Shown: piece by piece, positions 1 through 64,000 of the stretch
How positions within the stretch are numbered: position 1 is the first letter of the stretch
Layout of the letters: every line of letters begins with the position of its first letter
Assembly: GCA_035635555.1 (NCBI GenBank)
Contig: DASQAT010000021.1
Coordinates: 23,975-87,974, forward strand
Source of the DNA: Candidatus Dormiibacterota bacterium
GTDB lineage: Bacteria > Acidobacteriota > Polarisedimenticolia > Gp22-AA2
DNA length: 64,000 nucleotides
Reading direction: 5' to 3'
Program-made: the position numbers and the translations under genes
The notes under the pieces: model-generated
Databases searched by the model: none
The model's input: only the letters and a program-made list of their open reading frames with translations
Told to the model about the DNA's origin: nothing

Positions 1-1530
<1,530 letters not shown>

Positions 1531-1805
1531 GGGCACCTCGTAAGGGGAGAATCGGGTCCTGGTGTCGCGAACGACGGACGTTAATCCGGCCGCGGGCGCG
1601 GCGTCAAGGAGGTGCGTCCGGGCGCGGCGGCCTCCCAGGATTGACCCGGAAGGGTCCGATCGCATATACGCTAGGGCCGGCGCCACGGGACAATGACCCG
1701 GAAGGGGTGAGGCGCCAGTCGGATCATCGAGGTGGCCATGACCGGCGTCATCCGCGACGAACGGATGCGGCAGCACGGCACCGCCATCTTTTCCCCGGGG
1801 AGGTC

Positions 1806-2735
1806 GTGAACCGCGACCTGTCCGGCTGGTTCCGAGCGCTCGTCGCCTCGTGTGGTCTGACCGTGCTGGCGCTCCCCGGCTGCTCGATCAAGAGGTTCGC
1901 GATCAACCGGCTGGGGGACGCGCTCGCCGAGAGCGGCGCGACCTACGCCTCGGACAACGATCCCCAGCTCGTTCGCGACGCCCTGCCGTTCGCCCTCAAG
2001 CTCGTCGAGAGTCTCCTGGAGCAGAGCCCCCGGCACCGGGGGCTCCTGCTGGCCGCGGCGGGCGGCTTCACCCAGTACGCGTTCGCCTTCGTGGAGCAGG
2101 ACGCCGACGAGACGCAGGACCACGACGTGGCGGCGTCCGCGACGCTGCGCGTCCGCGCGCGGCGGCTCCTGTTGCGGGCGCGGGACTACGGTCTGCGCGG
2201 CCTGGAGACCGAGCACGAGGATTTCGCGCGGCGCCTGCACGCCGATCGGGCCGCGGCGCTGCGCGACGCTTCCGTCGACGATGTCCCGTTCCTGTACTGG
2301 ACGGCGGCCGCCTGGGGGGCGGCGGTCGCGGCCGGCAAGGACGACCCCGACCTGCTCGCCGACCTGCCGCTGGTGGAGGGGCTCATCCGGCGGGCGCTGG
2401 AGCTGAAGCCCGATTTCGATCATGGCGCGATCCACGAGTTCCTCATCTCCTATGAGGGAGGACGCACCGAGGCGATGGGCGGCTCGATCGAGCGGGCCAG
2501 ACTCCACTTCGAGCAGGCGATGCGGCTGTCGGAGGGGAAGCGGGCGCAGCCGCTCCTGTTGCTGGCGGAAACGGTGGCGGTGCGGCTTCAGGATCGGAAG
2601 GAGTTCGAGGCGCTCCTGAGGCGCGCACTCGAGATCGATCCGGACGTCCGTCCGGAGTGGCGTCTCGCGAATCTGGTCGCCCAGCGCCGGGCGCGCTGGC
2701 TGCTGTCGCGGGCCGACCTCCTGTTCGCGGAGTAG
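1806..2735 (+). CDS. tatT: TRAP-transporter-associated TPR lipoprotein, TatT family
   Basis: The protein is helical and TPR-like (DPQLVRDALPFALKLVESLLEQSP...LYWTAAAWGAAVAAGKDDPDLL), resembling the T. pallidum TatT family. It has a lipobox (LTVLALPGC) after a GTG start. It is adjacent to and co-oriented with the DctP and DctQM genes. The start codon is uncertain, because the ORF opens at 1641. Confidence 0.65.
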   Translation: MNRDLSGWFRALVASCGLTVLALPGCSIKRFAINRLGDALAESGATYASDNDPQLVRDALPFALKLVESLLEQSPRHRGLLLAAAGGFTQYAFAFVEQDADETQDHDVAASATLRVRARRLLLRARDYGLRGLETEHEDFARRLHADRAAALRDASVDDVPFLYWTAAAWGAAVAAGKDDPDLLADLPLVEGLIRRALELKPDFDHGAIHEFLISYEGGRTEAMGGSIERARLHFEQAMRLSEGKRAQPLLLLAETVAVRLQDRKEFEALLRRALEIDPDVRPEWRLANLVAQRRARWLLSRADLLFAE

Positions 2736-2744
2736 GAGCGCGGC

Positions 2745-3842
2745 ATGACGAGGGACCTGGATCGATCGAGAGGCCCGCGGCCGGACCGGCCGCCGCCATG
2801 GCCCCGGCGCGCGGCGCCGGTCGTTCTCCTCTGCCTGGGCGCGCTCCTGGCGCGCGCGATCCCCGCCTCCGCGGCCCAGGACACGCTCATCGTCAAGCTG
2901 GGGACGTCCGCCCCCGAGGGTTCATCCTGGGACCAGATCTTCAAGGAGATGGGGGAGAAATGGAAACAGGCGACCGGCGGTACCGTGACCCTGCGGATCT
3001 ATCCGGGGGGCGTCCTGGGGGATGAGCCGGATCTCGTGCGCAAGATGCGTGTCGGGCAGATCCAGGCGGCCGCTCTCACGGCGGCCGGTCTCTCCGGTAT
3101 CGACGCGTCGGTGGCCGCCCTGCAGATCCCGATGATGTACCGCTCCTATGACGAGCTCGACTACGTGCGCGAGCATCTTCGGCCGGCGCTGGAGAAGAGG
3201 CTCCTCGAGAAGGATTTCGTGGTCCTGAACTGGGGGGACGCCGGCTGGGTGATGTTCTTCGCCAAGGAGCCGTTCGGGACACCCGACGACGTCAGGAAGA
3301 TGAAGCTGTTCGTCTGGGCGGGGGATAACGACGCCGTCGATCTCTGGAAGACGGCGGAGTTCCACCCGGTGCCTCTGCCGTCGACCGAGATCCTGACCGG
3401 ATTGCAGACCGGGCTCATCAACGCCTTCGATACGACACCGCTCCTGGCCCTTTCGTCGCAGTGGTTCGGGCTCGCGCCGCACATGCTGGATCTCAGATGG
3501 GCGCCGCTCGTGGGGGCGACCGTCATGACGAAGAAGGCGTGGGATCGGATCCCGAGCGGCGCCCGACCGGCCGTCCTGAAGGCGGCGGCGGAGGCGGGCG
3601 AGAGATTGAAGGGGGACATCCGCGCGGCGAACGACAAGGCGATCGCGGCGATGAAGGAGCACGGGCTTCGGGTGATATCCTCGACCCCCTCGATCGAGGC
3701 CGCCTGGCAGAAGACGGCCGAGGAGATCTACCCGAAGATCAGAGGGACGGTCGTCCCGCCGGCGGTGTTCGACGAGGCGAGGCGCCTGCGCGACGAGTAC
3801 CGCGCCGCTCCCGGCAAGGGTGCTGTCGGGTCCGGCGGATGA
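2745..3842 (+). CDS. dctP: TRAP transporter solute-binding subunit (DctP/TatP family)
   Basis: It has a signal-like N-terminus and typical DctP-family sequence (LIVKLGTSAPEGSSWDQIFKEMGEKWKQATGGTVTLRIYPGGVLGDE...). Its stop overlaps the next gene's start (ATGA at 3839-3842). Confidence 0.85.
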   Translation: MTRDLDRSRGPRPDRPPPWPRRAAPVVLLCLGALLARAIPASAAQDTLIVKLGTSAPEGSSWDQIFKEMGEKWKQATGGTVTLRIYPGGVLGDEPDLVRKMRVGQIQAAALTAAGLSGIDASVAALQIPMMYRSYDELDYVREHLRPALEKRLLEKDFVVLNWGDAGWVMFFAKEPFGTPDDVRKMKLFVWAGDNDAVDLWKTAEFHPVPLPSTEILTGLQTGLINAFDTTPLLALSSQWFGLAPHMLDLRWAPLVGATVMTKKAWDRIPSGARPAVLKAAAEAGERLKGDIRAANDKAIAAMKEHGLRVISSTPSIEAAWQKTAEEIYPKIRGTVVPPAVFDEARRLRDEYRAAPGKGAVGSGG

Positions 3843-5701
3843 CCCACGAGATCCTCGCCGGCACCGGTGCGAGGCGCGTCGCCGACCGCCGCAGGGCGGG
3901 GTGGCGCACACTCTTCCACCGATCGGAAAGCATCGTCCTGGCGCTGGCGCTCGGCGCGATGGCCGTCGTGCCCCTCGCCGAGATCGTCCTGCGCACCGTC
4001 TTCCGCTTCGGCATTCCCGGCTCGGCGAGCCTCGTGCAGCACCTGACCCTCTGGGTCGGGATGCTGGGAGGGGCGGTGGCGGCGCGCGAGGATCGCCTCC
4101 TGGCGCTGTCCACCGGCTCGTCGCTCCTGAAGGGCCGGTGGAAGACGGCGGCGCGCGTCTTCAGCGGCTCCGTGGCCGCGTCGGTCGCCGCGGTCCTGTG
4201 CGCGGCGAGCGTGCAGTTCGTGCAGACGGAGAGGGCGGGCGGGGACGTGTTCGTGGGGCGTGTCCCGCTCTTCGTGGTCGAGCTCATCCTGCCGATCGGC
4301 TTCTTCGCCATCGCGTTCCGGCTGTGGCGCCACACCTCCTACACGCGGTCCGGGCGCGCCGTGGCCGCCCTCATCGTGGGGGCGGCGCTCTACCTCGTGG
4401 CCCGGCCGCCCATCGATCCCGATCACCTGGTCGTTCCCGCCTTCCTGGCCCTGCTGCTGGCGACGGCCCTGGGGGCGCCGGTGTTCACGGCGCTCGGCGG
4501 GGCCGCGATCATCCTGTTCTGGGGGGCGGGGGAGCCGATCGCCTCGATTCCCGTCGAGACGTACCGCCTGACCGTGTCGCCGACGCTCCCGACCATTCCG
4601 CTGTTCACCCTGGCCGGCTACTTCTTCGCCGAGGGAGGGGCCTCGAAGCGCCTGGTGCGCGTGTTCCGGGCGCTGGCGGGCTGGGTGCGAGGCGGTCCGG
4701 CGATCGCGACGGCCCTCGTGTGCGCCTTCTTCACGTCGTTCACCGGGGCGTCCGGCGTGACCATCCTGGCGCTGGGGGGCCTGCTGATGCCGGTCCTGGT
4801 GCAGTCGCGCTACTCGGAGAAGAGCTCGCTCGGGCTCCTGACCGCCTGCGGCTCGCTCGGTCTGCTGTTCCCGCCCAGCCTGCCGGTGATCCTGTACGGC
4901 ATCGTCTCGCACACGCCGATCGACCGGCTTTTCCTGGGAGGATTCCTGCCGGGAATCCTGATGCTCCTGATCGTCGCCTGGTGGGGCGGCCGCGAAGGAG
5001 TGCGATCCGGCGTCGCGCCCCAGAGGTTCGACGCGGCCGAGGCCGGGCGCGCCCTGTGGGACGCGAAGTGGGAGCTGCTGCTCCCGGTGATCGTCCTGGC
5101 CGGCCTGTTCGGTGGGTTCGCCACCCTCGTCGAGGCGGCGGCCCTGACGGCGCTCTACGCATTCGTGGTCGAGACCTTCGTCTACCGCGACCTTGGCGTG
5201 AGGCGGGACGCCGCGCGCGTCATGTCCGAATGCGGCATCCTGGTCGGAGGCGTTCTTCTGATCCTGGGCGTCGCGCTCGGCTTCACCAACTATCTGATCG
5301 ACGCCCAGGTGCCGGCCCGCGGCGTTCTCTGGGTCAAAACGACAATCAGCTCGCCGCTCGTCTTCCTGCTCCTCCTCAACCTGTTCCTCCTGGTCGTCGG
5401 CTGCCTGATGGACATTTTCTCCGCCATCGTGGTCGTCGCCCCCCTCATCGCCCCCATGGGAGAAGCGTTCCATATCGATCCGGTCCACCTCGGGATCATC
5501 TTCCTGGCCAACATGGAGCTCGGCTACCTGACCCCTCCGGTCGGCATGAACCTCTTCCTGTCCTCCTACCGCTTCCAGAAGCCGCTGATGGAGGTGTACC
5601 GGGCGGTCGTGCCGATGCTCCTCGTCCTGCTGTTCGGCGTTCTGATCATCACGTACGTTCCCGCCCTCACCACGCTGCTGCCGAGGTGGGCGGGGCGCTG
5701 A
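3839..5701 (+). CDS. dctQM: TRAP transporter fused DctQ-DctM permease
   Basis: The 620-aa product is polytopic and hydrophobic, with a DctQ-like N-terminus (4 TM) and a DctM-like C-terminus (LFTLAGYFFAEGGASKRLV...IFLANMELGYLTPPVGMNLF). The start is in frame at M127 of ORF 3461..5701 and is translationally coupled to dctP. Confidence 0.85.
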   Translation: MTHEILAGTGARRVADRRRAGWRTLFHRSESIVLALALGAMAVVPLAEIVLRTVFRFGIPGSASLVQHLTLWVGMLGGAVAAREDRLLALSTGSSLLKGRWKTAARVFSGSVAASVAAVLCAASVQFVQTERAGGDVFVGRVPLFVVELILPIGFFAIAFRLWRHTSYTRSGRAVAALIVGAALYLVARPPIDPDHLVVPAFLALLLATALGAPVFTALGGAAIILFWGAGEPIASIPVETYRLTVSPTLPTIPLFTLAGYFFAEGGASKRLVRVFRALAGWVRGGPAIATALVCAFFTSFTGASGVTILALGGLLMPVLVQSRYSEKSSLGLLTACGSLGLLFPPSLPVILYGIVSHTPIDRLFLGGFLPGILMLLIVAWWGGREGVRSGVAPQRFDAAEAGRALWDAKWELLLPVIVLAGLFGGFATLVEAAALTALYAFVVETFVYRDLGVRRDAARVMSECGILVGGVLLILGVALGFTNYLIDAQVPARGVLWVKTTISSPLVFLLLLNLFLLVVGCLMDIFSAIVVVAPLIAPMGEAFHIDPVHLGIIFLANMELGYLTPPVGMNLFLSSYRFQKPLMEVYRAVVPMLLVLLFGVLIITYVPALTTLLPRWAGR

Positions 5702-5799
5702 GACCACCCCGAAAACCCCCGGCGGCTGGCCCCTTTTCAGTCGTCTTGTCAAAAAAGCATTGACAGGCGGAGCCGCCCGCCGGATACTCGGGGGCAACA

Positions 5800-8199
5800 T
5801 TGCGGGGACCCGGGCCGGCTTCGGCCCGAAGCGTGCGGGGGACAGCCGACTTGCGACACAAAGGGATTACCGTAGCACCGGTCGTGTGTGCCCTGGCCGG
5901 TGCGCTCTTCCTGGGGCTGCCCGAGGCGGGGGCCGCCAGCCTGAGCACCTACCCGGACGAGAGCGGTTTCCTCGCCGCCATCGGGACGCCGTTCAGGCTC
6001 GAGACGTGGGACGGCCTGCCCGCCGGGACGCGGGTCACGACCCAGGTGCCCGGCGTCGTCATCTCGTCGCCCAATTCTTCGAACCGGAACTACATCCCGA
6101 TCCACGTCACCACGGCCACCGGCGCCAACTCGCCGCCGAACGTCCTCGCCGGGGGCAATGTGCGAAGCAGCAGCACGCCGCCGCAGATCATGGTCCTCGA
6201 CGTGAGCACGATCGCCCGGGGCTTCTCGTTCTATCTCACCGACCAGGACCCGGCGGCGACCGGCGTGACGGTGAAGCTCGATCTGAAGGATGGCTCCAGC
6301 CCGACATTCAGCGTCAGCAATCCTCACACGAGTCAGAGCACCCCGATCTTCTTCGGCGTCACCTCGGACACACCGATCAACCGCGTCACCCTGACGGCGG
6401 GGTTCAAGCAGGGAGGGAAGGGTGGGTACGTGGCGTTCAGCATCGACAACCTGATGCTGGGCCTGTTCTGCGCAGGGGACGCGCAGGCCCCCGTGTGCAC
6501 CGGCCAGCCGGCCTCACAGGGCGGCGCTCTGGTGATCAGCGGCCACGCGACCGACGACGGGGCGTGCGACACCGGCATCGCGAGCGTGGCGCTGGCGACC
6601 GGCGCCGTGAATGTCACCCTGACCCCCGACCCGGGCTTCACCCCCGGAGATCCTTCGCTGAGCTTCATCGCCTCGCCGACCGACCGCGCCCTGGACAGCC
6701 GGGGGACGGTCGTGGTCACCGACGAGGGAGGTCACACCTGCACCGTTCCAGTCTCCCTCCGGCCGGTGCCGGCGGGACCGACCATAGGCCTGGTGCTGTG
6801 CAGCGGCGACGGCTTTCTGTTCGAGGTCAGCAACGCCAATCCGACGCCGCCCGGGACCTCGGCCTGCAGCGCCGCCCTGCCCTCGGAATCCGACCCCGCC
6901 TTCCCGCCCGGGTACACTCCGTCGCCCGAGGAGGACCCATTCCCGTGCCGCGTCCTGACGATCGAGTCCCCCATCGCCGGTCTGACGGACATGACCTACA
7001 AGAAAGACGGCACCTTCGACCCGCGGCTGCGCCTGCTGTTCTCCCGCTCGGAGGACGGCGGCGTCTCGTTCCCGCCGTTCAGAGATGTCACCCAGTCGGT
7101 CGAGCCGATCCTGAACATCGATCCCGATCCGACGCGCGCCAAGGGTGCGGCGCAGTGGTCGCCGGTGAAGGTGGCCTGCGCCCTGCAGGGGACCGTCGAC
7201 TGCTCGACGATCGATCCGGCGTTCGACTTCGACCAGGACGGATACCCGCTCTGTCCCGCGGTGGGCTCGGGGATCCTGGCCGACTGCAACGATCAGATCG
7301 CCACCATCCACCCGGGCGCCGTGGAGACCTGCAACGGCCTGGACGACGACTGCGACGGCCTCATCGATGAGGATGATCCGGGCGGCGGGGCGGCCTGTTC
7401 GGTCGCGGATCGAATGGGCGCCTGCGCGGCGGGGACCACGGTCTGCATCGACGGCCGGCTGGAGTGCCGGCAGACCGTCTTTCCAAGTCCCGAAATCTGC
7501 GACGGCATCGACAACGACTGCGACGGGACTACGGACGAAGGGCTGGGGACGACCTCCTGCGGAGTCGGCGCCTGTCGAGTGACCGTGCAGAACTGCGTCG
7601 GCGGGGTGGGCCATGTCTGCACTCCGAACGCTCCGAGCCCGGAGACCTGCGACGGTATCGACAATGACTGCGACGGGCTGATCGACGACAGCCTGTCACC
7701 CCTGACGTGCGGGGCCGGAGTCTGCGCCCGCACGGTCGCGAGCTGCATCGGGGGCGTGCCGCAGACGTGCGTGCCGGGCACGCCGGGCGTCGAGATCTGC
7801 GACGGCATCGACAACGACTGCGACGGCCTCACGGACGAGAGCTGGACCTTCGGCGGCTACCAGCAGCCGGTCGAGCAGGACGGCAGCGGGGCCTATCACC
7901 GCAGGCAGACGATTCCGTTCAAGTTCCAGCTCACCGACTGCGCCGGAAATCCCGTGCCTGGAGCGGTGGCGACGATCGAGGTCTTCTTCTACGCCAACGG
8001 TGTGGTGGGAACCAAGGTCAAGGACATCACCTCGTCCGGGCAGGCGAACACGGACAACCTGTACCGCTTCGACCCCTCCGGACACCAGTACATCTACAAC
8101 CTCTCCACCTTGCCGCTGTCGATCAACACCACCTATCTGGTGCGCACGCGCATCAGCGACGGCACGACGCACGACGTCCTGATCTCCATCGTCAAGTAA
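5800..8199 (+). CDS. secreted protein with four tandem Cys/Asp-rich CDGxDNDCDG repeats (putative metal-binding, MopE-like motif) after a ~470-aa N-terminal domain of unknown function
   Basis: Signal peptide (ITVAPVVCALAGALFLGLPEAGAAS); an alternative TTG start lies at 5851. Four repeats of E[TI]C[DN]G[IL]D[ND]DCDG[LT][IT]DE ... CGxGxCxRTVxxCxGGVxxxC are seen in the translation. Confidence 0.7.
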   Translation: MRGPGPASARSVRGTADLRHKGITVAPVVCALAGALFLGLPEAGAASLSTYPDESGFLAAIGTPFRLETWDGLPAGTRVTTQVPGVVISSPNSSNRNYIPIHVTTATGANSPPNVLAGGNVRSSSTPPQIMVLDVSTIARGFSFYLTDQDPAATGVTVKLDLKDGSSPTFSVSNPHTSQSTPIFFGVTSDTPINRVTLTAGFKQGGKGGYVAFSIDNLMLGLFCAGDAQAPVCTGQPASQGGALVISGHATDDGACDTGIASVALATGAVNVTLTPDPGFTPGDPSLSFIASPTDRALDSRGTVVVTDEGGHTCTVPVSLRPVPAGPTIGLVLCSGDGFLFEVSNANPTPPGTSACSAALPSESDPAFPPGYTPSPEEDPFPCRVLTIESPIAGLTDMTYKKDGTFDPRLRLLFSRSEDGGVSFPPFRDVTQSVEPILNIDPDPTRAKGAAQWSPVKVACALQGTVDCSTIDPAFDFDQDGYPLCPAVGSGILADCNDQIATIHPGAVETCNGLDDDCDGLIDEDDPGGGAACSVADRMGACAAGTTVCIDGRLECRQTVFPSPEICDGIDNDCDGTTDEGLGTTSCGVGACRVTVQNCVGGVGHVCTPNAPSPETCDGIDNDCDGLIDDSLSPLTCGAGVCARTVASCIGGVPQTCVPGTPGVEICDGIDNDCDGLTDESWTFGGYQQPVEQDGSGAYHRRQTIPFKFQLTDCAGNPVPGAVATIEVFFYANGVVGTKVKDITSSGQANTDNLYRFDPSGHQYIYNLSTLPLSINTTYLVRTRISDGTTHDVLISIVK
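7324..7845 (+). repeat. intragenic tandem repeat, about 150-bp period x4, encoding the Cys/Asp-rich units (DNA-level similarity e.g. atctgcgacggcatcgacaacgactgcgacgg)
   Basis: Near-identical about 45-nt cores recur at roughly 7327, 7495, 7639 and 7795. They lie inside the CDS and are not a CRISPR or intergenic repeat. Coordinates are approximate. Confidence 0.7.
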
Positions 8200-8221
8200 C
8201 CCGGGCGCCGACGCGCCGATA

Positions 8222-8500
8222 TCAGTTGCCGCGCTGCCCTTTGGTGGGGCCGGTCATCGCCGGCCGATGACCGCGCGTGACCTCGTGCGGTCCTGCGGAC
8301 GTGGTGTCGGCCCCCGCCACGTGCGACGGTCCCCCGTCGAGAATCTCGATCGTCTCGGCCTTGACGAGGGCCTGGATCGATTTCTGCTCGAGCGCCGAGT
8401 CCGGCACCTGCCCGCTCCTCCCCGGTCCGAGATGCAGCACCTTGCCACCGGAGAACGTGATCTTGAGCGGCTTGAAGGTCTTGTTGCGTATCGTCTTCAC
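8222..8500 (-). CDS. hypothetical small protein (92 aa)
   Basis: The GTG start is preceded by GGAGGAG. The product is VKTIRNKTFKPLKITFSGGKVLHLGPGRSGQVPDSALEQKSIQALVKAETIEILDGG..., with no recognisable family. It lies 81 nt downstream of the DUF349 gene on the same strand. A longer version could start at 8554. Confidence 0.4.
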   Translation of the reverse strand: MKTIRNKTFKPLKITFSGGKVLHLGPGRSGQVPDSALEQKSIQALVKAETIEILDGGPSHVAGADTTSAGPHEVTRGHRPAMTGPTKGQRGN

Positions 8501-8582
8501 GGGTTCAGCTCCTCCGCACCGCCGGCCGCGAGTGACTCCCGCGGCGGGCGGCATTATGGCAGAACCGGGACGCTCCGGGTCC

Positions 8583-11354
8583 TCAGGCCCTGAAGCGCCT
8601 GCCGCCGGCCGCCGGCGCGCGCGAGGGGGCGGGGGCGTCGCGCTCGGTCCTGGGCATGAGGCGGCCGCAGGCGCGCTCGAAGCGATCGGTGAGGACGCGG
8701 CGCTCGTCTTCCGGGACGTAGCCGATCTTCTGCCAGGCCGCCTGGGCCTTGCGCACCTCTTCCGCGGCCGCGCGCTGTTTCGTCTCCTCGGCGACCCTGC
8801 CGCCGATGGTGTTCGAGGCGAGCGCCTCACGCCACATCGTCGCGAGGCGGGTGGCCGGCGACAGAGACTGATCCACGGCGGCCCCCGGTCCGGCGAGGAG
8901 ACGCTCCAGCCGGGCGCACAGGTCCTCCATCCGCAGGCGGTTCGTCCCCGTGTCGAACGGCGTCCCTTTCACGGCGTCCGGGTGGGTCGCGATGAGCGTA
9001 TCCAGGGCGCGGTTGAAGCGCTCCGTCAGCAGGGCGGCGTGCTCGCGCGGCAGGGGCGGGCTCTTCTGCCAGCGGGTCCAGGCGGAATCGATTCCGCTCA
9101 CGAGGTCCCCGGCCGGCGGGGGACCGGACGGAGACGCCGCCGCGGCGTCGGCGGGAGCCGGAAGGAGCGCCTCGAGGTCGCGGCAGATCGCCTCGCGCGC
9201 CGCCGCAGCCAGCTCGCGTTCGATCTGGTCGCGTCTCTTGTAGCGCTCGAAGAACCGGTCGCAGGCGGCGCGGAAACGCTGCCAGACCGCCTCGGAGCGG
9301 TTGGGGCGCACCGGTCCGACCGCCTTCCAATCGATCTGCAGCTTCTTGATTTCGGCGGCGGTCGTCTTCCAGTCGGTCGAGTCCGCCAGGCTCTCGGCAC
9401 GGGCGCACAGCGTCTCCCTCGCCTCGAGGTTCCTGGCCCACTCCTGCTTCCGGCGCACGCGATCCTCGTCGCGGCGCGTGAAGAACCGGTCGCAGGTGCT
9501 GCGGAAGCGCTCCCACAGCGCCTTCTCCTGGCCTCGTCCCGCCTGCCCAATGGTCTTCCATTCGGCCTGCAGCACCTTGATCGCCTCGGCCGACCCCGTC
9601 CAGTCGGTCGAATCGGCGAGACTCCCGGCTCTGTCGCACAGGGCGATTTTCTTCCCGGCGTTGGCGGCGTGCAGCGACTCCTGCCGTGCGCGCACCTGGT
9701 CGGCGGCGGCCTTGAAACGCTGCCAGAGGGCCTGCGATCGGTCGGGCTCCGCCTCGGCCGCGGTCTTCCAGCGCTCCAGGAGGTCCGGCAGGCGGCGCGC
9801 CGCGGAGTCGGCGTCCTCGATCTTGAGGAGATCCTCGGCGCGGGCGCACAGCTCTTCCTGCACGTTCGTGTTGGCCCAGCGCTTCCACTTCTCCCCCTCG
9901 CGCAGCTCCAGGGCCCGCGGAGCGAGGAGGGCGCGCGCCGCCTTGAGGCGATCGAGGATCCGATCGTGGTCCCGCCGGGACGGCACGGACGGCACGTCGT
10001 CCAGGGCCGCGCGCACCTCGCGCAGGATCGGCTCGGCCTTCTTCAAGGAGAGCGTCTCGCTCTCGAGCAGACGCTCGGCCCGCTCGCAGAGCCGCTGCAG
10101 CCGCTCGAGGTTGGCCGCCTTGTCCCGCGCCGCCTCCTGTCGCTTCTGCTCGCTGTCGCGGCGCGCCGCCTCCTCTTTCTCCTGATGCTGCGCCCGTTCG
10201 CGCTCCCGCACGAACGTCTCGTAGCGGCACTGGCACGCCTTGCGCGCCTCGTCGAATTGTCCTCCGAGGGCACGCGCCTCCGCCAGGACCTCGGCCTCGA
10301 TCGCGTCGGCGGGCCGGGTGCTGTCGGGCGCCTCGATCCGGTTCCACTCCCAGCAGGCGTCGTCGAGCAGACGCGGCGCGTCGTCCCCCTGCGCGGCCTC
10401 CACCGCCGCGATCAGGGCCAGGCGGGGTGCGATGTGCCGCTCGCGGTGGACGCGCGCGTCCTCGTCGTGCCGCAGGCGCTCCTCGCGCGCCCCCAGGTTG
10501 CTTTTCAAGCGCTCGCGCCCCGCCAGGATCGCCGCCTGGAAGCGTTCGTCGAGATCGTCATCGACGCCGGGCACGAGGTCGGTCCAGGCGTCGTGGGCGG
10601 CGCCGAGGTGCTGGGCGAGCGACTCGCATTCCGCCGAGCGGGCGAACGACTCCGCCTCCTCGCACAAACGGAGCTGCCTGCGCCGGTCGGTCTTCGGGCG
10701 GACGGCCGGGCCGGCCGCCGGTTCCTGTCGATCGTGCAGGAGGGCGCGGGCACGGCGCACGACGGCGTGGCTCTTGCCGTGCCCGGCGACCTCGTTCAGG
10801 AAATCGGCGTCCGGCGCGGGGGACGAGGCGGCGCCCGCCGCCTCACCCGGAAGCGCGAAGCGCTCCGAGCCGGTCAGGTGCTCCAGGGCCGACAGGGCGG
10901 CGTCGTCGTGGGGGCTCTTCAGGGCGACGGCGCACAGCTCCTCCCGGATCGCCGCGGCCGCGGCCTGGTGATCGACCAGATGCTCGAGGGCGTCGAGTCG
11001 CACGACGGCGTGCCGGCCGTGCCGCGCGATGCTGCCGAGCGCCTTGAGATCGTGCAGGCGCAGCAGAGCCGCGCGGCTGACCGACTCGTGGACCCCCGAG
11101 CGCGCCACCTGGGCGATGAGTTTCGAGTCCTCGATGGCGGAGACGGCGGTGGCTCCGGCCGCCTGGTCCGTCCCCTCCAGGGCGAGGGACAGGAGCGCCG
11201 CGGAGGCCGCCTCCCGCACCGGACCGTCGGGGTCGGAGCGGCACAGTTCGGCGAGCAGGGACGGATCGACGAGCCGACGCACGGCGTCGCGTCTTACCCG
11301 GGGATCCGGGTCCTTCCAGCCGGGGTGCGGCCGGAGGCGCTCGAACAGTCCCAT
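8583..11354 (-). CDS. DUF349 repeat protein (about 923 aa) with N-terminal HEAT/PBS-lyase-like repeats
   Basis: The start is M126 of ORF 8583..11729 (MGLFERLRPHPGWKD...), chosen because upstream codons overlap the PEBP gene in another frame. There are multiple DUF349-type repeats (W..W..IG.....LW.RF...CDRFF). The plus ORF 8277..11570 is a shadow. Confidence 0.75.
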   Translation of the reverse strand: MGLFERLRPHPGWKDPDPRVRRDAVRRLVDPSLLAELCRSDPDGPVREAASAALLSLALEGTDQAAGATAVSAIEDSKLIAQVARSGVHESVSRAALLRLHDLKALGSIARHGRHAVVRLDALEHLVDHQAAAAAIREELCAVALKSPHDDAALSALEHLTGSERFALPGEAAGAASSPAPDADFLNEVAGHGKSHAVVRRARALLHDRQEPAAGPAVRPKTDRRRQLRLCEEAESFARSAECESLAQHLGAAHDAWTDLVPGVDDDLDERFQAAILAGRERLKSNLGAREERLRHDEDARVHRERHIAPRLALIAAVEAAQGDDAPRLLDDACWEWNRIEAPDSTRPADAIEAEVLAEARALGGQFDEARKACQCRYETFVRERERAQHQEKEEAARRDSEQKRQEAARDKAANLERLQRLCERAERLLESETLSLKKAEPILREVRAALDDVPSVPSRRDHDRILDRLKAARALLAPRALELREGEKWKRWANTNVQEELCARAEDLLKIEDADSAARRLPDLLERWKTAAEAEPDRSQALWQRFKAAADQVRARQESLHAANAGKKIALCDRAGSLADSTDWTGSAEAIKVLQAEWKTIGQAGRGQEKALWERFRSTCDRFFTRRDEDRVRRKQEWARNLEARETLCARAESLADSTDWKTTAAEIKKLQIDWKAVGPVRPNRSEAVWQRFRAACDRFFERYKRRDQIERELAAAAREAICRDLEALLPAPADAAAASPSGPPPAGDLVSGIDSAWTRWQKSPPLPREHAALLTERFNRALDTLIATHPDAVKGTPFDTGTNRLRMEDLCARLERLLAGPGAAVDQSLSPATRLATMWREALASNTIGGRVAEETKQRAAAEEVRKAQAAWQKIGYVPEDERRVLTDRFERACGRLMPRTERDAPAPSRAPAAGGRRFRA

Positions 11355-11434
11355 TCGTCCAGTCTCCGATGGCAGGGAATTGTACGCGCTTCGGCGCCCG
11401 GGACAACAGCGAGTTTTCGCCGCGGACCGCGGAG

Positions 11435-11890
11435 TCAGCGGCGGCTGCAGGTCCCCAGGAGCTCCGCCTCGGCCAGAATGTGCCCCCGCATCGCCCGGTC
11501 GAGGTCCTTCCGGGTGGTCGTGTCCGGGAGATCGAGCGTCACGTCCAGCGCGTACAGCCTGAAAAAATAGCGGTGCGTCCCGGACGGCGGGCAGGGACCG
11601 CCGTATCCCGCGCGCCGGAAGTCGTTCATCCCCTGCCGGGTACCATCCTGGAGCGCGGCTTTCTTCGGGAGGTTCGCCGGGAGCGAACCCACGCCGGCCG
11701 GGATGTTCCAGGCGACCCAGTGGATCCACGTCCCCACCGGGGCGTCCGGGTCGTCCGCGATCAGGGCGAGCGATCGGGTTCCCGGCGCAGTCCCCGTGAA
11801 GGAGAGCGGTGGTGAGATGTCCTTGCCGTCGCAGGTGTATTCGAGCGGGATCGGGGCGCCGTGGGCGTATGCCGGACTCTTGAGTTCCAT
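11435..11890 (-). CDS. YbhB/YbcL-family phosphatidylethanolamine-binding protein (PEBP / Raf kinase inhibitor-like)
   Basis: The translation (MELKSPAYAHGAPIPLEYTCDGKDISPPLSFTG...DPDAPVGTWIHWVAWNIPAG...GYGGPCPPSGTHRYFFRLYALD) carries the classic bacterial PEBP motifs. Confidence 0.8.
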   Translation of the reverse strand: MELKSPAYAHGAPIPLEYTCDGKDISPPLSFTGTAPGTRSLALIADDPDAPVGTWIHWVAWNIPAGVGSLPANLPKKAALQDGTRQGMNDFRRAGYGGPCPPSGTHRYFFRLYALDVTLDLPDTTTRKDLDRAMRGHILAEAELLGTCSRR

Positions 11891-11975
11891 CGTGGTTCCG
11901 ATCCTACACGCAGCGAGGGCGCGCCGCGCCCAGGGACGGCCTCGCGGCGTCACCCTGGGGTAGAGTGTCGGCGCC

Positions 11976-12653
11976 GTGCAGACTCGAAGACTCGTGTGGG
12001 TCGGCCTCTTCGCCCTGGCGATGGCTTTCGTCGAGGCCGCGGTGGTGGTGTACCTGCGCCGCGTCCTCGGGGTCGTCGATCTGCTGCGCGACGTGGCGGT
12101 CTACGACCCCGCCATCGCCCTGACCGAGATCGGACGCGAGGCGGCCACACTCTTGATGCTGCTCACGGTGGGGTTCGCCACGGGGCGCTCGCTCCAGTCC
12201 CGCATCGGTTTCGCGCTGTTTGCGTTCGGCATCTGGGACATCCTGTATTACGTCTGGCTGAGGCTCCTCCTCGGCTGGCCGCGGTCGCTTCTGACTGAGG
12301 ACGTGCTGTTCCTCATCCCGGTGCCCTGGTGGGGACCGGTCCTGGCGCCGGTCCTGATAGCACTCCTATCGACCGCGTTCGGCGCCGTTCTTGTGGCCCG
12401 CGACGAGACGGGACGCGCGGTGCGCCTCGGCGGGATCGGGTGGACGGCGCTTCTCGCCGGGATGACGATCGTCCTCTACACGTTCATGGCCGACGCGATC
12501 AGCGCTCTTCCGGCCAGCGCCGAGGAGCTCGGCCGGCTGAAGCCGACCTCCTTCCTCTGGGCGCCGTACGTCGCCGGTTTCACTGCGATGGTGTTCGCTC
12601 TGTGTCGCGCGGCCCGGCCGGCATCGCGCCGGGAATCCCCCTGCGGGAGCTGA
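11976..12653 (+). CDS. hypothetical integral membrane protein
   Basis: It has 5-6 hydrophobic helices (LVWVGLFALAMAFVEAAVVVYL..., IGFALFAFGIWDILYYVWL...) and no recognisable family. It is divergent from the PEBP gene. Confidence 0.55.
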   Translation: MQTRRLVWVGLFALAMAFVEAAVVVYLRRVLGVVDLLRDVAVYDPAIALTEIGREAATLLMLLTVGFATGRSLQSRIGFALFAFGIWDILYYVWLRLLLGWPRSLLTEDVLFLIPVPWWGPVLAPVLIALLSTAFGAVLVARDETGRAVRLGGIGWTALLAGMTIVLYTFMADAISALPASAEELGRLKPTSFLWAPYVAGFTAMVFALCRAARPASRRESPCGS

Positions 12654-12664
12654 GGAGAGGCTGA

Positions 12665-14452
12665 CTACCTCCGGCTGCTTCCGTCGCCGCCCCAGATGGC
12701 TCCGTCGTCGGTGACGGAGCCGCTGGTCGAGCTGAGGGATGACCTGTTGCCGCCCCAGATGGCGCCCGAGCCCGTGACCTGCGAGTTGTCGAGAGTGGAT
12801 CGGACACCGCCGTTGCCCCCCCAGATGGCGCCGCTGCCCGAGGTGATCGAGTACGGCACCGGCGTGAGGGAGACGCCGCTGGCGCGGCCCTTCCCGTCAC
12901 CCCAGATGGCCCCCTGTGTCCAGGACGAACCCCACAGGACGGCGGTGTCCTGGATGTACACGAACCCGTCGCTGGCCGCCATGGCCAGGGGGGACTGCGC
13001 GCTCTGCGCGGAGCCGGTCGCATTGACGGCCGCATAGACGTCGAGGAACCCGGCGCCGGTCTCGAACACGAGCCGCGTGTCCTTGACCGCCGACTTCATC
13101 AGCCGCGCCTTGACAGTCGCGGGAGTGAGGGTCGGGTCCTTCTGCAGCATCAGGGCGGCGGCCCCCGCGACCATCGGGGCGGCCATCGATGTTCCCGACA
13201 GGCTGTAGTAAGCGCCGTCCTGGCTCGCGTGGGCGGGGTCGTTCTTGTAGTCGGAGATCTGCAGCGTGAGCTCGTGGTGCTGGGTGTCCAGCCAGGAGGA
13301 GACGGAGCGGGCCGAGACGATCCAGGTGCCCGGAGCGACCAGGTCCGGCTTGACGACGAAATCGACGAGGGACGGTCCCTTGCTCGAGTACCACGCCAGG
13401 ACGTCGTCGCTGGTAGGGACCGTGTTCCGGTCGGCGATGGCACCGACGGTCACCGCGACGGGGCTGTTCGCGGGGCTGGTGATCGTCCCGAATCCGCTCC
13501 CGACCGCTCCGTCGTTGCCGGCGGCCACCACCACGACGATCCCCTTGCGGACCGCGGCGGCCACCGCCCGGCACAGGGGATCGGTCCGGTACGACTCGTA
13601 GACCGGGTGGCCGAGGGACAGGTTGAGAACGCGGATGTTGTAGGTGGCGGCGTTCTTCACCACCCAGTCGATCCCCTTGATGACGTCGGAGGTGCGGCCC
13701 GTCCCATCCGGCGCCAGGGCGCGGACCGAGATCAGCTGCGCGTCGGGCGCCAGGCCGCGGAACTTGCGGAACGACAGGCTGTCGCTCGACGCCGCACCGT
13801 TGCCGTTGAGGATGCCGGCGACGTGCGTCCCGTGACCGTAGTAGTCCTGGAGCCCGGTCTCGTGACCGACGACCTCGACCTCCAGCGCCTGCTTCGCCCC
13901 GTACGGCCTCTGGAAATCCTGATGGAGCTGCACGCCCGTGTCGACCAGGGCGATGGCGAGGCCCTTGCCGGTCAGCCCGGTCCCCCACCATCCGGAGAGG
14001 GCGGCGGCACGATCCCCCCGAATGGCGGGGTAGGCAATGTCCAGGTGCGCCTTCACCGGAAGGTCGCCCGAGATCCGCTCGACGTTCGAGTTCGCCGCCA
14101 GCTGCGCCAGCGACCCGGCCGAGATCTTCGCCGAATACCCGGTGATGCTCGTATGGGTGGCCGTGAGCGTTCCGCCCAGGCTCTGGAGCAGGTTCAGGTC
14201 GCTGTAACTCGGCGCCTGGTAGGTCTGGACGACAATCGCGACCTGCGCATCCGCCGGCCCGCCCGCCTCCTGCACCACGTCGTCCGAGGCCTTGCCGAAC
14301 AGGAGATCGGTCACCGCCCCGAGCAGCGACACGACAGGCGAGAGCAGGGAGCCCAGCAGCCCCGCCTGGGCGGGGAGCGGGAACAGGACCGTGAAGAGGA
14401 CGAGGATGATGGCGGTGATCGATCGGGTCAGGGGACGGCTTCGGTTCGTCAT
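12665..14452 (-). CDS. secreted subtilisin-like S8 serine peptidase with C-terminal GAIWGG tetra-repeat tail
   Basis: The start is M51 of ORF 12665..14602 (MTNRSRPLTRSITAIILVLF..., signal/anchor). The S8 triad motifs are ALVDTGV (Asp), HGTHVAG (His) and GTSMAAP (Ser). The C-terminus reads GAIWGDG...GAIWGGNGG...GAIWGGNRS...GAIWGGDGSSRR. Confidence 0.85.
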   Translation of the reverse strand: MTNRSRPLTRSITAIILVLFTVLFPLPAQAGLLGSLLSPVVSLLGAVTDLLFGKASDDVVQEAGGPADAQVAIVVQTYQAPSYSDLNLLQSLGGTLTATHTSITGYSAKISAGSLAQLAANSNVERISGDLPVKAHLDIAYPAIRGDRAAALSGWWGTGLTGKGLAIALVDTGVQLHQDFQRPYGAKQALEVEVVGHETGLQDYYGHGTHVAGILNGNGAASSDSLSFRKFRGLAPDAQLISVRALAPDGTGRTSDVIKGIDWVVKNAATYNIRVLNLSLGHPVYESYRTDPLCRAVAAAVRKGIVVVVAAGNDGAVGSGFGTITSPANSPVAVTVGAIADRNTVPTSDDVLAWYSSKGPSLVDFVVKPDLVAPGTWIVSARSVSSWLDTQHHELTLQISDYKNDPAHASQDGAYYSLSGTSMAAPMVAGAAALMLQKDPTLTPATVKARLMKSAVKDTRLVFETGAGFLDVYAAVNATGSAQSAQSPLAMAASDGFVYIQDTAVLWGSSWTQGAIWGDGKGRASGVSLTPVPYSITSGSGAIWGGNGGVRSTLDNSQVTGSGAIWGGNRSSLSSTSGSVTDDGAIWGGDGSSRR

Positions 14453-14745
14453 GCGTCCCCTCTGTGCAAGCCTTCTGCCAGATGGGAGTCCGGTGGGGAC
14501 CTTGCCGGAATTCACGACGGTGCAAGGACTTCGAGCGAACGATCGGGGAAGACGTGTCGCGGCCCCCAAAAATCGCGCTGTCGCGGCTGACGACAGCCCC
14601 ACCCGGCGTGGCGGTCGGGAAATGCCGCTAAACCCATGGACTCAAGGGCCTTCGAGCCTGTGCCCGTAAATCGTACAGTCCGTGTCCAGCCTCTGGTCAA
14701 ACGGACTGGCGGAACGAGTGCCCGGAGCCCGCTCGATCGTCGTTC

Positions 14746-15240
14746 CTAGTGGTCCACCACCTCGAGCGACACGCGCAGCCGGGCGTCTCCCTCCGCCGGG
14801 AGCAGGTCGACGGGCACGACGAGGTAGCCGGTGCCGTGAGCCTCCTTCTTTTCTTCGGCATCGATCCCTTCGATCGTCGTCGATTTCACCACCCGGTCCG
14901 CGGCGAGGACCTCGATCGTCACGTCGACCCGCTTGTCATGGCCCGGCTTCGTGAAGGTCGTGACCTTGAAGGTGACCTCGAGCTCCCCCTGGGCGTTCTT
15001 CTTCGCCCTGGAGCGGAACTCGATCACCGCCACGTCGTGGCAGTACATCTCCTTGAGGTCGGTGCTCGAGACCCAGGTGTTCCAGGAGCGCGGGCTCGCG
15101 GATGCGAAAGGGAGGGTCACGCCGCCGGGCGCGCACAGCGTCTCGCTCCGCGCCGGCGCCTGCTCCTGGGCCTGGAGCGGAAGCAGGAGCGCTATTCCGG
15201 AGAGAACGGCGATCGGGATCCAGCGGGACAGAGTCTTCAT
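14746..15240 (-). CDS. secreted hypothetical protein (164 aa)
   Basis: It has a signal peptide (MKTLSRWIPIAVLSGIALLLPLQAQEQ) and no recognisable family. It is on the same strand as the S8 peptidase and upstream of it. Confidence 0.55.
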   Translation of the reverse strand: MKTLSRWIPIAVLSGIALLLPLQAQEQAPARSETLCAPGGVTLPFASASPRSWNTWVSSTDLKEMYCHDVAVIEFRSRAKKNAQGELEVTFKVTTFTKPGHDKRVDVTIEVLAADRVVKSTTIEGIDAEEKKEAHGTGYLVVPVDLLPAEGDARLRVSLEVVDH

Positions 15241-15328
15241 GTGGGTCTCCTCGGGCGAGAGGGACAGGATCGGTCCGCATCATACGCGCATTGATCGGGA
15301 CGCTTCCAGAGGCTAGACTCCACGCACC

Positions 15329-16063
15329 ATGAGCGAGCCTGTCGGCGGTCGCGGGACCGGCAACGGCCGGGGCGTCACGATCGTCCTGTTCGACATCGAC
15401 GGAACCCTTCTGACGACTGCGGGCGCGGCGCGCGCGGCCTTCGCCCGCGGCCTCACCGAGGCCGCCGGCCGGCCGATCAACCCCGACGGTTATTCGTTCT
15501 CGGGGCGCACCGACCCCCAGATCGCCCGCGACATCCTGTCGAGTCACGGACTGAGCGAGGCGGAGCTGGGGACGGCGATCCCGGAGTCGATCCGGCTGTA
15601 TCTGAAGTATTTCGCCGGGGCCCCGAGCCTGGACAAGGCACGCCTCCTGCCCGGTGTGACGGATCTCCTGAATGCGCTCTCCACGCGCGGCGCCGCGCGC
15701 ACGGCCCTTCTGACCGGCAACGTCGAACCGGGGGCCCGCCTGAAGCTCGGACACTTCGGAATCGCCGGGTACTTCGATTTCACGCTGAGCTGCTTCGGAA
15801 GCGACGACGCCGACCGCTACCGGCTGCCGGCCCTGGCGCTCGAGCGGGCGCGCCGGCACGTCGGTCCGGAGGTGGCGGGAAACCAGCTCGTCGTCGTGGG
15901 CGACAGCGATCATGACGTGCTGTGCGGCAAATCGATCGGCGCCCGATCGGTGGCGGTCTGCACCGGCTGGACGCCGGCCCCTGTCCTGCGATCCCTGCGG
16001 CCGGACGCTCTGCTCGACGATCTGTCCGACACCGAGCGGGCGCTCGAGGCGATCCTGCGCTGA
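15329..16063 (+). CDS. HAD-superfamily hydrolase
   Basis: It carries HAD motif I (IVLFDIDGTLL). Downstream Rossmann-like motifs include VVVGDSDHDVLCG. Confidence 0.75.
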   Translation: MSEPVGGRGTGNGRGVTIVLFDIDGTLLTTAGAARAAFARGLTEAAGRPINPDGYSFSGRTDPQIARDILSSHGLSEAELGTAIPESIRLYLKYFAGAPSLDKARLLPGVTDLLNALSTRGAARTALLTGNVEPGARLKLGHFGIAGYFDFTLSCFGSDDADRYRLPALALERARRHVGPEVAGNQLVVVGDSDHDVLCGKSIGARSVAVCTGWTPAPVLRSLRPDALLDDLSDTERALEAILR

Positions 16064-16078
16064 CGCGGCCTCACGGAG

Positions 16079-17146
16079 GTGCGCACGACCCGCGGAACGG
16101 TCCGCTTCGAGAGGAAGACGATCGAGCTCGGCCTGCGGCGTCCCTGGACGATCGCGCGCGGGACGAGCGCCGTGAAGACGAACGTCCTGACCCGCCTGCG
16201 GTACGACGATATCGAAGGGCTGGGAGAAGCGGCTCCCAATGCGCGCTACGGCGAGAGCGCCGTCTCGGTCCTGAAGTCCCTCGGGACCCTGGCCCCGCTC
16301 ATCGGAGAAGACCCCTCGCGTCTGGACGAGATCCTCGATCGGGTCGACGCGGCGCTGCCCGGCGGGAACTCCGCGAAGGCCTCGATCGACATCGCGCTGC
16401 ACGACTGGGCCGGCCGGCGCGAGGGGGTCCCTCTGTGGCGCAGGTTCGGGGCCGACCCGGGCAAGGCGCCGCTCACGTCCATGTCGATCGGCCTGGACGA
16501 CCTCGAGGTCATGCAGGAGAAGGTCCGCGAGGCGGCCGGATTCCAGATCTTCAAGATCAAGGCCGGCCTGGCGGACGACCGGCGGATCATCGAGGGGATT
16601 CGCCGCGTGACCGGGCGGCCGTTGTACGTGGACGCGAACGAGGCGTGGACCGATCCGGACCGGGCCGTCGAGATGATCCGCTGGCTGGCGGGGATGGGTG
16701 TCGTCCTGGTGGAGCAGCCGCTGCCGGCGTCCGACCTCGAAGGGGCGAAGCGCGTCCGCGACCGGGTCGATCTGCCGATCCTTGCCGACGAGGCGGTCCT
16801 GACCGTGGACGACATCGCGCCGCTGGCGCAGGCGTACGACGGGATCAACGTGAAGGTGCAGAAGTCGGGTGGTCTGCGCATGGCGCGGCGCATGATCGCC
16901 GCCGCGCGTTCCCTCGGCATGAAGGTCATGCTCGGCTGCATGATCGAGACGTCGATCGGCATCACCGCCGCGGCGCACCTGTCGCCGCTCGTCGATTTCG
17001 CCGATCTCGACGGCAACCTGCTTCTCGCCGACGACCCGTTCCGGGGGGTGCTCGTGCAGGCCGGGCGGCTGGTCCTGACCGACCGACCGGGACTGGGGAT
17101 CGAGGGGGACTTCGACGCGCTCCCGGAAAATACTGGTGGACGATAA
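16079..17146 (+). CDS. dipeptide epimerase (L-Ala-D/L-Glu epimerase-like, enolase/MR-MLE superfamily)
   Basis: The translation is typical of MLE/dipeptide epimerases (QIFKIKAGLADDRRIIEGIRRVTGRPLYVDANEAWT...LVEQPLPASDL...KVQKSGGLRMARRMIAAA...GCMIETSIGITAAAHL). It has a GTG start. Confidence 0.8.
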   Translation: MRTTRGTVRFERKTIELGLRRPWTIARGTSAVKTNVLTRLRYDDIEGLGEAAPNARYGESAVSVLKSLGTLAPLIGEDPSRLDEILDRVDAALPGGNSAKASIDIALHDWAGRREGVPLWRRFGADPGKAPLTSMSIGLDDLEVMQEKVREAAGFQIFKIKAGLADDRRIIEGIRRVTGRPLYVDANEAWTDPDRAVEMIRWLAGMGVVLVEQPLPASDLEGAKRVRDRVDLPILADEAVLTVDDIAPLAQAYDGINVKVQKSGGLRMARRMIAAARSLGMKVMLGCMIETSIGITAAAHLSPLVDFADLDGNLLLADDPFRGVLVQAGRLVLTDRPGLGIEGDFDALPENTGGR

Positions 17147-17209
17147 ACCTTTTGCGCGGTAAGAAGCTCCCATAACCGAGACATCGGGTCCTGTCCAGGG
17201 AGGGACGCC

Positions 17210-19111
17210 ATGAACCGGAAGCGCTCCGTTTCGTCTTTCCCCGCACTGCTTCTCGTCCTCGCCTCCGGGGTCGGTCCGGCGGTCGCGGCCCCGCCGGGGG
17301 AGGTCACCGGCGACCGGATCGACCAGAACTCCCAGCTGACCTGGACCGCCGTCGCCGGGGCGGACGACTACAACGTCTACCGGGGGGAGGTCGCCTGGCT
17401 CCGGTCCCGGACCGGGGCGGAGTGCCACGGCGACGAGATCGCCGGCACGTCGTTCGCGACCCCCCTGCAACCCTCCGCCGGCCACGGATACTTCTATCTC
17501 GTCACCGCCGAGTCGAACCTGAACGGCGAGGGGACCCCGGGGAACGACACGAGCGGCACCCCCAGGCCTCTGCGCGGCTCCTGCGACCGGATCATGCGTC
17601 ACCACTACCTCGATCGCCTCGGGTACGGGTGGAACGAGTGGACGCGCGACCGGTTCACGGCGCTGGGCCGGCAGGGCTACATCGACGAGCAGCTGAATCC
17701 GGCGTCGATCGACGAGTCCACCAACACCGATCTCGTGACCCGCTCCTCGACCCTGGTGCCGCCGGACACGATCCAGGAGCTGCAGGGGCTCGACCTCGTC
17801 CGCGCGGTGTACGCCCGGCGCCAGCTCGAGCAGCAGGCCACCCTGTTCTGGGACAACCACTTCAACACCGACTACCACGAGAGCTTCGATTTCTTCTCCT
17901 TCTACCAGACGCTGTTTCCGGCCACGCGTCTCTACGAGTCGGCGAAATTCCATTTCGATCTCCAGAACTCGCTCCGGGGCCTGGCGTTCAACGGCACGTT
18001 CCGGGAGATCGTCGAGGCGAGCTCGATGAGCCCCGCCATGATCGTCTTCCTCGACACCGACAGCAACGTCAAGAGCGCCCCGAACGAGAACTTCGCCCGC
18101 GAGCTGATGGAGCTGCACACCCTGGGGGTGGACGGGGGCTACACGCAGCAGGACGTGGTGGCCCTCGCGCGCGTGTTCACCGGCTGGAACGTCTGCAAGA
18201 AGGCGGACGCCGACGCCGGCGATCCCCTGGCGGCCTGCATCCCGCGCAACACTTACGGCACCGCGACCGAGCCGCTGGGGCAGTTCGTACGCAACTTCCG
18301 CATCAACCAGCACGACACCGGCCAGAAGATCCTGTTCGCCGGCACGCCGTACCAGGCGGTCATCCCGGACACGTCGGCCAATCCGGCGAACGGGATCAAC
18401 GACGCCGACCTGGCGCTGGACGCCATCGTGGCGCACCCCTCCACGGCGCGCTTCATCGCCAAGGAGCTCTTGCAGCGGTTCGTGGACGAGGACCCGCCGT
18501 CGTCGATGATCGACACCGTCGTGGCCGCCTGGAACAACCCGGCCAACCCGCGCGGAGTCGGCGACCTGCGCGAGGTGCTGCGGGCCGTCCTGGCGCTGCA
18601 GGAGTTCAAGAGTCCCGACTTCGTGGGGCGGAAGATCAAGACGCCGTTCGAGCACGTCGCCTCGGCTCTGCGCACGGTGCGCGGCAAGACCGACGGAGCG
18701 ACCATCACGAGGCTGTACCTGACGCCGCTCCAGGAGGTGTTCCACGTGAACCCGGTCCCGACCGGCTACTCCGAGCTGGGCGGTGACTGGCTCGACACCA
18801 ACAATCTCCTGGTGAGGCAGAATTTCGGGCTGGACCTCGGCTCGCGCACCGGCACCGCCTTCGGCAACGATGTCATCGGGCTCCTCAACGCCAACGGCGT
18901 CGCGACCGCCCCGGCGCCCAACAACGCCCCGGCCATCGTCGACTTCCTCTCGGAGGCGATGTTCGGATCGGCGCTGACCGGCGCCGAGCGGCAGGCGGCG
19001 ATCGACTACCTGAACACCGATGACACGGGCGCCGTGAGTCCCTACAACGACGCGCGCATCCGCGAGACCGCCGGTTTTCTCCTCGGCTACCCCCAGTTCA
19101 TCGAGCAGTAG
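17210..19111 (+). CDS. DUF1800 family secreted protein with an extra N-terminal FN3-like Cys-bracketed module
   Basis: Signal peptide (ALLLVLASGVGPAVAAPPGE) with GGGAGGG 7 nt upstream. The DUF1800 core follows (FWDNHFNTDY...ARELMELHTLGVDGGYTQQDVVALARVFTGW). Residues about 40-128 carry the shared module (LTWTAVAGADDYNVYRG..C..GHGYFYLVTAESNLNGEG..C). Confidence 0.8.
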   Translation: MNRKRSVSSFPALLLVLASGVGPAVAAPPGEVTGDRIDQNSQLTWTAVAGADDYNVYRGEVAWLRSRTGAECHGDEIAGTSFATPLQPSAGHGYFYLVTAESNLNGEGTPGNDTSGTPRPLRGSCDRIMRHHYLDRLGYGWNEWTRDRFTALGRQGYIDEQLNPASIDESTNTDLVTRSSTLVPPDTIQELQGLDLVRAVYARRQLEQQATLFWDNHFNTDYHESFDFFSFYQTLFPATRLYESAKFHFDLQNSLRGLAFNGTFREIVEASSMSPAMIVFLDTDSNVKSAPNENFARELMELHTLGVDGGYTQQDVVALARVFTGWNVCKKADADAGDPLAACIPRNTYGTATEPLGQFVRNFRINQHDTGQKILFAGTPYQAVIPDTSANPANGINDADLALDAIVAHPSTARFIAKELLQRFVDEDPPSSMIDTVVAAWNNPANPRGVGDLREVLRAVLALQEFKSPDFVGRKIKTPFEHVASALRTVRGKTDGATITRLYLTPLQEVFHVNPVPTGYSELGGDWLDTNNLLVRQNFGLDLGSRTGTAFGNDVIGLLNANGVATAPAPNNAPAIVDFLSEAMFGSALTGAERQAAIDYLNTDDTGAVSPYNDARIRETAGFLLGYPQFIEQ

Positions 19112-19120
19112 GAGGAACGC

Positions 19121-20533
19121 ATGGACCCGACGAAGGATTGTGACTGCTCGCGCCGGTCGTTCCTGAAGGGGGCCGGGCTGACCCTCAGCGGATTCTCGAT
19201 CGCCTCGCTCTTCCCGGGACCGTGGATCCGCTTCGCCATGGGGGCCGGGCCGTTCAACAACAGACGGCTGCTGTTCATCTTCCTGCGCGGCGGCAACGAC
19301 GGACTGAACACGGTCATTCCCGCGGGCGATGTCGACTACAACACGCTCAACCGTCCGACGCTGTACATCCCCCCGACCGCGTCGCTCGACCTGAACGGCT
19401 TCGCCCACCTGCACCCGGCCCTCGCCGACCTGATGGAGATCTACAACGCCAACAACCTGGCCGTGGTGCACCGCGTGGGGTTCCCGAACAACAGCCGGTC
19501 GCATTTCGACGACCAGCGGACCTGGGAGAACGGCGACCCGGCCGATCCGAAATCCTACGAAGGCTGGCTGTACCGCTACATCGTTCAGAGCGCCATCGAC
19601 CAGGGGGTGCGTCTTCCGGCCATCACGGTGCAGGCGCTGCCGCCGGTGATCGTGAGGGGGGACGAAAAGTTCGTGAACGTGGCGAACCCCGACTCGTTCG
19701 ATTACATCTTCCCCGATCCGAAACGCTCCAAGTTCATGAACTCCTGGCGCAACGTGTACTCGAGCCTCACGGGGCTCGAGCCGTTCCGTCCGGCGCTCAC
19801 CGACACCAGCGTCAAGCTGATCGACACCCTGGACGAGTACCGCTCGTGGGACCAGCTGCACTGGGACCCGAAAGACCCGAACACGGGGTACTCTCTCTTC
19901 CCGGTCAGCGACGCGACCAATCCTCCCGATCCCGCGGGGCCGGGCGGCCTGAAGTTCGCGGCCACCAGCTACCCGTTCTTCAAATCGCTCAAGATTTGCG
20001 CCCTGGCGTTCCTGGAGAGCGACGCGGCCAACCAGAACGGCACGCGGGTCGCCGGCACCGAGCTGTCGAGCTTCGACACGCACAACAGCCAGGGCTCGAC
20101 CGCGGGCACGCAGGCGACGCTCCTGTCCTGGCTGGCCTACGGCATGCGGTCGCTGCACGTCGTCCTGTCGGGGGCGGCGGTCGATCCGCGCAACTACGCG
20201 TCGGTCTGGCAGGACACCGCGGTGGTGACGTTGTCGGAATTCGGACGCACGTCCAAGGAGAACGGCAGCGTCGGCACCGATCACGCTGCCGCCTCGTGCC
20301 TGTTCGTCGCCGGCGGCGACGTAACAGGAGGAGTCTACAACTGCGACGATTCGACCTGGCCGAAGGGAGTCATGTTCGGGGACTCGGGGCGGTACCTGCT
20401 GGTGAGAACCGACTACCGCGCCATCTTCTGGGAGATCCTGCGCGATCACATGGGGGCGTCGGCGTCGGCCGCCGACACGGTGTTCCCGGGATACTCGTCG
20501 CTTGGTCTCGCCGAGCTGAACCTGATCGCGTAG
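19121..20533 (+). CDS. DUF1501 family protein (sulfatase/alkaline-phosphatase-like fold) with twin-arginine signal
   Basis: Tat motif SRRSFLKGAG; GGAGGA RBS. Typical DUF1501 sequence (LLFIFLRGGNDGLNTVIP...SEFGRTSKENGSVGTDHAAASCLFVAGG). It follows DUF1800 after a 9-nt gap, which is the canonical DUF1800/DUF1501 pairing. Confidence 0.85.
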   Translation: MDPTKDCDCSRRSFLKGAGLTLSGFSIASLFPGPWIRFAMGAGPFNNRRLLFIFLRGGNDGLNTVIPAGDVDYNTLNRPTLYIPPTASLDLNGFAHLHPALADLMEIYNANNLAVVHRVGFPNNSRSHFDDQRTWENGDPADPKSYEGWLYRYIVQSAIDQGVRLPAITVQALPPVIVRGDEKFVNVANPDSFDYIFPDPKRSKFMNSWRNVYSSLTGLEPFRPALTDTSVKLIDTLDEYRSWDQLHWDPKDPNTGYSLFPVSDATNPPDPAGPGGLKFAATSYPFFKSLKICALAFLESDAANQNGTRVAGTELSSFDTHNSQGSTAGTQATLLSWLAYGMRSLHVVLSGAAVDPRNYASVWQDTAVVTLSEFGRTSKENGSVGTDHAAASCLFVAGGDVTGGVYNCDDSTWPKGVMFGDSGRYLLVRTDYRAIFWEILRDHMGASASAADTVFPGYSSLGLAELNLIA

Positions 20534-20540
20534 AGAGAGC

Positions 20541-23330
20541 ATGCGCAGAGCGGTGCCACAGCGCCTGGCCGCGCTCCTTGCGGCCGTGGCGCTCGTCCGG
20601 CTCGCGGGGCCGTCCGGAACGGCCGCCCCGTCGGCGGCCTCGATCCGCCTGAACGCCGCCCTCCTCGCCGGGGTCACGCCCACGCACGGCGCCCCGGATG
20701 CGCCGACCCTCCTGTCGATCTCCGGGGACGGACTCGCCCCGGGGTCGCGTGTCTCGCTGCTCGACGGCGGGCCGTTCCTCCTCGGGTCCTACATCATGCC
20801 GGAGGGTGCGCGCGCCGTGGAGGTGCACGGCGACCATGCCTGCGTCGCGTTCTACAGCCACGCCCGGAAGCTCGGCGGCATCGAGATCCTGGACCTGACC
20901 GACCCGACGACGCCCGCCCGCGTCGGCGCGTTCGAGACCGGGGACAGCGGCGTGGGGGTGGTGGTCGCGGGGTCGGTCGCCTACGTGCCGTTCCTCAACC
21001 CGTACACCTTCGAGGGAGGGCTGCACATCGTCGACATCGCGGCTCCGGACGATCCGCGCCGTCTGGGGACGTTCTACTCTCTCGTCGATCCGCAGGCCGT
21101 GGCCGTCCAGGGAACGCGCGCCTACGTGGCGGACGGTGTGGAGGGACTGAAGATCATCGACGTCACGGACCCCGCCTCGCCGCGCCTGCTCGGAGTCTAC
21201 GACACCGCCGGCACGGCGCGCGACGTGAAGGTCATCGGCACCCGCGCCTGCGTCGCCGACGGCGAGGGCGGTCTGCTCGTCCTGGACGTCGGCGATCCCT
21301 CCGCACCGGCCGTCGCCGGGACGTATGCGTTCCCTTCGAGCGCCGTCGTCTCGGTGGCCCTGGACGGGTCGCGTCTGTACGCCGCCGACACTCTCGCCGG
21401 TCTGCTCGTCTTCGACATCGCCGACGATGGCCGGCCGACGCTCCTCGGGACGACGCGGACATCGGACAGCGCCTCGGGGGTCGCGCTCGCGGGCCGCCTC
21501 GTGGTCGTCGCCGACGGTGTGTCCGGGCTGCAGATCGTGGACGCGTCCGACCCGGCCCGCCCGAGGGTCGTCGGGAGCCAGGGGCTGTATGGAAATTCCG
21601 GCTACTTCTTCGCGGTGGCGGTCGACGGGACGCGTGCCGTGGTCGCCGACATCATCAACGGCGTGCAGGTGATCGATCTGCGGCATCCGGCGCAGCCGGC
21701 ATCCGCCGGGGCGCTCGAAGGGCCGCCGGTGATCGCTGCGGGGGTCCCGGGGGGTGTCACGGGGGTCGCGGTCGACGCCGCCTCGTCCCTGGCCGCCCTG
21801 GCGGACGGCGCGGGCGGGCTTGTCCTCGTCGACGTCCGGAACGCGGCGTCGCCGTCGGTGCTCGGCTCGCTTTTGACGGGCGGCCCCGCGAACGGGATAG
21901 CACTCGCGGACGGCACGGCCTACATCGCCGCGGGCGGCGCCGGGCTGTCGATCGTCGACGTGCGCTTCCCCGGGGCGCCGGCGCTTCTCGGGACGCTCGA
22001 CACGCCGGGGGACGCCCAGGCGGTGGCCGTCGCCGACGGGAGGGCCTACGTCGCGGACGGGAGTCGCGGACTCCAGGTCGTCGACGTGTCCGACGGCAGG
22101 CACCCGGCGCTCCTCGGAGCGTATGACACGCCCGGAAGCGCGCGGGGCGTGTTCGTCGCGGACTATGCCTACGTCGCCGACGATTTCATGGGGATGGAGA
22201 TCCTCGACATAAGCGCCGCCGCCCCGCGCCTGGTCGGCCGGTACGACACGCCCGGCCGGGCGGTCGGGGTGGCGGTCGGCGGCGGCCGCGCCTACGTCGC
22301 CGATCTCAACCGCGGTCTTCAGATCCTGGACGTCCGCGACAGGGAGGCGCCGGTCCTGGTCCAGAATCTCAGCACGCCTGGTGCTGCGCAGGGGGTCGTG
22401 CTGGCGGGCGACCGGCTTTACGTAGCCGACGGCTTCAGCGGTCTTCTGGAGATCGACGTCGGCGACCCGGACCGGCCGATCCTCGCCGGCGCCTACGATA
22501 CGCCGGGGATAGCGACCGCCGCGGCGACCGCGTCCGGACTGGTGTTCGTGGCCGACGGGAGTCACGGTCTGAGGATCATCAGGCCGAACCCCGCGATCCC
22601 CGGGCCGCAGGCCAAGCCGGACTCGGGCCTGGCCGTCATGCTGCCGGCCGGCTTCACACCCGGCCCGTACGACTTGCAGGTGACCGGCCCGGACGGGGCG
22701 ATCGCTCTCCTCCCGGACGGATTCCTGGTCTGCAGGCACCTGGATCTCGCCGCGCGTCTCGTGTCCGTGGACTCGAACGACGCGCCGGGGCGCGCGGCGG
22801 AGGGAGCCCCCGGGCTCTATCGCCTGGTGCTGAGCGGCGACGACGATCTGTTCTCGCCCGGGGCCGCGAGGCGCGCGCGCCTCCTCCTGCCCGCGCTCCC
22901 GGCCCGGGTCGAGGTGCGGGCGGCGACCGGCCCGTCGATCATCGAGCTGCGCATCGGTCCCTCGCCCGGCGAGGCGACGGTGCTCGTCTCGGGGCCCGAT
23001 CCCGCCGCGGCGGCGCTGCAATGGGAGACGATCCGCGCGGCGGGTGGGGTCGACCTCCCCCCCCTCGACGAAACGACCTACGGCGATCTGCGGCTGTCCG
23101 TCCTGGCCGGCGCAGGCGGGCCGGCCGGCCGGGCGGCGGGAAGAGCGCCGCGTGAACCGGGACCGCCCGTGCGGTATCGTTATGTGTTCGAGGCGGGGCG
23201 CCTGGTCGGGGCGGGCGCCTGGGGCCCCGGCGCCGCGCTCCTGTTCGACGTCTCGGCCGGCGATCCGGACGGCTGCGGCGCGGAGACTCGCGTGACCTTC
23301 GACGAACCCCGGGGAGGAGGGACGCCATGA
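20541..23330 (+). CDS. secreted LVIVD-repeat beta-propeller protein
   Basis: There are more than 15 repeats of the form AYVADG..GL.IVDV.DP..P.L.G.YDT.G.A.GV.V.G, the LVIVD-repeat signature, plus an N-terminal signal peptide. The gap from the preceding gene is 7 nt. Confidence 0.75.
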   Translation: MRRAVPQRLAALLAAVALVRLAGPSGTAAPSAASIRLNAALLAGVTPTHGAPDAPTLLSISGDGLAPGSRVSLLDGGPFLLGSYIMPEGARAVEVHGDHACVAFYSHARKLGGIEILDLTDPTTPARVGAFETGDSGVGVVVAGSVAYVPFLNPYTFEGGLHIVDIAAPDDPRRLGTFYSLVDPQAVAVQGTRAYVADGVEGLKIIDVTDPASPRLLGVYDTAGTARDVKVIGTRACVADGEGGLLVLDVGDPSAPAVAGTYAFPSSAVVSVALDGSRLYAADTLAGLLVFDIADDGRPTLLGTTRTSDSASGVALAGRLVVVADGVSGLQIVDASDPARPRVVGSQGLYGNSGYFFAVAVDGTRAVVADIINGVQVIDLRHPAQPASAGALEGPPVIAAGVPGGVTGVAVDAASSLAALADGAGGLVLVDVRNAASPSVLGSLLTGGPANGIALADGTAYIAAGGAGLSIVDVRFPGAPALLGTLDTPGDAQAVAVADGRAYVADGSRGLQVVDVSDGRHPALLGAYDTPGSARGVFVADYAYVADDFMGMEILDISAAAPRLVGRYDTPGRAVGVAVGGGRAYVADLNRGLQILDVRDREAPVLVQNLSTPGAAQGVVLAGDRLYVADGFSGLLEIDVGDPDRPILAGAYDTPGIATAAATASGLVFVADGSHGLRIIRPNPAIPGPQAKPDSGLAVMLPAGFTPGPYDLQVTGPDGAIALLPDGFLVCRHLDLAARLVSVDSNDAPGRAAEGAPGLYRLVLSGDDDLFSPGAARRARLLLPALPARVEVRAATGPSIIELRIGPSPGEATVLVSGPDPAAAALQWETIRAAGGVDLPPLDETTYGDLRLSVLAGAGGPAGRAAGRAPREPGPPVRYRYVFEAGRLVGAGAWGPGAALLFDVSAGDPDGCGAETRVTFDEPRGGGTP

Positions 23331-24973
23331 GAGTAGAACGTTCGGTGCCTCCGGTCATCCGGCCGGCCGCCGCCTGCTTCGCCGCGGCCTCCCTGCTGCT
23401 GGCGGCGCCGCGGTCGGAAGCGGCCTTCGACTGCACGGGTGTGACACCGGCCGCCAACACTGTGCTTGTGGCCGTGCCGGTCGCGACCGGCCTCACGGCG
23501 CGGCCGCACCTGGTGACTTCCCCCCCGGGCGATACGGCGCGTCTGTTCATCGTGGAGCAGGGCGGATTCATCCGCATCAAGAGGCGCGGTGATCCGTCCG
23601 GCACGCTCTCGACCTTCCTGGACATCAGCGCGAAGGTGCAGGCCTCCACGATTCACAACGAGATGGGTCTTCTGGGCCTGGCGTTCGATCCCGACTACGG
23701 CACGACGGGCTCCTTCTACGTGAACTACACCGAGGGGCCGCTGAACGGACCGTGGTTCAGCGTGGTGGCGCGCTATCAGGTGTCGGGCGATCCGAATGTC
23801 GCCGATCCCAACAGCGAGCAGCGGCTCCTCCGCTATTCGCAGCCGCAGGACAATCACAACGGCGGTCAGCTCCAGTTCGGTCCCGACGGATACCTCTACA
23901 TCTCCACCGGGGACGGCGGGGGGGCCGGCGACCAGCACGGCACCTGCGGCAACGGCCAGAGCCGGGCGAGCCTTCTCGGCAAGCTCCTGCGTCTCGACGT
24001 CCGCGGTGTCGCACCGTCCAGCCTGCCGCCCGACTGCGGAGGGACGACGGCGGTCTACAGAATCCCGTCCGACAATCCGTTCGCCGCGGGTCTCGGCGGC
24101 GACTGCGACGAGATCTGGGCCTACGGGCTGCGCAACCCCTGGCGCTCCGCCTTCGACGAAGCGACGGGGGACCTGTACATCGCCGACGTCGGCCAGAACT
24201 GCTGGGAGGAGATCGACTATGTCCCGGGCCCCGGCGCCGGCGGGGAGAACTTCGGCTGGCGGATGATGGAGGCGAACCACTGCTACAACAACAGCACTCC
24301 GAACACCTGCGACCCGACGCCCGCCTCCTGCGCCGGCGTGCCGGCCTGCAAGGACCCCTCCTTCACCGACCCGATCGCCGAGTACGGGCACGGCAGCGGC
24401 TGCTCGATCACCGGCGGGTTCGTGTACCGCGGCTGCCTGATGCCGAACCTGGCGGGTGCCTACTTCTACGGCGATTACTGCTCGGGGTTCATCCATTCGT
24501 TGCGCGTCGTCGGCGGTGTCGCGACCGATCCGCGCGACTGGACGGGGCAGATCGACCCCGGCTCGACCCTGAGGAACAGTCTGACCGGCTTCGGCGTCGA
24601 TCGACAGGGGGAGCCGTATGTCGTCGACCGCAAGGGCACGATTCTCAAGATCATGCCGCCGTTGTCCGACCTCGAAGTCGCGGGCCGCAACACCCTGCAG
24701 CCGCTCCTGCTCCTGGCCGCGGCCTGGACCTGGGAGGACCTCGCGTTCGACACCATGGCCCCGGTGGTCTCGTACCGCGTCTATCGCGGCGTCCCCGGCG
24801 GATCGTTCGCCTGCGTCTTCACCGCGCCCACGCCGCAGTGGACGGGAGGGGACCCGGCGTCCCCCGCCGTCGGCCATGTGTTCGCCTACGTGGTCACGGC
24901 GGTCGGCCCCTACGGCGAAGAGACGAAGAGCGGCGATCCGCCCGTGAACCTCCTCCCCGGTTCCTGCCCGTGA
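23327..24973 (+). CDS. PQQ-dependent soluble sugar dehydrogenase (glucose/sorbosone dehydrogenase, GSDH family) with C-terminal FN3-like module
   Basis: GSDH hallmarks are present (MGLLGLAFDPDYGTTGSFYVNYTE, HNGGQLQFGPDGYLYISTGDGG, WAYGLRNPWRSAFDEATGDLYIADVGQNCWEEIDYV) along with a signal peptide. Its start overlaps the LVIVD stop (ATGA). The C-terminal 85 aa carry the shared module (YRVYRG..C..GHVFAYVVTAVGPYGEE..C). Confidence 0.8.
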   Translation: MRVERSVPPVIRPAAACFAAASLLLAAPRSEAAFDCTGVTPAANTVLVAVPVATGLTARPHLVTSPPGDTARLFIVEQGGFIRIKRRGDPSGTLSTFLDISAKVQASTIHNEMGLLGLAFDPDYGTTGSFYVNYTEGPLNGPWFSVVARYQVSGDPNVADPNSEQRLLRYSQPQDNHNGGQLQFGPDGYLYISTGDGGGAGDQHGTCGNGQSRASLLGKLLRLDVRGVAPSSLPPDCGGTTAVYRIPSDNPFAAGLGGDCDEIWAYGLRNPWRSAFDEATGDLYIADVGQNCWEEIDYVPGPGAGGENFGWRMMEANHCYNNSTPNTCDPTPASCAGVPACKDPSFTDPIAEYGHGSGCSITGGFVYRGCLMPNLAGAYFYGDYCSGFIHSLRVVGGVATDPRDWTGQIDPGSTLRNSLTGFGVDRQGEPYVVDRKGTILKIMPPLSDLEVAGRNTLQPLLLLAAAWTWEDLAFDTMAPVVSYRVYRGVPGGSFACVFTAPTPQWTGGDPASPAVGHVFAYVVTAVGPYGEETKSGDPPVNLLPGSCP

Positions 24974-25929
24974 GACGGTCCCTGGCCGGGGCCCTGCTCG
25001 TTCTGGCCGCCTGTCCCTGTCCGGTCGATGCCGCCTGGACGGCGCGGCCTCAGCACCCCGCAGCCTCGACACCCGAGCCGAAACGCGCCGAATTTCGCCG
25101 CCGGATCGAAGAGAGGCTCGCCCGCCTCGTCTCCGGGCTGCAGGGGGCCTCGGGATACGTCATCCGCGATCTCGCCGGCGGTGAAGCGTTCGAGAAGGAC
25201 GCCGGCGCCGTGTTCCCCGCCGCCTCGACCATCAAGCTGCCGATCTTCCTCGATCTTCTCAAGCGATCGGAGGAAGGAAGGCTCGACCTGGCGCGCCCGG
25301 TGCCGATCGATCCGAAGACGCGCGTGGAAGGGGGCGGCGTGCTGGAGAAGTGGTCGGAGCCGTACCCGGTCCTGTCGGCCGATCATCTCGCCGTCCTGAT
25401 GATGGACTTCTCCGACAACTATGCCACGAACGTCCTCATCGATCTCGTCGGCATGGACACTGTGCAAAGACGTCTCGACGCCTGGGGGATGAAGGAGACG
25501 CTCCTGCGACGCAGGATGATGGACCTCGAGGCGGCGCGGGCCGGGCGCGAGAACGTCACGACACCGCGCGAGATGGCCGGGCTGCTCGAGCGGTTGTACC
25601 GGGGCGAGATCCTGAACGCCGGGAACACCCGCAAGGCGATCGAGATCATGAAGCGGAACGAAAAGACTCCGATCAAGAGAGGGCTGCCGCCGGGTGTCCC
25701 GGCGGCCGACAAGGACGGGGATCTGGACGGGCTGCGCTGCGACTCGGGGATCGTCTTCGTCGCGGGCCGCTCCGCGGACGCCGCGCGGCCGTTCGTCATT
25801 TCGGTGATGACCGCCTACCTTCAGGATGACAGGGCGGGCGAGGAGTTCATCGGCGAGGTCGCGCGGGCGGCGTGCGATTATTTCGAGACCCTGGCGCGCT
25901 CGACCGAGCACGGGCGGAAGATGGATTAG
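24970..25929 (+). CDS. class A beta-lactamase-related serine hydrolase (lipoprotein), non-canonical KDG in place of KTG
   Basis: The GTG start overlaps the GSDH stop (GTGA). The product has a lipobox-like signal (LLVLAACPC). Class A motifs include SxxK (AASTIKLP) and SDN (FSDNYATN), and an omega-loop-like segment (RRRMMDLEAARAGRENVTTPREM). KDG (AADKDGDLDG) replaces KTG. The product is 319 aa. Confidence 0.75.
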   Translation: MRRSLAGALLVLAACPCPVDAAWTARPQHPAASTPEPKRAEFRRRIEERLARLVSGLQGASGYVIRDLAGGEAFEKDAGAVFPAASTIKLPIFLDLLKRSEEGRLDLARPVPIDPKTRVEGGGVLEKWSEPYPVLSADHLAVLMMDFSDNYATNVLIDLVGMDTVQRRLDAWGMKETLLRRRMMDLEAARAGRENVTTPREMAGLLERLYRGEILNAGNTRKAIEIMKRNEKTPIKRGLPPGVPAADKDGDLDGLRCDSGIVFVAGRSADAARPFVISVMTAYLQDDRAGEEFIGEVARAACDYFETLARSTEHGRKMD

Positions 25930-26825
25930 CGGTCGGCCCCCATCATCCCCGGCTTCAGGTAGGGGATCGGATCGACCGGGCGGCCGTCGCGTCGCACTTC
26001 GAAGTGCAGGTGTGTGCCGCGGGCGTTCCCGGTGGCGCCGACCTCTGCGATCGTCTGGCCCTGCTCGACTTCGTCCCCTTCGCGCACCAGGAGCCGGCTG
26101 GCGTGGGCGTACAGCGTGGTCACGCCGTTGCCGTGATCGATCACCACCGTCTTGCCGTACTTCCCCTCGCTGCCCGAGTGCACCACGATCCCCGGGGCGA
26201 CGGCGCGGACGTCCTCGCCCCGGACACCGTCGATGTCGATGCCGTCGTGGTGATGGTGCCGTCCGCGCTGGCCGAAGGCCCCCGTGATCAGGCCATCGAG
26301 AGGCCAGGCGATGCTCATCTCGGAAGGGGCCGAAGCGTCCTCCGACATCGGCTTCTGCCGCGGGACGGGGGCCGCCACGGGGGGAGCGGCCGGCGCCGCG
26401 CCCGGTTGCGCCGGCGCCGGTATGTAGATTTCGGTGCCGGCGCGGATGGTTGTCGGGTCGCGGATGCCGTTGGCGCGCAGAATCGTCTGGAGCGGCACCT
26501 CGTACGCCCGCGACAGCGAGTACAACGTCATGCCGGGTTGCAGGCTGACACGCACGCCGGCCGCGGTCGAAGCACCGCCCGCCTCGTCGCAATCCTCCGA
26601 GCACCCCTCCGGCTCGGCCGGTGGCAGGGAGACGCGGGGGCGGTCGAGACGCACCGCGGGCTCGGCCCCGCCCAGTCTCGAGGGGTGTTCCCACTCGGCG
26701 ACCGGCGGAGGCTCCGCAGAGGTCACCGCGCGCGACGCGGCGCGCCCCCCGCAACAGGGCAGCAGGAGCGCTCCCGCCGCCGCAAGCAGAGACAAGGGAA
26801 ACCGGCTCCCGATGCGTCCGTGCAT
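25926..26825 (-). CDS. LysM-domain M23 family metallo-endopeptidase (murein hydrolase-like), lipoprotein
   Basis: The product is 299 aa. It has a signal with LLPCCGG, a LysM domain (YSLSRAYEVPLQTILRANGIRDPTTIRAGTEIYIP), and the M23 HxxxD (HHHHDGIDID) and HxH (GTHLHFEV) motifs. Its stop overlaps the convergent beta-lactamase-like gene's stop. Confidence 0.8.
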   Translation of the reverse strand: MHGRIGSRFPLSLLAAAGALLLPCCGGRAASRAVTSAEPPPVAEWEHPSRLGGAEPAVRLDRPRVSLPPAEPEGCSEDCDEAGGASTAAGVRVSLQPGMTLYSLSRAYEVPLQTILRANGIRDPTTIRAGTEIYIPAPAQPGAAPAAPPVAAPVPRQKPMSEDASAPSEMSIAWPLDGLITGAFGQRGRHHHHDGIDIDGVRGEDVRAVAPGIVVHSGSEGKYGKTVVIDHGNGVTTLYAHASRLLVREGDEVEQGQTIAEVGATGNARGTHLHFEVRRDGRPVDPIPYLKPGMMGADR

Positions 26826-27020
26826 GAGGCAATCCTCCCTATTAATATGATGGAGGGTGATCAGCCCGTCCACCCCTGCAACGGCCCGAATTTCCGGGCC
26901 TTCGAGAGGAAGCCCACGTGTAACCCGCGCCCCCGGCGGCTTCCGCCGATGGCGATTTTGTAATGGTCCGGCGTCGGCACGGTTGATCGACCCCTCGACC
27001 GGATGGTACAGTCCGCCTCC

Positions 27021-28928
27021 ATGCCCCGGACGGAACTCTTGCTCCGGCTTTCCGCAGCCGCCCTGCTCGTGGCCTCGACGGCCTGCCGCGCCGAGCGCCC
27101 CGCGCACCTGACCGGCGCTGGTGCGGCGGACACGGCGAACGCCGGCCCGGCCGCGCCGACGGGCGCCCTCGTGCAGCAGCCCTACTTCGCCAACATGACC
27201 GTCGAGAGGAACACCGCGGTGCCGATGCGCGACGGGGTCGTCCTGCGCGCCGACATCTACCGCCCGGCGGCGCCCGGTAGGTTCCCGACGCTGGTCTATC
27301 GAACGCCCTACGGCAAGGACGCTCTCGTGGAGTCGGGGTACGAGCCGACCATCGTGAGAGCGGCGCGGGCCGGGTACGCGGTCGTCGTGCAGGACGTGCG
27401 CGGACGGTTCCGTTCTGACGGCGAGTTCCGCCCGTACCAGCAGGAGGGCCACGACGGTTACGACACGATAGAGTGGGCGGCTGCGCAGGGATGGAGCAAC
27501 GGCCGCGTCGGCACGTTCGGGCTGTCTTATCCGGGGGCCGTGCAGTGGCTCGCGGCCATGGAGGCCCCGCCGCACCTCGTGTCGATTTTCCCGGCGATGA
27601 CGTTCGACACGGGCCGGCACTTCTTTTTCTTCGGCGGCGGGTTCAACCATGACTGGATGCGCTGGATCCTCCTGAACATCGCCCCCGACGTCAGGCAGCG
27701 CAAGGGGCTGCGCGGTGCCGTGACGGAGAAGGAGGCTCAGGCGGAGTGGGACCGCCTCAAGTGGCAGTGGGAGAACTACCTGCCCCTGCGCGAGTTTCCC
27801 GTCCTGAAGGAGGTCGCCCCCTGGTACTACGAGTGGCTCGAACACGCGGACGACGGGCCCTACTGGGACTTCGCCGACGTGACCCGGGCCCACCCGAAGA
27901 TCACGACGCCGGCGCTCAACTTCTCCGCCTGGTACGACAGCAACTACGGCCCGCTCGGGGCGATCGCCAATTACAACGGCATGCGGGAGAAGGGCGCGAC
28001 CGATCTGGCCCGGCGCGGCCAGAGGCTCATCCTGGGCCCCTGGGACCACGGGGATCCGACGGAATACGAGACCAAGGTGGGGGAGATCGATTTCGGGCCG
28101 AACATGACGTTCGACTACTACTCTCTGGTGATCAAGTGGCACGACCGCTGGCTGAAGGAGATCAGGAACGGTGTGGACGAAGGACCGCCGGTGCGCATCT
28201 TCGTGATGGGGGACAACGTCTGGCGCGCCGAGAACGAATGGCCGCTCAAGCGCACGCTGTACGTGCCCTACTACCTGCACAGCGGCGGACGCGCCAACAC
28301 CGCTGCGGGGGACGGTTCGCTGTCGACCGCCGAACCGGCCGCCGCGGCCGCAGGAGCCGAGGAGCCGCCCGATCGGTACGTCTACGATCCCCATCGACCC
28401 GTCGTCGTGGAAAACTTCGAGAAGATGGGACCGTACGACCATTCGAAGATGCAGTCGCGCCAGGACATGCTCGTCTACACCACCGGGCCGCTCGCCGAAG
28501 ACATCGAGGTGACCGGTCCGATCACCGTGCACCTGTGGGCGGCGTCGAGCGCCGTCGACACCGATTTCGCCGTGATGCTCTGCGACGTCTATCCCGACGG
28601 CCGCGCCTACAACCTCGCGCCGAACGAGGCCGGCTTCCTGCGCGCCCGCTACCGCAAGTCGGAGTCGGCGCCCGAGCTCCTGACGCCGAACGAGCCGACC
28701 GAGTTCGTCATCGGCCAGATGGTGACCAGCAACGTCTTCAAGAAGGGGCACCGCATCCGGCTGCAAGTGACCAGCAGCCGTTTTCCCTCGTTCGATCGCA
28801 ATCCGAACACCGGCGACCCGTTCGGCGAGTCGAGCCGCGTGATCGTCGCCCGCCAGACGATCCTGCACGACGCGATCCACCCCTCGCGGGTCGTCCTGCC
28901 CCTCATCCCGCGCGGCCCCGGACAGTGA
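27021..28928 (+). CDS. CocE/NonD family hydrolase (S15 Xaa-Pro dipeptidyl-peptidase-like), secreted
   Basis: It has a signal peptide (RTELLLRLSAAALLVASTACRA) and the nucleophile motif GLSYPG. Family sequence is typical (FPTLVYRTPYGKD...VVVQDVRGRFRSDGEF...). The minus-strand 1022-aa ORF over this region is a shadow, except for its 3' 900 nt, which is the M23 gene. Confidence 0.85.
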   Translation: MPRTELLLRLSAAALLVASTACRAERPAHLTGAGAADTANAGPAAPTGALVQQPYFANMTVERNTAVPMRDGVVLRADIYRPAAPGRFPTLVYRTPYGKDALVESGYEPTIVRAARAGYAVVVQDVRGRFRSDGEFRPYQQEGHDGYDTIEWAAAQGWSNGRVGTFGLSYPGAVQWLAAMEAPPHLVSIFPAMTFDTGRHFFFFGGGFNHDWMRWILLNIAPDVRQRKGLRGAVTEKEAQAEWDRLKWQWENYLPLREFPVLKEVAPWYYEWLEHADDGPYWDFADVTRAHPKITTPALNFSAWYDSNYGPLGAIANYNGMREKGATDLARRGQRLILGPWDHGDPTEYETKVGEIDFGPNMTFDYYSLVIKWHDRWLKEIRNGVDEGPPVRIFVMGDNVWRAENEWPLKRTLYVPYYLHSGGRANTAAGDGSLSTAEPAAAAAGAEEPPDRYVYDPHRPVVVENFEKMGPYDHSKMQSRQDMLVYTTGPLAEDIEVTGPITVHLWAASSAVDTDFAVMLCDVYPDGRAYNLAPNEAGFLRARYRKSESAPELLTPNEPTEFVIGQMVTSNVFKKGHRIRLQVTSSRFPSFDRNPNTGDPFGESSRVIVARQTILHDAIHPSRVVLPLIPRGPGQ

Positions 28929-28997
28929 GCTGAATCGGATTGACAACCGGCCCGGATGGGGGTATGTGAAAGGCTGAACGCCGCCGCACCCCATGCC

Positions 28998-31640
28998 ATG
29001 ATGCGGTCGAAGAGTCGAAGTCGGCCTGTCCTGGCACGTCTCGCTCTAACGACGTGCGTCTGTGTAGGGCTCTGCACTTCTCATCCGGGTGCGGCCTGGT
29101 ACCTGAAAGCCGACGTGCGTGTCATCTCGGCCGCCTACCGTGATCTCGACGGAGACCACGACGCCTTCCCGGACACGGGAGAGTCGGGTCGGCTCGTCCT
29201 CACAATCAAGAACTTCGGCCCGACGCTCACCGGAGTCAACCTCTACCTGACGACGGACGATCCGAACGTCGCGTGCATCTCCACCCCCGCCTATGTCCTC
29301 GGAAACCTCGCGGCGAAAGCGGTCAGGACCATCGGCAGCTTCGATCCGACAGTCCCCGGCTTCACGTTCAGGGCGAGCGACACGCTCCATACGATCTCCA
29401 CGGCGACACCGGCCAACGTCACGCTGTATCTGACCGCGACCGCCTCAGGATACGGGACCTCCGATCCTTACCCTATCCGTCTGGCGGCCGACATCGATGC
29501 CGCTCCCGGCCTTCCGTCCGCCTACGTCCTCGGCCCCGACGGGGTCGCGGGGACGGGGGATGACGGCACGGTCCTGGAGTCGTTCGACAGGGATCGTGAC
29601 GGCGACGGGACATTCTCGACGGCCGACACGTTCGGCCTGCTCGATGCGGGCACGGGGGAGATGAGTCATGGCTCCTTCGCGCACGGCGGTGCGGCATCAG
29701 GGACGGACGCTCTGGCGGCCATCGCCTGTGGCGGGTTCAACACCCCCGCCGAGGGAAACCTGGAATGCCGCCTCGACACGGACTATCCCATGGACTGGCA
29801 CTTCCATTGCCCGGCCGGCGCGACCGGATGCCCCAACACCGAGAGCGGCGGCTTCGGCGCCCTCCGCCAGGGTTGCGTCGGAGGCTGCTCGTACAACACG
29901 CCCGCCGACGGACAGAAGGCGCTGTCCCTCCCCAACTCACTGCACATGGGAGCGCACTTCGATCCCAACGTGTCTTCGAACGGCGACACGACCCACCTGA
30001 GAACACTGCAAGCCTTCGTGTCGGCTCCAATCAATCTGGCGATCCCGCCGCGCGACCTCGACGATCTCACGCTGTCGTTCTGGCAGATCGTCGATCTGTT
30101 CGGCCCGATCAACAGCGAGGGGAACATGTGCCTGGACTGCGCCCAGGTCCACATCCAGTCGGACCGCGACCCCGACCCGGCCGTGGACGACTGGGGCCCC
30201 TGGGACACCCTGACGCCGTTCCAGAGCTCCTACGACATGAAATTCAGGGCCTGGAGCGCGTTTGGAGCCGCTTACTGCGATTTCACCCCGGTCGACACCG
30301 GCTCGAATCCTCCCGCGCCTCGCGGAGTGCACGAGACGATGTGCGCCGGCGAACACGCCTGGTCGAAATGCGGCAGTCTCCAAGCAGTCACCACGGGGCC
30401 GAGCGACAACTGCTACGGAGGAGTCCTCGACCCCTCCGGACGCGGCACCTGGGTCCAGACCAAGTTCAACCTCGCGCCCTTCCTCGGCCGCAGGATACGG
30501 ATCCGCTGGATGGCCAGCACCTGGCAAATGGACGGTGTCACCTCTTCGTACTACGAGTCATTGGGATACCGCGACCTGCCGGACGACAACGGCTGGTGGC
30601 TGGACGACATCCGGATCGCCGGTGCGGTCCAGGGACAGTCGCCGCCCGCGCTGGACGTGCGCCCCTCGCCGGGCTCCGTCTGCCCGGTCGCATGCGATCC
30701 CCAGACCGGCGATCGAGGGACGCACATCGTCCTCAGGGCCACCGACTCTTTGTTGGGGCCGGTCTTCGACGGATTCGACTCCGTTCCGGTCACCGGAACG
30801 ACGGTCGTCATCGATGCGTCCGCCTCGACGCTTCCCGGCGGGTGCCTCGGCGGCCTGCCGCAGTTCCAGTACCTGGTGGATGGCGGGCTGGTGCAGGACT
30901 GGACCGCTCAGCCTTTCCTTTCCCATCAGACGACCTATAGCAGCACCTTCGTGGTCACGGTCCGGATGCGTTGCAGCTCCGATCCGGATTGCACGAGCCT
31001 GTCGGGCGCGACTCTCGCCGTCCCGGTCGACACGCTGGACGGTGACGATACGGTATTCGGGGAATCGATCAATCCTCTGAATCTCGCGCACGGAGTCGAC
31101 TATGACGGCGGAGCGCGCGCAACGACGTTGCGCTTCTGGACCTCGCGGAACGGCTCCGTCGACGTGTATCGCGGCCTCATCGGGCCGGGGATCAGTAAGG
31201 GAACGCTCCTGGGGCCTCCGTCCGATCCGAATTACCGCTGGTTGGTGGACACGTCCGGAGCGGCCGGCTCGTCCGCCACGTGTCTCTTCAGCAATCTTCC
31301 GGTCGGTCCCGCCGCGGGCGGGGGCGGCGCCGGGGCGACGGGATCGATGGACCAGGCCAGTGATCCGGATCCCGCCGTGGGGTTCGCCGTGTACTACCTC
31401 GCGTCGCGAAACACGGCGGCCGGCTCGAGCCTCAATCAGCTGGGCTGCGCCAATCCGGGCGTGTGCGGGTCGACGACCACTCGCACGGGGGCCGCGTGCC
31501 ATACGAGCGCGGATTGCCCACCGTCCGGCTACTGTTTTCTGACCGTCCCTGCGAATCCTCCGCCGGTCCCTCTTCCTTTTGCTTGCCCGCTCGGTTACCC
31601 GCTCGTCCGCGAGGTTCCCCCGGCCGCGGTCTGCCCGTGA
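28998..31640 (+). CDS. large secreted multidomain protein (about 880 aa): N-terminal CARDB-like beta-sandwich, Cys-rich central region, jelly-roll-like segment ending GWWLDDIRI, C-terminal FN3-like shared module
   Basis: Signal peptide (LARLALTTCVCVGLCTSHPGAAW). The first domain (GESGRLVLTIKNFGPTLTGVNLYLTTDDPNV) is CARDB-like. The C-terminal region reads VDVYRG...C...DPDPAVGFAVYYLASRNTAAGSS...C. No catalytic motif was recognised. Confidence 0.6.
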   Translation: MMRSKSRSRPVLARLALTTCVCVGLCTSHPGAAWYLKADVRVISAAYRDLDGDHDAFPDTGESGRLVLTIKNFGPTLTGVNLYLTTDDPNVACISTPAYVLGNLAAKAVRTIGSFDPTVPGFTFRASDTLHTISTATPANVTLYLTATASGYGTSDPYPIRLAADIDAAPGLPSAYVLGPDGVAGTGDDGTVLESFDRDRDGDGTFSTADTFGLLDAGTGEMSHGSFAHGGAASGTDALAAIACGGFNTPAEGNLECRLDTDYPMDWHFHCPAGATGCPNTESGGFGALRQGCVGGCSYNTPADGQKALSLPNSLHMGAHFDPNVSSNGDTTHLRTLQAFVSAPINLAIPPRDLDDLTLSFWQIVDLFGPINSEGNMCLDCAQVHIQSDRDPDPAVDDWGPWDTLTPFQSSYDMKFRAWSAFGAAYCDFTPVDTGSNPPAPRGVHETMCAGEHAWSKCGSLQAVTTGPSDNCYGGVLDPSGRGTWVQTKFNLAPFLGRRIRIRWMASTWQMDGVTSSYYESLGYRDLPDDNGWWLDDIRIAGAVQGQSPPALDVRPSPGSVCPVACDPQTGDRGTHIVLRATDSLLGPVFDGFDSVPVTGTTVVIDASASTLPGGCLGGLPQFQYLVDGGLVQDWTAQPFLSHQTTYSSTFVVTVRMRCSSDPDCTSLSGATLAVPVDTLDGDDTVFGESINPLNLAHGVDYDGGARATTLRFWTSRNGSVDVYRGLIGPGISKGTLLGPPSDPNYRWLVDTSGAAGSSATCLFSNLPVGPAAGGGGAGATGSMDQASDPDPAVGFAVYYLASRNTAAGSSLNQLGCANPGVCGSTTTRTGAACHTSADCPPSGYCFLTVPANPPPVPLPFACPLGYPLVREVPPAAVCP

Positions 31641-31725
31641 CCAGAGGGCATGATCCCCGGTTGACCGTAAGCACCCGGGGCGGTATATACGGTGCATCGA
31701 CGACGGCCGGAAGCGAGGGCGCCCG

Positions 31726-33114
31726 ATGGACCGCGTTCGGGAACGATCTCGTGGACTGTGGGCGATCGCAACCGTCCTGTCGTTTCTCGCCTGGGCCGAG
31801 GCCCGGGCCTCGGTCAACATCCAGAGCTTCTCGCTCGCGCCCGCGTCGCCTGACACCGGCGACCCGCTCGTCCTGACGGCGGTCATCCAGTCGACGTCCT
31901 CCTGCGACTTCATCGACGCCCGCATCGGCATCGGGGCGCAGGCCGAGCTCGGCGGGCGGACGGGCTGGGGCATCGACGTCGAGTTCCGGGATGGTGTCCT
32001 CCCGGTCGTCAGCACGTGTCCGATCGAGAAGAGCCTGGGCACGCTGCCTCTGGCTGTGGGCGAAGGTGTCCTGAGGGCCCGCAACGACGGGATCGTGAAC
32101 GACGTCGCCCTCTTCACCCTGGCGGTCGCACCGGGACCCGCACCGGGGTGGGACGGCCCGGCCCTGCACGGAGGATTGCCCCTCCAGGTCGTCAGCGCGG
32201 CGGCGACATCCCTGCCGGGACGCCTGGCGGTGTCCGATCTCCTGGCCCTCCGGATCCTGGTCCTCGACCCGGAGACCGGGGATCTCCTGTCGTCGTTCCG
32301 CTCGCCGGGTTCGGGCGACGTGCGCGGTCTGGCCTGGGACGGGAGCAGTCTCTACGCGTCGGTACGCGATTCGTTCGGCCCGCGGATCTACAGGCTCGAT
32401 CTTCTGGGGAGAATCCTGGATTCGTTCCCGAGCCCCTCCATCACCCCAGGCAACGCGCCGCTCGAAGGGCTGGGGTTCCAGGGCGGCGTGCTCTACGGTT
32501 CGTACGAGAGTCCGCCCACGCTCTTCGCGATCAACCCGTCCACGCACGCGACCCTCTGGAACCGTCCGCTGCGGGACAAGATCCTGGCGCTCGACGCCGC
32601 GCCGGAGGGTCTCCTGGGAGCCACCCCGACGGGGTCCTTCTACTTCATCCAGCCGGATCCCGCGGGTCAGGACATCCTGCTCGCCGACGCGGCGGACACG
32701 GGGATCACCACGGTCCCGCAGATCACCGGGCTGGCCTACGACGGCAGCGGCCTCTTCGCGTGGGACGCGGCGACCTACACGATGATGTCGATGCGGACGT
32801 TCGCGCTGTGGTGGGCGAGGGACGGGACGCTGCAGGCCTACGTGCCCGCTCCGGACCAGGCCGTGGACGTCATCCGGGGGGATCTCGACGATACGCAGCA
32901 GCTGTCGAACTTCCTCGACCTGGCGTTCTTCGCGCCCCCCGTCTGCCTCGCCTCCCGCAGCCCCGGCGGCGTCGTGGCCGATCCCGACAACCCGCCGGCG
33001 GGCCACGTCTTTTTCTATCTCTCGCGCTTCATCGACGCGGCGGGACACAAGAGCTTCTACGGCAGGACCTCGGACGGCTTCCGCCGGATCGACGGCAGCG
33101 ACGCCTGTCCGTGA
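31726..33114 (+). CDS. secreted protein with beta-propeller-like core and C-terminal FN3-like shared module
   Basis: It has a signal/TM segment (LWAIATVLSFLAWAEARA) and propeller-like repeats (LAWDGSSLYASV..., LAYDGSGLFAWD...). The C-terminus reads VDVIRGD...C...PAGHVFFYLSRFIDAAGHKSFYG...C. Confidence 0.6.
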   Translation: MDRVRERSRGLWAIATVLSFLAWAEARASVNIQSFSLAPASPDTGDPLVLTAVIQSTSSCDFIDARIGIGAQAELGGRTGWGIDVEFRDGVLPVVSTCPIEKSLGTLPLAVGEGVLRARNDGIVNDVALFTLAVAPGPAPGWDGPALHGGLPLQVVSAAATSLPGRLAVSDLLALRILVLDPETGDLLSSFRSPGSGDVRGLAWDGSSLYASVRDSFGPRIYRLDLLGRILDSFPSPSITPGNAPLEGLGFQGGVLYGSYESPPTLFAINPSTHATLWNRPLRDKILALDAAPEGLLGATPTGSFYFIQPDPAGQDILLADAADTGITTVPQITGLAYDGSGLFAWDAATYTMMSMRTFALWWARDGTLQAYVPAPDQAVDVIRGDLDDTQQLSNFLDLAFFAPPVCLASRSPGGVVADPDNPPAGHVFFYLSRFIDAAGHKSFYGRTSDGFRRIDGSDACP

Positions 33115-33117
33115 CGG

Positions 33118-34521
33118 CTACTCCAGCCCCAGCTCGCGCAGTCTCTTGAGGAACGTCGGGTAGGAGATGCCGAGCGCTTCGGCGGCCGCCATGCGCCGGC
33201 CCTGGCAGAACTGGAGCACGCGCGCCACGTAGGCGCGCTCGACTGTCTCCAGGGTCGGGGGAGAATCGTCCGGGCCGGGGCCCAGGCGGAAGAAGGCGCC
33301 GTCCGCCGCGACCGGCGGCGCCGACGCCCCGGTCTCGGGCAGGATGAGATCGCGCGGCGTCACCTCGGGTCCGCGCGCCAGGATGACGGCGCGCTCGATG
33401 ATGTTGCGCAGCTCGCGCACGTTGCCGGGGTAGTCGTACGCGACCAGGGCCGCCAGCCCCTCCTCCGTGAGACCGGTGAGGCGCTTCTTGACGCGGCCGG
33501 TGAAGAAACGGACGAACGTCAGCGCGAGGTCCGGGATGTCCTCGCGCCGCGCCGACAGCGGCGGGATGGTGAGCCAGAAGACCGCCAGGCGATGGTACAG
33601 ATCCTCGCGGAACCGGCCCGCCGCGACCGCCTGCTTCACGTCCTGGTTGGTGGCCGCCACGACGCGCAGCTCGACGGCGATCTCGCGCTCTCCGCCGAGG
33701 CGCCGGAAACGCATGGTGTCGAGAACCTTCAGCAGCTTCGCCTGCGATCGCTGCGGCAGCTCGGTGATCTCGTCCAGGAAGAGCGTTCCGCCTGCCGCCA
33801 GCTCGAAGAGACCGCGCCGCATCGTGCGGGCGTCGGTGAACGCCCCCTTCTCGTGGCCGAACAGCTCGCTCTCCACCAGGTCGTCGGGCAGGGCGGCGCA
33901 GTTGACCTCCAGAAAGGGGGCGTTCGGGTCGCTGCCCGACCAGGTGAGGGCGTGCAGGAGCTCCGCCGCGCGCTGCTTGCCGACCCCCGAGGGACCGTAC
34001 ATGAAGACGGGGGTGAGCGGGCTGACGGCGACGCTGCGCAGGCGCTCGACCACCTCGCGCATCGCGGGACTCTTCGGCTCGACCATCGCCGGACCCTCGG
34101 CGCTGCTCCGGGCGATCGCCAGACGGTCCTTCAGACCGCGGGTCTCGAGGACCTTGCGCAGCTTGACGACCAGGTCGGTGAGCTGCACCGGCTTCGTGAG
34201 ATAGTCGGAGGCGCCCGCCTTCAGCGCTTCGACGGCGTTCTCGACGTCGCCGTAGGCGGTCACCACGATGACGACCGGGGCGGAGGACGGATCGCCGCGC
34301 CCCGAGGAGTCGTCGCGGAGCCTCTTGAGGAAGTCGATCCCGTCGCCGTCGGGCATCCGGCGGTCGAGGATCAGGACGTCCGGGGCGGCGCGCTCGAACT
34401 CGGCGCGGGCCTTCTTGAGGCTCTCCGCGGTCCTGACCTCGAACCCTTCGGCCGTCAGGGCCTCCTCCGCCAGGACGCGGAAGACCGCCTCGTCGTCCAC
34501 CACCAGGATGCTGGCGTTCAT
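33118..34521 (-). CDS. sigma-54-dependent two-component response regulator (NtrC/ZraR-like: REC + AAA+ sigma-54 activator + Fis-type HTH)
   Basis: MNASILVVDDEAVFRVLAEEAL... is the REC domain, with D54-like PDVLILDRRMPDGDG. The AAA+ region carries the Walker A motif GPSGVGKQ, ESELFGHEKGAFTDA (the GAFTGA sigma-54 contact) and RxEDL; the C-terminus has an HTH. There is a GGAGGAG RBS. Confidence 0.9.
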   Translation of the reverse strand: MNASILVVDDEAVFRVLAEEALTAEGFEVRTAESLKKARAEFERAAPDVLILDRRMPDGDGIDFLKRLRDDSSGRGDPSSAPVVIVVTAYGDVENAVEALKAGASDYLTKPVQLTDLVVKLRKVLETRGLKDRLAIARSSAEGPAMVEPKSPAMREVVERLRSVAVSPLTPVFMYGPSGVGKQRAAELLHALTWSGSDPNAPFLEVNCAALPDDLVESELFGHEKGAFTDARTMRRGLFELAAGGTLFLDEITELPQRSQAKLLKVLDTMRFRRLGGEREIAVELRVVAATNQDVKQAVAAGRFREDLYHRLAVFWLTIPPLSARREDIPDLALTFVRFFTGRVKKRLTGLTEEGLAALVAYDYPGNVRELRNIIERAVILARGPEVTPRDLILPETGASAPPVAADGAFFRLGPGPDDSPPTLETVERAYVARVLQFCQGRRMAAAEALGISYPTFLKRLRELGLE

Positions 34522-34618
34522 GACTCCTCCCGGAAACGTCCGTCTATCGTACCCCCGGAGTGACCGGCCTGCGAGGTGAGAGGCGCCCGGCACGCGTCGC
34601 GGCGGCGCTCCCGCACGG

Positions 34619-36301
34619 TCACGCGGAAAGCGGCAGGGTCAGGACGAACGTCGCGCCCGCGGCCCCGTCCTGCAGCGCCAGCTCTCCGCCGTGGGCGCGC
34701 GCGATGTTGCGCGACAGGGCCAGGCCGATGCCGACGCCGCTCGGCTTGCCTGTGACGAACGGCTCGAACAGACGGGGCCGGACCTGGGGCGACACACCCG
34801 GCCCGTTGTCCAGAACGCGCACCTGCGCCGACGGGCCGCGTCGCTCCACCTCGACGCGCACCCTGGGAGTCGAGGAGTGATCGCCCGACAGAGCCTCCAG
34901 GGCGTTGCCGACCAGGTTGGTGATGACGATGTGCAGAAGCGTCGGGTCGGCCCTGACCTGGACGGGGCCCGCGGGTACCATGACCTCCAGCGCCACGCCG
35001 AGATCCACGGCCCGGCCGCGCAGGAGCTCGGTCACCTTGCGCGACAGATCGGCCAGGTCCAGCGACACCGGGCGGGGCACGACACCCTTGGAGAAGCTGA
35101 GGAGCTCGGTCGTGAAGTTCGACAGCCGCTCCATCTCGGTGCGGAGACCACCGACGGCCTGGCGGTGACGGGTCTCGAGGGCGAGCCGATCCCCCTGGAG
35201 GATCAGGTCCAGCCCGACCCGCAGGCCATTGAGCGAGTTCTTCACTTCGTGGGCGATGAGATTCACCGCCTCCCCCAGCATGCGCAGGCGCTGGCCTCGC
35301 AGGGCCACCTCCTCCGACTTCTCGAAGAGGCGGAACGAGCGGCGCAACAGGAAGACCAGGAACAGAACCGGGGCGAGCGCCAGGACGAGCCCCAGGGAGA
35401 GGCGTGTCGCCAGGCGGGCGCGCGCCGGGCCGAAGAAGAGATTCGCGTCGCTCAGCGTCAGGAGGAGAAACTCGGTCCCCTGCACCGGGCTGCCGGCGAT
35501 CATGGTGCGGGCGGGGGGCCGTGTCGTCCCGGGCGAGTCGTCCGGCAGCGTCAGGAGCGCCTCGGTGATGAACGGATCGTCGGGGTGGCTCTCGACGATC
35601 GACTTCCAGTCGGCTCCCGAGGAGAAGGAGGGGGGCTTGGGCGGGTAGATCACCAGGCCGGAGCGCGTCGCCAGGACGTTCATGCTGTGCGTCCCGGGAT
35701 GGAACTCGGTCCCCAGCGCCCCTTCGGGAGCCAGGTCGATGGCGCCCAGAAGGACCCCCTGAAACTGTCCGCCGCGCAGGATCGGGGACACCATGTAAAG
35801 CACCGAGTCGCGCTCGCGCTCGGGCATCACCGGGGCGATGAGGACGTTCCGGGTGCGCAGGACCGCCTGGAACCAGGGCTCCGACGCGAGCGACACGCCC
35901 GCGGGCAGGAAACTCTGCGGCTCGGCCCAGATCGCCGCCCCGTCCGAGCCGATGACCGCCACGCCGACGTTGAAGAAGGCGCTCTTTTCGTGCGTGAGTC
36001 TGAGGAGGCTGCGCTCGGGCTCCGAGTTGCGGTCGAGCAGGTTCACCTCCGAGCGCAGGCCGAGACGCGACAGCTCCGCGGCCAGGAGGTGCAGGTGGCG
36101 GCCGAGGTAATAGGCGTGCACCTGGGTCTCGAGCAGGAGCGTCTCGCGGGCGACCTCCTGCTGATAGGCGAGGTCGGTGGCGAGCGCCGCCACCAGGAGC
36201 GCGACGGCGACGACCGCCGTGCCGAGGTAGATCAGAAGGACGGCGCGCGCGAAGCGGGAGTGGACGGCCGAGAGGTCCTGCCCCTCCCCGCCGGGGCTCA
36301 C
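34619..36301 (-). CDS. sensor histidine kinase with periplasmic sensing domain (ZraS-like)
   Basis: It has two TM segments flanking a periplasmic domain of about 250 aa, an H-box (LIAHEVKNSLNGL) and HATPase motifs (NLVGNALEA, LDNGPGV, GKPSGVGIGLALS). The GTG start overlaps the czcA stop. Confidence 0.8.
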   Translation of the reverse strand: MSPGGEGQDLSAVHSRFARAVLLIYLGTAVVAVALLVAALATDLAYQQEVARETLLLETQVHAYYLGRHLHLLAAELSRLGLRSEVNLLDRNSEPERSLLRLTHEKSAFFNVGVAVIGSDGAAIWAEPQSFLPAGVSLASEPWFQAVLRTRNVLIAPVMPERERDSVLYMVSPILRGGQFQGVLLGAIDLAPEGALGTEFHPGTHSMNVLATRSGLVIYPPKPPSFSSGADWKSIVESHPDDPFITEALLTLPDDSPGTTRPPARTMIAGSPVQGTEFLLLTLSDANLFFGPARARLATRLSLGLVLALAPVLFLVFLLRRSFRLFEKSEEVALRGQRLRMLGEAVNLIAHEVKNSLNGLRVGLDLILQGDRLALETRHRQAVGGLRTEMERLSNFTTELLSFSKGVVPRPVSLDLADLSRKVTELLRGRAVDLGVALEVMVPAGPVQVRADPTLLHIVITNLVGNALEALSGDHSSTPRVRVEVERRGPSAQVRVLDNGPGVSPQVRPRLFEPFVTGKPSGVGIGLALSRNIARAHGGELALQDGAAGATFVLTLPLSA

Positions 36302-39300
36302 GGCAGGAGCGGGGACAGCGCCGGGGCGCGACCCAGGAGACGCTCCTTCAGACGGGTCGCCCAGTAGTACGTAACGGGCAGGATCACCAGGGTCAGCACG
36401 GCCGACGATAGAGTACCACCGACCACGACCACCGCGATGGGGCGCTGCGTCTCGCTGCCGATGGCGTGCGACAGGGCCGCCGGCAGAAGACCGAGCGACG
36501 CCAGGAGCGCCGTCATCAGGACGGCCCGCAGCCGGTCGCGCGTTCCCGCGACCACCGCCTCATAGAAGTTCTCGCCGCGCTCCACGCGCGCCTTGATCGA
36601 GGCGACCACGAGGACACCGTTCAAGACCGCCTGCCCGAGGAGCGCGATGAAGCCGACGGCGGCGCTCACCGACAGAGGCATGCGCGCGGCCGCCAGTCCC
36701 AGGACACCGCCGATGAGGGCGAGCGGCACGTTCAGCATGATGAGGGCGCAGTCCCACACCGAGCCGAAGGCCGAGAACAGCAGGAGGAAGGTCAGGAGAA
36801 GCGACAGCGGGATGACCAGCTGCAGCCGGGCCATGGCGCGCTCCTGGTTCTCGAACTCCCCGCCCCAGGTGATCTCGTATCCCGCCGGGAGGGCCTGGCC
36901 CGAGGCGACGCGGGCGCGCGCCTCCTGCACGAACGACCCCATGTCGCGGTCCCGCACGTTCATGCGGATGCCGACGTAGCGCCGTCCGTTCTCGCGGGTG
37001 ATGGCGGCGCGGCCGGTGCCCATGCGCACGTCGGCGACGGCGGTGAGCGGCACCAGGGCGCCGTTCTTCAGCGGCAGCATGAGAGTGCGGATCGAGCCGA
37101 TGTCCTCGCGCGTCGCCGAGGGGAGCCGCACCGTGACGTCGAAGCGCTTCTCGCCCTCCCACAGCTCCGACGCGATGTGACCGCCCATCGCGGTCTCGAC
37201 GTAGTCCTGCACGTCCGCCAGGTCGAGGTCGTAGCGCGCCAGGGCCTGTCGGTCGAGCGTCACGGCGATCTGCGGCATCTCGCCCGCCTTGACGATGCCG
37301 AGATCGGCGACACCCGGCACCTTCGCGATCGCGTCCTCCGCCTTCAGCGCGGCGTCCTGCAGGACGTCCAGATCGTCCCCGTAGATCTTGACGGCGATCT
37401 GACCGAACTGGCCCGAGATGTTTTCGTTCACGTTGTCCCTGATCGGCTGCGAGAAGTTGTACTCCGTTCCCGGGACTTCCCGGATGTTCCGCTCCATCTC
37501 GGCGATGAGATCGTCGAGGCCGTGCACCGACGAGCGCCACTCCGGCATCGGCTTGAGCTTGACGAAGATCTCCAGGTTGTTCGACAGCGTGGGGTCGGTG
37601 CCGTCCTCCGGACGACCGAGCTGGCTCAGGAGCTCCGTGACCTCGGGCGTGCGCCGGAGCCGCTCTTTCAGGAGCGGCACGAGCCTGCGGCCGGCGGTGA
37701 GCGACATGTTGCCCGGCAGCGTGAGGGTGACGTACAGCGCCCCCTCGTTCAGCTCGGGGAGGAACTCGGAGCCGAGACGCGGCAGGAGCGTCAGGGCCGA
37801 GAGGAACGCTCCGGCGGCGAGCGTCAGGACGATCTCCGGACGCAGCATGGAGAAGCGGATGGCCGGGTCGTAGGCCCGCCGGGCCCACGAGAGCAGGGGC
37901 GAGTCGGGCACCGGCCTCGAGCGTCGCAGCGACATGTGGGCCAGGACCGGGACGAGCGTGAAGCTGACGAGCAGGGCGCCCAGGAGGGCGCTGACCACGG
38001 TGTTGGCCATCGGCCGGAAGATGCGTCCCTCCACGCGCTGCAGCGAGAAGATCGGCAGGTAGGCGGCGATGATGATCAGAAGCGAGAACAGGGTCGGCCG
38101 CGCCACCTCGCGCGCCGCCTTCAGGATGCGATCGGACAGACGCTCGGCCTCGTTCCCCGGATGGACGTCGTCGCGCAGGTCCTCGCCGTGCACCCGGTGG
38201 AACAGGTGCTCGACGAGGATGACCGCGCCGTCCACGATGATCCCGAAGTCGACCGCACCCATCGACAGGAGGTTCGCCGACATCCCCCGGACGTAGAGAT
38301 AGAGGAACGACGAGAACAGCGACAGCGGGATGACCGCGGCGACGATGAGGGAGGCCTTCACCGAGAGCATGAACAGGAACAGGACGAGCACGACCAGGAA
38401 CGCCCCTTCGGCGAGGTTGTGGAACACCGTGTGCAGGGTCGTGTCGACCAGCTCGGTCCGGTCGTAGAACGGCTGGATGCGGATGCCCTGCGGCAGGACG
38501 CGATCGTTGATGTCCGCGATCCGTTCGCGCAGCCCCTTCAGGACGACCGAAGGGTTCTCGCCGCGGCGCATGAGGACGATCCCCTCGACCGCGTCCTCGT
38601 CCTCGTTGCGCGTCACGATCCCCTGGCGGGGGGCGTACCCGATCGTCACCCGGCCGACGTTCTTGACGGTCACGGGCACGCCCCCCTTCGAGCCGACACG
38701 CACTTCCTCCACGTCCTTCAAGTCCTTGAAGATGCCGAGGCTGCGGATCACGAACATCTCGCTGCCGCGCTCGACGTAGCCGCCCGAGGCGTTGTCGCTC
38801 GCCTTCTTGAGCGCCTCGAAGATGTCGGACAGGCCGACCTCCAGGGCGGCCATGCGCACGGGGTCCGGCTCGACGTGGATCTCGCGCAGCAGGCCGCCGT
38901 AGGACACCACGTCGGCCACGCCGGGGACCCGCAGCAGCTGCGGTCTCACCACCCAGTCCTGCTGCGTGCGCAGCGACATCGGGTCGGCCCCCTTCCCCTG
39001 CAGCGTGTAGCGGTACACCTCGCCGATCGGCGTCGCGAGGGGGCCGAGGGAGGGCTGGACTCCTTCCGGAAGCTCGGCCTGGCCCATGCGTTCGAGGACC
39101 TGCTGGCGCGCCAGGTAGGGTTCGACGCCGTCCTCGAAGGTCAGGGTCACGAACGACAGCCCGAAGAGAGAGATGCTGCGCAGCCGGAACAGGCCCGGCG
39201 TGCCGTTCAGCGCGCGCTCGAGCGGGATCGAGACGCGCCTCTCGACCTCCTCCGTGGGCTGGCCGGAGAACAGCGTGATGACCTGCACCTGGGTGTCGGT

Positions 39301-39426
39301 CGGGTCGGGGAAGGCCTCGACCGTGAGCCTGCTGAAGGCGTACCAGCCGCCCGCCGCGAGCACCGCCGCCAGGACGAACGGGGCGATCCGGTTCTTCAGG
39401 GAGTATCGGAGGAGCGCGTCGAGCAT
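36298..39426 (-). CDS. czcA: heavy-metal efflux RND permease (HME-RND, CzcA/CusA family)
   Basis: The product is 1042 aa, MLDALLRYSLKNRIAPFVLAAVLAAGGWYAFSRLTVEAFPDPTDTQVQVIT.... It has the 12-TM RND architecture and matches the CzcA family throughout. The ORF 36298..40524 extends a further 366 codons upstream only as an out-of-frame overlap of czcB. Confidence 0.9.
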   Translation of the reverse strand: MLDALLRYSLKNRIAPFVLAAVLAAGGWYAFSRLTVEAFPDPTDTQVQVITLFSGQPTEEVERRVSIPLERALNGTPGLFRLRSISLFGLSFVTLTFEDGVEPYLARQQVLERMGQAELPEGVQPSLGPLATPIGEVYRYTLQGKGADPMSLRTQQDWVVRPQLLRVPGVADVVSYGGLLREIHVEPDPVRMAALEVGLSDIFEALKKASDNASGGYVERGSEMFVIRSLGIFKDLKDVEEVRVGSKGGVPVTVKNVGRVTIGYAPRQGIVTRNEDEDAVEGIVLMRRGENPSVVLKGLRERIADINDRVLPQGIRIQPFYDRTELVDTTLHTVFHNLAEGAFLVVLVLFLFMLSVKASLIVAAVIPLSLFSSFLYLYVRGMSANLLSMGAVDFGIIVDGAVILVEHLFHRVHGEDLRDDVHPGNEAERLSDRILKAAREVARPTLFSLLIIIAAYLPIFSLQRVEGRIFRPMANTVVSALLGALLVSFTLVPVLAHMSLRRSRPVPDSPLLSWARRAYDPAIRFSMLRPEIVLTLAAGAFLSALTLLPRLGSEFLPELNEGALYVTLTLPGNMSLTAGRRLVPLLKERLRRTPEVTELLSQLGRPEDGTDPTLSNNLEIFVKLKPMPEWRSSVHGLDDLIAEMERNIREVPGTEYNFSQPIRDNVNENISGQFGQIAVKIYGDDLDVLQDAALKAEDAIAKVPGVADLGIVKAGEMPQIAVTLDRQALARYDLDLADVQDYVETAMGGHIASELWEGEKRFDVTVRLPSATREDIGSIRTLMLPLKNGALVPLTAVADVRMGTGRAAITRENGRRYVGIRMNVRDRDMGSFVQEARARVASGQALPAGYEITWGGEFENQERAMARLQLVIPLSLLLTFLLLFSAFGSVWDCALIMLNVPLALIGGVLGLAAARMPLSVSAAVGFIALLGQAVLNGVLVVASIKARVERGENFYEAVVAGTRDRLRAVLMTALLASLGLLPAALSHAIGSETQRPIAVVVVGGTLSSAVLTLVILPVTYYWATRLKERLLGRAPALSPLLP

Positions 39427-39437
39427 CGGGTCGGGTC

Positions 39438-40589
39438 TCAGGCTCCGAGGGTGACCTGGTTGTCGAGCAGGAGACCGCCCTCGTCCGCGATGATCTCGCC
39501 CGGAGTGAGACCCGACAGGACGGGGACGCGCCCGTCCCGCGAGGCGCCCGCGACGATCTCGCGCCGCGCGAAGCGCCCCGCGTCGTCGCGCACGTACACG
39601 TACTGCCGCGCGCCATCGCTGATCAGCGCGGTGGCCGGGATCTCCACGGTCCCGGCCCGGCTCGCCGTCGCGAAACGCACGCGCGCGTAAGTGTTCGGCC
39701 GCAACACGCCGTCGGGATTGGCGAGCCGCACCCGGATCGGGACGGTGTGCCGGTCGGGGTCGACGACCGCCGACACCATGGCGACCGTCCCCTCCGCGTT
39801 CAGACCGGGAATGGAGGGGCTCGTCACGACGGCCCGGGACCCCTCCTTGATCTGGGTCGCGTCGGACTCGAAGAGATCGGCCAGGACCCATACCGAGGCC
39901 AGGTCCGCGATGACCATCTGGGCCGTCCCCGCATCCGGCCCCACCTGCTGCCCGGTCAGGACGTGCTTCTCGACGACCACCCCCGGACAGGGGGCGACGA
40001 GGGTGAACTCGTTGTCGGCCTTCTCGGAGACCCGCAGGGCGTCGACCTTGGCCGCGGCGACCTTGAGGGACATCTCGGCTTCCTTGAGCTGCTGCTGCGC
40101 CAGGATCTCCTCCTTCGCCGGCAGGGCGCGGGTCTGGACCATGGCGTGCACGCGCTCGAAGCTGGTCCGCGCCACCTCGAGATCGAGCGCGGCCTTTTCC
40201 TTGGCGGCGCGCAGGTCGGCGATCTCGGGGCTGGTGACGGAGAACAGCGGGTCCCCCTGCTTCACCTTCTGCCCGAGATCGACGAAGACCTGCCCGACGC
40301 GGCCGCTCAGGGGTGTCTGCACCTTCGAGGCCCGGGTCTCGTCGATGGCGACCCGCGCCGGCACCGGATCGGTGAGACGCGTGTCGGCGGTGGTGACGAT
40401 GCCGAGCTTCAACGCCTGCCACTGCGGCGCGTCGGGGGCGATCGTCAGCGCGCTTCCCTCGACGGTCAGACCGGCGGGTTTCGCGGCGACGACAGGCTCG
40501 CGGCTGAAGCCCGTCGACAGCCACACCGACAGGCCTCCCACGAGCATCGAGCTGGAGAGACCGAACATCCGGACCACGCGGAATTTCAT
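39438..40589 (-). CDS. czcB: RND efflux membrane fusion protein (CzcB/HlyD family)
   Basis: It has a signal/anchor, a lipoyl/barrel-sandwich region (GDPLFSVTSPEIADLRAAKEKAALDLEVAR) and a coiled coil. Its start overlaps the czcC stop. Confidence 0.8.
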   Translation of the reverse strand: MKFRVVRMFGLSSSMLVGGLSVWLSTGFSREPVVAAKPAGLTVEGSALTIAPDAPQWQALKLGIVTTADTRLTDPVPARVAIDETRASKVQTPLSGRVGQVFVDLGQKVKQGDPLFSVTSPEIADLRAAKEKAALDLEVARTSFERVHAMVQTRALPAKEEILAQQQLKEAEMSLKVAAAKVDALRVSEKADNEFTLVAPCPGVVVEKHVLTGQQVGPDAGTAQMVIADLASVWVLADLFESDATQIKEGSRAVVTSPSIPGLNAEGTVAMVSAVVDPDRHTVPIRVRLANPDGVLRPNTYARVRFATASRAGTVEIPATALISDGARQYVYVRDDAGRFARREIVAGASRDGRVPVLSGLTPGEIIADEGGLLLDNQVTLGA

Positions 40590-42007
40590 GGAGTCACCTC
40601 CGACGACGTCATCGAGCCGCGCGCCAGATCGGCATCGAGCCCCAGGGCCCGGCGCAGGTCGTTGCGCACGGAGAACAGGTCGAATTGAAGATCCATGACC
40701 TTGAGGAGCAGATCGGTGTGCGTGCGGCGCGCCAGGAGGAGGTCGGTCATGCTCACGCCGCCTCTGTTGACCGCCCCGAGGGTCGCCTCCAGCACCCCCT
40801 TCGATTTGGGCACCGCCTGCTCGAGGAGCCCGTCGAGCGTGCGCTCCAGGGACGCACGACGCTCCTGGAGCGCCTGCACGTCGGCCCGCCCCCGCTCCCG
40901 CAGGCCGGCGGCCGCAAGCTCCAGCTCGCGGGCCCGCGCTTCGGCGCGGCTCGCGTCGTGCTGGCCGCGGTCGAAGATCGGCAGAGGGATGCCGATGGAG
41001 AACAGGTAGGTGCGCGGCTGGTCGCCGGAAATCGTCAGATTGTCATGGGTGTATCCGAGGCTCAGGCTGGGATCCGGGATCCTGCGCCGGCGGGCCAGGA
41101 GCGCGTCCTTCCCGGCCGCGTCGCGCTCGAGCATCAGCGCCTGGATGTCGGGCCGGCGGTCGATCGCCGTCCGGATGTCTCCGGGCTCCGGCAGCGCGGC
41201 GGCGCCGTTCACGCTGTCGATGCCGGTCTCCTCCACACCGCAGGGGGCCGCCAGCACCGCGCCGCAGGAGGCCACCTCGGCCTCGGACTCCCGGAGGTTG
41301 GCGGCGACCTCCGATTCGAGAAGCATCGTGTCGACCAGGAGACGGTCGAAATCGTTTCCGCTCAGATCCCCGTTGTCGACCCGCGAGCGCTGCAGCTCCA
41401 CGTTCTGCTGAGCCGACGCCAGGCTGTCCTCCAGGACCGACTGGCGCGCGCCCAGGTAGGCGACGCGGCCGAGGACGGCGCGCGCCTCGGCCATGGTGTC
41501 GCCGAGCACATCCAGGTACAACCGCCGTCCCGATTCGAGGCGCAGGCGGGCCGATTCGATGCGCGGCCCGCGCTTGCCGATCTCCACCGTCTGCGACAGG
41601 ACCGTGCCGTAGATCGCGGTGTCCTTCGAAGTCAGTCCCGGCGGGTTGGTGTCGCCCAGCGGCAGGTCGGAGACGCTCCCGGAGAGAGAGGGATTGAGGT
41701 GCAGTCGATCCTGCCGGAGCGCCGCCATCGCCTGGTCGACGCGCGTGGCCGCGGCCAGGACATCCTTGTTATTGTCCTTGAGCCAGGAAAGGAGCATCCG
41801 GTCGTCGGCGAGCAACGACTTGACCGCCACGGAGTCGCCGGTCTGCCGAGGTAACGCAGCCGGCGAAGCCTCCGTGGCGGTGTCCACGCCTGTGTCGGGA
41901 GGCGCGGCCACGGCCAGGCCCGCTGCGAAGTAAAGCAGGAGTGCGGCCCCGGGGGAGAACGCGGGCCTCCTGGCGATCCTCGCGATGGCGGTTCCTCTCT
42001 TTCCCAT
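40586..42007 (-). CDS. czcC: outer-membrane efflux protein (TolC/CzcC family)
   Basis: The product is 473 aa with a signal peptide (MGKRGTAIARIARRPAFSPGAALLLYFAAGLAVAAP). TolC-family repeats include LSLGYTHDNLTISGD... and LQFDLFSVRNDLRRALG. Extending the ORF upstream of 42007 would run through the sigma-54 promoter. Confidence 0.8.
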   Translation of the reverse strand: MGKRGTAIARIARRPAFSPGAALLLYFAAGLAVAAPPDTGVDTATEASPAALPRQTGDSVAVKSLLADDRMLLSWLKDNNKDVLAAATRVDQAMAALRQDRLHLNPSLSGSVSDLPLGDTNPPGLTSKDTAIYGTVLSQTVEIGKRGPRIESARLRLESGRRLYLDVLGDTMAEARAVLGRVAYLGARQSVLEDSLASAQQNVELQRSRVDNGDLSGNDFDRLLVDTMLLESEVAANLRESEAEVASCGAVLAAPCGVEETGIDSVNGAAALPEPGDIRTAIDRRPDIQALMLERDAAGKDALLARRRRIPDPSLSLGYTHDNLTISGDQPRTYLFSIGIPLPIFDRGQHDASRAEARARELELAAAGLRERGRADVQALQERRASLERTLDGLLEQAVPKSKGVLEATLGAVNRGGVSMTDLLLARRTHTDLLLKVMDLQFDLFSVRNDLRRALGLDADLARGSMTSSEVTP

Positions 42008-42049
42008 GGCCCCTTCGGTAGCCTCCCTGTTCAGCTTGTTCGTCCAGGA

Positions 42050-42068
42050 TCGCAAGCTTCGTGCCACG
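42050..42068 (-). promoter_or_regulatory. sigma-54 (RpoN) -24/-12 promoter upstream of czcC
   Basis: The minus strand reads gTGGCACGAAGCTTGCg, a perfect match to TGGCACG-N4-TTGC with exact GG-N10-GC spacing. It lies about 43 nt upstream of the czcC ATG. A sigma-54 activator is encoded in the same operon. Confidence 0.6.
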
Positions 42069-42152
42069 GTCCTCGTCCACCTAACCCGTTGAATCGACGG
42101 GATGCCTCGAGTTGGGCGGCCCGGCGTCGGCGGTCCGCTGAAAAAATCTTTC

Positions 42153-43586
42153 ATGGCCGGTTTCGGTGCTGGCGTATCCTGTCCGGGAAGCCCGGCGTGT
42201 TCGGGGGAGGGGGCCCTGGCAAACAAGTACCTGCGTGACCCGATCCACGGTTCGATCGGATTCGACAAGGATCGGGAGAAGGTGGTCCTCGATCTCCTGA
42301 ACACCCGCGAGTTCCAGAGACTGCGGCGCATCCGGCAGCTCGGCGCGCTGTTCCTGACTTTCCACGGCGCGGAGCACACCCGCTTCACCCACTCGGTCGG
42401 CGTGGCCTTCATGGCGAAGCGGATCTTCGACGCGCTCCTCGCCGCCGGGCAGATCCCTCGGAAGGGGCGCGCGCTGGAGCGCACGCGCCTCGTGGCGATC
42501 GCCGCGGCCCTCCTGCACGACGTCGGACACGGCCCGTTCTCGCACCTGTACGAGAAGGTGTTCAACGACCGCAAGCACGAGGAATGGACCCGGCTGATCA
42601 TCCGGCATGCCCGCGGGGAGGCGGGGCGGCTGCTGCGCCGCGCCGGCCTGGTGGACGAAGTCCTGGCGGTCTACGATCGCACCTATCGGCCGTCGTTCGT
42701 GTCCGACATCGTCTCGTCGCAGCTCGACGCGGATCGGCTCGACTACCTGCTGCGCGACTCGTTCATGACCGGCGTCGCCTACGGTCAGTACGATCTCGAG
42801 TGGATCCTCACCAATCTGAGGCTGGCGCGGCGGGGCCGGCCGGGCGCCGGGAAGGATTCGGATCTGAGGCTCGCCATCAACGGGACGAAGGGGTACCACG
42901 CGGCCGAACAGTTCGTCATCGGCCGGTACCTGATGTATCAACAGGTGTATTACCACAAGACGAGCCGAGCCGCGGAGCAGATGATCCGCACGGCCCTCCA
43001 GCGCCTGGTCGACGCCCACGCCGAGAGCGGCCGGCTGCCCGATCCCTGCCCGGAGTCGATCGGTCGCCTGGTCGAGACACGCGGCAACCTGCCGGTCGAG
43101 GACTTCCTGCGTCTGGACGACTGGCTGTTCCTGTCGGCCTTCCAGGAGTGGTCGCTCGCGCCCGTCGGCCGCGTCGACGCCGTGCTGCGGGACCTGTGCG
43201 ACCGGATCACGCGGCGGCGGCTGTTCAAGACGGTTCGACTGACGACGGGCACGCGGCACAAGGCGTTCGGCCAGGCGATCGAAGAGCTGAACGATCTGTT
43301 CCGGAAGAAGGGGTTCGACCCGCGCTACTACCTCCTGGAGGACGACGCGACCGATCTGCCGTACCGCGATCTGGCCTACTCCGATCGCATGGGAACGGCT
43401 CCGGAGGACATCGGCCTGGCGGTGCGCGGGCGCATCGTCGGCTACATGTCCGAGCGCAGCGTGTCGCCGCTCATCGACTCGATCCGGAATGAGCCGCGCA
43501 AGCTGCAGCGGCTGTGCTTCCCCGAGGCGATGCGCGGCGTCGTCGAGCGCCGGCTGAAGCCGTTCATCGCCAGTGAACGGCAGTAG
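42153..43586 (+). CDS. HD-domain metal-dependent phosphohydrolase (dGTPase-like / YdhJ-type)
   Basis: HD motifs are present (RDPIHGSIGF...EFQRLRRIRQLG...HTRFTHSVGVAF...LLHDVGHGPFSH, and DADRLDYLLRDSFMTGV). It is divergent from czcC. Confidence 0.8.
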   Translation: MAGFGAGVSCPGSPACSGEGALANKYLRDPIHGSIGFDKDREKVVLDLLNTREFQRLRRIRQLGALFLTFHGAEHTRFTHSVGVAFMAKRIFDALLAAGQIPRKGRALERTRLVAIAAALLHDVGHGPFSHLYEKVFNDRKHEEWTRLIIRHARGEAGRLLRRAGLVDEVLAVYDRTYRPSFVSDIVSSQLDADRLDYLLRDSFMTGVAYGQYDLEWILTNLRLARRGRPGAGKDSDLRLAINGTKGYHAAEQFVIGRYLMYQQVYYHKTSRAAEQMIRTALQRLVDAHAESGRLPDPCPESIGRLVETRGNLPVEDFLRLDDWLFLSAFQEWSLAPVGRVDAVLRDLCDRITRRRLFKTVRLTTGTRHKAFGQAIEELNDLFRKKGFDPRYYLLEDDATDLPYRDLAYSDRMGTAPEDIGLAVRGRIVGYMSERSVSPLIDSIRNEPRKLQRLCFPEAMRGVVERRLKPFIASERQ

Positions 43587-43711
43587 AGGCCGGCCGGCGG
43601 AGAGCGCCCCTCAAACGCCCTGCGGTCAGGCGCTTCGGAGCGCTTGACGGGCTCTCGGGGGCAAGGTACCGTTTCCGGCCCTCGGTCGGGGCGGGGAAGG
43701 GTGGTCGCGGC

Positions 43712-44590
43712 ATGAGAAGACTCCAGAGAAACGTTTCCAGGGTCCGGCTGGGGCTGGCGCTGTGTCTGGCCTCGACGATTCTCATCGCGGCCGGGCGACC
43801 GGCCCTGGCGCAGACGCCGGAGGAATCGCCGGCGCCCGACACCGGGCTCGTTCCGGATGAGCAGGAGGGGACGCCGGCCGCGGAGGACCCGACGCGCACG
43901 GCCGGCGGGGCGCTGCGGTTGTTCATGGCGTCGCGCCACTATCAGACCATCCGGCAGCTCAGGGGCGTGATGACCGAGAGGCTCCAGGCGCGCTTCGATC
44001 ACGATTCGGCCCCGTTCAACGGCAAGCGCGGCAACCGGCTGGCCGGTTTCGACTTTGCCGAGAAGGATCTGAAGCCGGCCAGGACGGCCGGCAAACAGGT
44101 CACGCCGGCCTCGAGCTATATCGCGTCGGTCCGCAGCCTCTGGGAGGAGCAGGGGGAGGCGTCGGAGAGACGCACCGAGGCGATCACCCTGGTGCTCCAG
44201 GACAGCGGCCTGTGGCGGGTGGCGGATCTCGCGATCGGCGCCACCGAGAAGCTGCGCTTCGCCGACGCGGTGAACGGCGTGACCGCGCTGCGCATGGTTC
44301 TGCGCGCCTGGATCAGGGGGGACGCGGCGGCGGCGCGCCAGGGCATGAGCCCGGCGTTGCTCAAGAAGCTCGACGAGGACGCGCTCAGGGCGCTGTTCAC
44401 GCCGGCGACGGGCCGAGGCCACGTCGCCTACCAGATCGTGGACATGACGCCGCAGGGGACCACGGGAGCCGTTGCGCGCGTGCGCCTTTACGAAACCGTC
44501 ACCGGCGAGCCCGGATCGATCGACGGGCAGCCCCGGACCCTGAGGATGGTCAAAAAGGGATCGCGCTGGCTCGTCGACGGGTGGGACTGA
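43712..44590 (+). CDS. secreted hypothetical protein (292 aa)
   Basis: It has a signal peptide (LGLALCLASTILIAAGRPALAQ) and no family match. It ends 23 nt before purF. Confidence 0.5.
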   Translation: MRRLQRNVSRVRLGLALCLASTILIAAGRPALAQTPEESPAPDTGLVPDEQEGTPAAEDPTRTAGGALRLFMASRHYQTIRQLRGVMTERLQARFDHDSAPFNGKRGNRLAGFDFAEKDLKPARTAGKQVTPASSYIASVRSLWEEQGEASERRTEAITLVLQDSGLWRVADLAIGATEKLRFADAVNGVTALRMVLRAWIRGDAAAARQGMSPALLKKLDEDALRALFTPATGRGHVAYQIVDMTPQGTTGAVARVRLYETVTGEPGSIDGQPRTLRMVKKGSRWLVDGWD

Positions 44591-44612
44591 GCGGCGGAGG
44601 ATCCGAAGTATA

Positions 44613-46067
44613 ATGTTCGTCCAGGAGGATCGCTTGGCCCGAATCCGTCAACACGCCCCCGCGACGCGCGACGATCGATTCCACGACGAGTGCGGCGTAT
44701 TCGGCGTCTACCATCATCCCGAGGCCGCGCACCTGACCTACCTGGGGCTGCACGGCCTGCAGCACCGCGGCCAGGAATCCGCCGGCATCGTGTCGTCGAG
44801 CGGCGATCGCCTGCACGAAGAGAAGGGGATGGGGCACGTGGCGCGCATCTTCAAGAAGCCGATGCTGAGGCGGCTGAGGGGTGATCTCGCCATCGGGCAC
44901 GTGCGCTACTCGACCGCCGGCAAGAGCAGCGTGGAGAACGCGCAGCCGTTCCTGATCGATTCGTGCAAGGGCGAGATCGCGGTGGCGCACAACGGCAACC
45001 TGGTCAACGCCCAGGCGATCCGCATGGCGCTGGAGAAGGAGGGATCGATCTTCCGCACCACCAGCGACACCGAGGTCATCCTGCACCTGATCGCCCGCTC
45101 GAAGAAGGAGGACCTGGAGGCCGCCATCGTCGACGCCCTGAAGCAGGTGGAGGGAGCCTACTCGCTCATCTTCATCGCCCGGGATCGAATCATCGGCGTG
45201 CGCGACCCGCGCGGCTTCCGCCCGCTGTCGCTGGGCCGTCTGGGAGACTCCCACATCCTCAGCAGCGAGTCCTGCGCCTTCGACCTCATCGACGCCGTCC
45301 TGGTCCGCGACATCGAGCCGGGCGAGATGGTGGTCATCGGGGAGGCGGACGTGAAGTCGTACCGGCCGTTCCCCCCGCAGCCGGTGTCGCAGTGCATCTT
45401 CGAGTACGTCTATTTTTCGCGACCCGACTCGCAGGTCTTCGGGCGGAGCGTGCACGAAGTGCGCAAGCGGCTCGGTCGCATCCTCGCCAAGGAGCAGCCG
45501 GTTCAGGCCGACATCGTGGTTCCGGTGCCCGACTCCGGCATGTACGCGGCGCTCGGATATTCCGATGAATCGAAGATCCCGCTGGAATTCGGACTGGTGC
45601 GCAATCATTACGTCGGGCGCACGTTCATCGAGCCGCAGCAGTCGATCCGTCACTTCGGGGTGAAGCTGAAGCTGAACCCGGTGCGCGCGCTCCTGAAGGA
45701 CAAGCGGGTCGTGCTCATCGACGACTCGATCGTGCGCGGCACCACGAGCCGGAAGATCGTGTCCATGGTCCGCTCGGCCGGAGCGAGCGAAGTCCACATG
45801 CGCATCTCGTGCGCGCCGACCGTGGGTCCGTGCTATTACGGCGTCGACACGCCCCGCCGGGCGGAGCTCATCGCCTCCTCGCACACCGTCGAAGAGATCC
45901 GACGCTACATACGGGCCGACTCCCTCGGCTACCTGTCGCTCGAGGGCATGTACCGCGCGGTGGGCGAGGGCCGTTCGTTCTGCACCGCCTGCTACACCAA
46001 TACGTATCCTGTCCCGGTCCCCAAGGAGGAAGAGGCGCACGGGATGGTCTCGGGTCGCAGGTTGTAG
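44613..46067 (+). CDS. purF: amidophosphoribosyltransferase
   Basis: The Ntn Cys lies in CGVFGV after a propeptide-like extension. The PRTase motif is VVLIDDSIVRGTTSRKIV. The C-terminal CxxC...C cluster is present (CAPTVGPCYYG...CTACYT). Confidence 0.9.
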   Translation: MFVQEDRLARIRQHAPATRDDRFHDECGVFGVYHHPEAAHLTYLGLHGLQHRGQESAGIVSSSGDRLHEEKGMGHVARIFKKPMLRRLRGDLAIGHVRYSTAGKSSVENAQPFLIDSCKGEIAVAHNGNLVNAQAIRMALEKEGSIFRTTSDTEVILHLIARSKKEDLEAAIVDALKQVEGAYSLIFIARDRIIGVRDPRGFRPLSLGRLGDSHILSSESCAFDLIDAVLVRDIEPGEMVVIGEADVKSYRPFPPQPVSQCIFEYVYFSRPDSQVFGRSVHEVRKRLGRILAKEQPVQADIVVPVPDSGMYAALGYSDESKIPLEFGLVRNHYVGRTFIEPQQSIRHFGVKLKLNPVRALLKDKRVVLIDDSIVRGTTSRKIVSMVRSAGASEVHMRISCAPTVGPCYYGVDTPRRAELIASSHTVEEIRRYIRADSLGYLSLEGMYRAVGEGRSFCTACYTNTYPVPVPKEEEAHGMVSGRRL

Positions 46068-46176
46068 CCTCTTTCGTTCTCAATCGAGCTTCTTCTGGAA
46101 GCGGCGGCGCGCGCCGCAGGGGCCTTCGGTCCCATAGGGGACCGGCGGTGCGCGCCCTTTGACGAAAGGCGAGTCG

Positions 46177-47145
46177 ATGACCCTATCCAACGCGAACGCC
46201 GCCACTGGCTCCGGCCAGGGCACTCCGCGGCCGTACGTCCCGGCGCGGCCGTCCATCCCGATCGACAGCGCCGTCCTGACCGATCGATTCGGCAAGTTCG
46301 AGGCCGGCGCGCGCAAGATTCGCTGGGACGACCAGGGTCCGGTGACGATCGACTGGTCGATGTTCGACCGCAGCAAGCTGACGCTCGACAACCTGCTGGT
46401 GGTGAAGCTCGTCACGTTCGTCGAGTCGTACGCCGACGTGTACACGTCGCTCCTCCTCGACCAGTTCTGCACGAACGACACCATGGCGACCTTCTTCCAG
46501 CTCTGGGAGAGGGAGGAGTCGAACCACGCGGCGAAACTGGTGGCGTACCTGCATCTCGTCGGACTGGACAAGAAGGAGCTTCACGAATCGCTGCAGCGGC
46601 CGCGCTCGAAGAAGTTCGACGTGCCGTACATCAAGACTCCGCTGCAGGCCAACTGCTTCACGTACTGCCAGGAGCTCCTGACCGCCTTCTTCTACCAGAT
46701 GTTCCGGCGCACCGTGCAGGAGCCGCTCCTGAACGAGCTCCTGACCAAGATCATCGCCGACGAGTGGCGCCACTTCCACTGGTACGAAGGCGTCCTGGAG
46801 ATGCACCTGGAGACGGATCGCAAGAAGACGATCGAGGAATGCATCCCGGTGTTCGAGAATTTTGCCATGCCGGGGAACCAGATCCTCGGGTCCGAATACG
46901 ATATCCTGACGGACGAGATCATCAAGCGCATGCGGTTCAGCACCTCCGAGATCTTCCAGATCGCCCGCCACATCACGTCGACATTTGGACTGATCGACGG
47001 GGGAAAGATGTTGGCGCGGTCCTCCTACGCCCGCAACATGAAGGACGTGGTCATGCGCAAGAAACCGCCGAAGCCGCACCACGAGGAGGTGGTGCGCTCG
47101 TTCGTCGCCGACCTCGAGAAGGCCCTTCAGGCCAGCCCCGCCTGA
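46177..47145 (+). CDS. ferritin-like diiron-carboxylate protein (acyl-ACP desaturase / AurF-like superfamily)
   Basis: It has two E...ExxH pairs (FVESYADVY...[13 protein letters not shown] and [12 protein letters not shown]...[12 protein letters not shown]). These resemble the desaturase EENRH/DEKRH motifs. The product is about 322 aa. An alternative start lies at 46159. Confidence 0.6.
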
Positions 47146-47174
47146 AGAGGGGGATTCCAAGGAGCGTCCGCCCG

Positions 47175-49244
47175 ATGCCGTCCGCAGCCGACAGCGCCGA
47201 GTCGACGCGCCTCGCCATCGACACTCTGAAAACGCTCGCCATCGACGCGGTCGAGCAGGCGAAATCGGGCCACCCCGGCCTGCCCATGGGGGCGGCCGAC
47301 TACGCCTTCTACCTCTGGACCCGGCACCTGCGTTTCGATCCGGGGGCCCCCGACTGGCCGGACCGCGACCGCTTCGTGCTCTCGGCCGGTCACGGCTCGA
47401 TGCTCCTCTACGCCCTCCTGCACCTGTCCGGCTACGACCTGCCGCTCGAGGAGATCAAGAGGTTCCGGCAGTGGGGGAGCATGACCCCCGGCCACCCGGA
47501 GCACGGCTGCGTGCCGGGTGTTGAGACGACCACCGGGCCGCTGGGGCAGGGCTTCGGCAACGCGGTCGGCATGGCGATCGCGGCGAGGATGGCGGCGGAG
47601 CGTTTCAACATTCCCGGCATCAAGGTCGTCGACCATCGGACCTGGGTGATCGCGAGCGACGGCGACATCATGGAAGGAGTGCAGAGCGAGGCCGCCTCGA
47701 TCGCCGGCCATCTCGCGCTCGCCAACCTCACCGTGCTCTACGATGACAACCACATCACCATCGAGGGAGAGACCTCCCTGACGTTCTCCGAGGACGTCGG
47801 CCGCCGCTACGAGGCCTACGGCTGGTCGGTCGAGCGCATCGACGGGCACGATCACGGGCAGATCCAGGCGGCGCTCGCCCGCGCCGCCGCCGAGACCGCG
47901 AGGCCCCGGCTCATCATCGCGCGCACGCACATCGCCAACGGCAGCCCCGGCAAGCACGACTCGGCCAGGGCGCACGGCGAGCCGCTGGGTCCGGAGGAGG
48001 CGGCCGCGACCAAGCGGGCTCTCGGCTGGCCGGCGCAGCCTCCCTTCCTGGTGCCGGACGGAGCGAAGGCGCCGTTCGCGGCGCGCGCCGAGGCGGGGCG
48101 CCGGGCCCGCGAGGACTGGAGGAAACGCTTCGAGGCCTGGAGCCTCGAGCGCCCCGACCTGCGCGCGCTGTGGGACCTCTACCACGCGCGCGCCGTCCCC
48201 GGGGATCTCTTCGCCCGCCTGCTCGAGTCGGTGTCCCCGCCCGCGGGCTCGCCCGCTCCGAAGCCCGAGGCGACGCGCGCCACCTCCGGCAGGGTGCTGC
48301 AGAAGGCGGCGGAGCTGGTCCCCTCCCTGTGCGGCGGCAGCGCCGACCTGGAGCCCTCGACCAAGACCTTCATCAAGTCCTCGACGGCGGTCGGTCCCGG
48401 CTCGTTCGCGGGACGGAACTTTCACTTCGGGGTGCGCGAGCACGGCATGGGCGCCATCCTGAACGGCCTGGCGCTGTACGGCGGGCCGATCCCGTACGGC
48501 GCGAGCTTCCTGATCTTCTCGGACTACATGCGCCCCCCGATGAGACTCGCGGCGATGATGCGCCTCCAGGTCGTCTATGTGTTCACCCACGACAGCATCT
48601 TCCTGGGGGAGGACGGTCCGACGCACCAGCCGGTCGAGCAGCTGCCGGGCCTGCGGCTGGTTCCCAATCTCGAAGTGGTGAGACCCGCCGACCCGCTCGA
48701 GGTGGCGATGGCGTGGACGCTGGCGCTCGAGCGCCGGGACGGCCCGACGGCCCTCGTCCTGACCCGACAGGAGGTCCCGTTCCTGACGCGGGCCCCCGGC
48801 TTTTCTCCGGACGTCATGCGACGGGGGGGCTACGTCCTGTCGGAGGCTCCGGCGCCGCGCGGGTCGGGTCCGGCCGGGAACGCCGGCACGGGACCGTCCC
48901 TCGTTCTGATCGCCAGCGGCTCCGAGGTCGGTCCGGCCCGGCAGGCCCAGGAGATCCTGTCGTCCCGCGGAGTCGCCGCGCGCGTGGTGTCGATGCCCAG
49001 TCCGGATCTCTTCCTGCGCCAGGACGAGCCCTACCGGCGCTCGGTCCTGCCGATGGGAGCGAGGTGCGTGGTCATCGAGGCGGCGCGGAGCCAGGGATGG
49101 GAGCGCGTGGCCGGGCGCGACGCGCTTCTGATCGGAGTCGACCGCTTCGGCGCCTCGGCCCCCTGGAAGGTGAACGCTGAAAAGTTCGGCTTCACGGGCC
49201 CGCAGATCGCCGAGCGCGTCCTGCGTTTCGTCGGCGCCGCTTGA
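47175..49244 (+). CDS. tkt: transketolase
   Basis: Motifs include [39 protein letters not shown] and the TPP/Pyr domains. There is an AAGGAG RBS. Confidence 0.9.
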
Positions 49245-49247
49245 GCC

Positions 49248-51029
49248 GTGCGGCGTAGCGGCCCGATCGAACCCTTCCGCATCCCCGCGCGCGACGTCCG
49301 TCTCCTCGGATATGCGCCCGCCGTGGCCCGGCGGGTCGCCACCCTGTCCGCCGGCCGCTTCGCAGCGAAGATGTTCCGCGGCGATCCGTCCCCGTGGACT
49401 TCTGATCCCGCTGCACGCCGCATCGTCAAGAACCGGCTCGGCTGGCTGCGGTCCCCGCAGGAGATGCTGCGCGAGGTCCCGCGACTCGAGGCGTTCGCCG
49501 CGAGCGCCCGCGGCGACGGCATGCGCCACGCCGTCCTCCTCGGCATGGGCGGGTCGAGCCTGTGCGTCGAGGTCTTCCGGCGGGTCTTCCCGCCGCCCGC
49601 GGGATTTCCCGAAATCATCGTCCTCGATTCGACCGTCCCCGGGGCGGTGCGCCGCGTCGAGTCGGACATCGACCCGGCGAGGACCCTCTTCGTGGTCAGC
49701 AGCAAGTCGGGGACGACGGGGGAGACCCTGGCCCTGCAGTCGTACTTCTGGGAGAAGATGCGCCGGCTGCGCGGCGACCTGGCGGGCCGGCACTTCGTGG
49801 CGATCACCGATCCCGGCACGCCCCTGTCGGCCGAGGCGTCGGCGCGCGCCTATCGCGCCACGTTCCACAACCCCCCCGACATCGGGGGGCGCTACTCGGC
49901 GCTGTCCTATTTCGGCCTCCTGCCGGCGGCGCTGGGCGGCGCCGACATCGCCGCGATCCTCAGGTCCGCGCTCCTGATGCTCGATGCCTGCGGGCCGGCC
50001 GCGGCGGCCTCGGACAACCCCGGTCTGATGCTCGGCGCTGCGCTCGGTGTGCTGGCGCGCCGGGGGCGCGACAAGGTCGTCCTGGCCGTGGACCCGGGGC
50101 TGAGACCGTTCGGGCTCTGGATCGAACAGCTCCTCGCCGAGAGCACCGGCAAGGAGGGACGGGGTCTCGTCCCGGTCGAAGCCCCCGCCTCACCGGCCGA
50201 CGCCCGGGCGACGCTCCTCGGACCGGATCGCGTCGCGGTCGTCATGACCCTCGGGAGGAAATCCACGGCCGGTCCGCCCGCGGGGCGCGGCGGGGCCAGG
50301 ACACCGACGGTCGTCCTGCGGCTGCGCGATCGTTTCGATCTGGGCGCCGCGATGGTGCAGTGGGAGATCGCGACGGCGGTGGCCGGCGCGGTCCTCGGCG
50401 TGAACCCGTTCGACGAGCCGAACGTCGCCGAAAGCAAGACGAACACCGCGGCGGCGCTCGCGGAGTTCGACGCGACGGGCGGCCTGCGCGAGGAGGAGCC
50501 GGCCCTGGCCGAGGGGCGCGCGCGCGTCTTCCTGGGGGGGATCAAGCTGCCCTCGCGCGGGCCGGCGACTCTCTCCGCCGCCGTCGGCTCGCTCCTGGGC
50601 CGAAGACGACGCGGCGACTACATGGCCGTCCTGGCGTTCGTCGACCCCGGAAGCCGCTCTCCGCGCGCGGCCCTCGAGACGATCCGATCCCTCCTTCTGG
50701 AGGCCACCGGCTGCGCGGTGACGCTCGGTTACGGCCCGCGCTACCTCCACTCGACCGGCCAGCTCCACAAGGGGGGGCCCAACCGGGGCCTGTTCATCCA
50801 GATCGTCCCGGACGACACGATGGTCCTGCCGATTCCTGGCACGCCGCACGATTTCGAAACGTTCAAGCAGGCGCAGGGGCTCGGGGATTACCTGTCGCTG
50901 AAGCGGCGTGGTCGCCGCATCGTGCGGCTGTGTTCCCCCGACGACGCCGCTGGAGCGCTGCGTACTCTTGTGGCCGCACTGCGCGCTGCGCGTGCGGTGT
51001 CCCGCCGCGTGCGCCGGACACGCACTTAG
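49248..51029 (+). CDS. pgi: glucose-6-phosphate isomerase
   Basis: It carries the PGI signatures VVSSKSGTTGETL and DIGGRYSALSYFGLLP. The GTG start lies 3 nt after the tkt stop. Confidence 0.8.
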   Translation: MRRSGPIEPFRIPARDVRLLGYAPAVARRVATLSAGRFAAKMFRGDPSPWTSDPAARRIVKNRLGWLRSPQEMLREVPRLEAFAASARGDGMRHAVLLGMGGSSLCVEVFRRVFPPPAGFPEIIVLDSTVPGAVRRVESDIDPARTLFVVSSKSGTTGETLALQSYFWEKMRRLRGDLAGRHFVAITDPGTPLSAEASARAYRATFHNPPDIGGRYSALSYFGLLPAALGGADIAAILRSALLMLDACGPAAAASDNPGLMLGAALGVLARRGRDKVVLAVDPGLRPFGLWIEQLLAESTGKEGRGLVPVEAPASPADARATLLGPDRVAVVMTLGRKSTAGPPAGRGGARTPTVVLRLRDRFDLGAAMVQWEIATAVAGAVLGVNPFDEPNVAESKTNTAAALAEFDATGGLREEEPALAEGRARVFLGGIKLPSRGPATLSAAVGSLLGRRRRGDYMAVLAFVDPGSRSPRAALETIRSLLLEATGCAVTLGYGPRYLHSTGQLHKGGPNRGLFIQIVPDDTMVLPIPGTPHDFETFKQAQGLGDYLSLKRRGRRIVRLCSPDDAAGALRTLVAALRAARAVSRRVRRTRT

Positions 51030-51201
51030 GACCGTCCCCGAAGCGCCGCAGCGCGCGTCTCACCATGCGGCCGGGTGTTCCGGGCCCGCCTTGTGCGGCA
51101 CAGGCACCTCTGCTACGCTTCCGGCTCGAATCACCGACCCATCCTCCAGCCGCCGGTCGTCCACCGCCCCCTCGTGAGGCGGCCGGGCGGGGACAACGCC
51201 G

Positions 51202-52662
51202 ATGCGCGGTTTCAAGAACACTCTCAAGCCGCTGAACATCCTGCCGCCCGAGGCGGAGGAGCAGGTGCACCGCGCCACCCTGAAGATCCTGCGCGAGCAC
51301 GGGGTGATCTTCGAGGACGGGCGCGCCCTCGACCTGTTCCGCAAGGCGGGGCTCAAGGTGGATGACGCCGAGCAGCGCGTCTTCTTCCCCCCCGAGTTCG
51401 TGGAGCAGCAGATCGCGAAGGCGCCGGCGCAGTTCACCCTTCAGGCGCGCAATCGCGACAACGACGTGATCATCGGCGGCGACCACCTGGTGTTCGCGCC
51501 GGTCAGCGGACCGCCGTTCGTCGCCGATCGCGAGGGCGGCCGGCGCGACGGCACGCTCGAGGAGCAGAACAATCTCGTCCGCCTGTCCGAGGTCATCGAC
51601 GTCATGCACCACGGCTGCCCGGAGGTGGCGGTCAAGGACCTGCCGGTCGAGACGCGTCACCTCGACATCCTGTACCACCAGGTCCGGCTGAGCGCCAAGG
51701 GGATGATCGGCGACGCCTGGAGCACGGAGCGGGCGCGCGACCACATCGACATGATGGCGATCGTCTTCGGCGGCCGCGAAAAGATCGCCGAGCGACCCGT
51801 GCTGATCGGGATCATCAACTCGAACAGCCCGCTGCGCTACGACTCGAACATGGCGGAGGGGCTCATCGAGTACGCCGCCGCGGGGCAGGTGAACGTCATC
51901 ACGCCGTTCATCATGGCCGGCGCGACCAGTCCGGTGACGCTGGCGGCGGCGGTGGCCCAGCAGAACGCCGAGTGCCTGGCGGCGATCGTCCTGGCCGAGA
52001 CGGTGCGTCCCGGAGCGCCCGTGATGTACGGGTCGTTCCTGACCGGCCTCGAGATGCGCACCGGCGCCCCCGCCTTCGGCCGGCCGGAAGCCGCGCTCGG
52101 CATCCTGTCGTCGGCCCAGATGGCGCGGCGGTATTCGCTCCCCTGCCGGGCCGGCGGTGTCCTGACCAACTCCAAGGTGCCCGACGCGCAGGCCGGGTGG
52201 GAAAAGATGATGCAGCTCTGGCCGATCGTGCTGGGCGGGTGCCACTACGTCCTGCACGGCGCGGGCTGGCTGGACGGCGGCCTGACGGCCTCGTTCGAGG
52301 CGATGGTCCTGGATGCCGAGATGCTGGAGATGCTGCCGCGCTTCTTCGCGGGTGTGCCGGTCAGCGATGAAACGCTCGCTCTGGACGTGATCGCCCATGT
52401 CGGGGCGGGCGGACACTTCCTGGGGGAGGAGCACACGCGCAAGCACTTCAAGACGGAGTTCCACTTCCCGAACCTGGCCGACACGGAGGCCTACGAATCC
52501 TGGGTCAAGAAAGGGCGGATGGACGCCGAGACGCGCGCCACCACGCGCTGGAAGAAGCTCCTCTCGTCCTACCAGGAGCCGAAGCTCGATCCCGCCGTCG
52601 ACGAGGAGCTCCGGGACTTCGTCGCCCGCCGCAAGCGCGCCATCGAGGCCACGATCGACTAG
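51202..52662 (+). CDS. MttB-superfamily (trimethylamine methyltransferase-like) corrinoid-dependent methyltransferase, non-Pyl type
   Basis: The 486-aa product shows MttB-family similarity throughout (KILREHGVIF...IINSNSPLRYDSNMAEGLIEYAAAGQVNVITPFIMAGATSPVTLAAA...). No in-frame TAG is present, so it is a non-pyrrolysine MtgB/MtcB-like member. Confidence 0.8.
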   Translation: MRGFKNTLKPLNILPPEAEEQVHRATLKILREHGVIFEDGRALDLFRKAGLKVDDAEQRVFFPPEFVEQQIAKAPAQFTLQARNRDNDVIIGGDHLVFAPVSGPPFVADREGGRRDGTLEEQNNLVRLSEVIDVMHHGCPEVAVKDLPVETRHLDILYHQVRLSAKGMIGDAWSTERARDHIDMMAIVFGGREKIAERPVLIGIINSNSPLRYDSNMAEGLIEYAAAGQVNVITPFIMAGATSPVTLAAAVAQQNAECLAAIVLAETVRPGAPVMYGSFLTGLEMRTGAPAFGRPEAALGILSSAQMARRYSLPCRAGGVLTNSKVPDAQAGWEKMMQLWPIVLGGCHYVLHGAGWLDGGLTASFEAMVLDAEMLEMLPRFFAGVPVSDETLALDVIAHVGAGGHFLGEEHTRKHFKTEFHFPNLADTEAYESWVKKGRMDAETRATTRWKKLLSSYQEPKLDPAVDEELRDFVARRKRAIEATID

Positions 52663-52888
52663 CCCGGATTTCTCACCATCGAGATTGAGAAGGCTGCCTC
52701 CCCTCAGGCATAAAAAGCCTGCGAACGACCTGTTCGATCGCGTCCGCGAGCAGGAGTGGACACGCGTACCACCTCGGACTCTCCCGACAGCCGAGTCCTC
52801 GACCGCGTCTCACAGGCGCTCGACTAGCGCCTGAGCGGCTCGCCGAAAGAGGCCCTTCAGCGCGGCAGGCGCGCAGCGCCGGGGCCGA

Positions 52889-55800
52889 TCAGAGCGTGCA
52901 CCCCCGGATCGCCGGGCCCGCGGTGTCGACGGGGCCGTTCCGTCGCAGCATCTCGACGAAGACGTCGTGGCCGCTCTTGTGCTTCGGAATCGGCGAGAAA
53001 TAGACGGCCCCCTCCTGAGTCACACACGCTTCGCAGGGGATCGTGGCGCTGTTGAGCTGGACACGCTCCCCCTGCGAAGTGAACATCACGATGTTGAAGC
53101 CGAGAATGTCGGTCTCGAACTGTGTCCTCCAGCTCACCGTGGCGGATCCCCTCCCGAGCGGGCTCGTGAAGCTGATGCACACCGCGACGATCTGCTGGAC
53201 GCACGAGGTGACGCCCGGCAGATACGGGCACGGATCGCAGACGTCGCCGACGCCGTCGTGATCTGCATCCGCCTGATCCGGGTTCGGCACGCCGGGACAG
53301 TTGTCTCTTGCGTCCGGTATTCCGTCCCCGTCGGTGTCGGGGGGCGTGGTGACGGTGGACGGACAGTACCTGCCGCCTGTGTCGTAGCCAAAGTCGCCGC
53401 CCCAGACGATCATCTCGCTGCCGGTCCAGGTCGCCGCGTGTCCCTCCCGGCGCGACGGCGTGGTCGCGTCGTCCCGTGTGGCGCTCCAGACGTCGCCGAC
53501 GGGATCGTAGAGGCCTCCGGAGCTCGTGGTGAAGCTGAATTCGTTGATCGTGCCGCCCCAGACGATCATCTGGGAGCCGGTCCACACGGCCGAATGATCG
53601 AAGCGCGTGAGCGGAGTGAGAGGACCGACGTTGGTGGGATCCCACATGTCGGATAGCGGATCGTAGCGCGCGCCCGAGTTGTACACGACGACATTGCCGT
53701 ACGTCTCCCCGCCCCAGACGATCATCTGACTGCCGGTCCAGACGGCGGTATGACGCACGCGCGCGGAGGGGCTGCGAGAGTCCACTCGTGTCGGCGTCCA
53801 GGAGTCGGAGACCGGATCGTACTGCCCGCCGGTGTCGTGCACCATGTAGGTGCCATTCGACAGGATGCTTTCGCCGCCCCAGACGATCATCTTCGAACCG
53901 GTCCAGACGACCGATGGCCGGGCGCGCCCGGGTGGTGCCGTAGCGTCGGCCCGAGTCGCCGTCCAGCGATCGGCAGCAGGGTCGTAGCGGCCGCCGCTGT
54001 TGCTCGCCCCCACACCGGCGACGTACCCGCCCCACACGATCATCTCCGTCCCCGTCCAGACGGCGGCCTGACCGACCCGTTCGACGGGGGTCTCGGAGTC
54101 CACTCCAGTTGCGGACCACGTGTCGGTCGCCGGATCGTACCGGCCTCCCCCCTGCGTATAGGTGTCTCCGCCCCAGACGATCATCTGGGAGCCGGTCCAG
54201 ACCGCCGCGTGGTTCCCCGTGGGGGCCGGAGTCGTCGCGTCGAGGCGGGTGGGGGTCCAGTTGTCGGTCGCCGGATCGTAGCGCGCGCCGTCGTTGTGGT
54301 ACGTGCCCGAATTGCCCCCCCAGACGATCATCTCCGCGCCGGTCCAGACCGCCGTGTGGTCCCCGCGGCCGGCCGGCGTCTGATCGTGCGAGGTCGGGAC
54401 CCACGTGCCGGAGACGGGATCGAATCTGCCTCCGGTGTTGTGGTGATAGCTGCTGCCGCCGGGACCGCCCCAGACGATGAGCTCGCTTCCGGTCCAGACC
54501 GCGCGCTGGGGGACCGGACCGAACGAGGTCGGGTACGCGGGGATGGGCGTCCACGAGTCGGTGGCCGGGCGGTAGCGCGAGCCGGCATAGGCCGACGTCG
54601 CCGCGCCCCAGACGATCATGTCGCTCCCCGTCCAGAGCGCGTCGTGCCCGGAGCGCGCGGCAGGGGCCGTAGCGTCGGCGCGTGTCGCCGTCCAGGCGTT
54701 GGCAGTCGGGTCGTATCGCCCCCCCGTGTTCAGCGGGAAATAAAGAGGATAGAACGGGCCCTGCGTGTAATAGCTTCCCCCCCAGACGATCATCTCGGTC
54801 CCGGTCCAGATCGCCGTGTGGTTCGAGCGCGGCACCGGCGTGCCGGCGTCCACCGGGGTCGGAATCCACGTGTCGGTCTGTGGAGAGTAGCGGCCGCCGC
54901 TGTTGAAGTAGGTGAACTGGGAGCCTCCCCGGCCACCCCAGATGAGCATCTCGCCGCCGTTCCAGACGGCGCTGTGATCGGTGCGCGCCTCCGGTGCCGG
55001 CGGATCGGTCCGGACGGTGATCCAGGTGTCCGTCGACGGATTGTAGCGGCCGCCCGTGTTCGTGACCGCGAACTCCGATCCGACGGTCCCTCCCCAGACG
55101 ATCATCTCGGTCCCGGTCCACACCACTGTGTGGCCCGTGCGCGCGGAGGGGGTCGTGGCATCGAGGTGGGTCGGCGTCCAGGTGTCGGTGACCGGGTCGT
55201 ATCTCCCTCCGTCGTTGAGCACGGCGTTGATGCCGCCCGCGGTTCCACCCCAGACGATCATCTCGTGTCCGGTCCAGATCGCCTTGGTCACTCGCGGCGC
55301 GGGAGCCGTGGCGTCCGACCGCACCCGGGTCCACGAGTCCGTCGCCGGGTCGTAGCGGTCGCCCGTGTTCAGGGTCCCGGCGAAGCCGTTCCCGCCCCAC
55401 ACGATCATCTCGCTGCCGGTCCACAGGGCCACGTGATTGGAACGCGGATAGGGCAGGGCGCGGTGGACCTCGGTCCAGGTGTCGGCCGTGCAGCTTGTCT
55501 GGGCGATGTCGGGCAGGCGGAAGGAACCGGACAGTGTGTCCGCGCTCGCCGGCAGCCCTCCTCGCACGCCCGCCCACCAGGTGTCGAAGGGCACCTTGCG
55601 CCAGACGACCTCGGTCGTTTCGATCCGGACCGCTTCGACACGATGTACGAAAATGACCACGAGGGCATCCTCGTCCTCGATGAGCCGGCTGGGGGTGTCG
55701 AGCGGAATGTCGTGTGCCGCGCCGGTCATCCCCTCGAAGGCGCCGGCCAGTCTCGCCCGCAGACCATCCCATTCGGGTCGATTGAGACGAACGACCCCCC

Positions 55801-56410
55801 GCTCGCCCGGTCCGTCCGCCCCCGCAATCCCGGCGGTCACGCCATCCAGAAGAAAGATCACGCGCGAGACCTCTCCGCCGGCCCGCGACAGGGCGTCGGG
55901 GCCCGCGCCTTTCAGCATGGCCTGCACGGCGCGGCTGCGGACCGCTTGGTGAAGTCGATCGTCGTGGGCGTACCAGGTCCGGACGAGGCGGTCGACCAGG
56001 GCAGGGCGGGCCAGAGTCTCGGCGGCCAGGAGCGGGTCGCGGCCGAGAGAGGCGAACAGCTCGCCGAGGACCTCGGGCGACCGTGTGTCCGCTGCCATGC
56101 GATCGAGCTCGGCCTGCACCTGCGCGGGCGTGAGGTCACGCCCCCAGAATTTCCGCAGCGCGGCCTCCTTGCGGAGAGCGTCGACGACCTTGGAGCGAAT
56201 CGCCGCGTCGGGGAGAACGCGACTCAGCGGGGGCTTCGCTGACCGGTTCTCCGCCGGCCAGATGCGGTGCCGCCAGTAGACCTCCTCGACGGCCCGTCGG
56301 GCGGCGATGCGTTGCTCGATTGTCAGCTGTTCGGACGCCTGAGTGCCGCTGGCCAGCAGGACCAGCGCGTAAAGACTTACGGAAGCGGCGCGCCAGATGG
56401 AAGGTCTCAT
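52889..56410 (-). CDS. secreted 1173-aa protein: N-terminal about 300-aa domain, 14 Kelch-type beta-propeller blades, thrombospondin type 3 Ca-binding repeat, C-terminal Cys-containing domain
   Basis: GGAGGAGG RBS and a signal peptide (MRPSIWRAASVSLYALVLLASGTQA). Fourteen repeats of H[TS]AVWTG[ST]EMIVWGG....GGRYDP.TD.WT occur. The TSP3 signature is DTDGDGIPDARDNCPGVPNPDQADADHDGVGDVCDPCP. Confidence 0.75.
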   Translation of the reverse strand: MRPSIWRAASVSLYALVLLASGTQASEQLTIEQRIAARRAVEEVYWRHRIWPAENRSAKPPLSRVLPDAAIRSKVVDALRKEAALRKFWGRDLTPAQVQAELDRMAADTRSPEVLGELFASLGRDPLLAAETLARPALVDRLVRTWYAHDDRLHQAVRSRAVQAMLKGAGPDALSRAGGEVSRVIFLLDGVTAGIAGADGPGERGVVRLNRPEWDGLRARLAGAFEGMTGAAHDIPLDTPSRLIEDEDALVVIFVHRVEAVRIETTEVVWRKVPFDTWWAGVRGGLPASADTLSGSFRLPDIAQTSCTADTWTEVHRALPYPRSNHVALWTGSEMIVWGGNGFAGTLNTGDRYDPATDSWTRVRSDATAPAPRVTKAIWTGHEMIVWGGTAGGINAVLNDGGRYDPVTDTWTPTHLDATTPSARTGHTVVWTGTEMIVWGGTVGSEFAVTNTGGRYNPSTDTWITVRTDPPAPEARTDHSAVWNGGEMLIWGGRGGSQFTYFNSGGRYSPQTDTWIPTPVDAGTPVPRSNHTAIWTGTEMIVWGGSYYTQGPFYPLYFPLNTGGRYDPTANAWTATRADATAPAARSGHDALWTGSDMIVWGAATSAYAGSRYRPATDSWTPIPAYPTSFGPVPQRAVWTGSELIVWGGPGGSSYHHNTGGRFDPVSGTWVPTSHDQTPAGRGDHTAVWTGAEMIVWGGNSGTYHNDGARYDPATDNWTPTRLDATTPAPTGNHAAVWTGSQMIVWGGDTYTQGGGRYDPATDTWSATGVDSETPVERVGQAAVWTGTEMIVWGGYVAGVGASNSGGRYDPAADRWTATRADATAPPGRARPSVVWTGSKMIVWGGESILSNGTYMVHDTGGQYDPVSDSWTPTRVDSRSPSARVRHTAVWTGSQMIVWGGETYGNVVVYNSGARYDPLSDMWDPTNVGPLTPLTRFDHSAVWTGSQMIVWGGTINEFSFTTSSGGLYDPVGDVWSATRDDATTPSRREGHAATWTGSEMIVWGGDFGYDTGGRYCPSTVTTPPDTDGDGIPDARDNCPGVPNPDQADADHDGVGDVCDPCPYLPGVTSCVQQIVAVCISFTSPLGRGSATVSWRTQFETDILGFNIVMFTSQGERVQLNSATIPCEACVTQEGAVYFSPIPKHKSGHDVFVEMLRRNGPVDTAGPAIRGCTL
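53400..55400 (-). repeat. 14 tandem about 144-nt Kelch-blade coding repeats within the CDS (approximate span)
   Basis: About 48-aa units recur regularly in the protein. DNA-level periodicity is expected but was not computed. Confidence 0.5.
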
Positions 56411-56551
56411 GGTCCTCCTCCTAGGCAAGGAGTACGGTGAGTATGACCCATAAATACCTCGAACAGGCGGCAAGTCAACAAGGAACTTGGATCGCTGCTC
56501 GCTGGCACACCCATGGCTGCCAGTCTCGTGGGTGGGCGGAGCGCGGAGGCG

Positions 56552-57976
56552 CTAGGACCGGCTCCGCCACCGTCCGAACGCGTAGACGACGACCCCGCTG
56601 CCGGTGCTCAGGAGCGTCAGCCCGAGGATCTTGGCGACCGCCAGGGCCTTGTGCGGCTCGTCCTCCGCGGGGAAGAAGGACAGCACGATCGAGGCCGCCG
56701 TGGTGAGGAATCCGACCGCTCCGGCCAGGACCGCCACCGGGCGGCCGCCCGGCACGCGGATCACGTCGGGGCCGGCAGGCTCGCGCTGCAGACGGATCAT
56801 CGACGCGAACACGAGCAGGAAGGGGATGAGCGTGCAGATGACCGTCATGCTGACCAGGATGTCGTACGCTCCCTTCACCGTCTGGCCGGCCTGACCGAGG
56901 ACGATGCACACGACGATCGTCGCGCCCAGGGTCAGAAGGGCCACGTGCGGCGTGCGCCATTTCGGGTGGAGGCGCCCGAAGCTGTCGGGGAGGTAATGGT
57001 CGAGCCCGGCGACGAACGGCAGCCGCGCGACCGAGGCCAGCCAGGCGCCCACGCTGCCGAGGGCGCTGAGGGTGATCAGGAAGGCGGCGACGGGCGTGAG
57101 ACCCTCGAGACCCAGGCGCGTGGCGGCCGCTTCGATGGCGTCGATCGGTCCCTGCAGGCCGCTGAGCCTCTCCGGCGGCAGGGCCACCAGGACGCAGATC
57201 GTTCCGAGGAGGTACATGAGAGTGATGAGGGGCAGGGAGACGAAGATGGCGCGCGGAATGGTGCGACGCGCGTCCTTGATCTCCTCGCCCATGAACGACG
57301 CCGACTCGAACCCGGTGAGGGCGAAGGCGAGGGTCGACCAGAAGACCAGATCCCTGAGCCCCAGCCCCGGGGTCAGGGAGGCGCGCGTGAACCGGGTCGC
57401 CGGTCCGAGACGCACCCAGGCCATCAGGCCGATGATGATGAGGGCCAGGGTCGCGGCCCAGCGGGCGAAGGCGCCCACGTTGCTGATCCACTTGCCGAAC
57501 TGCAGGCCGAGCAGGTTCGGCACTATCCCGAGTGTGAGTCCCAGGAGCGCCGCCACGATCATGTAGGACGGGCTCGCGGCCAGGCGCCGCCAGCCGCCAC
57601 CTCCGATGTACAGCGCGTTTCCGGCCGCGAAGTAGAGGACGCCCGGAAAGTAGGGCAGGTTGCTCATCCAGTAGGTCCACCCGGTCATGAAACCCGCGAA
57701 TTCGCCGAAGGCGCGCTTGCTCCAGACGTACATCCCCCCTTCCTGCGGGTAGCGGGACGACATCTCCACGATCGAGAACGCCAGGGGGACCGCCATGGCC
57801 GCGAAGGCGATGAGCCAGACGGTCAGAGCACTCGGACCCGCGACGCTCGCGGCGGCGACCCATTGAAGGTTGATGCCGGCGGTGATGAAGTACAGCACGA
57901 CATCGCCGAACCCCATGACACGGCGGAGGCCGGCGGTCTGGGTGGTGCTCGTTGAGGTGTGTTCCGACGGCTGCAT
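56552..57976 (-). CDS. APC-superfamily amino acid/polyamine permease
   Basis: The product is 474 aa with 12 TM segments and typical APC motifs (MGFGDVVLYFITAGINLQW..., FALTGFESASFMGEEIKDARRTIPRAIF). The start is M53 of ORF 56552..58132. Confidence 0.85.
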   Translation of the reverse strand: MQPSEHTSTSTTQTAGLRRVMGFGDVVLYFITAGINLQWVAAASVAGPSALTVWLIAFAAMAVPLAFSIVEMSSRYPQEGGMYVWSKRAFGEFAGFMTGWTYWMSNLPYFPGVLYFAAGNALYIGGGGWRRLAASPSYMIVAALLGLTLGIVPNLLGLQFGKWISNVGAFARWAATLALIIIGLMAWVRLGPATRFTRASLTPGLGLRDLVFWSTLAFALTGFESASFMGEEIKDARRTIPRAIFVSLPLITLMYLLGTICVLVALPPERLSGLQGPIDAIEAAATRLGLEGLTPVAAFLITLSALGSVGAWLASVARLPFVAGLDHYLPDSFGRLHPKWRTPHVALLTLGATIVVCIVLGQAGQTVKGAYDILVSMTVICTLIPFLLVFASMIRLQREPAGPDVIRVPGGRPVAVLAGAVGFLTTAASIVLSFFPAEDEPHKALAVAKILGLTLLSTGSGVVVYAFGRWRSRS

Positions 57977-58180
57977 GGACGCGTGCCCCCGGATGGCGAC
58001 GTACGGCCGCCGGAGTCTATGCAAGGCCAGGGCGCGATGCAAGGGAAGACGGGCGGGCGCTCCGACCATGGAACGGTGTACACTCCGGCCGTCGCGCGGA
58101 GGGCAGGGAGATTGTCCCGGACGAGGACCCACGAGCCGGCCCGGCTACCGCCAGCCTTCGGGCCCGTTGCACCCCGACAC

Positions 58181-58210
58181 TTGACGACATGAGCCGCACC
58201 GGACTAAACT
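58181..58210 (+). promoter_or_regulatory. candidate sigma-70-type promoter (TTGACG-18-TAAACT) for the TetR-led operon
   Basis: The -35/-10-like hexamers have an 18-nt spacer. The -10 overlaps the 20-bp palindrome. This rests on sequence pattern only. Confidence 0.3.
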
Positions 58211-58227
58211 ACCGACCGGTCGGTAGT
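58208..58227 (+). promoter_or_regulatory. 20-bp perfect palindrome ACTACCGACCGGTCGGTAGT, a candidate TetR operator
   Basis: It is a perfect inverted repeat 30 nt upstream of the TetR ATG and overlaps the candidate -10. This is the typical autoregulatory arrangement for the TetR family. Confidence 0.45.
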
Positions 58228-58256
58228 GTCCCGGCGGTGCCGCGCCGGGAGACCGG

Positions 58257-58868
58257 ATGAAGAAGAGGACGCGGCAGGACCGGCCGACCCGCCAGGCGCA
58301 GATCTTCGAGACCGCGGCGCGTCTCTTCTGCGAGAAGGGATTCGACAAGGCGTCCATGGGCGACATCTCGGCCGCTCTCGGGCTCACGAAGGCGGGGCTC
58401 TATCATCACATCCGGAGCAAGGAAGAGCTTCTCTACGAGATCATGTCGTACGGCATGGACCTGTTCGAGCAGAAGGTTCTCAACCGGGTGATGACCATCG
58501 ACGATCCGCTCGACCGGATCCGGGCCACTCTCAGGGGACACGTCCTCCTGGTCACACGCGACCGGCCCAAGGAGATCACCGTCATCCTGCACGAGAGCAA
58601 CGCCCTGAAGGGGCGATACCGCGACAGGATCAACGCCCGCAAGAAGAGGTACGTGAAGTTCCTGGAGAAGACGTTCCGGGAGCTGCTCAGAAGCGGCGCC
58701 GCGCGCCGCATCGATCCCTCGGTCGCCACCTTCGCGATGCTCGGCATGATCAACTGGATCTACCAGTGGTACCGCCCCGGCGGACGGCTGGACGAGAACG
58801 CCCTGGCGGAGACGCTTACCGATCAGTTCCTTGGCGGCGTCCTGAAGCGGGCCGAGAGCACCCGATGA
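58257..58868 (+). CDS. TetR/AcrR family transcriptional regulator
   Basis: It has an N-terminal HTH (QIFETAARLFCEKGFDKASMGDISAALGLTKAGLYHHIRSKEELL). The product is 203 aa. Confidence 0.8.
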   Translation: MKKRTRQDRPTRQAQIFETAARLFCEKGFDKASMGDISAALGLTKAGLYHHIRSKEELLYEIMSYGMDLFEQKVLNRVMTIDDPLDRIRATLRGHVLLVTRDRPKEITVILHESNALKGRYRDRINARKKRYVKFLEKTFRELLRSGAARRIDPSVATFAMLGMINWIYQWYRPGGRLDENALAETLTDQFLGGVLKRAESTR

Positions 58869-59917
58869 AGACGGCGCGCGCGGTCGGTGTCGCCGGTTAC
58901 GGCGCCTACATCCCGCGGCCGCGCATCGCCGCGGCGACCATCGCCTCGGCCTGGGGCAAGTCGGCGGACGCCCGGCTCCCCGTGCGCGAAAAGTCGGTCC
59001 CGTCCGCCGACGAGGACACCGTGACGATGGCGATCGAGGCGGCGCGCGGGGCGCTGGCGCGCTCGCGCGTCTCTCCTCCGGCGATCCGGGCGGTCTGGGT
59101 GGGGACCGAGTCGAAGCCGTATGCCGTGAAGCCCTCGAGCACCATCGTGGCGGAAGCGATCGGCGCGATCCCCTGGGTGAGCGCGGCCGACCTCGAGTTC
59201 GCCTGCAAGGCCGGCTCGGAGGCGATGCAGGCCGCCTGCGCCTATGTCGGGTCCGGCATGGCCGACCACGCCCTGGCGATCGGCATGGACGCGGCCCAGA
59301 GCCGGCCGGGGGACCACCTGGAGTTCACGGCGGCGGCGGGGGGCGCGGCCTTTCTCTTCGGTCCGGCGGACGGGGCCCTGGCCGAGGTCGAGGCGTCCCG
59401 CTCGTACGTCACCGACACTCCGGACTTCTTCCGGCGGCAGCACATGCACTACCCCGAGCACGGGCACCGCTTCACGGGCGAGCCGTCCTACTTCAAGCAT
59501 TCGCTCGAGGCGTCGCGCGGTCTGCTCGCGGAGCTGGGGCGGAAGCCGTCCGATTACCGCTGGGCGGTCTTCCACCAGCCGAACCCGAAATTCGTGCGCC
59601 GGGTCGCCGCGGAGCTCGGATTCTCTGAAACGCAGATCGCGGCCGGGAGCGTCGTGGATCACATCGGCAACACCTACTCGGGCGCGTCTCTCCTCGGCCT
59701 GGCGGCGATCCTGGACGTCGCCCGCGCGGGAGACCGGATCTTCTTCTGCTCGTACGGATCGGGGGCGGGGAGCGACGCCTTCTCGCTCCAGGCCACCGCG
59801 CGCCTGGAGAGCGCGCGCGCCCTGGCCCCCCTGGTCGGCGATTACCTAGCGAGACGCCGTCCGATCGAGGACTACGGGGACTATCTCAGAGTGACGCGCG
59901 CGATCAGGATGCTGTGA
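58865..59917 (+). CDS. hydroxymethylglutaryl-CoA synthase-like condensing enzyme (archaeal-type HMGCS/KAS-III-like family)
   Basis: MKTARAVGVAGYGAYIPRPRIAAATIA..., with an active-site Cys context (EFACKAGSEAMQAA) and a His region (FHQPNPKF). It overlaps the TetR stop and is co-located with a thiolase-like and a DUF35 gene. Confidence 0.75.
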   Translation: MKTARAVGVAGYGAYIPRPRIAAATIASAWGKSADARLPVREKSVPSADEDTVTMAIEAARGALARSRVSPPAIRAVWVGTESKPYAVKPSSTIVAEAIGAIPWVSAADLEFACKAGSEAMQAACAYVGSGMADHALAIGMDAAQSRPGDHLEFTAAAGGAAFLFGPADGALAEVEASRSYVTDTPDFFRRQHMHYPEHGHRFTGEPSYFKHSLEASRGLLAELGRKPSDYRWAVFHQPNPKFVRRVAAELGFSETQIAAGSVVDHIGNTYSGASLLGLAAILDVARAGDRIFFCSYGSGAGSDAFSLQATARLESARALAPLVGDYLARRRPIEDYGDYLRVTRAIRML

Positions 59918-61068
59918 TGAGAGACGTCGCCATCATCGGTGTCGGCCAGACGTCTGTCGGGGAGCACTGGGATCGCTCCCTGCGCGATCTCGCGGTCGAG
60001 GCGATCGCCTCGGCGCGCCAGGACGCGGGGGTCGATCGTGTGGACGTCCTGTTCGTCGGAAACATGCTTTCGGGCGAGCTGGCCGGGCAGGAGAACCTCG
60101 CCACCTGCGTCGCCGACGCCGCCGGTCTCCTGCCGATCGAGGCGCTCAAGATCGAGGCGGCCTGCGCCTCCGGGGGCGCCGCGCTGCGGGCCGCCTTTCT
60201 CACGGTGGCCTCGGGGGCGCACGACTTCGCGCTCGCGGTCGGGGTCGAGAAGATGACCGATCTCCTCACGGACGGCGTGACGTCGGCCCTCGCCCTCGCG
60301 GCGGACGCGGACTACGAGGCCGCGCACGGTCTGACCTTCGCGGCCCTCAACGCCCTCTTGATGCGGCGCTACATGCACGAGCACCGGGCGCGTCACGAGG
60401 ACTTCGCTCCGTTCTCGGTCAACGCGCACAGGAACGCCGCCGTGAACCCGCGCGCCATGTACCGCCAGCCGATCACGGTTGCGGACTTCGTCCGCTCCCC
60501 GGTCGTCGCCGATCCGATCAACATCCTGGACTCGGCCGGGATCTGCGACGGTGCGGCGGCGCTGCTGGTCTGTCCGGCCACCGAGGCGCGCCGGGCCCGC
60601 CGCGCCCCGGTGCGGATCACCGGGTCGGCCTGCGCCACCGACACGCTGGGTCTCGCGGAACGCCGGGACCCGCTCCTCTGGCAGGCGGTGGCCGACTCGT
60701 CGCGCCTCGCCTGCGAGCAGGCGAGGCTCAAGCCGAAGGACATGGACCTGTTCGAGCCGCACGACGCCTTCACCATCGTCTCGGTCCTGACGCTCGAGGC
60801 CAGCGGCTTCGCGGATCGCGGCAGCGCCCTGAAGCTCGCCGCCGAGGGGCGGCTGGCACGCGAGGGGGACATCCCCATCTGCACCCTGGGCGGGCTGAAG
60901 GGGCGCGGCCACCCGGTGGGGGCGAGCGGCGCCTACCAGCTGGTCGAGACGGTGCTGCAGCTCCGCGGCGAGGCCGGTCCCGCCCAGGTGAAGGGTGCTT
61001 CGATCGGCATGGCCCAGAGCGTCGGGGGGTCCGGGTCGGTCGCGGTCACCCACATCCTGCAGGTCTGA
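59914..61068 (+). CDS. thiolase-like protein (SCP-x/archaeal acetyl-CoA C-acetyltransferase type)
   Basis: RDVAIIGVGQT..., with a Cys in IEAACASGGAALRAA and the C-terminal GGLKGRGHPVGASGAYQLVE. Its start overlaps the previous stop (ATGA). Confidence 0.8.
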   Translation: MMRDVAIIGVGQTSVGEHWDRSLRDLAVEAIASARQDAGVDRVDVLFVGNMLSGELAGQENLATCVADAAGLLPIEALKIEAACASGGAALRAAFLTVASGAHDFALAVGVEKMTDLLTDGVTSALALAADADYEAAHGLTFAALNALLMRRYMHEHRARHEDFAPFSVNAHRNAAVNPRAMYRQPITVADFVRSPVVADPINILDSAGICDGAAALLVCPATEARRARRAPVRITGSACATDTLGLAERRDPLLWQAVADSSRLACEQARLKPKDMDLFEPHDAFTIVSVLTLEASGFADRGSALKLAAEGRLAREGDIPICTLGGLKGRGHPVGASGAYQLVETVLQLRGEAGPAQVKGASIGMAQSVGGSGSVAVTHILQV

Positions 61069-61079
61069 GAGGATCCATC

Positions 61080-61493
61080 ATGGAGCTGCCTCGTTTCCAT
61101 CGTCTGCGCGGTCCGTTCTACCGCCTGGAAGGAAACGCCTGCGCGGCCTGCTCGCTCCGCTTCTTCCCGCCGCGCCCTGTCTGCCCTGCGTGCAGGGGAA
61201 ACGGACTCCCGTCCTTTGCCTTCTCCGGACGCGGGACTCTCTACTCCTGGAGCCGGGTCCTGCAGCCGGCGCGCGGTTACGCCTCGATGGCCCCGTACCT
61301 GGTCGGGATGGTGCGTCTCGAGGAGGGGCCGCTGGTCTCGGCGCAGCTGGCCGACGCCGACGGTGTCGACCTGACAATCGGGATGCCCGTCGAGATGGTG
61401 ACCCGCCGGCTCCGCGACGCCGACGAGCACGGCTACATCGTCTACGGCTACAAGTTCAGGCCGCTCCTGCGGGAGACGCGAAAGCAGCCGTGA
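61080..61493 (+). CDS. DUF35 OB-fold/Zn-ribbon protein (partner of thiolase-like enzymes)
   Basis: It has a CxxC...CxxC zinc ribbon (CAACSLRFFPPRPVCPACRG) followed by an OB fold (GTLYSWSRV...MVRLEEGPLVSAQL). The product is 137 aa. Confidence 0.7.
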   Translation: MELPRFHRLRGPFYRLEGNACAACSLRFFPPRPVCPACRGNGLPSFAFSGRGTLYSWSRVLQPARGYASMAPYLVGMVRLEEGPLVSAQLADADGVDLTIGMPVEMVTRRLRDADEHGYIVYGYKFRPLLRETRKQP

Positions 61494-62398
61494 GCCCCCG
61501 GGCGGAGCGCGTCGCCGACCTCGGGGAGGCCGCGGCTCTCCTGCGCGACGGCATGGTCGTCGGTCTCTCCGGTTTCTCCTACCAGAACCCGCCCATGGCG
61601 ATCGTGCGGGAGATCATCCGCCGCGGAGTCAAGGACCTGACCGTGGTGTCGGGCCCGACCTCGGGGCTGGAAACGGATCTGCTGATCGGGGCCGGGTGCG
61701 TCAGGCGCGTGGTGACCGCCGGCGTCGCGTTCGAGCGTGTGGCGGCCATCGCGCCCGCGTTCCGGAGGGCCGCGGAGCGGGGCGACCTGTCGGTCTGGGA
61801 GTGCGACGAGTGCATCTGGCACCTGGCGCTCAAGGCGGCGGCCTGGGACATGCCACATCTGCTGTGGCGCGGCGGCGTCGGCACGTCGCTCCCCGAGCTC
61901 AACCCCGATCTGGAAGAGGTGACCGAGGGAGGGCGGCGTTATATCCGGGTGCCGCCGGTGCGGCCGGACATCGTCTTCCTGCACGCGGCCGAGGCCGATC
62001 CGTTCGGCAATGTCCGCGTGGCGCGCGAGGCGTATCTGGGACGCACCTTCTGCGAGAGGGCGCTGACCCTGGCCTGCCGCGGACCGGTCGTGGCGACCGT
62101 CGAGCGCATCGTGCCGAACCTGGACGTCGCCGCCTCCCCGGAGAGGACGATTGTCCGCGGCGCCCTGGTGGTCCCGGTCCCCTGGGGCGCCCACCCCGGC
62201 GGCGTCAGCGGACGCTATGTCCCGGACCTGGCGCACTACCGCGAGTACGCCGCGGCGGGCGAGGCGCGCAGGCACGACGACCCGGTCCCGTACCAGGCGT
62301 ATCTGGAACGGCACGTCTTCGGCCTGGACGGCCAGGAGGCGTATCTGAAAGAGATCGGTGCCGCGCGATTGGACCGCCTGGGGACGTCGTGGGCCTGA
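61490..62398 (+). CDS. CoA-transferase subunit A (3-oxoacid/glutaconate CoA-transferase family)
   Basis: The GTG start overlaps the DUF35 stop. Family sequence is present (LRDGMVVGLSGFSYQNPPMAIVREIIRRGVKDLTVVSGPTSG, DIVFLHAAEADPFGNV). Confidence 0.75.
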   Translation: MSPRAERVADLGEAAALLRDGMVVGLSGFSYQNPPMAIVREIIRRGVKDLTVVSGPTSGLETDLLIGAGCVRRVVTAGVAFERVAAIAPAFRRAAERGDLSVWECDECIWHLALKAAAWDMPHLLWRGGVGTSLPELNPDLEEVTEGGRRYIRVPPVRPDIVFLHAAEADPFGNVRVAREAYLGRTFCERALTLACRGPVVATVERIVPNLDVAASPERTIVRGALVVPVPWGAHPGGVSGRYVPDLAHYREYAAAGEARRHDDPVPYQAYLERHVFGLDGQEAYLKEIGAARLDRLGTSWA

Positions 62399-63228
62399 GC
62401 CCGGCGGGCGGTCACGACGCGGCGGCGCCCCGGACCGCGGCCGGAGACGTGGCGCGGCTTCTCGCCTGCGTGGTGGCCCGGGAGCTTTCCGACAAAGAGA
62501 CGGTCGCCTTCGGTTTGCACGCCGAGCTGCTTCTGGCCGCGGCCCTCCTGGCGCAGAGACTGCACGCACCGAACCTGACGATCCGGCACGGCCTGCGCGT
62601 GGAGCGGGGACACGAGCTCTCCCCCGCCGCCTGGACCGACGAGCCGACGAGCCGATCGTACGGGCTCGTCGAATATCTCGAAGCGCACGACGCGATCCTG
62701 GATGTCGCCAGCCGGTCGTCCCCGATGCGATTCTGCGATGTCTTCTTCGTGGGGGGGATGCAGATCGATCGCGAGGGGAGCACCAACCTGATCGGTCTCA
62801 AGGGCAGGGACGGGCGCCTCGCGGTCAGGGGGCCCGGTTCGATCGGCACGACCTCCATCGGGACGCTGGCGCGGCACGTCATCCTGTTCTCGGGGGAGCA
62901 TACGCCGCGGCGCTTCGTCGAGCGGGTCGACTACGTGTCGGTGCCGGGCTGGCGCCGCCGCGCGGCGGCCGGTCTCGAGGGGGGGCCGTCGCTGTGCGTG
63001 ACCCCGCTCGCGGTCCTCGATTTCGCCGACGGTTTCATGCGGCTCCGTACGGTGCACGCCCACGCCACCGAGGCGGACGTGCGGCGACGCACGGGGTTCA
63101 CGCTGCCCCCCTCGCCCGTCGTGGGCACGCCCCCTCCGACCGCCGTGGAGCTCGCGGCGCTCGCGGAGATCGATCCCTCCGGAAGGCTGGACGGGCTGGA
63201 TCTGAGCCCGGACGGCGGGCCGCCGTGA
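62389..63228 (+). CDS. CoA-transferase subunit B
   Basis: The GTG start overlaps the previous stop. Family sequence is present (MRFCDVFFVGGMQIDREGSTNLIG...GPGSIGTTSIGT). Confidence 0.7.
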   Translation: MGLSPAGGHDAAAPRTAAGDVARLLACVVARELSDKETVAFGLHAELLLAAALLAQRLHAPNLTIRHGLRVERGHELSPAAWTDEPTSRSYGLVEYLEAHDAILDVASRSSPMRFCDVFFVGGMQIDREGSTNLIGLKGRDGRLAVRGPGSIGTTSIGTLARHVILFSGEHTPRRFVERVDYVSVPGWRRRAAAGLEGGPSLCVTPLAVLDFADGFMRLRTVHAHATEADVRRRTGFTLPPSPVVGTPPPTAVELAALAEIDPSGRLDGLDLSPDGGPP

Positions 63229-64000
63229 GCGCCCTCGTGACGCTGCGACAGGCGGCCGCCTCCGTCCCGGACGGCGCTCTCGTCACCTTCGGGGGATTCC
63301 AGCTCAACCGGGCCCCGATGGCGCTGGTGTTCGAGCTGCTGCGCCAGAGGCGGCGCGGTCTGCGGGTCGTGACGCTGCCGAATCCGCTGCCGCTCGATCT
63401 TCTCGTGGCCGGTGGGGCCGTAGCCGAGACGGAGTTCGGGTTCATCGGCTTCCAGTTCGAGGACGGGTTCGTCACGGCGCCGCACGTCAAGCGCCGGATC
63501 GAAGCCGGTTCGCTGCCGTTCAAGGAGCGCGATGTGTACGAGATCGTGCAGGGCCTGCGGGCGGCGGCCCTCGGCCTGCCGTACCTCCAGGCGCCGGGGA
63601 TCGAGGCGTCCGGCTACATGACGGTGAACCGCACGCGGATGATCGAGGACCCGACGACCGGGGAGAAAGTCCCGGTGGCACCGGCGATCCGGCCCGACGT
63701 GGCCCTGGTGCACGCCCAGATGGCGGACAGGAAAGGAAACCTGCGCATCGACGACCTGTACGCCGAGGATCTCCTGGCGCGCGCCAGCGACCGGGTCATC
63801 GCCACGGCGGAAACGATCGTCGATCGGCTGGAGGCCGCGACCATCCCGCACTTTCTCGTGGACTGCGTGGCCGAGGCGCCCGGCGGGGCGTTTCCGACCT
63901 CGTGCCACCGCGCTTACAGATATTCGGCGCCGCACCTGCGCGACTACCTCGCCGCGGCCTCCCAGGGGCGGACGGACGAATATCTCGGGACCTTCGTGAG
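63225..64000 (+). CDS. second CoA-transferase subunit A-like protein, 3' partial (runs off the window end)
   Basis: The GTG start overlaps the previous stop. VSALVTLRQAAASVPDGALVTFGGFQLNRAPMALVFELLR... parallels the subunit A N-terminus. No stop occurs before 64000. Confidence 0.6.
   Translation, partial: MSALVTLRQAAASVPDGALVTFGGFQLNRAPMALVFELLRQRRRGLRVVTLPNPLPLDLLVAGGAVAETEFGFIGFQFEDGFVTAPHVKRRIEAGSLPFKERDVYEIVQGLRAAALGLPYLQAPGIEASGYMTVNRTRMIEDPTTGEKVPVAPAIRPDVALVHAQMADRKGNLRIDDLYAEDLLARASDRVIATAETIVDRLEAATIPHFLVDCVAEAPGGAFPTSCHRAYRYSAPHLRDYLAAASQGRTDEYLGTFV

Follow-up and report, generated by a model that had tools for sequence, protein, structure and literature searches.

A DUF1800 gene, a DUF1501 gene, an LVIVD gene and a GSDH gene (g1 to g4 in Table 1) form a conserved, tightly spaced four-gene unit in one clade of Candidatus Polarisedimenticolia (Acidobacteriota). 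In the window, by which we mean the whole stretch of 64,000 nucleotides analysed here, this cassette is followed by a gene for a protein with the class-A beta-lactamase fold (g5). With a probability of about 60%, the locus is a mosaic of the four-gene cassette and a separate module consisting of HAD, epimerase and beta-lactamase-like genes, an M23/LysM gene and an S15 gene, and g5 is a passenger. A preliminary description of this DNA had proposed all five genes as one conserved unit. This is correct for g1 to g4, which are syntenic in all orthologous loci, but g5 accompanies them in one genomic context only and has repeatedly been lost there.

Table 1. Features of the locus (positions in the window)
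Feature	Position	Strand	Matches and remarks
HAD-family hydrolase gene	15329..16063	+	Pfam Hydrolase/HAD_2; opens the same-strand run; member of the flanking module, not of the cassette
MR/MLE enolase-superfamily gene, dipeptide-epimerase-like	16079..17146	+	Pfam MR_MLE_N/C
g1, cassette gene 1: Sec-type DUF1800 protein, N-terminal Fn3 and all-alpha body	17210..19111	+	
Fn3 module of g1	about 17288-17584	+	N-terminal part of g1
g2, cassette gene 2: DUF1501 protein with a predicted Tat signal, candidate AP-superfamily metallohydrolase	19121..20533	+	
g3, cassette gene 3: Sec-type LVIVD-repeat protein, extra N- and C-terminal regions	20541..23330	+	
g4, cassette gene 4: Sec-type GSDH-family six-bladed propeller	23327..24973	+	Pfam GSDH
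C-terminal Fn3-like module of g4	about 24689-24970	+	
g5, passenger: class-A beta-lactamase-fold serine hydrolase, PBP-A-like	24970..25929	+	Pfam Beta-lactamase2
LysM and M23 peptidase gene, convergent, flanking module	25926..26825	-	Translation; the identical gene of locus L001 matches Pfam LysM and Peptidase_M23
S15 (CocE/NonD family) hydrolase gene, flanking neighbourhood	27003..28928	+	Pfam Peptidase_S15, PepX_C

The five plus-strand open reading frames were recovered at the coordinates given earlier, with gaps of 9 nt (g1/g2) and 7 nt (g2/g3) and 4-nt overlaps of ATGA (g3/g4) and GTGA (g4/g5). The five domain calls of the preliminary description are also borne out by HMM search, with 299.3 bits for DUF1800 (PF08811), 67.4 for DUF1501 (PF07394), 266.7 for LVIVD (PF08309), 109 for GSDH and 201 for Beta-lactamase2. 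GC3 of g1 to g4 is 0.87-0.93, as is typical for real genes in this window of 70% GC; g5, the open frame of which is fused with a longer one, was left out of this computation. A Shine-Dalgarno sequence, GGAGG, precedes g1, g2 and g4, while g5 starts with GTG and has no Shine-Dalgarno sequence.

The cluster does not start at g1, as had been assumed. The same-strand run begins two genes upstream with the HAD gene, 15 nt before the MR/MLE gene, which in turn lies 63 nt before g1. It ends at the convergent LysM/M23 gene, which overlaps the stop codon of g5. Gaps across the run are between -4 and 63 nt, and neither promoter-like or credible terminator-like elements (consensus scans) nor Rfam elements were seen within it. 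Judging from the shared strand, the spacing and these scans, the run from HAD to g5 is probably co-transcribed.

Wherever an orthologous locus offers enough DNA, g1 to g4 are colinear (L003, L005, L006, L008-L010, L012-L014, L083, L090, L098, and L102; L011 is cut and stands outside this list). In these relatives the g1/g2 gap is 2-10 nt, and the g2/g3 gap is 2-38 nt in seven of the eight measurable loci, L008 having about 156 nt. The 4-nt overlap of g3 and g4 is kept in seven further loci. Among the g4 orthologues with at least 63% identity and upstream DNA, nine have LVIVD upstream (L089-L093, L098-L100, and L102), preceded by DUF1501/DUF1800 wherever the contig reaches; L111 is the only one without it. 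At least four unrelated genomic settings contain the cassette, which stays colinear down to about 69% DUF1501 identity. In one context it lies between HAD/MLE and M23/S15. Another has KAS, flavin reductase, transglutaminase and HD genes opposite amidohydrolase, 3HCDH and ALDH genes. A third has GT4 and MoCo genes on one side and ADH on the other. The DUF1501 proteins linked to the cassette constitute a single clade in the neighbor-joining (NJ) tree.

The DUF1800-DUF1501 pair itself is much more widespread. DUF1800 adjoins DUF1501 in essentially all of 80 genome loci fetched around DUF1501 relatives, and several paralogous pairs can be present in one genome, such as L026 and L036 in Mor1 or L028 and L038 in bin529. 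The pair was said to have no assigned function, and none was found in the literature searched. It has been noted as a conserved operon whose function is unknown, for instance beside genes for bacterial chitin synthases (Goncalves et al. 2016, PMC5122149). There, as here, DUF1800 is followed by DUF1501 at about 9 nt, and DUF1501 has a predicted twin-arginine signal. The present locus differs in the extension by LVIVD and GSDH-like genes, in the N-terminal Fn3 of DUF1800, and in having neither a chitin synthase nor a sugar epimerase nearby. According to Kamneva et al. (2012, PMC3542564), Planctomycetes and Verrucomicrobia have modules in which DUF1501 stands with PSCyt1/PSCyt2/PSD1 and a WD40 propeller protein. 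Shared with these are a DUF1501 with a predicted Tat signal, a large exported partner, beta-propellers, a size of up to four genes, variable composition, many paralogous copies per genome, and an unknown function. Here, however, the partner is DUF1800, which has no cytochrome c motif, instead of PSCyt/PSD1, the propellers are of the LVIVD and GSDH types instead of WD40, and the lineage is Acidobacteriota. Cupredoxin-like genes following DUF1800/DUF1501 pairs in other phyla, together with the cytochrome-motif partners in PVC bacteria, are at least as compatible with a redox role as with hydrolysis.

All five proteins are predicted to be exported, in line with the signals described before: Sec-type N-termini for g1, g3 and g4, the twin-arginine-like SRRSFLK for g2, and a lipobox-like L-A-A-C for g5. 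The DUF1800 match of g1 (cut-off 26.1) covers model positions 1-417 of 419 at residues 132-630. For this body no solved structural relative and no structural lead were obtained. The Fn3 modules of g1 and g4 are related to each other; in the six-frame translation of the whole window, an HMM of the g1 Fn3 matches only g1 and the C-terminus of g4.

The DUF1501 match of g2 (gathering score 27) is confined to model positions 239-331, and the PF07394 annotation is also precomputed on g2 homologues in the protein database. SRRSFLK occupies residues 10-16, ahead of a hydrophobic stretch. R11, R12, F14 and L15 are conserved in at least 90% of homologues, and the Pfam TAT_signal match is 16.4, under the cut-off of 22.7. 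Invariant in the family are D60, S127-H128, D319/H321, D387-H388 and H443, which look like an AP/NPP-like metal site with a Ser nucleophile. g2 bears the marks of the alkaline phosphatase (AP) superfamily: an alpha/beta core, Asp/His residues of the metal-binding kind and a putative nucleophile after the second core strand. The predicted model of g2 has a pLDDT of 58, with residues 121-245 below 50, and the assignment of the active site thus depends on sequence position and on the general features of the AP superfamily. From the two-metal members (NPP/ENPP phosphodiesterases, PafA, and PhoK), g2 is distinguished by its obligate DUF1800 neighbor and its predicted Tat signal, and no similarity to any solved structure was detectable. 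The [CS]xPxR formylglycine motif of type I sulfatases is absent anywhere in g2, and for this reason a sulfated substrate, suggested earlier, is not favoured.

The LVIVD match of g3 consists of eight stretches. By motif count, the repeats number about 14, recur every 42 aa or so and extend from residue 114 to 690; inspection by eye and by regular expression gave 12 motif copies at 41-52 aa spacing and two more. g3 has no sequence relative in the PDB and is probably a double beta-propeller. g4 scores 47.7 bits against TIGR03606, far from its cut-off of 434.55. As in the soluble PQQ sugar dehydrogenases (sGDH; Asd/YliI, PDB 2g8s), g4 is a Pfam GSDH protein that retains the HxGG His (H177-N-G-G), RNP (R269-N-P) and NFGW. 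It differs from them by its C-terminal Fn3-like module and by the replacement of HGPR with VGQN, where EHGPRGGDEIN of Asd aligns to ADVGQNCWEEID of g4. In sequence it is closer to the propeller of Hedgehog-interacting protein, the top PDB match with 96 bits, than to the bacterial sugar dehydrogenases (about 43 bits). Because this closest solved relative is non-enzymatic and the Asd-type HGPR is replaced, PQQ binding by g4 is uncertain.

It can be speculated, though tentatively, that the cassette encodes an extracytoplasmic enzyme assembly around DUF1501, in which DUF1800 and both propellers are partners. DUF1501 would act jointly with its obligate partner DUF1800 as an AP-superfamily metallohydrolase. 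Given a two-metal site and a Ser nucleophile, it would be phospho-mono/diesterase-like and not a formylglycine sulfatase. The propellers of g3 and g4 could bind a carbohydrate-like portion of the substrate, with g4 perhaps oxidising it. In a fuller version, DUF1800 would activate or target a DUF1501 esterase of the AP superfamily, and this enzyme would share one complex substrate (a phosphorylated glycan or a soil organic phosphoester, for instance) with a quinoprotein-like dehydrogenase and a double propeller; such a four-protein system, not described before, is unlikely.

A different role is conceivable, with rather low probability: an extracytoplasmic redox or electron-transfer module, in which the GSDH-like quinoprotein oxidises and DUF1800/DUF1501 handle a cofactor or electrons. 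In five Planctomycetota loci the gene 3-55 nt downstream of DUF1501 encodes a cupredoxin (PF00127), and TPR and FG-GAP propeller genes come next; in L019 a weak cupredoxin match comes straight after DUF1501. Kamneva et al. (2012, PMC3542564) described DUF1501 together with PSCyt proteins carrying cytochrome motifs and with WD40 propellers, and suggested electron transport. Tat export suits a protein with a cofactor or metal loaded before export, and g4 still has the catalytic His of HxGG and the RNP motif. However, g1 and g2 contain no heme (CxxCH), Fe-S or flavin motif, their invariant residues resemble an AP-type metal site, the cassette has no gene for an electron acceptor (cytochrome or cupredoxin), and the PQQ-binding HGPR motif is not conserved.

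The cassette could also be two independent two-gene units travelling together, DUF1800-DUF1501 and a pair of LVIVD-GSDH propellers of a surface or adhesion type, with no common pathway. DUF1800-DUF1501 stands alone or with quite different neighbors in most loci, and GSDH+Fn3 paralogues are found as solo genes (L104, L105, L107, and L111). The g3/g4 overlap is the tightest junction, compared with the wide g2-g3 gap of L008, and modules of the LVIVD, Fn3 and IPT-like kinds are characteristic of proteins at the cell surface (PMC2447325). The colinearity and closeness of the four genes across their contexts and the single clade of their DUF1501 proteins speak against such independence. LVIVD genes also adjoin more distant pairs (L025, L026, L037, and L041), and g1 and g4 have a related Fn3 module in common. 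Two independent pairs are improbable. In the comparison of gene neighborhoods that had been proposed, DUF1800/DUF1501 are linked to LVIVD and GSDH, whereas the beta-lactamase-like gene is separable.

The protein encoded by g5 has an invariant SxxK and SDN. Its best solved relative is PBP-A (Tll2115 of Thermosynechococcus, PDB 2j7v; E 2e-28), a PBP or DD-peptidase with the class-A beta-lactamase fold. The two share SxxK and SDN and lack Glu at the general-base position of beta-lactamases, with the reservation that two deposited PBP-A sequences differ right there, Leu versus Glu; the 166-equivalent of g5 is Met. Unlike PBP-A, g5 has K-D-G in place of KTG, the middle position being D, E, N or P across its family, and in most lineages its gene is coupled translationally to a dipeptide-epimerase-like gene. 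A true class A beta-lactamase was considered and rejected for g5, which has neither Glu166 nor KTG and reaches 118 bits against NCBIfam bla_class_A (NF033103; cut-off 200). The lipobox-like Cys is seen only in the window and the closest relative and is not family-wide.

The distribution of g5 separates it from the cassette, contrary to its proposed membership, and its GTG start and missing Shine-Dalgarno sequence in the window point the same way. It is present in none of the 80 loci around DUF1501 relatives. About 25 codons of it are left in L117, a relative with 91% identity in g4, and in L003, L005, L092, L093 and L094 the M23 gene comes straight after g4. In six lineages (L084, L085/86, L088, L169, L170, and L171) the beta-lactamase-like gene directly follows MR/MLE with no cassette between them, overlapping it by 4-7 nt or starting 20 nt behind it. 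It follows the cassette, with 63-98% identity, in metagenomic L083, L089, L090, L095, L097, L103 and L122. The overlap with g4 is restricted to the closest relatives; in the others 20-80 nt separate the two genes, and g5 has a separate start codon.

The usual partner of g5, the MR/MLE gene, has PDB entry 3iji as its top match (275 bits), followed by L-Ala-D/L-Glu epimerases. Its NCBIfam matches, DgcA (214 bits) and L-Ala-D/L-Glu epimerase (159 bits), are both under cut-off. HAD is upstream of MR/MLE also in L083, L084, L085, L088, L169 and L170. On the other side, S15, which matches TIGR00976 with 443 bits, adjoins M23 also in L003, L083, L084, L085, L169 and L171, and the NCBIfam matches of the LysM/M23 gene are DipM/ActS/NlpD-like, every one under cut-off. 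The second module is composed of HAD, the dipeptide-epimerase-like MR/MLE and the serine hydrolase, and then convergent LysM/M23 and S15. It is a deeply conserved neighborhood, plausibly a unit for the turnover of cell wall or D-amino-acid peptides.

In the mosaic, the cassette would have been inserted between the epimerase gene and its usual partner, which would make g5 a passenger. In the NJ tree of g5, cassette-less L085 and L088 are basal, in favour of g5 being separable; the tree carries no support values, however, and places cassette-less L084 inside the cassette-bearing group. One insertion followed by one loss is likely, if short of proof. Given its persistence in several lineages, g5 may have a secondary functional tie to the cassette. 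A single periplasmic pathway of all five genes, perhaps with the flanking cell-wall enzymes, acting on a sugar- or peptide-containing polymer (muropeptide or modified glycan) with the beta-lactamase-like protein integral to it, would suit the co-directional genes, the g4/g5 overlap, the recurrence of the five-gene layout in the seven metagenomic loci and the peptidoglycan-type neighbors (dipeptide-epimerase-like, LysM/M23, S15), but is largely contradicted by synteny and very improbable, as g5 is missing from every cassette locus outside a single context, was lost more than once within it, is coupled to MR/MLE where the cassette is absent, and overlaps g4 only in the closest relatives.

Closely packed genes with overlapping stop and start codons can be misleading: g5 overlaps g4 yet descends with the epimerase unit. 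The cassette is new as a variant of known but uncharacterised DUF1501 modules, and its function is proposed here from sequence. DUF1800/DUF1501 pairs are very common: protein searches gave thousands of homologues, and genomes of Acidobacteriota, Planctomycetota and Verrucomicrobiota contain several paralogous pairs each. In one clade the pair is firmly tied to two particular accessory proteins, which narrows the search for its substrate. If the four-protein enzyme system were true, it would offer a first functional entry point to the DUF1800/DUF1501 family, which is very large and spans several phyla.

Five consecutive plus-strand genes of the window (g1–g5) encode a DUF1800 protein, a DUF1501 protein, an LVIVD propeller, a GSDH-like propeller and a beta-lactamase-like protein. 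The preliminary description had read them as one operon of secreted proteins acting on a periplasmic polymer. Its ORF coordinates and junctions are reproduced here: g1/g2 and g2/g3 are separated by 9 nt and 7 nt, g3/g4 overlap by ATGA and g4/g5 by GTGA. The Pfam search supports each of its five domain calls (see the table). The third-position GC is 0.87–0.93 in g1–g4, in a window of 70% GC, and these four thus carry the signature of real genes; the frame of g5 merges into a longer one and is unscored. GGAGG-type ribosome-binding sites are seen for g1, g2 and g4, and none for g5. The genes and their spacing are real, but the run does not start at g1. It starts farther upstream, at a HAD gene followed by an MR/MLE (dipeptide-epimerase-like) gene, with gaps of 15 nt (HAD to MR/MLE) and 63 nt (MR/MLE to g1), and it ends where the convergent LysM/M23 gene overlaps the g5 stop. 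Scans of 14–28 kb revealed no promoter-like, convincing terminator-like or Rfam elements inside the run, and no sigma-54 −24/−12 element is visible by eye in the 63-nt spacer 5′ of g1. The N-termini of the encoded proteins look exported, as had been proposed. That of g2 contains S-R-R-S-F-L-K, whose RR, F and L are conserved among homologues, though its Pfam TAT_signal score is below the cut-off. An identical 15-nt start context, GGAGGGACGCCATGA, is present at g1 (17195–17213) and g4 (23312–23330). It may represent optimal Shine-Dalgarno spacing or a trace of shared history.

Positions of the features discussed, in the window and in compared loci from genomes and metagenomes (L-numbers)
Sequence	Feature	Position	Strand	Remarks
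Window	M2 peptidase	1–1887	−	528 bits; cut by window edge
Window	MopE-like protein	5764–8199		copper-binding motif
Window	HAD hydrolase	15329–16063	+	first gene of same-strand run
Window	MR/MLE enolase-superfamily gene	16079–17146	+	between HAD and g1
Window	g1, DUF1800	17210–19111	+	633 aa; Pfam DUF1800, 299 bits
Window	g2, DUF1501	19121–20533	+	470 aa; Pfam DUF1501, 67 bits
Window	g3, LVIVD	20541–23330	+	929 aa; Pfam LVIVD, 267 bits
Window	g4, GSDH-like	23327–24973	+	548 aa; Pfam GSDH, 109 bits
Window	g5, beta-lactamase fold	24970–25929	+	319 aa; GTG start; Pfam Beta-lactamase2, 201 bits
Window	LysM/M23 peptidase	25926–26825	convergent	overlaps g5 stop; S15 (CocE/NonD) hydrolase next
Window	ORF	28956–31640	+	894 aa
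Window	ORF	31654–33114	+	486 aa
Window	MttB-family methyltransferase homologue	51178–52662		611 bits
Window	Kelch-repeat propeller	52889–56551	−	1220 aa
L010	three GSDH-family genes round one cassette	5699–17311		
L013	tandem DUF1800-DUF1501 pair	4565–11395		
L014	tandem DUF1800-DUF1501 pair	4488–11395		
L018	SBBP/GDSL-lipase protein	6113–9391		
L019	protein without Pfam match	3–2498		831 aa
L026	FG-GAP propeller	18892–20751		
L033	PEP_mutase-family gene	11432–12235		PF13714, 242 bits
L077	cupredoxin locus	11374–15092		
L117	g5 remnant	488–592		first ~25 codons

Four of the genes, g1–g4, are conserved together as a cassette for exported proteins. On the DUF1501 side, 80 genome loci around DUF1501 relatives were surveyed by tblastn with all window proteins from 12.6–33 kb. 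DUF1800 lies immediately 5′ of DUF1501 in essentially all 80, across Acidobacteriota, Planctomycetota and Verrucomicrobiota. Every locus with a DUF1501 at least 69% identical and a long enough contig (L003, L005, L006, L008, L009, L010, L012, L013 and L014; L011 is cut) has g1–g4 colinear. The g1–g2 gap in these is 2–10 nt, the g2–g3 gap is 2–38 nt in seven of the eight measurable loci, and the 4-nt g3/g4 overlap is kept in seven further loci. More distant acidobacterial pairs sometimes have an adjoining LVIVD gene without a GSDH gene (L025, L026, L037 and L041). On the g4 side, metagenomes were scanned with the GSDH-like protein, and LVIVD was found upstream of nine orthologues at least 63% identical and with upstream DNA (L089–L093, L098–L100 and L102), and also DUF1501 and DUF1800 where the contig suffices (L090, L098 and L102). 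Solo g4 relatives are a paralogue (L111, 71%) and the relatives of 40–55% identity. The synteny thus confirms the four-gene unit from both ends.

The flanks of the cassette are several unrelated gene sets. The annotated flanks contain unrelated housekeeping genes with no common theme; integrase genes, transposase genes and repeats, as signs of a mobile element, were not seen in them. In the NJ tree, the DUF1501 proteins linked to the cassette form one clade, which fits vertical descent plus rearrangement. In L013 and L014 a tandem-duplicated DUF1800-DUF1501 pair lies directly 5′ of the cassette LVIVD gene, and both copies group within the cassette clade. Among the three GSDH-family genes of L010, one (745 aa) is upstream and two are in tandem 3′ of LVIVD. 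Six contigs (L006, L008, L011, L012, L013 and L040), all from one 'SMAG' MAG series, are labeled Patescibacteria, Dongiaceae, Cryosericum, Verrucomicrobiia or Binatia, with cassettes 69–78% identical to that of the window. The labels probably reflect mistakes in binning or naming, because the contigs resemble Polarisedimenticolia contigs.

The fifth gene has a different history. None of the 80 genome loci surveyed for DUF1501 relatives contains it. Its orthologues in the same class are 54–96% identical, and L083 has the same layout as the window. In six lineages (L084, L085/L086, L088, L169, L170 and L171), none of which has any of g1–g4, g5 lies directly 3′ of MR/MLE with an overlap of 4–7 nt or a gap of 20 nt. 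HAD is upstream in five of the six, and M23 and S15 are downstream in all save the truncated L088. In the window-type context, g5 follows g4 in L089, L090, L095, L097, L103 and L122, and is missing in L003, L005 and L092–L094. Only the closest relatives show the 4-nt g4/g5 overlap; L095, L103 and L122 have a gap of 20–80 nt, with a separate ATG for g5. In L117, where g4 is 91% identical, a g5 remnant consisting of signal-peptide codons only is left between g4 and M23. It is a deletion scar, and direct evidence of recent deletion. The g5 NJ tree, which has no support values, places two cassette-less lineages, L085 and L088, at the base of the cassette-bearing group and a third, L084, inside it.

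These contexts settle the question of g5 membership. Among relatives, synteny holds for g1–g4; g5 is variably present and is elsewhere coupled to MR/MLE, and a conserved five-gene operon that includes it is not supported. The cassette now sits within a second, separable unit of the epimerase-PBP-like type. On the simplest reading, a HAD-MLE-bla/M23/S15 neighborhood was there first and the cassette landed within it, separating the epimerase-like gene from its partner. That all five genes stand together is then an accident of this insertion.

The closest solved relative of g5 is the PBP-A protein Tll2115. The g5 family keeps SxxK and SDN, has nothing equivalent to Glu166, and shows K-x-G instead of KTG. 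With its score also below the NCBIfam class A cut-off, g5 is rejected as a true beta-lactamase or resistance gene. It is better named a serine hydrolase or a PBP-like protein. MR/MLE is closest to PDB 3iji (275 bits), listed as 'muconate cycloisomerase' and which we take to be a Bacteroides dipeptide epimerase, and to L-Ala-D/L-Glu epimerases. The combination of a dipeptide epimerase, a PBP-A-like hydrolase, LysM/M23 and S15 would fit a unit that turns over cell-wall or D-amino-acid peptides.

As for the cassette proteins, the PDB sequence search found no relative of g1, none for the g2 profile and no solved relative for g3, and NCBIfam has no family for g1 or g2. The AF2 model of g1 is confident (pLDDT 88), with an N-terminal beta-sandwich (residues ~27–122) followed by an all-alpha body. 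Many charged residues in the body are invariant, such as N292-E-N, R297-E, E301 and H368-D, which would resemble a binding or catalytic site more than a scaffold. DUF1800 proteins of the cassette clade also share an invariant Glu-Gln at the extreme C-terminus (E632 and Q633 in alignment A2; nt 19103–19111); a free C-terminus conserved in this way might serve for docking or as a ligand. The invariant residues of g2 are D60, S127-H128, D319/H321, D387-H388 and H443, presumably the positions where the two-metal ligands and nucleophile of alkaline-phosphatase-superfamily/phosphodiesterase-type (AP/NPP) enzymes are expected. The ~14 LVIVD repeats of g3 probably form two seven-bladed propellers. By sequence, Hedgehog-interacting protein is nearer to g4 than the bacterial sugar dehydrogenases are. 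The HxGG, RNP and NFGW motifs of g4 are kept but HGPR is not, so its PQQ dependence is putative.

An HMM of the Fn3 module of g1 matches the C-terminal ~90 residues of g4, reproducibly across g4 orthologues (E 1e-4 to 5e-3). In the six-frame translation of the whole window, g1 and g4 are its sole matches. The module also ends other secreted proteins near DUF1800/DUF1501 pairs, including propellers: the L019 protein (E 5e-17), the SBBP/GDSL-lipase protein of L018 and the FG-GAP propeller of L026.

It can be speculated, at a probability of about one in three, that the DUF1501 protein is a metal-dependent AP/NPP-type esterase that depends on DUF1800, and that both propellers would bind or modify its carbohydrate-like substrate, one of them possibly as a quinoprotein dehydrogenase. 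The Fn3 modules common to g1 and g4 would place these two proteins in the same setting. A redox role is the main rival reading. Five Planctomycetota loci (L045, L064, L077, L080 and L082) have a cupredoxin gene 3–55 nt after DUF1501, and then TPR and FG-GAP/ASPIC propeller genes; L019 has a weak cupredoxin match at the same position. In the PVC modules, the partners of DUF1501 are cytochrome-motif proteins and a WD40 propeller (Kamneva et al., PMC3542564). The cassette fits this recurring pattern of DUF1501, large partner, propeller and redox-type protein. A sulfatase activity of g2 is not favored, because the formylglycine motif (C/SxPxR) is found nowhere in it. The interpretation originally proposed is supported in part only. 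Separately, in one acidobacterial locus (L033) a PEP_mutase-family gene lies 9 nt 3′ of DUF1501, a single case that could hint at phosphonate or organic-acid chemistry.

The same genes are also found on a 46-kb metagenome contig, and among named relatives the nearest are MAGs of Candidatus Polarisedimenticolia (gp22), in the Acidobacteriota. The remaining window is ordinary-looking chromosome, with the M2 peptidase (angiotensin-converting-enzyme-like), a TRAP transporter, a sigma-54 two-component system, RND efflux and others. The MopE-like protein and the MttB homologue are also encoded here. The Kelch-repeat protein, a further large propeller of secreted type, has thrombospondin type 3 repeats and lacks the g1/g4 Fn3 module. 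The two ORFs after S15 have good coding statistics and no Pfam or NCBIfam match. In L171, HD and GATase genes directly follow S15, and in the window these two lie at 42–46 kb. For this reason ~29–42 kb, with the two ORFs, a sigma-54 regulator and kinase and the RND efflux genes, looks like another insertion.

A conserved DUF1800-DUF1501 operon, of unknown function, is on record (PMC5122149), as are DUF1501 modules of variable composition with propellers in PVC bacteria (PMC3542564). No functional study came up in literature searches for DUF1800, DUF1501 and LVIVD; a mention of LVIVD in Tenderiales is a guess about attachment only, and in PMC5615132 the searched term occurs solely outside the main text. 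No report of the DUF1800-DUF1501-LVIVD-GSDH cassette was found. It is a variant of a known, uncharacterized module type. The analysis gives no new mechanism yet, and it cautions that operons read from spacing alone can mislead. The cassette offers a clean entry point, open to testing, into a large unknown family.

Follow-up and report, generated by a model that had tools for sequence, protein, structure and literature searches.

An unannotated FN3 subfamily with a Cys-bearing C-terminal tail in four neighbouring exported proteins

Four neighbouring genes in the analysed window (the whole 64-kb stretch of DNA) encode exported proteins in which a similar motif recurs. Are these segments copies of one domain, to which fold does this domain belong and does it tie the four proteins together? 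A first-pass annotation had described a diverged FN3 module of 80-100 aa with a conserved Cys pair, carried by otherwise unrelated exported enzymes, which it was suggested to link. All motif strings quoted there are present in the translations. The copies are longer than it had estimated, at about 100, 103, 112 and ~131 aa (module range ~100-135 aa). The genes and module copies, with C1 and C3 denoting the two cysteines described further below, are as follows:

17210..19111, + strand: DUF1800 gene; exported 633-aa protein, module N-terminal (GenBank HYS04650.1)
17288..17587, + strand: module copy 1 (DUF1800), aa 27-126; Cys72 = C1, Cys125 = C3
23327..24973, + strand: GSDH gene; exported 548-aa PQQ-type glucose/sorbosone dehydrogenase (HYS04653.1)
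24662..24970, + strand: module copy 2 (GSDH), aa 446-548; Cys496 = C1, Cys547 = C3
28956..31640, + strand: 894-aa gene; exported Cys-rich protein, no assigned function (HYS04657.1)
31074..31466, + strand: module copy 3 (894-aa), aa ~707-837; Cys776 = C1
31726..33114, + strand: 462-aa gene; exported protein, no assigned function (HYS04658.1)
32779..33111, + strand: module copy 4 (462-aa), aa 352-462; Cys407 = C1, Cys461 = C3

N-terminal signal peptides are plausible in all four proteins, as judged by eye on the translations. The DUF1800 protein starts with a signal-peptide-like sequence (MNRKRSVSSFPALLLVLASGVGPAVA); copy 1 lies directly behind it and is joined without a linker to the DUF1800 domain (Pfam: aa 132-630, E 7e-89). 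Pfam GSDH covers aa 71-394 of the 548-aa protein (E 3e-31), whose C-terminal end reads ...LLPGSCP before the stop. The 462-aa protein ends correspondingly in ...GSDACP and stop; its type is also present on soil-metagenome contigs. Pfam, NCBIfam and PDB sequence searches revealed no relatives of the 894-aa and 462-aa proteins. The carriers are unrelated exported proteins with an accessory module, as had been proposed; the designation as enzymes holds for GSDH, the sole identified enzyme of the four. The GenBank entry HYS04657.1 starts at V54 and leaves out the signal peptide of the 894-aa protein. The LVIVD stop and the GSDH start overlap.

A regular expression ([YVIF].[VIL][YIFW]RG with G..[FY].Y downstream) applied to all six frames of the whole 64-kb window revealed the four module sites and no others. 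An external HMM of 58 sequences from outside the window, without DUF1800-type members, was scored against all six-frame pieces, so that the remaining frames of the same composition served as chance control. The four copies ranked on top (DUF1800 1e-26, 462-aa 3e-9, GSDH 1.5e-5, 894-aa 0.11), and the fifth-ranked piece reached only E 0.86. No hidden extra copy was detected by HMM or six-frame search in the DUF1501, LVIVD, S15, S8 and MopE-motif proteins of the window. The 894-aa copy is marginal in this single-sequence comparison, which speaks against homology of all four. Each C-terminal copy was also aligned, together with its own orthologues, to the external family alignment. These profile-profile alignments by hhalign assigned all three to the family, with probabilities of 97.4% (E 1.2e-11) for the 462-aa copy over its full length including the terminal CP, 96.0% (E 3.9e-9) for the GSDH copy, again including the terminal CP, and 95.8% (E 6.7e-9) for the 894-aa copy, represented by a profile of four orthologues. 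They brought the first Cys and the DP.P..G..YYL block into register. With the DUF1800 copy as query, BLASTP reached modules at the C-termini of proteins from over 20 independent genomes (1e-15 to 1e-7). A compositional or chance likeness among Ala/Gly/Pro-rich translations from 70% GC DNA, for which the weak one-on-one BLASTP between the copies (best pairs about 1e-4) and the value of 0.11 for the 894-aa copy might be cited, is hardly credible and was ruled out by the six-frame control, the strong HMM and hhalign values, the BLASTP matches to other genomes and a confident fold prediction (pLDDT 93.5).

Pairwise identity among the four window copies is 21-42%, which indicates ancient divergence and no local duplication; recent local duplication was rejected on these values. 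For the DUF1800 copy, modules encoded in other genomes are nearer relatives than the three beside it in the window. The four segments belong to a single unannotated FN3 subfamily, within which they diverged long ago.

Word-indexed homologue searches yielded little (17 matches for A1, mostly fragments near the DUF1800 copy, three for the 894-aa tail and five for A3), and the family was therefore collected by exhaustive search of cluster representatives. In this search 6143 representatives, canonical FN3 repeats among them, matched the family profile at E<=1e-3.

For the DUF1800 copy AF2 gave an all-beta model (pLDDT 93.5, pTM 0.85), in which the strands fall where they were expected, at residues 13-14, 19-21, 30-37, 47-54, 58-60, 71-79 and 83-84. 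The best 50 PDB matches of this model in Foldseek were all FN3 domains. The model of the GSDH copy was weaker (pLDDT 70.5), and its best matches were still FN3. Among PDB sequences the family profile detected only 3mpc (E 2.2e-6) and 5g56 (E 7e-5). Both entries represent the Fn3 of the Clostridium thermocellum arabinoxylanase CtXyl5A, which is the best match by profile and also by structure (3mpc; Foldseek E 3.2e-4, probability 1.0, 28% identity). Like the module, it is a single FN3 accessory unit on an exported bacterial enzyme. It differs in having neither the Cys pair nor the C-terminal G..R.....CP tail, in its internal position between CBM13 and CBM62, unlike the terminal modules, and in its Gram-positive cellulosomal setting.

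The exhaustive search also retrieved large numbers of canonical repeats, among them giant proteins with 10-42 Cys-less repeats that Pfam assigns to fn3 PF00041. An hhalign comparison of the family with these repeats gave 98.3% (E 1.4e-14) over 88 columns, with the tail alone unmatched. The FN3 core signature comprises the W of strand B, Y.VYRG in strand C and the tyrosine corner [FY]YYLV.A.N..GE of strand F; the canonical tandem repeats share the B-strand W, a C-strand Y.VYR and D..G..Y.Y.V.A.N..G.S in strands F/G, and the family consensus ...L.W......YNVYRG...D..P..G..FYYLVTAEN..GEG fits them column for column. Repeats of the canonical type lack Cys, measure ~94 aa and mostly stand in tandem. 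The module occurs singly or at a terminus and reaches ~100 aa or more; C1, the Cys-bearing tail and a Pro within the D..P..G block are further differences. Conversely, the PF00041 model missed all four window copies at a cut-off as loose as E<=10, and gave no match on module-bearing proteins from other genomes. Pfam and NCBIfam searches with the four whole proteins and with isolated segments, down to E<=10, placed no model on the module. NCBIfam searches with ten outside members were likewise without match; the Solibacter model TIGR03437 was presumably among the scanned models via TIGRFAMs. The module was not found in the literature on DUF1800/DUF1501 and on Acidobacteria FN3 C-terminal domains. 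The module is therefore a member of the FN3 superfamily lying outside the current PF00041 model. The FN3 assignment of the first-pass annotation stands, through profile-profile alignment and modelled structure rather than through a Pfam model, and the beta-sandwich is predicted clearly for the DUF1800 copy and less so for the GSDH copy.

Two additions distinguish the subfamily, a Cys in strand C' (C1) and a ~9-residue C-terminal tail (G..S.G..R.....C-P) with C3 as its penultimate residue before Pro. C3 is accompanied by C1 in 86/89 domains. This co-occurrence implies a disulfide that locks the tail, and we infer a C1-C3 bond from the sequences. A further Cys, C2, has an upstream partner C0 in 38/40 domains (14/46 of those lacking C2), a co-occurrence consistent with pairing parity, and the window proteins have an even number of Cys after the predicted signal peptide. 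In the AF2 model of the DUF1800 copy the tail is ordered: pLDDT is 94 in the penultimate block and 80 in the last, and residues 95 and 98 form beta-bridges. A conserved Cys pair had been proposed for all four copies; this holds for the family, whereas in copy 3 the second Cys is ambiguous. Copy 3 is the most diverged of the four and carries two long loop insertions. Behind it a Cys-rich tail extends to aa 893-894 (...AVCP and stop, nt to 31637), and either C831, chosen earlier, or the terminal C893 (...VCP) may correspond to C3. When the terminal ...VREVPPAAVCP was spliced in as a displaced family tail, the HMM alignment went no further than the F-G turn, as it did without the splice.

To the position of the module, 76 outside modules were informative. 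The protein ends <=2 aa from C3 in 33/76, while 16 modules are N-terminal and 27 internal; proteins with internal copies mostly end in a copy too. In nearly all of 31 genome loci C3 closes the seed ORF, usually as CP and stop. Less frequently the module stands directly behind the signal peptide (as in DUF1800, whose copies are N-terminal: 13/76 outside modules and the window copy) or before thrombospondin-type Ca-binding repeats. Passengers elsewhere include Peptidase_S8 (subtilases), beta-lactamase fold, GHL10, Sortilin/BNR propellers, FG-GAP, beta-helix, PKD and TSP_3. Relatives of the module are mostly from Acidobacteriota, as found with a locus search whose peptide pattern (alignment A5) is biased towards one subclass. 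A single genome holds many paralogues. The occurrence on many unrelated exported proteins shows that the module, although a real new FN3 subfamily, is an ordinary type of accessory domain.

Taken as a whole, the data are best explained by a generic accessory cap or spacer on exported passengers, formed by a stapled FN3 subfamily, and we assign this reading a probability of about 0.6. The protein would first be exported by Sec, as the putative signal peptides suggest, into the oxidising periplasm or exterior, where a C1-C3 disulfide would lock the tail onto the beta-sandwich. The resulting compact, oxidatively stabilised cap or spacer would resist proteases and could aid folding, solubility and stability of the passenger; a weak, generic binding to surfaces may add to this. 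These roles are borrowed from other FN3 accessory modules of bacteria, in which they have been either documented or suggested; spacer, solubility and weak binding functions have been published for such modules (PMC5063996, PMC8100471). A stable cap or spacer is accordingly the most likely functional role in our view, and the diversity of passengers counts in favour of a generic one. The bias to the extreme C-terminus and the stop exactly at CP exceed the needs of a plain spacer and may point to a function connected with the end of the chain. The module also takes the usual anchor position in two choice-of-anchor Q proteins, and module genes tend to adjoin; both observations speak against a purely generic role.

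An unlikely alternative is a CBM-like domain that binds a common envelope, EPS or soil polymer and tethers exported proteins near the cell or substrate. Binding or modification of polymer surfaces has been proposed for FN3 domains of some bacterial enzymes (PMC5063996, PMC8100471), and the partners TSP_3, BNR, PKD and beta-helix are typical of surface and matrix proteins. However, nearly all conserved positions of the module are FN3 core or staple residues, so that there is no sign of a common ligand site; the positions specific to the subfamily are staple and tail, with no surface patch among them and no conserved aromatic or polar patch evident. Most passengers, such as DUF1800, GSDH, S8 peptidase and the beta-lactamase fold, are not glycan-active, and for the CtXyl5A Fn3, the closest solved relative, a ligand was not demonstrated and removal had no effect on catalysis (PMC5063996).

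The module may instead have an anchoring or sorting role, although we regard this as rather doubtful. By analogy with the C-terminal domain (CTD) of the Bacteroidota T9SS, a surface-attachment or outer-membrane pathway would read the stapled cap, perhaps the terminal Cys-Pro, after Sec export, and the passenger would be secreted or kept on the cell surface. The exact CP stop of 33/76 outside modules, shared by the large majority of the 31 loci from genomes, fits such a signal, as do the copy at the end of multi-module proteins, the varied but uniformly exported passengers, and the many paralogues and adjoining module genes. The T9SS CTD is alike in outline only, as a ~80-100 aa C-terminal beta-sandwich on many unrelated Sec-exported proteins of one lineage (PMC4804311). 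It is always last in its cargo, whereas 27/76 outside modules are internal and the DUF1800 copies N-terminal. T9SS is reported from Bacteroidota only (PMC5445135), and the module hosts lie elsewhere: the source MAG is labelled Candidatus Dormibacteraeota at NCBI and the relatives are Acidobacteriota. Neither Por_Secre_tail/TIGR04183 nor any other NCBIfam sorting-domain model matches the module in Pfam and NCBIfam searches; membership in the T9SS CTD family was rejected on these grounds and on the N-terminal and internal copies. The 64-kb window encodes no T9SS genes and no other candidate machinery. A small stand-alone module protein has as conserved neighbours a two-component system and an uncharacterised family, which do not correspond to known secretion apparatus. 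With PEP-CTERM, MYXO-CTERM and LPXTG the module shares the C-terminal place: it ends two choice-of-anchor Q proteins and also occurs at the end of TSP3 (MtsC-like) proteins, both of which elsewhere end in TM-type sorting signals. The hydrophobic helix and basic tail of such signals are absent, the last 45 aa contain no hydrophobic segment, the maximum 17-residue hydropathy of the module tails is low and the tails stop at Cys-Pro. Membership among TM-type signals was rejected on the CP end and the lack of a hydrophobic segment.

A bolder version, which we consider improbable and which draws on the same T9SS analogy, is that the stapled FN3 cap with its Cys-Pro end might be what a so far undescribed pathway for secretion or surface display recognises in Acidobacteriota-like soil bacteria. 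If true, the module would be a functional counterpart of the T9SS C-terminal domain and the label of a large exported proteome specific to the lineage, and the N-terminal DUF1800 form would be a secondary co-option.

Recognition or complex assembly among the four neighbours, for example by module-module pairing, is very unlikely. The four module genes do lie within 9 consecutive genes of ~50 in the window (post-hoc p ~0.01), in two apparent operons with short or overlapping gene junctions. Other genomes contain several pairs of adjoining module genes, and a small module protein often adjoins a large module-bearing one. But the copies are only 21-42% identical, each has nearer relatives outside the window, numerous unrelated proteins in equally unrelated settings carry the module, and the exported DUF1501, LVIVD and S15 peptidase proteins of the same gene run do not carry it. 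The ancient divergence and the many unrelated passengers, together with the lack of a sign of a shared ligand site, leave the earlier idea of a domain linking these four proteins unsupported.

The module defines a large domain family missed by current Pfam and NCBIfam models. It accounts for about 100 unannotated aa at the ends of many exported proteins in abundant, poorly studied soil phyla, and a family model would better annotate such proteomes and flag exported proteins. The tail staple and the Cys-Pro chain end offer a testable handle on extracellular protein stabilisation or targeting. Should sorting underlie the C-terminal bias, a hitherto unknown surface-display route would be indicated; otherwise the module is a routine accessory domain.

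The module, a cysteine-bearing FN3 variant of about 100-135 aa, is encoded within a same-strand run of genes for exported proteins, called by codon-position GC and Pfam in a window of about 70% GC content; one listed gene is on the - strand.

Genes of the locus (window coordinates, strand, product)
17210-19111, +, DUF1800 protein, 633 aa
19121-20533, +, DUF1501 protein with TAT-like signal
20541-23330, +, LVIVD repeat protein
23327-24973, +, PQQ-type GSDH dehydrogenase, 548 aa
~24952-25929, +, class A beta-lactamase-like protein
25926-~26900, -, M23/LysM peptidase
27003-28928, +, S15 peptidase
28956-31640, +, 894-aa protein without Pfam domain
31726-33114, +, 462-aa protein without Pfam domain

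The DUF1800 protein carries its copy N-terminally behind the signal peptide, the GSDH, 894-aa and 462-aa proteins carry theirs C-terminally. Because the junctions between genes are short or overlapping, DUF1800-DUF1501-LVIVD-GSDH and S15-894-462 look, from their coordinates, like two candidate operons. Proteins of the locus are also present on soil-metagenome contigs. The GenBank entries (HYS04650.1, HYS04653.1, HYS04657.1, HYS04658.1), derived from a MAG labelled Candidatus Dormibacteraeota at NCBI, name these four proteins by the catalytic domain only or as hypothetical protein. This phylum is now Candidatus Dormiibacterota in taxonomy. The nearest relatives of the module found in species-representative genomes are almost all from Acidobacteriota. 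Several members of the 90%-identity cluster of the 462-aa protein (P0208, P0209, P0214) are called as 264-aa products, which could be alternative starts or truncated contigs. Elsewhere in the window, an 811-aa ORF (5764-8199) contains two Cu-binding_MopE putative metal-binding motifs (E 4e-27) and lies near other exported hydrolases, an ACE-like Peptidase_M2 (1-1887, -) and a Peptidase_S8 (12665-14641, -); the module is absent from all three proteins. An RND pump with outer-membrane factor (OEP) is also encoded in the window.

Recurrence of one module in four neighbouring proteins, as the first-pass annotation had described it, was confirmed. A two-motif regular expression applied to all six frames of the window found the four reported sites and no others, and a local-pair alignment of the segments placed each of the two cysteines in one column. 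HMMs were built from sequences outside the window only, which avoids circularity. Searched against all six-frame pieces, they ranked the four copies as the top four (DUF1800 copy E 1e-26, 462-aa 3e-9, GSDH 1.5e-5, 894-aa 0.11; next piece 0.86), and neither this search nor the alignment found a fifth copy in the window. Profile-profile comparison with the outside family gave 97.4% (E 1.2e-11) for the 462-aa type, 96.0% (E 3.9e-9) for the GSDH type and 95.8% (E 6.7e-9) for the 894-aa type with four orthologues, with the strand C' cysteine (C1) and the DP.P..G..YYL block in register. The DUF1800 copy matched C-terminal modules of >20 independent genomes by plain BLASTP (1e-15 to 1e-7). Chance similarity is thus excluded. 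Identity among the copies is only 21-42%, which rules out local duplication as their origin and marks them, on sequence grounds, as ancient paralogues.

The proposed relationship to FN3 was supported by profile comparison, predicted structure and PDB matches. No Pfam or NCBIfam model matches the module, even at E<=10. An exhaustive search of 1.84 billion representatives returned 6143 matches, including giant proteins with 10-42 matched stretches that cover profile positions ~15-90 only and are without the cysteines. Pfam assigns these repeats to fn3 (PF00041), and hhalign aligned the cysteine-bearing family with them over 88 columns (98.3%, E 1.4e-14); solely a C-terminal tail of ~9 residues stayed outside the alignment. 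Against the PDB, the family profile matched the solved Fn3 of CtXyl5A (3mpc, 2.2e-6; 5g56, 7e-5) and nothing else. The AF2 model of the DUF1800 copy was confident (pLDDT 93.5, pTM 0.85) and its best 50 PDB matches were all FN3, again with 3mpc on top. The model of the GSDH copy was weaker (pLDDT 70.5), its best match also being FN3. The module is therefore an FN3 domain, though outside the Pfam and NCBIfam models. The domain itself is thoroughly familiar; this variant of it is new and lacks annotation.

Subfamily-specific conservation is limited to the cysteine staple and the tail. End-to-end family matches contain C1 and a tail G..S.G..R.....C-P bearing the penultimate cysteine (C3). The conserved pair noted earlier held up across the family, with C1 present in 86/89 domains that bear C3. 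A second form has two extra cysteines, of which the upstream C0 accompanies C2 in 38/40 domains and occurs in 14/46 where C2 is missing; this co-occurrence implies that C0 pairs with C2 and C1 with C3. Copies in the window belong to the one-disulfide form, and beyond predicted signal peptides the window proteins have even cysteine totals. In the DUF1800-copy model the tail is ordered, and residues 95 and 98 take part in beta-bridges; an antiparallel register on strand C' would put C102 opposite C49. The giant tandem-FN3 proteins P0022, P0028 and P0127 have two cysteines per repeat, C1 and one near profile position 61, and no tail cysteine, which suggests another disulfide solution using the same C1 position.

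In the 894-aa copy, either C831 or the terminal C893 may be the equivalent of C3. In the part behind its FN3 core (window 31446-31637) lies a cysteine-rich stretch of ~55 aa with six cysteines at 831-877, which may be a small disulfide-knot insertion before the family tail. Beyond it the protein terminates with ...LVREVPPAAVCP at the stop, an ending (..R.V......CP-stop) shared by the orthologues P0165 and P0166. HYS04657.1 has 841 aa, which implies a start at V54 of this ORF (window 28956-29117); the loss of 53 residues removes what looks like a signal peptide (MMRSKSRSRPVLARLALTTCVCVGLCTSHPGAAW). Logan assemblies contain the longer ORF as well.

Among 76 modules outside the window, 33 end the protein <=2 aa from C3, 27 are internal, 24 of these leading directly into TSP3-like Asp repeats, and 16 are N-terminal (13 of the DUF1800 type). 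Proteins with an internal copy usually have another at the terminus. Species-representative genomes, scanned with a narrow peptide pattern, yielded 31 loci: one in Gemmatimonadota and 30 in Acidobacteriota (Mor1, Polarisedimenticolia, Holophagales, Terriglobia). C3 is the end of the seed ORF in nearly all of them, usually as CP before the stop, and their flanks contained nine more module matches, spread over eight ORFs. The passengers are diverse exported proteins, among them Peptidase_S8, beta-lactamase fold, GHL10, Sortilin/BNR, FG-GAP, beta-helix, PKD and TSP_3.

Acidobacteriota also encode a small stand-alone protein consisting of signal peptide, N-terminal domain of ~85 aa and a module ending in CP-stop. 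The N-terminal ~70 aa (P0081, P0129, L010:5734-6303) showed weak matches to the NCBIfam model of the CPR-type pilus protein PamT, NF058579 (E 1.6e-4 to 4.5e-3; 16-21 bits, cut-off 240 bits), which are sub-threshold and probably not meaningful. The protein sits in a conserved cluster (loci L004-L034; e.g. L023:1-8384, L031:185-6787, L010:5734-10751) that includes a histidine kinase of the Reg_prop/HisKA_3 type (~950 aa) in 10 loci, a response regulator of the LuxR type (~300 aa) in 9 loci and, in 21 loci, an uncharacterised family of ~800-870 aa without Pfam match, present once or twice; the window has no equivalent of this cluster. A Mor1 stop-to-stop ORF grouped with this family (L010:6060-10751) also has Phage_GPD and Phage_base_V (VgrG-like) domains. 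In L009, L010, L020, L024 and L030 the small protein directly adjoins a large module-bearing exported protein, which suggests a tendency towards clustering among module genes. Domain scans of the neighbours in L010, L020, L024 and L030 identified GHL10 (L010), Peptidase_S8 (L020), Sortilin/BNR (L024) and, in L030, a two-module protein with BNR and TSP_3.

After Sec export, a C1-C3 disulfide would lock the tail, so that the chain would end in a compact and stable cap. The analogy to accessory Fn3 modules of bacteria makes stabilisation, spacing or solubility the most likely role, with weak binding as a further possibility. In the literature such modules act as spacer, solubility aid and surface-modifying or binding module (PMC5063996, PMC8100471); deletion of the CtXyl5A Fn3 left catalysis unchanged (PMC5063996), and another FN3 module raised solubility (PMC8100471). 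The most interesting alternative is a sorting or anchoring domain. It is favoured by the precise termination of chains at the C-terminal end of the module and by two choice-of-anchor Q proteins that end with it. However, N-terminal and internal copies exist, no T9SS or other sorting model in Pfam or NCBIfam matches, no candidate machinery was seen within the window, and T9SS has been reported from Bacteroidota alone (PMC5445135, PMC4804311). Proteins with internal copies have no hydrophobic sorting tail. A CBM-like binding role is possible but unlikely. The same applies to complex assembly among the four neighbours via the module, which the first-pass annotation had suggested; a specific link among them was unsupported beyond modest gene clustering (p~0.01, post hoc). 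The module is useful for annotation, and its biological interest is modest unless the C-terminal bias reflects sorting.

Follow-up and report, generated by a model that had tools for sequence, protein, structure and literature searches.

The window, a stretch of 64,000 nucleotides from a metagenome contig of a soil acidobacterium (DASQAT010000021.1), ends in an operon that is very probably the acidobacterial counterpart of the alternative isovaleryl-CoA biosynthesis (AIB) operon of Myxococcus xanthus. It would be an end-product-repressed operon that makes isovaleryl-CoA (IV-CoA), which primes the synthesis of iso-odd (iso-branched) fatty acids, from three acetyl-CoA. An earlier note on this DNA recognized neither substrate nor product, which homology now suggests to be acetyl-CoA and isovaleryl-CoA. 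It had also said that its reading would fall if the genes belonged to a well-characterized operon with a known substrate. This has largely turned out to be so, with the regulator AibR, its operator, AibA/AibB and AibC all matching the M. xanthus AIB operon. What is new relative to that operon is the combination with an archaeal-type thiolase/HMG-CoA synthase/DUF35 trio and an extra pair of CoA-transferase-like subunits, here called xA and xB (together xAB).

Organization of the operon

All seven reading frames (7/7) are present on the + strand, and Pfam and NCBIfam searches confirmed the families that had been named for them: TetR, HMGCS-like, thiolase-like, DUF35 and CoA-transferase-like. Every junction had been described as overlapping. 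This holds for five of the six (in order ATGA; GTGA or a 1-nt TGATG; GTGA; 10 nt; GTGA). However, between the thiolase and DUF35 genes there is an 11-nt gap with a GAGGA ribosome-binding site. The last gene does begin as the second A-like subunit that had been proposed, but the window reaches no further than codon 258 of a gene for a fused A+B protein of 534 aa (63225-64000, + strand, cut by the window end). The synteny past position 64000 could be followed on two near-identical contigs (L001 and L002), which supply the rest of the fused AibA-AibB, an AibC-like dehydrogenase and a terminator-like hairpin.

Regulator and operator

The first gene (58257-58868, + strand) encodes a TetR protein that matches AibR (PDB 5K7F) with an E-value of 2.3e-59. 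The ligand pocket is largely conserved: 11 of 15 residues compared (Tyr51, His114 and the 13 whose side chains contact IV-CoA) are identical to those of M. xanthus AibR, and two are conservative changes. By sequence, then, the protein is an AibR orthologue, and its predicted co-repressor is isovaleryl-CoA. The comparison with characterized regulators that the earlier note recommended has led to a known IV-CoA sensor.

Upstream of aibR lies a sigma-70-like promoter, recognized by consensus match only (TTGACG, an 18-nt spacer and TAAACT; 58181-58210, + strand; L001 3100-3129, the window coordinate being that of L001 + 55081). Its -10 box is overlapped by a predicted AibR operator (58208-58227), the perfect 20-nt palindrome ACTACCGACCGGTCGGTAGT, assigned to neither strand. 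In relatives, a TAnnCT hexamer at the equivalent place abuts the operator directly. The palindrome has 2-3 mismatches to the 18-mer ACCTACCGGTCGGTAGGT established as the M. xanthus AibR operator (PMC5389471); this 18-mer has no other match in the 64 kb, where 0.07 matches are expected by chance. The 18-mer is found upstream of aibR in 27 of 27 aibR-carrying sequences (26 loci and the window), in five of them with 0 mismatches. By binding this palindrome at the -10 box, AibR with its ligand IV-CoA would switch the operon off.

Decarboxylase, reductase and proposed pathway

The portion of the fused aibA-aibB gene inside the window already matches AibA (5MZW_A; E 4.8e-65), and the full 534-aa fusion from L001 matches both AibA (1e-63) and AibB (2e-53). 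The equivalent of Cys56B is retained. The similarity identifies the fusion as a homologue of the 3-methylglutaconyl-CoA decarboxylase. Just past the window end, and followed by the hairpin on L001 and L002, is a gene for a 349-aa Zn-dependent dehydrogenase (E 2e-117 to 5K1S, which we take to be AibC); this is a putative AibC-like reductase.

From these identities we infer a pathway running towards IV-CoA. Two acetyl-CoA would be joined to acetoacetyl-CoA by the thiolase (step 1) and a third added by the HMG-CoA synthase (step 2), the two enzymes probably being held together by the DUF35 protein, like the archaeal channelling complex. HMG-CoA would then be dehydrated to 3-methylglutaconyl-CoA (step 3), either by xAB or, on the M. 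xanthus pattern, by a LiuC-type crotonase whose gene lies elsewhere. The fused AibA-AibB would decarboxylate this to 3,3-dimethylacrylyl-CoA (step 4), which the AibC-like Zn-dependent enzyme encoded past the window end would reduce to IV-CoA (step 5).

The M. xanthus operon is aibR-aibA-aibB-aibC-mvaS (MXAN_4263-4267), with LiuC encoded elsewhere. The two systems share the TetR regulator AibR, an essentially equal operator, an AibA/AibB homologue in which Cys replaces the CoA-transferase Glu, an AibC-type medium-chain reductase and an HMG-CoA synthase within the operon, and in both the crotonase is not in the operon. However, the operon described here has an archaeal-type HMG-CoA synthase instead of an MvaS-type one, includes genes for the thiolase and for DUF35, encodes AibA and AibB as one fused protein, adds xAB and has its genes arranged in pathway order. 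The hosts also differ, being Acidobacteriota here (DPANN archaea also carry the core) and Myxococcota there.

The extra pair xAB

The genes of the CoA-transferase-like alpha subunit xA (61490-62398, + strand; PF01144) and its partner, the beta subunit xB (62389-63228, + strand), lie between those of DUF35 and AibAB. xA is roughly equidistant from IpdA (6CON; E 2.5e-23), GctA (6e-22) and AibA (8e-18). Its invariant motif VWECDECIW is kept in the archaeal members too, and ECDEC aligns with EMDEG of IpdA, giving a common E-x-D-E. The second Glu of EMDEG is Glu105, presumably the catalytic base of IpdA. xB carries an invariant R66-H67-G68-L69 at the catalytic-glutamate site, a motif unique to xB, and three independent alignments place no acidic residue of xB at the position of GctB Glu54. 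The xB clade is narrow, with two full-length 50%-identity clusters beyond which the matches fall from 387 to 189 bits.

Two known systems are instructive here. GctAB (1POI), a family I CoA-transferase, has the same two-subunit alpha/beta fold and detectable similarity to xA, xB and AibAB, but its beta-Glu54 is replaced by R-H-G in xB and by Cys in the AibB domain. The steroid ring-cleaving retro-Claisen hydrolase IpdAB (6CON/6CO6) is, like xAB, a CoA-transferase-fold pair without the beta-subunit glutamate. However, the present locus has no steroid-catabolic context, xB matches IpdB weakly (E 1e-3) and RHGL occurs only in xB. Since the catalytic glutamate is absent from xB, xAB is probably not an ordinary CoA transferase.

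The most likely single role for xAB is that of the HMG-CoA dehydratase of step 3, an assignment that we make tentatively and at less than an even chance. It is suggested by the fact that xAB is the sole unassigned product, dehydration the sole unassigned step, and the genes sit between those for steps 2 and 4. No crotonase gene was found within or beside any operon copy examined, nor in the 58 kb upstream. There is also a report of a DUF35 protein that brings a dehydratase to a thiolase in the fatty-acid synthase of an archaeon. On the other hand, xAB follows the distribution of the archaeal-type trio and not a demonstrated absence of LiuC, which counts against a dehydratase. We know of no CoA-transferase-fold enzyme that acts as a dehydratase; of enzymes with this fold that have gained new chemistry, we know only AibAB (decarboxylase) and IpdAB (retro-Claisen hydrolase).

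What if this is an AIB operon in which xAB does not act as the dehydratase? HMG-CoA would then be dehydrated by a crotonase encoded elsewhere. This has a considerable chance of being right, if somewhat short of even, and the M. xanthus pathway does run with its dehydratase LiuC encoded outside the AIB operon. xAB could then be a non-canonical CoA transferase that activates, for example, isovalerate, 3-methylglutaconate or HMG: it has the CoA-transferase fold, and the isovalerate-activating enzyme is described as unknown in the M. xanthus paper. However, ping-pong CoA transfer is unlikely because xB lacks an acidic residue at the nucleophile position. xAB could also be an isomerase that converts 3-methylbut-3-enoyl-CoA to dimethylacrylyl-CoA once decarboxylation has taken place, given that in one of the mechanisms proposed for AibAB the intermediate must still be isomerized. 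Further options are that xAB is another decarboxylase, or that it has no catalytic role and instead partners AibAB or the DUF35 complex. Against these alternatives, M. xanthus needs no helper of the xAB type, and small-genome archaeal and 'bacterium' MAGs keep xAB, with no crotonase in their available contig stretch.

The archaeal-type trio

The HMGCS-like protein (350 aa; 58865-59917, + strand) passes two NCBIfam equivalog models for the archaeal-type HMG-CoA synthase, NF003274 (485 bits, cut-off 244) and TIGR00748 (462 bits, cut-off 353), whereas with the MvaS-type TIGR01835 it reaches 100 bits (cut-off 360). It matches 6ESQ_I at 1.9e-107. Loss of the catalytic residues had been named beforehand as fatal to this reading; the E-C-H-N tetrad (defined in PMC12960953) is intact as E82, C114, H237 and N269. 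The archaeal-type (SCP2-class) acetoacetyl-CoA thiolase, which starts at 59914 (GTG) or 59917 (ATG) and ends at 61068 (+ strand), scores 449.5 bits with NF004720 (cut-off 420), has E-values of 9e-119 to 7YVY_A and 1.7e-80 to 6ESQ_A, and keeps the CxS (CAS), HDxF (HDAF) and GHx (GHP) motifs. The DUF35 protein (61080-61493, + strand; PF12172, PF01796), a predicted scaffold, has an OB fold and a Zn ribbon (CAAC...CPAC).

The trio is thus, as the earlier note proposed, of the composition of the archaeal thiolase/HMGCS/DUF35 channelling complex, with the same three subunits, a close HMGS (6ESQ_I), the tetrad, the thiolase motifs and the Zn ribbon. However, the present trio is bacterial, is a predicted complex, has no mevalonate-gene link and would act together with the decarboxylase and the reductase that lead to IV-CoA. 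The note had also entertained an acetoacetyl/HMG-CoA-forming route primed by a CoA transferase. The archaeal-type scores and intact tetrad argue that the HMG-CoA-forming part is correct. The priming is unsupported because no beta subunit keeps the catalytic glutamate and one pair is the AibA/AibB decarboxylase homologue.

Might the trio instead serve the mevalonate/isoprenoid pathway, as in archaea, its neighbours being unrelated? Its HMG-CoA synthase and its thiolase do pass the tests for the archaeal type. However, neither HMG-CoA reductase nor mevalonate kinase is encoded in the window or the annotated flanks of related loci, the regulator beside the trio matches an IV-CoA sensor, and translational coupling links the trio to homologues of AibR, AibAB and AibC in an order fixed across phyla, all of which makes this very improbable.

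The catabolic route that the earlier note named first, thiolytic, retro-aldol or retro-Claisen in kind and directed at an aromatic, steroid or keto-acid side chain (BbsAB, ChsH-Ltp2 or IpdAB type), is very improbable. BbsAB and Ltp2 do combine DUF35 with an SCP2-type thiolase, and xA is no closer to anything else than to IpdA, whose E-x-D-E it shares. However, when placed against both groups the proteins pass the archaeal models and fall far below the BbsB (188 bits, cut-off 750) and BbsA (42, cut-off 250) cut-offs. The HMGS-like protein keeps its tetrad, the flanks examined contain no genes for an acyl-CoA dehydrogenase, a hydratase or ring cleavage, end-product-type control by an AibR orthologue fits biosynthesis, and running the route in reverse would require ATP-free carboxylation.

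Least credible of all is a PhlACB/MucABC-type C-acetyltransferase complex for a secondary metabolite: among structural relatives of the HMGS-like protein PhlA ranks second (E 4.6e-49), and the bacterial HMGS/ACAT/DUF35 complexes characterized so far (PhlACB, MucABC and P. fluorescens ACAT/HMGS-DUF35, with the same three-gene architecture) are all of this kind, but they have lost the E-C-H-N tetrad and HMG-CoA synthesis, and Phl/Muc also HDxF, whereas all catalytic motifs are kept here and no PKS or NRPS genes lie nearby.

Conservation across genomes

Among related acidobacterial loci, all those that extend far enough (about 40) share one nine-domain order, so the arrangement is not due to chance. 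All carriers are uncultured MAGs or metagenome contigs. The enzyme core, without AibR or AibC, is also present in two DPANN archaeal MAGs. In one of the archaeal genomes, a Nanoarchaeia MAG (L029), the core HMGS-thiolase-DUF35-xA-xB-AibAB adjoins fatty-acid/phospholipid-type genes (SDRs, GpsA and PlsC-like acyltransferases). In a 'bacterium' MAG (L004), thiolase-DUF35-xA-xB-AibA-AibB, on a contig cut upstream of the thiolase, adjoins biotin carboxylase, carboxyltransferase and BCCP genes.

The operon and its continuation past the window

The best-supported reading of the genes at the right-hand end of the window, judged from sequence, is that they would make isovaleryl-CoA (IV-CoA) from acetyl-CoA, as an alternative isovaleryl-CoA biosynthesis (AIB) operon like that of Myxococcus xanthus. 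Seven co-directional reading frames occupy the region, and the family of each gene was confirmed by Pfam and NCBIfam. A TetR gene (aibR, 58257-58868) is followed by genes encoding an HMG-CoA-synthase-like (HMGCS-like) protein (58865-59917), a thiolase (59914/59917-61068), a DUF35 protein (61080-61493) and the alpha (xA, 61490-62398) and beta (xB, 62389-63228) subunits of a CoA-transferase-like pair, xAB. A second alpha-like frame begins at 63225 and leaves the window. It had been claimed that every gene overlaps the next. This holds for five of the six junctions, the exception being the thiolase and DUF35 genes, which lie 11 nt apart with a GAGGA ribosome-binding site in between. Recent horizontal transfer of the operon has no compositional sign, because its GC content (0.69-0.72) is that of the remainder of the window (about 70% throughout). 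Long antisense frames over the operon (58823-63935, minus strand; for example 59881-61053, 390 aa, and 61448-62569, 373 aa) are artefacts of 70% GC. None of them was called by gene callers on L001 and L002, two near-identical contigs found by exact-protein look-up.

Both of these contigs extend beyond position 64000. They reveal that the last gene encodes 534 aa in full, with only the AibA part inside the window. Residues 6-259 match AibA (5MZW_A, E 1e-63) and residues 298-533 match AibB (5MZW_D, E 2e-53), making this an aibA-aibB fusion. AibA/AibB (5MZX/5MZZ) is a 3-methylglutaconyl-CoA decarboxylase in which Cys56B takes the place of the transferase glutamate (PMC7756340). The equivalent of Cys56B is kept in the fused protein, where the motif 'YINCVG' aligns. 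The next gene (L001:9806-10855, outside the window) encodes a 349-aa Zn-dependent dehydrogenase that matches 5K1S, which we take to be M. xanthus AibC, with an E-value of 2e-117. A terminator-like hairpin and then a convergent outer-membrane protein gene follow it.

Regulator and operator

The TetR protein matches AibR (5K7F/5K7H/5K7Z) with an E-value of 2.3e-59. AibR recognizes the operator ACCTACCG-NN-CGGTAGGT, and its co-repressor is IV-CoA (PMC5389471). Fifteen AibR residues were compared, consisting of 13 IV-CoA side-chain contacts together with Tyr51 and His114. Eleven are identical (F72, L100, V101, I112, L113, H114, K131, K132, Y134, W169 and Y51), two are conservatively replaced (V109I and K175R) and two differ (L168N and K172Q).

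Upstream of aibR there is a perfect 20-nt palindrome, ACTACCGACCGGTCGGTAGT, at 58208-58227, which overlaps the -10 box of a TTGACG-18-TAAACT promoter-like site. The M. xanthus operator 18-mer is matched at 58207-58228 with 2-3 mismatches. These are the sole matches in 64 kb, with 0.07 expected by chance. The 18-mer was found upstream of aibR in all 27 of the aibR-carrying sequences checked, the window included (0-3 mismatches, with none in five), so that Myxococcota and Acidobacteriota have this pairing of regulator and operator in common. By this arrangement IV-CoA, acting through AibR, would repress the operon. Regulator, operator, decarboxylase and reductase together are the reason for placing the cluster, on sequence grounds, in the AIB family. 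Homology, motifs, operator and synteny are observed for this reading, and its product, its direction and the formation of a complex are inferred.

An APC-family amino-acid permease gene (56552-57976, minus strand) is divergent from aibR. Its position is kept in the closest relatives (L001, L002 and the related loci L035-L037) and not in a more distant clade (L003 and L006). Because the AibR operator lies in the intergenic region common to both genes, joint regulation of the permease is conceivable, leucine uptake being one possible reason.

Distribution and synteny

When one genome per species was scanned, 28 loci emerged, every one of them in a metagenome-assembled genome (MAG). About 23 are from Acidobacteriota (Candidatus Polarisedimenticolia, 'gp22'), and the remainder are one each from a Binatia-labelled genome, Nanoarchaeia, Woesearchaeota, an unclassified bacterium and Solirubrobacteraceae. 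A metagenome scan added 80 further loci. Mapping by tblastn gave the order AibR-HMGS-thiolase-DUF35-xA-xB-AibA-AibB-AibC in all acidobacterial loci of sufficient length. Among these are two multi-megabase contigs with a different neighbourhood. The 'bacterium' locus continues into genes for biotin carboxylase, carboxyltransferase, BCCP and BioY.

The Nanoarchaeia locus (L029) has HMGS-thiolase-DUF35-xA-xB-fused AibAB with two flanking SDRs. In this DPANN MAG (L029:9482-12531, minus strand; L029:162-7519, plus strand) the module sits beside a bacterial-type GpsA and two PlsC-like acyltransferases. This may mean that an archaeon makes fatty-acid ester lipids, or that the contig was binned wrongly. 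The Woesearchaeota locus (L030:32-6556, plus strand) is set in a branched-chain acyl-CoA context, with xA-xB-AibA downstream of 2-oxoacid:ferredoxin oxidoreductase subunits, a B12-binding protein, MeaB, a methylmalonyl-CoA-mutase-family protein and an aminotransferase.

One Polarisedimenticolia MAG has a lipid-type cluster directly downstream of the operon (L036:14519-20834, plus strand). It resembles an aryl-polyene cluster and encodes an acyltransferase, two ACPs, a FabA/ApeI-like dehydratase, a glycosyltransferase, a lipid-A-type acyltransferase, LolA and an MMPL protein.

The xAB pair and the dehydration step

Both xA and xB are distantly related to AibA/B, GctA/B and IpdA/B (E 1e-23 to 1e-3). 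The sequence of 1POI_B served as the GctB reference, in which the catalytic Glu54 lies within 'IIVESGL'. None of three alignments puts an acidic residue of xB at this position. MAFFT places R66 there, hhalign opens a gap between R66 and H67, and an ungapped alignment with AibB sets G68 opposite Cys56B. Therefore, xB does not have the beta-subunit glutamate of a family I CoA-transferase such as GctAB, and the AibB domain has a cysteine there. Seventeen diverse members all share R66, H67, G68 and L69. Nearby E72 ('RVERG') is not constant, and it was rejected as a shifted catalytic glutamate because three family members have D, K or G instead. The xA subunit has an invariant VWECDECIW motif that aligns with 'AREMDEGML' of IpdA. 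Compared with the IpdAB hydrolase, the similarity is stronger for xA (E 2.5e-23) than for xB (1e-3), and an E-x-D-E motif is common to xA and IpdA. The second Glu of this IpdA motif is Glu105, the catalytic base of that enzyme.

A HMMER search of 1.84 billion cluster representatives returned only two full-length 50%-identity clusters for the xAB clade (465 and 387 bits), after which the score drops to 189. The RHG motif was confined to this clade. The missing acidic residue, the invariant motifs and the narrowness of the clade show xAB to be a small, sharply defined and neofunctionalised branch of the fold rather than an ordinary CoA transferase. More distant relatives (33-43% identity) are without the xA motif, the operon or both (e.g., L034, without WECDEC, and L100-L116), and xB relatives in this range were set aside as other families for lack of the motifs or operon context. 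One metagenome contig (L105:1372-9214) has two divergent sets of DUF35/thiolase and CoA-transferase-like A/B genes beside a TetR gene. Its A/B pairs are 34-41% identical to xA/xB, and the contig represents another uncharacterised family built from the same folds.

What might such a pair do? HMG-CoA dehydration is the sole step of the pathway without a gene, and xAB is the sole gene pair without a step. The pair also separates the genes that form HMG-CoA from the decarboxylase gene, and the operon would thus be arranged in pathway order if xAB were an HMG-CoA dehydratase. Furthermore, a DUF35 protein has been reported to recruit a dehydratase to thiolase in archaeal fatty-acid synthase, and in IpdAB the CoA-transferase fold is reportedly able to activate water. 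These points favour xAB as a candidate dehydratase, with a likelihood that we would place somewhat short of even. The chief alternative gives xAB some other accessory role and leaves dehydration to a crotonase encoded elsewhere. In M. xanthus this step is indeed performed by LiuC, which is encoded elsewhere. No crotonase was found in or adjoining any operon copy, and the 58 kb upstream within the window have no enoyl-CoA hydratase (crotonase), HMG-CoA reductase or mevalonate kinase.

The dehydratase role can be taken further, and more tentatively. Perhaps xAB is a cofactor-free HMG-CoA dehydratase (3-methylglutaconyl-CoA hydratase) of a hitherto unknown kind, derived from the CoA-transferase fold and docked to a thiolase/HMGS complex that DUF35 scaffolds. 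In that case the operon would amount to an assembly line from acetyl-CoA to isovaleryl-CoA, complete in itself. This combined scheme is a possibility that we hold to be rather unlikely as a whole. If it is true, xAB would join AibAB and IpdAB as a third case of new chemistry in the fold.

The archaeal-type trio and other routes

The earlier note had likened the HMGCS-like protein, thiolase and DUF35 protein to the archaeal thiolase/HMGCS/DUF35 complex, and this comparison holds up in each subunit. The HMGCS-like protein exceeds the archaeal equivalog cut-offs (NF003274, 485 versus 244 bits; TIGR00748, 462 versus 353 bits) and falls below that of the MvaS model TIGR01835 (99.9 versus 360 bits). 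It matches Methanothermococcus 6ESQ_I (E 1.9e-107) far better than PhlA (4.6e-49), and bacterial MvaS-type enzymes are further off still (about 1e-15). Thus, in contrast to M. xanthus, an archaeal-type HMG-CoA synthase would fill the role of MvaS. The Cys, His and Asn catalytic residues sought in this protein are present as part of an E-C-H-N tetrad (E82, C114, H237 and N269). In the thiolase, which aligns with 7YVY_A (E 9e-119) and 6ESQ_A (1.7e-80), the motifs CxS (CAS), HDxF (HDAF) and GHx (GHP) are present; tetrad and thiolase motifs are as defined in PMC12960953. The DUF35 protein matches PF12172 and PF01796, with a four-Cys Zn ribbon (CAAC...CPAC) and an OB fold.

Does the trio serve some other route? 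A mevalonate role looks unlikely, since no mevalonate genes were found in the window or in the examined flanks of related loci. The suggested catabolic route is not supported either. Scores against the NCBIfam equivalogs for the benzoylsuccinyl-CoA thiolase BbsAB are far below the cut-offs (BbsB, 188 versus 750 bits; BbsA, 42 versus 250), and there are no steroid genes near the operon. A Phl/Muc-type role is dismissed because PhlACB, MucABC and the P. fluorescens complex, the bacterial trios characterised so far, have an HMGS-like subunit without E-C-H-N and make no HMG-CoA, and in PhlACB and MucABC the ACAT-like subunit has no HDxF, whereas both motif sets are present here. This bacterial trio looks catalytically intact. 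Within the literature found, it appears to be the first in bacteria that may keep HMG-CoA synthesis and have an assignable pathway.

Implications for the AIB pathway

To our knowledge the AIB pathway has been studied only in myxobacteria, and a description of this operon arrangement was not found in the searchable full-text literature. Compared with that of M. xanthus, the cluster has another type of HMG-CoA synthase, includes thiolase and DUF35 genes, has AibA fused to AibB, carries xAB in addition and belongs to a different host phylum. It would extend the reach of the pathway to a class of uncultured Acidobacteriota that is widespread and lives in soil and sediment. Some cultured representatives of the phylum are known for iso-branched and membrane-spanning iso-diabolic-acid lipids, and iso-odd fatty acids need an isovaleryl-CoA primer. 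If the assembly line exists, it would provide uncultured Acidobacteriota, and some DPANN archaea via the same core, with leucine-independent iso-branched primers for membrane lipids. As a tightly conserved orphan pair with an obvious candidate reaction, xAB is a clean target for enzymology. AibA/B are already in use for isovalerate-derived products, which makes a compact and possibly channelled cassette of eight genes interesting for metabolic engineering.

Other genes in the window

An MttB-family (trimethylamine methyltransferase-like) gene lies next to PGI upstream of the operon (51202-52662, plus strand, 486 aa), an arrangement conserved in relatives. It is uninterrupted and presumably encodes a non-pyrrolysine member, because there is no in-frame stop. 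Between it and the permease gene is a gene for a 1194-aa secreted Kelch-repeat protein with thrombospondin type-3 repeats (52889-56473, minus strand). This looks like a lineage-specific insertion, because the MttB-like and permease genes are adjacent or one small gene apart in L035-L037. The window start cuts a gene for an angiotensin-converting enzyme homologue (peptidase M2, E 3e-158; 1-1776, minus strand). Further along, an outer-membrane factor gene (40586-42601) adjoins an RND (AcrB-type) transporter frame of 1408 aa (36298-40524, minus strand). The AcrB domain starts only at residue 372. Either the frame has been called from too early a start or an upstream component is fused to it.
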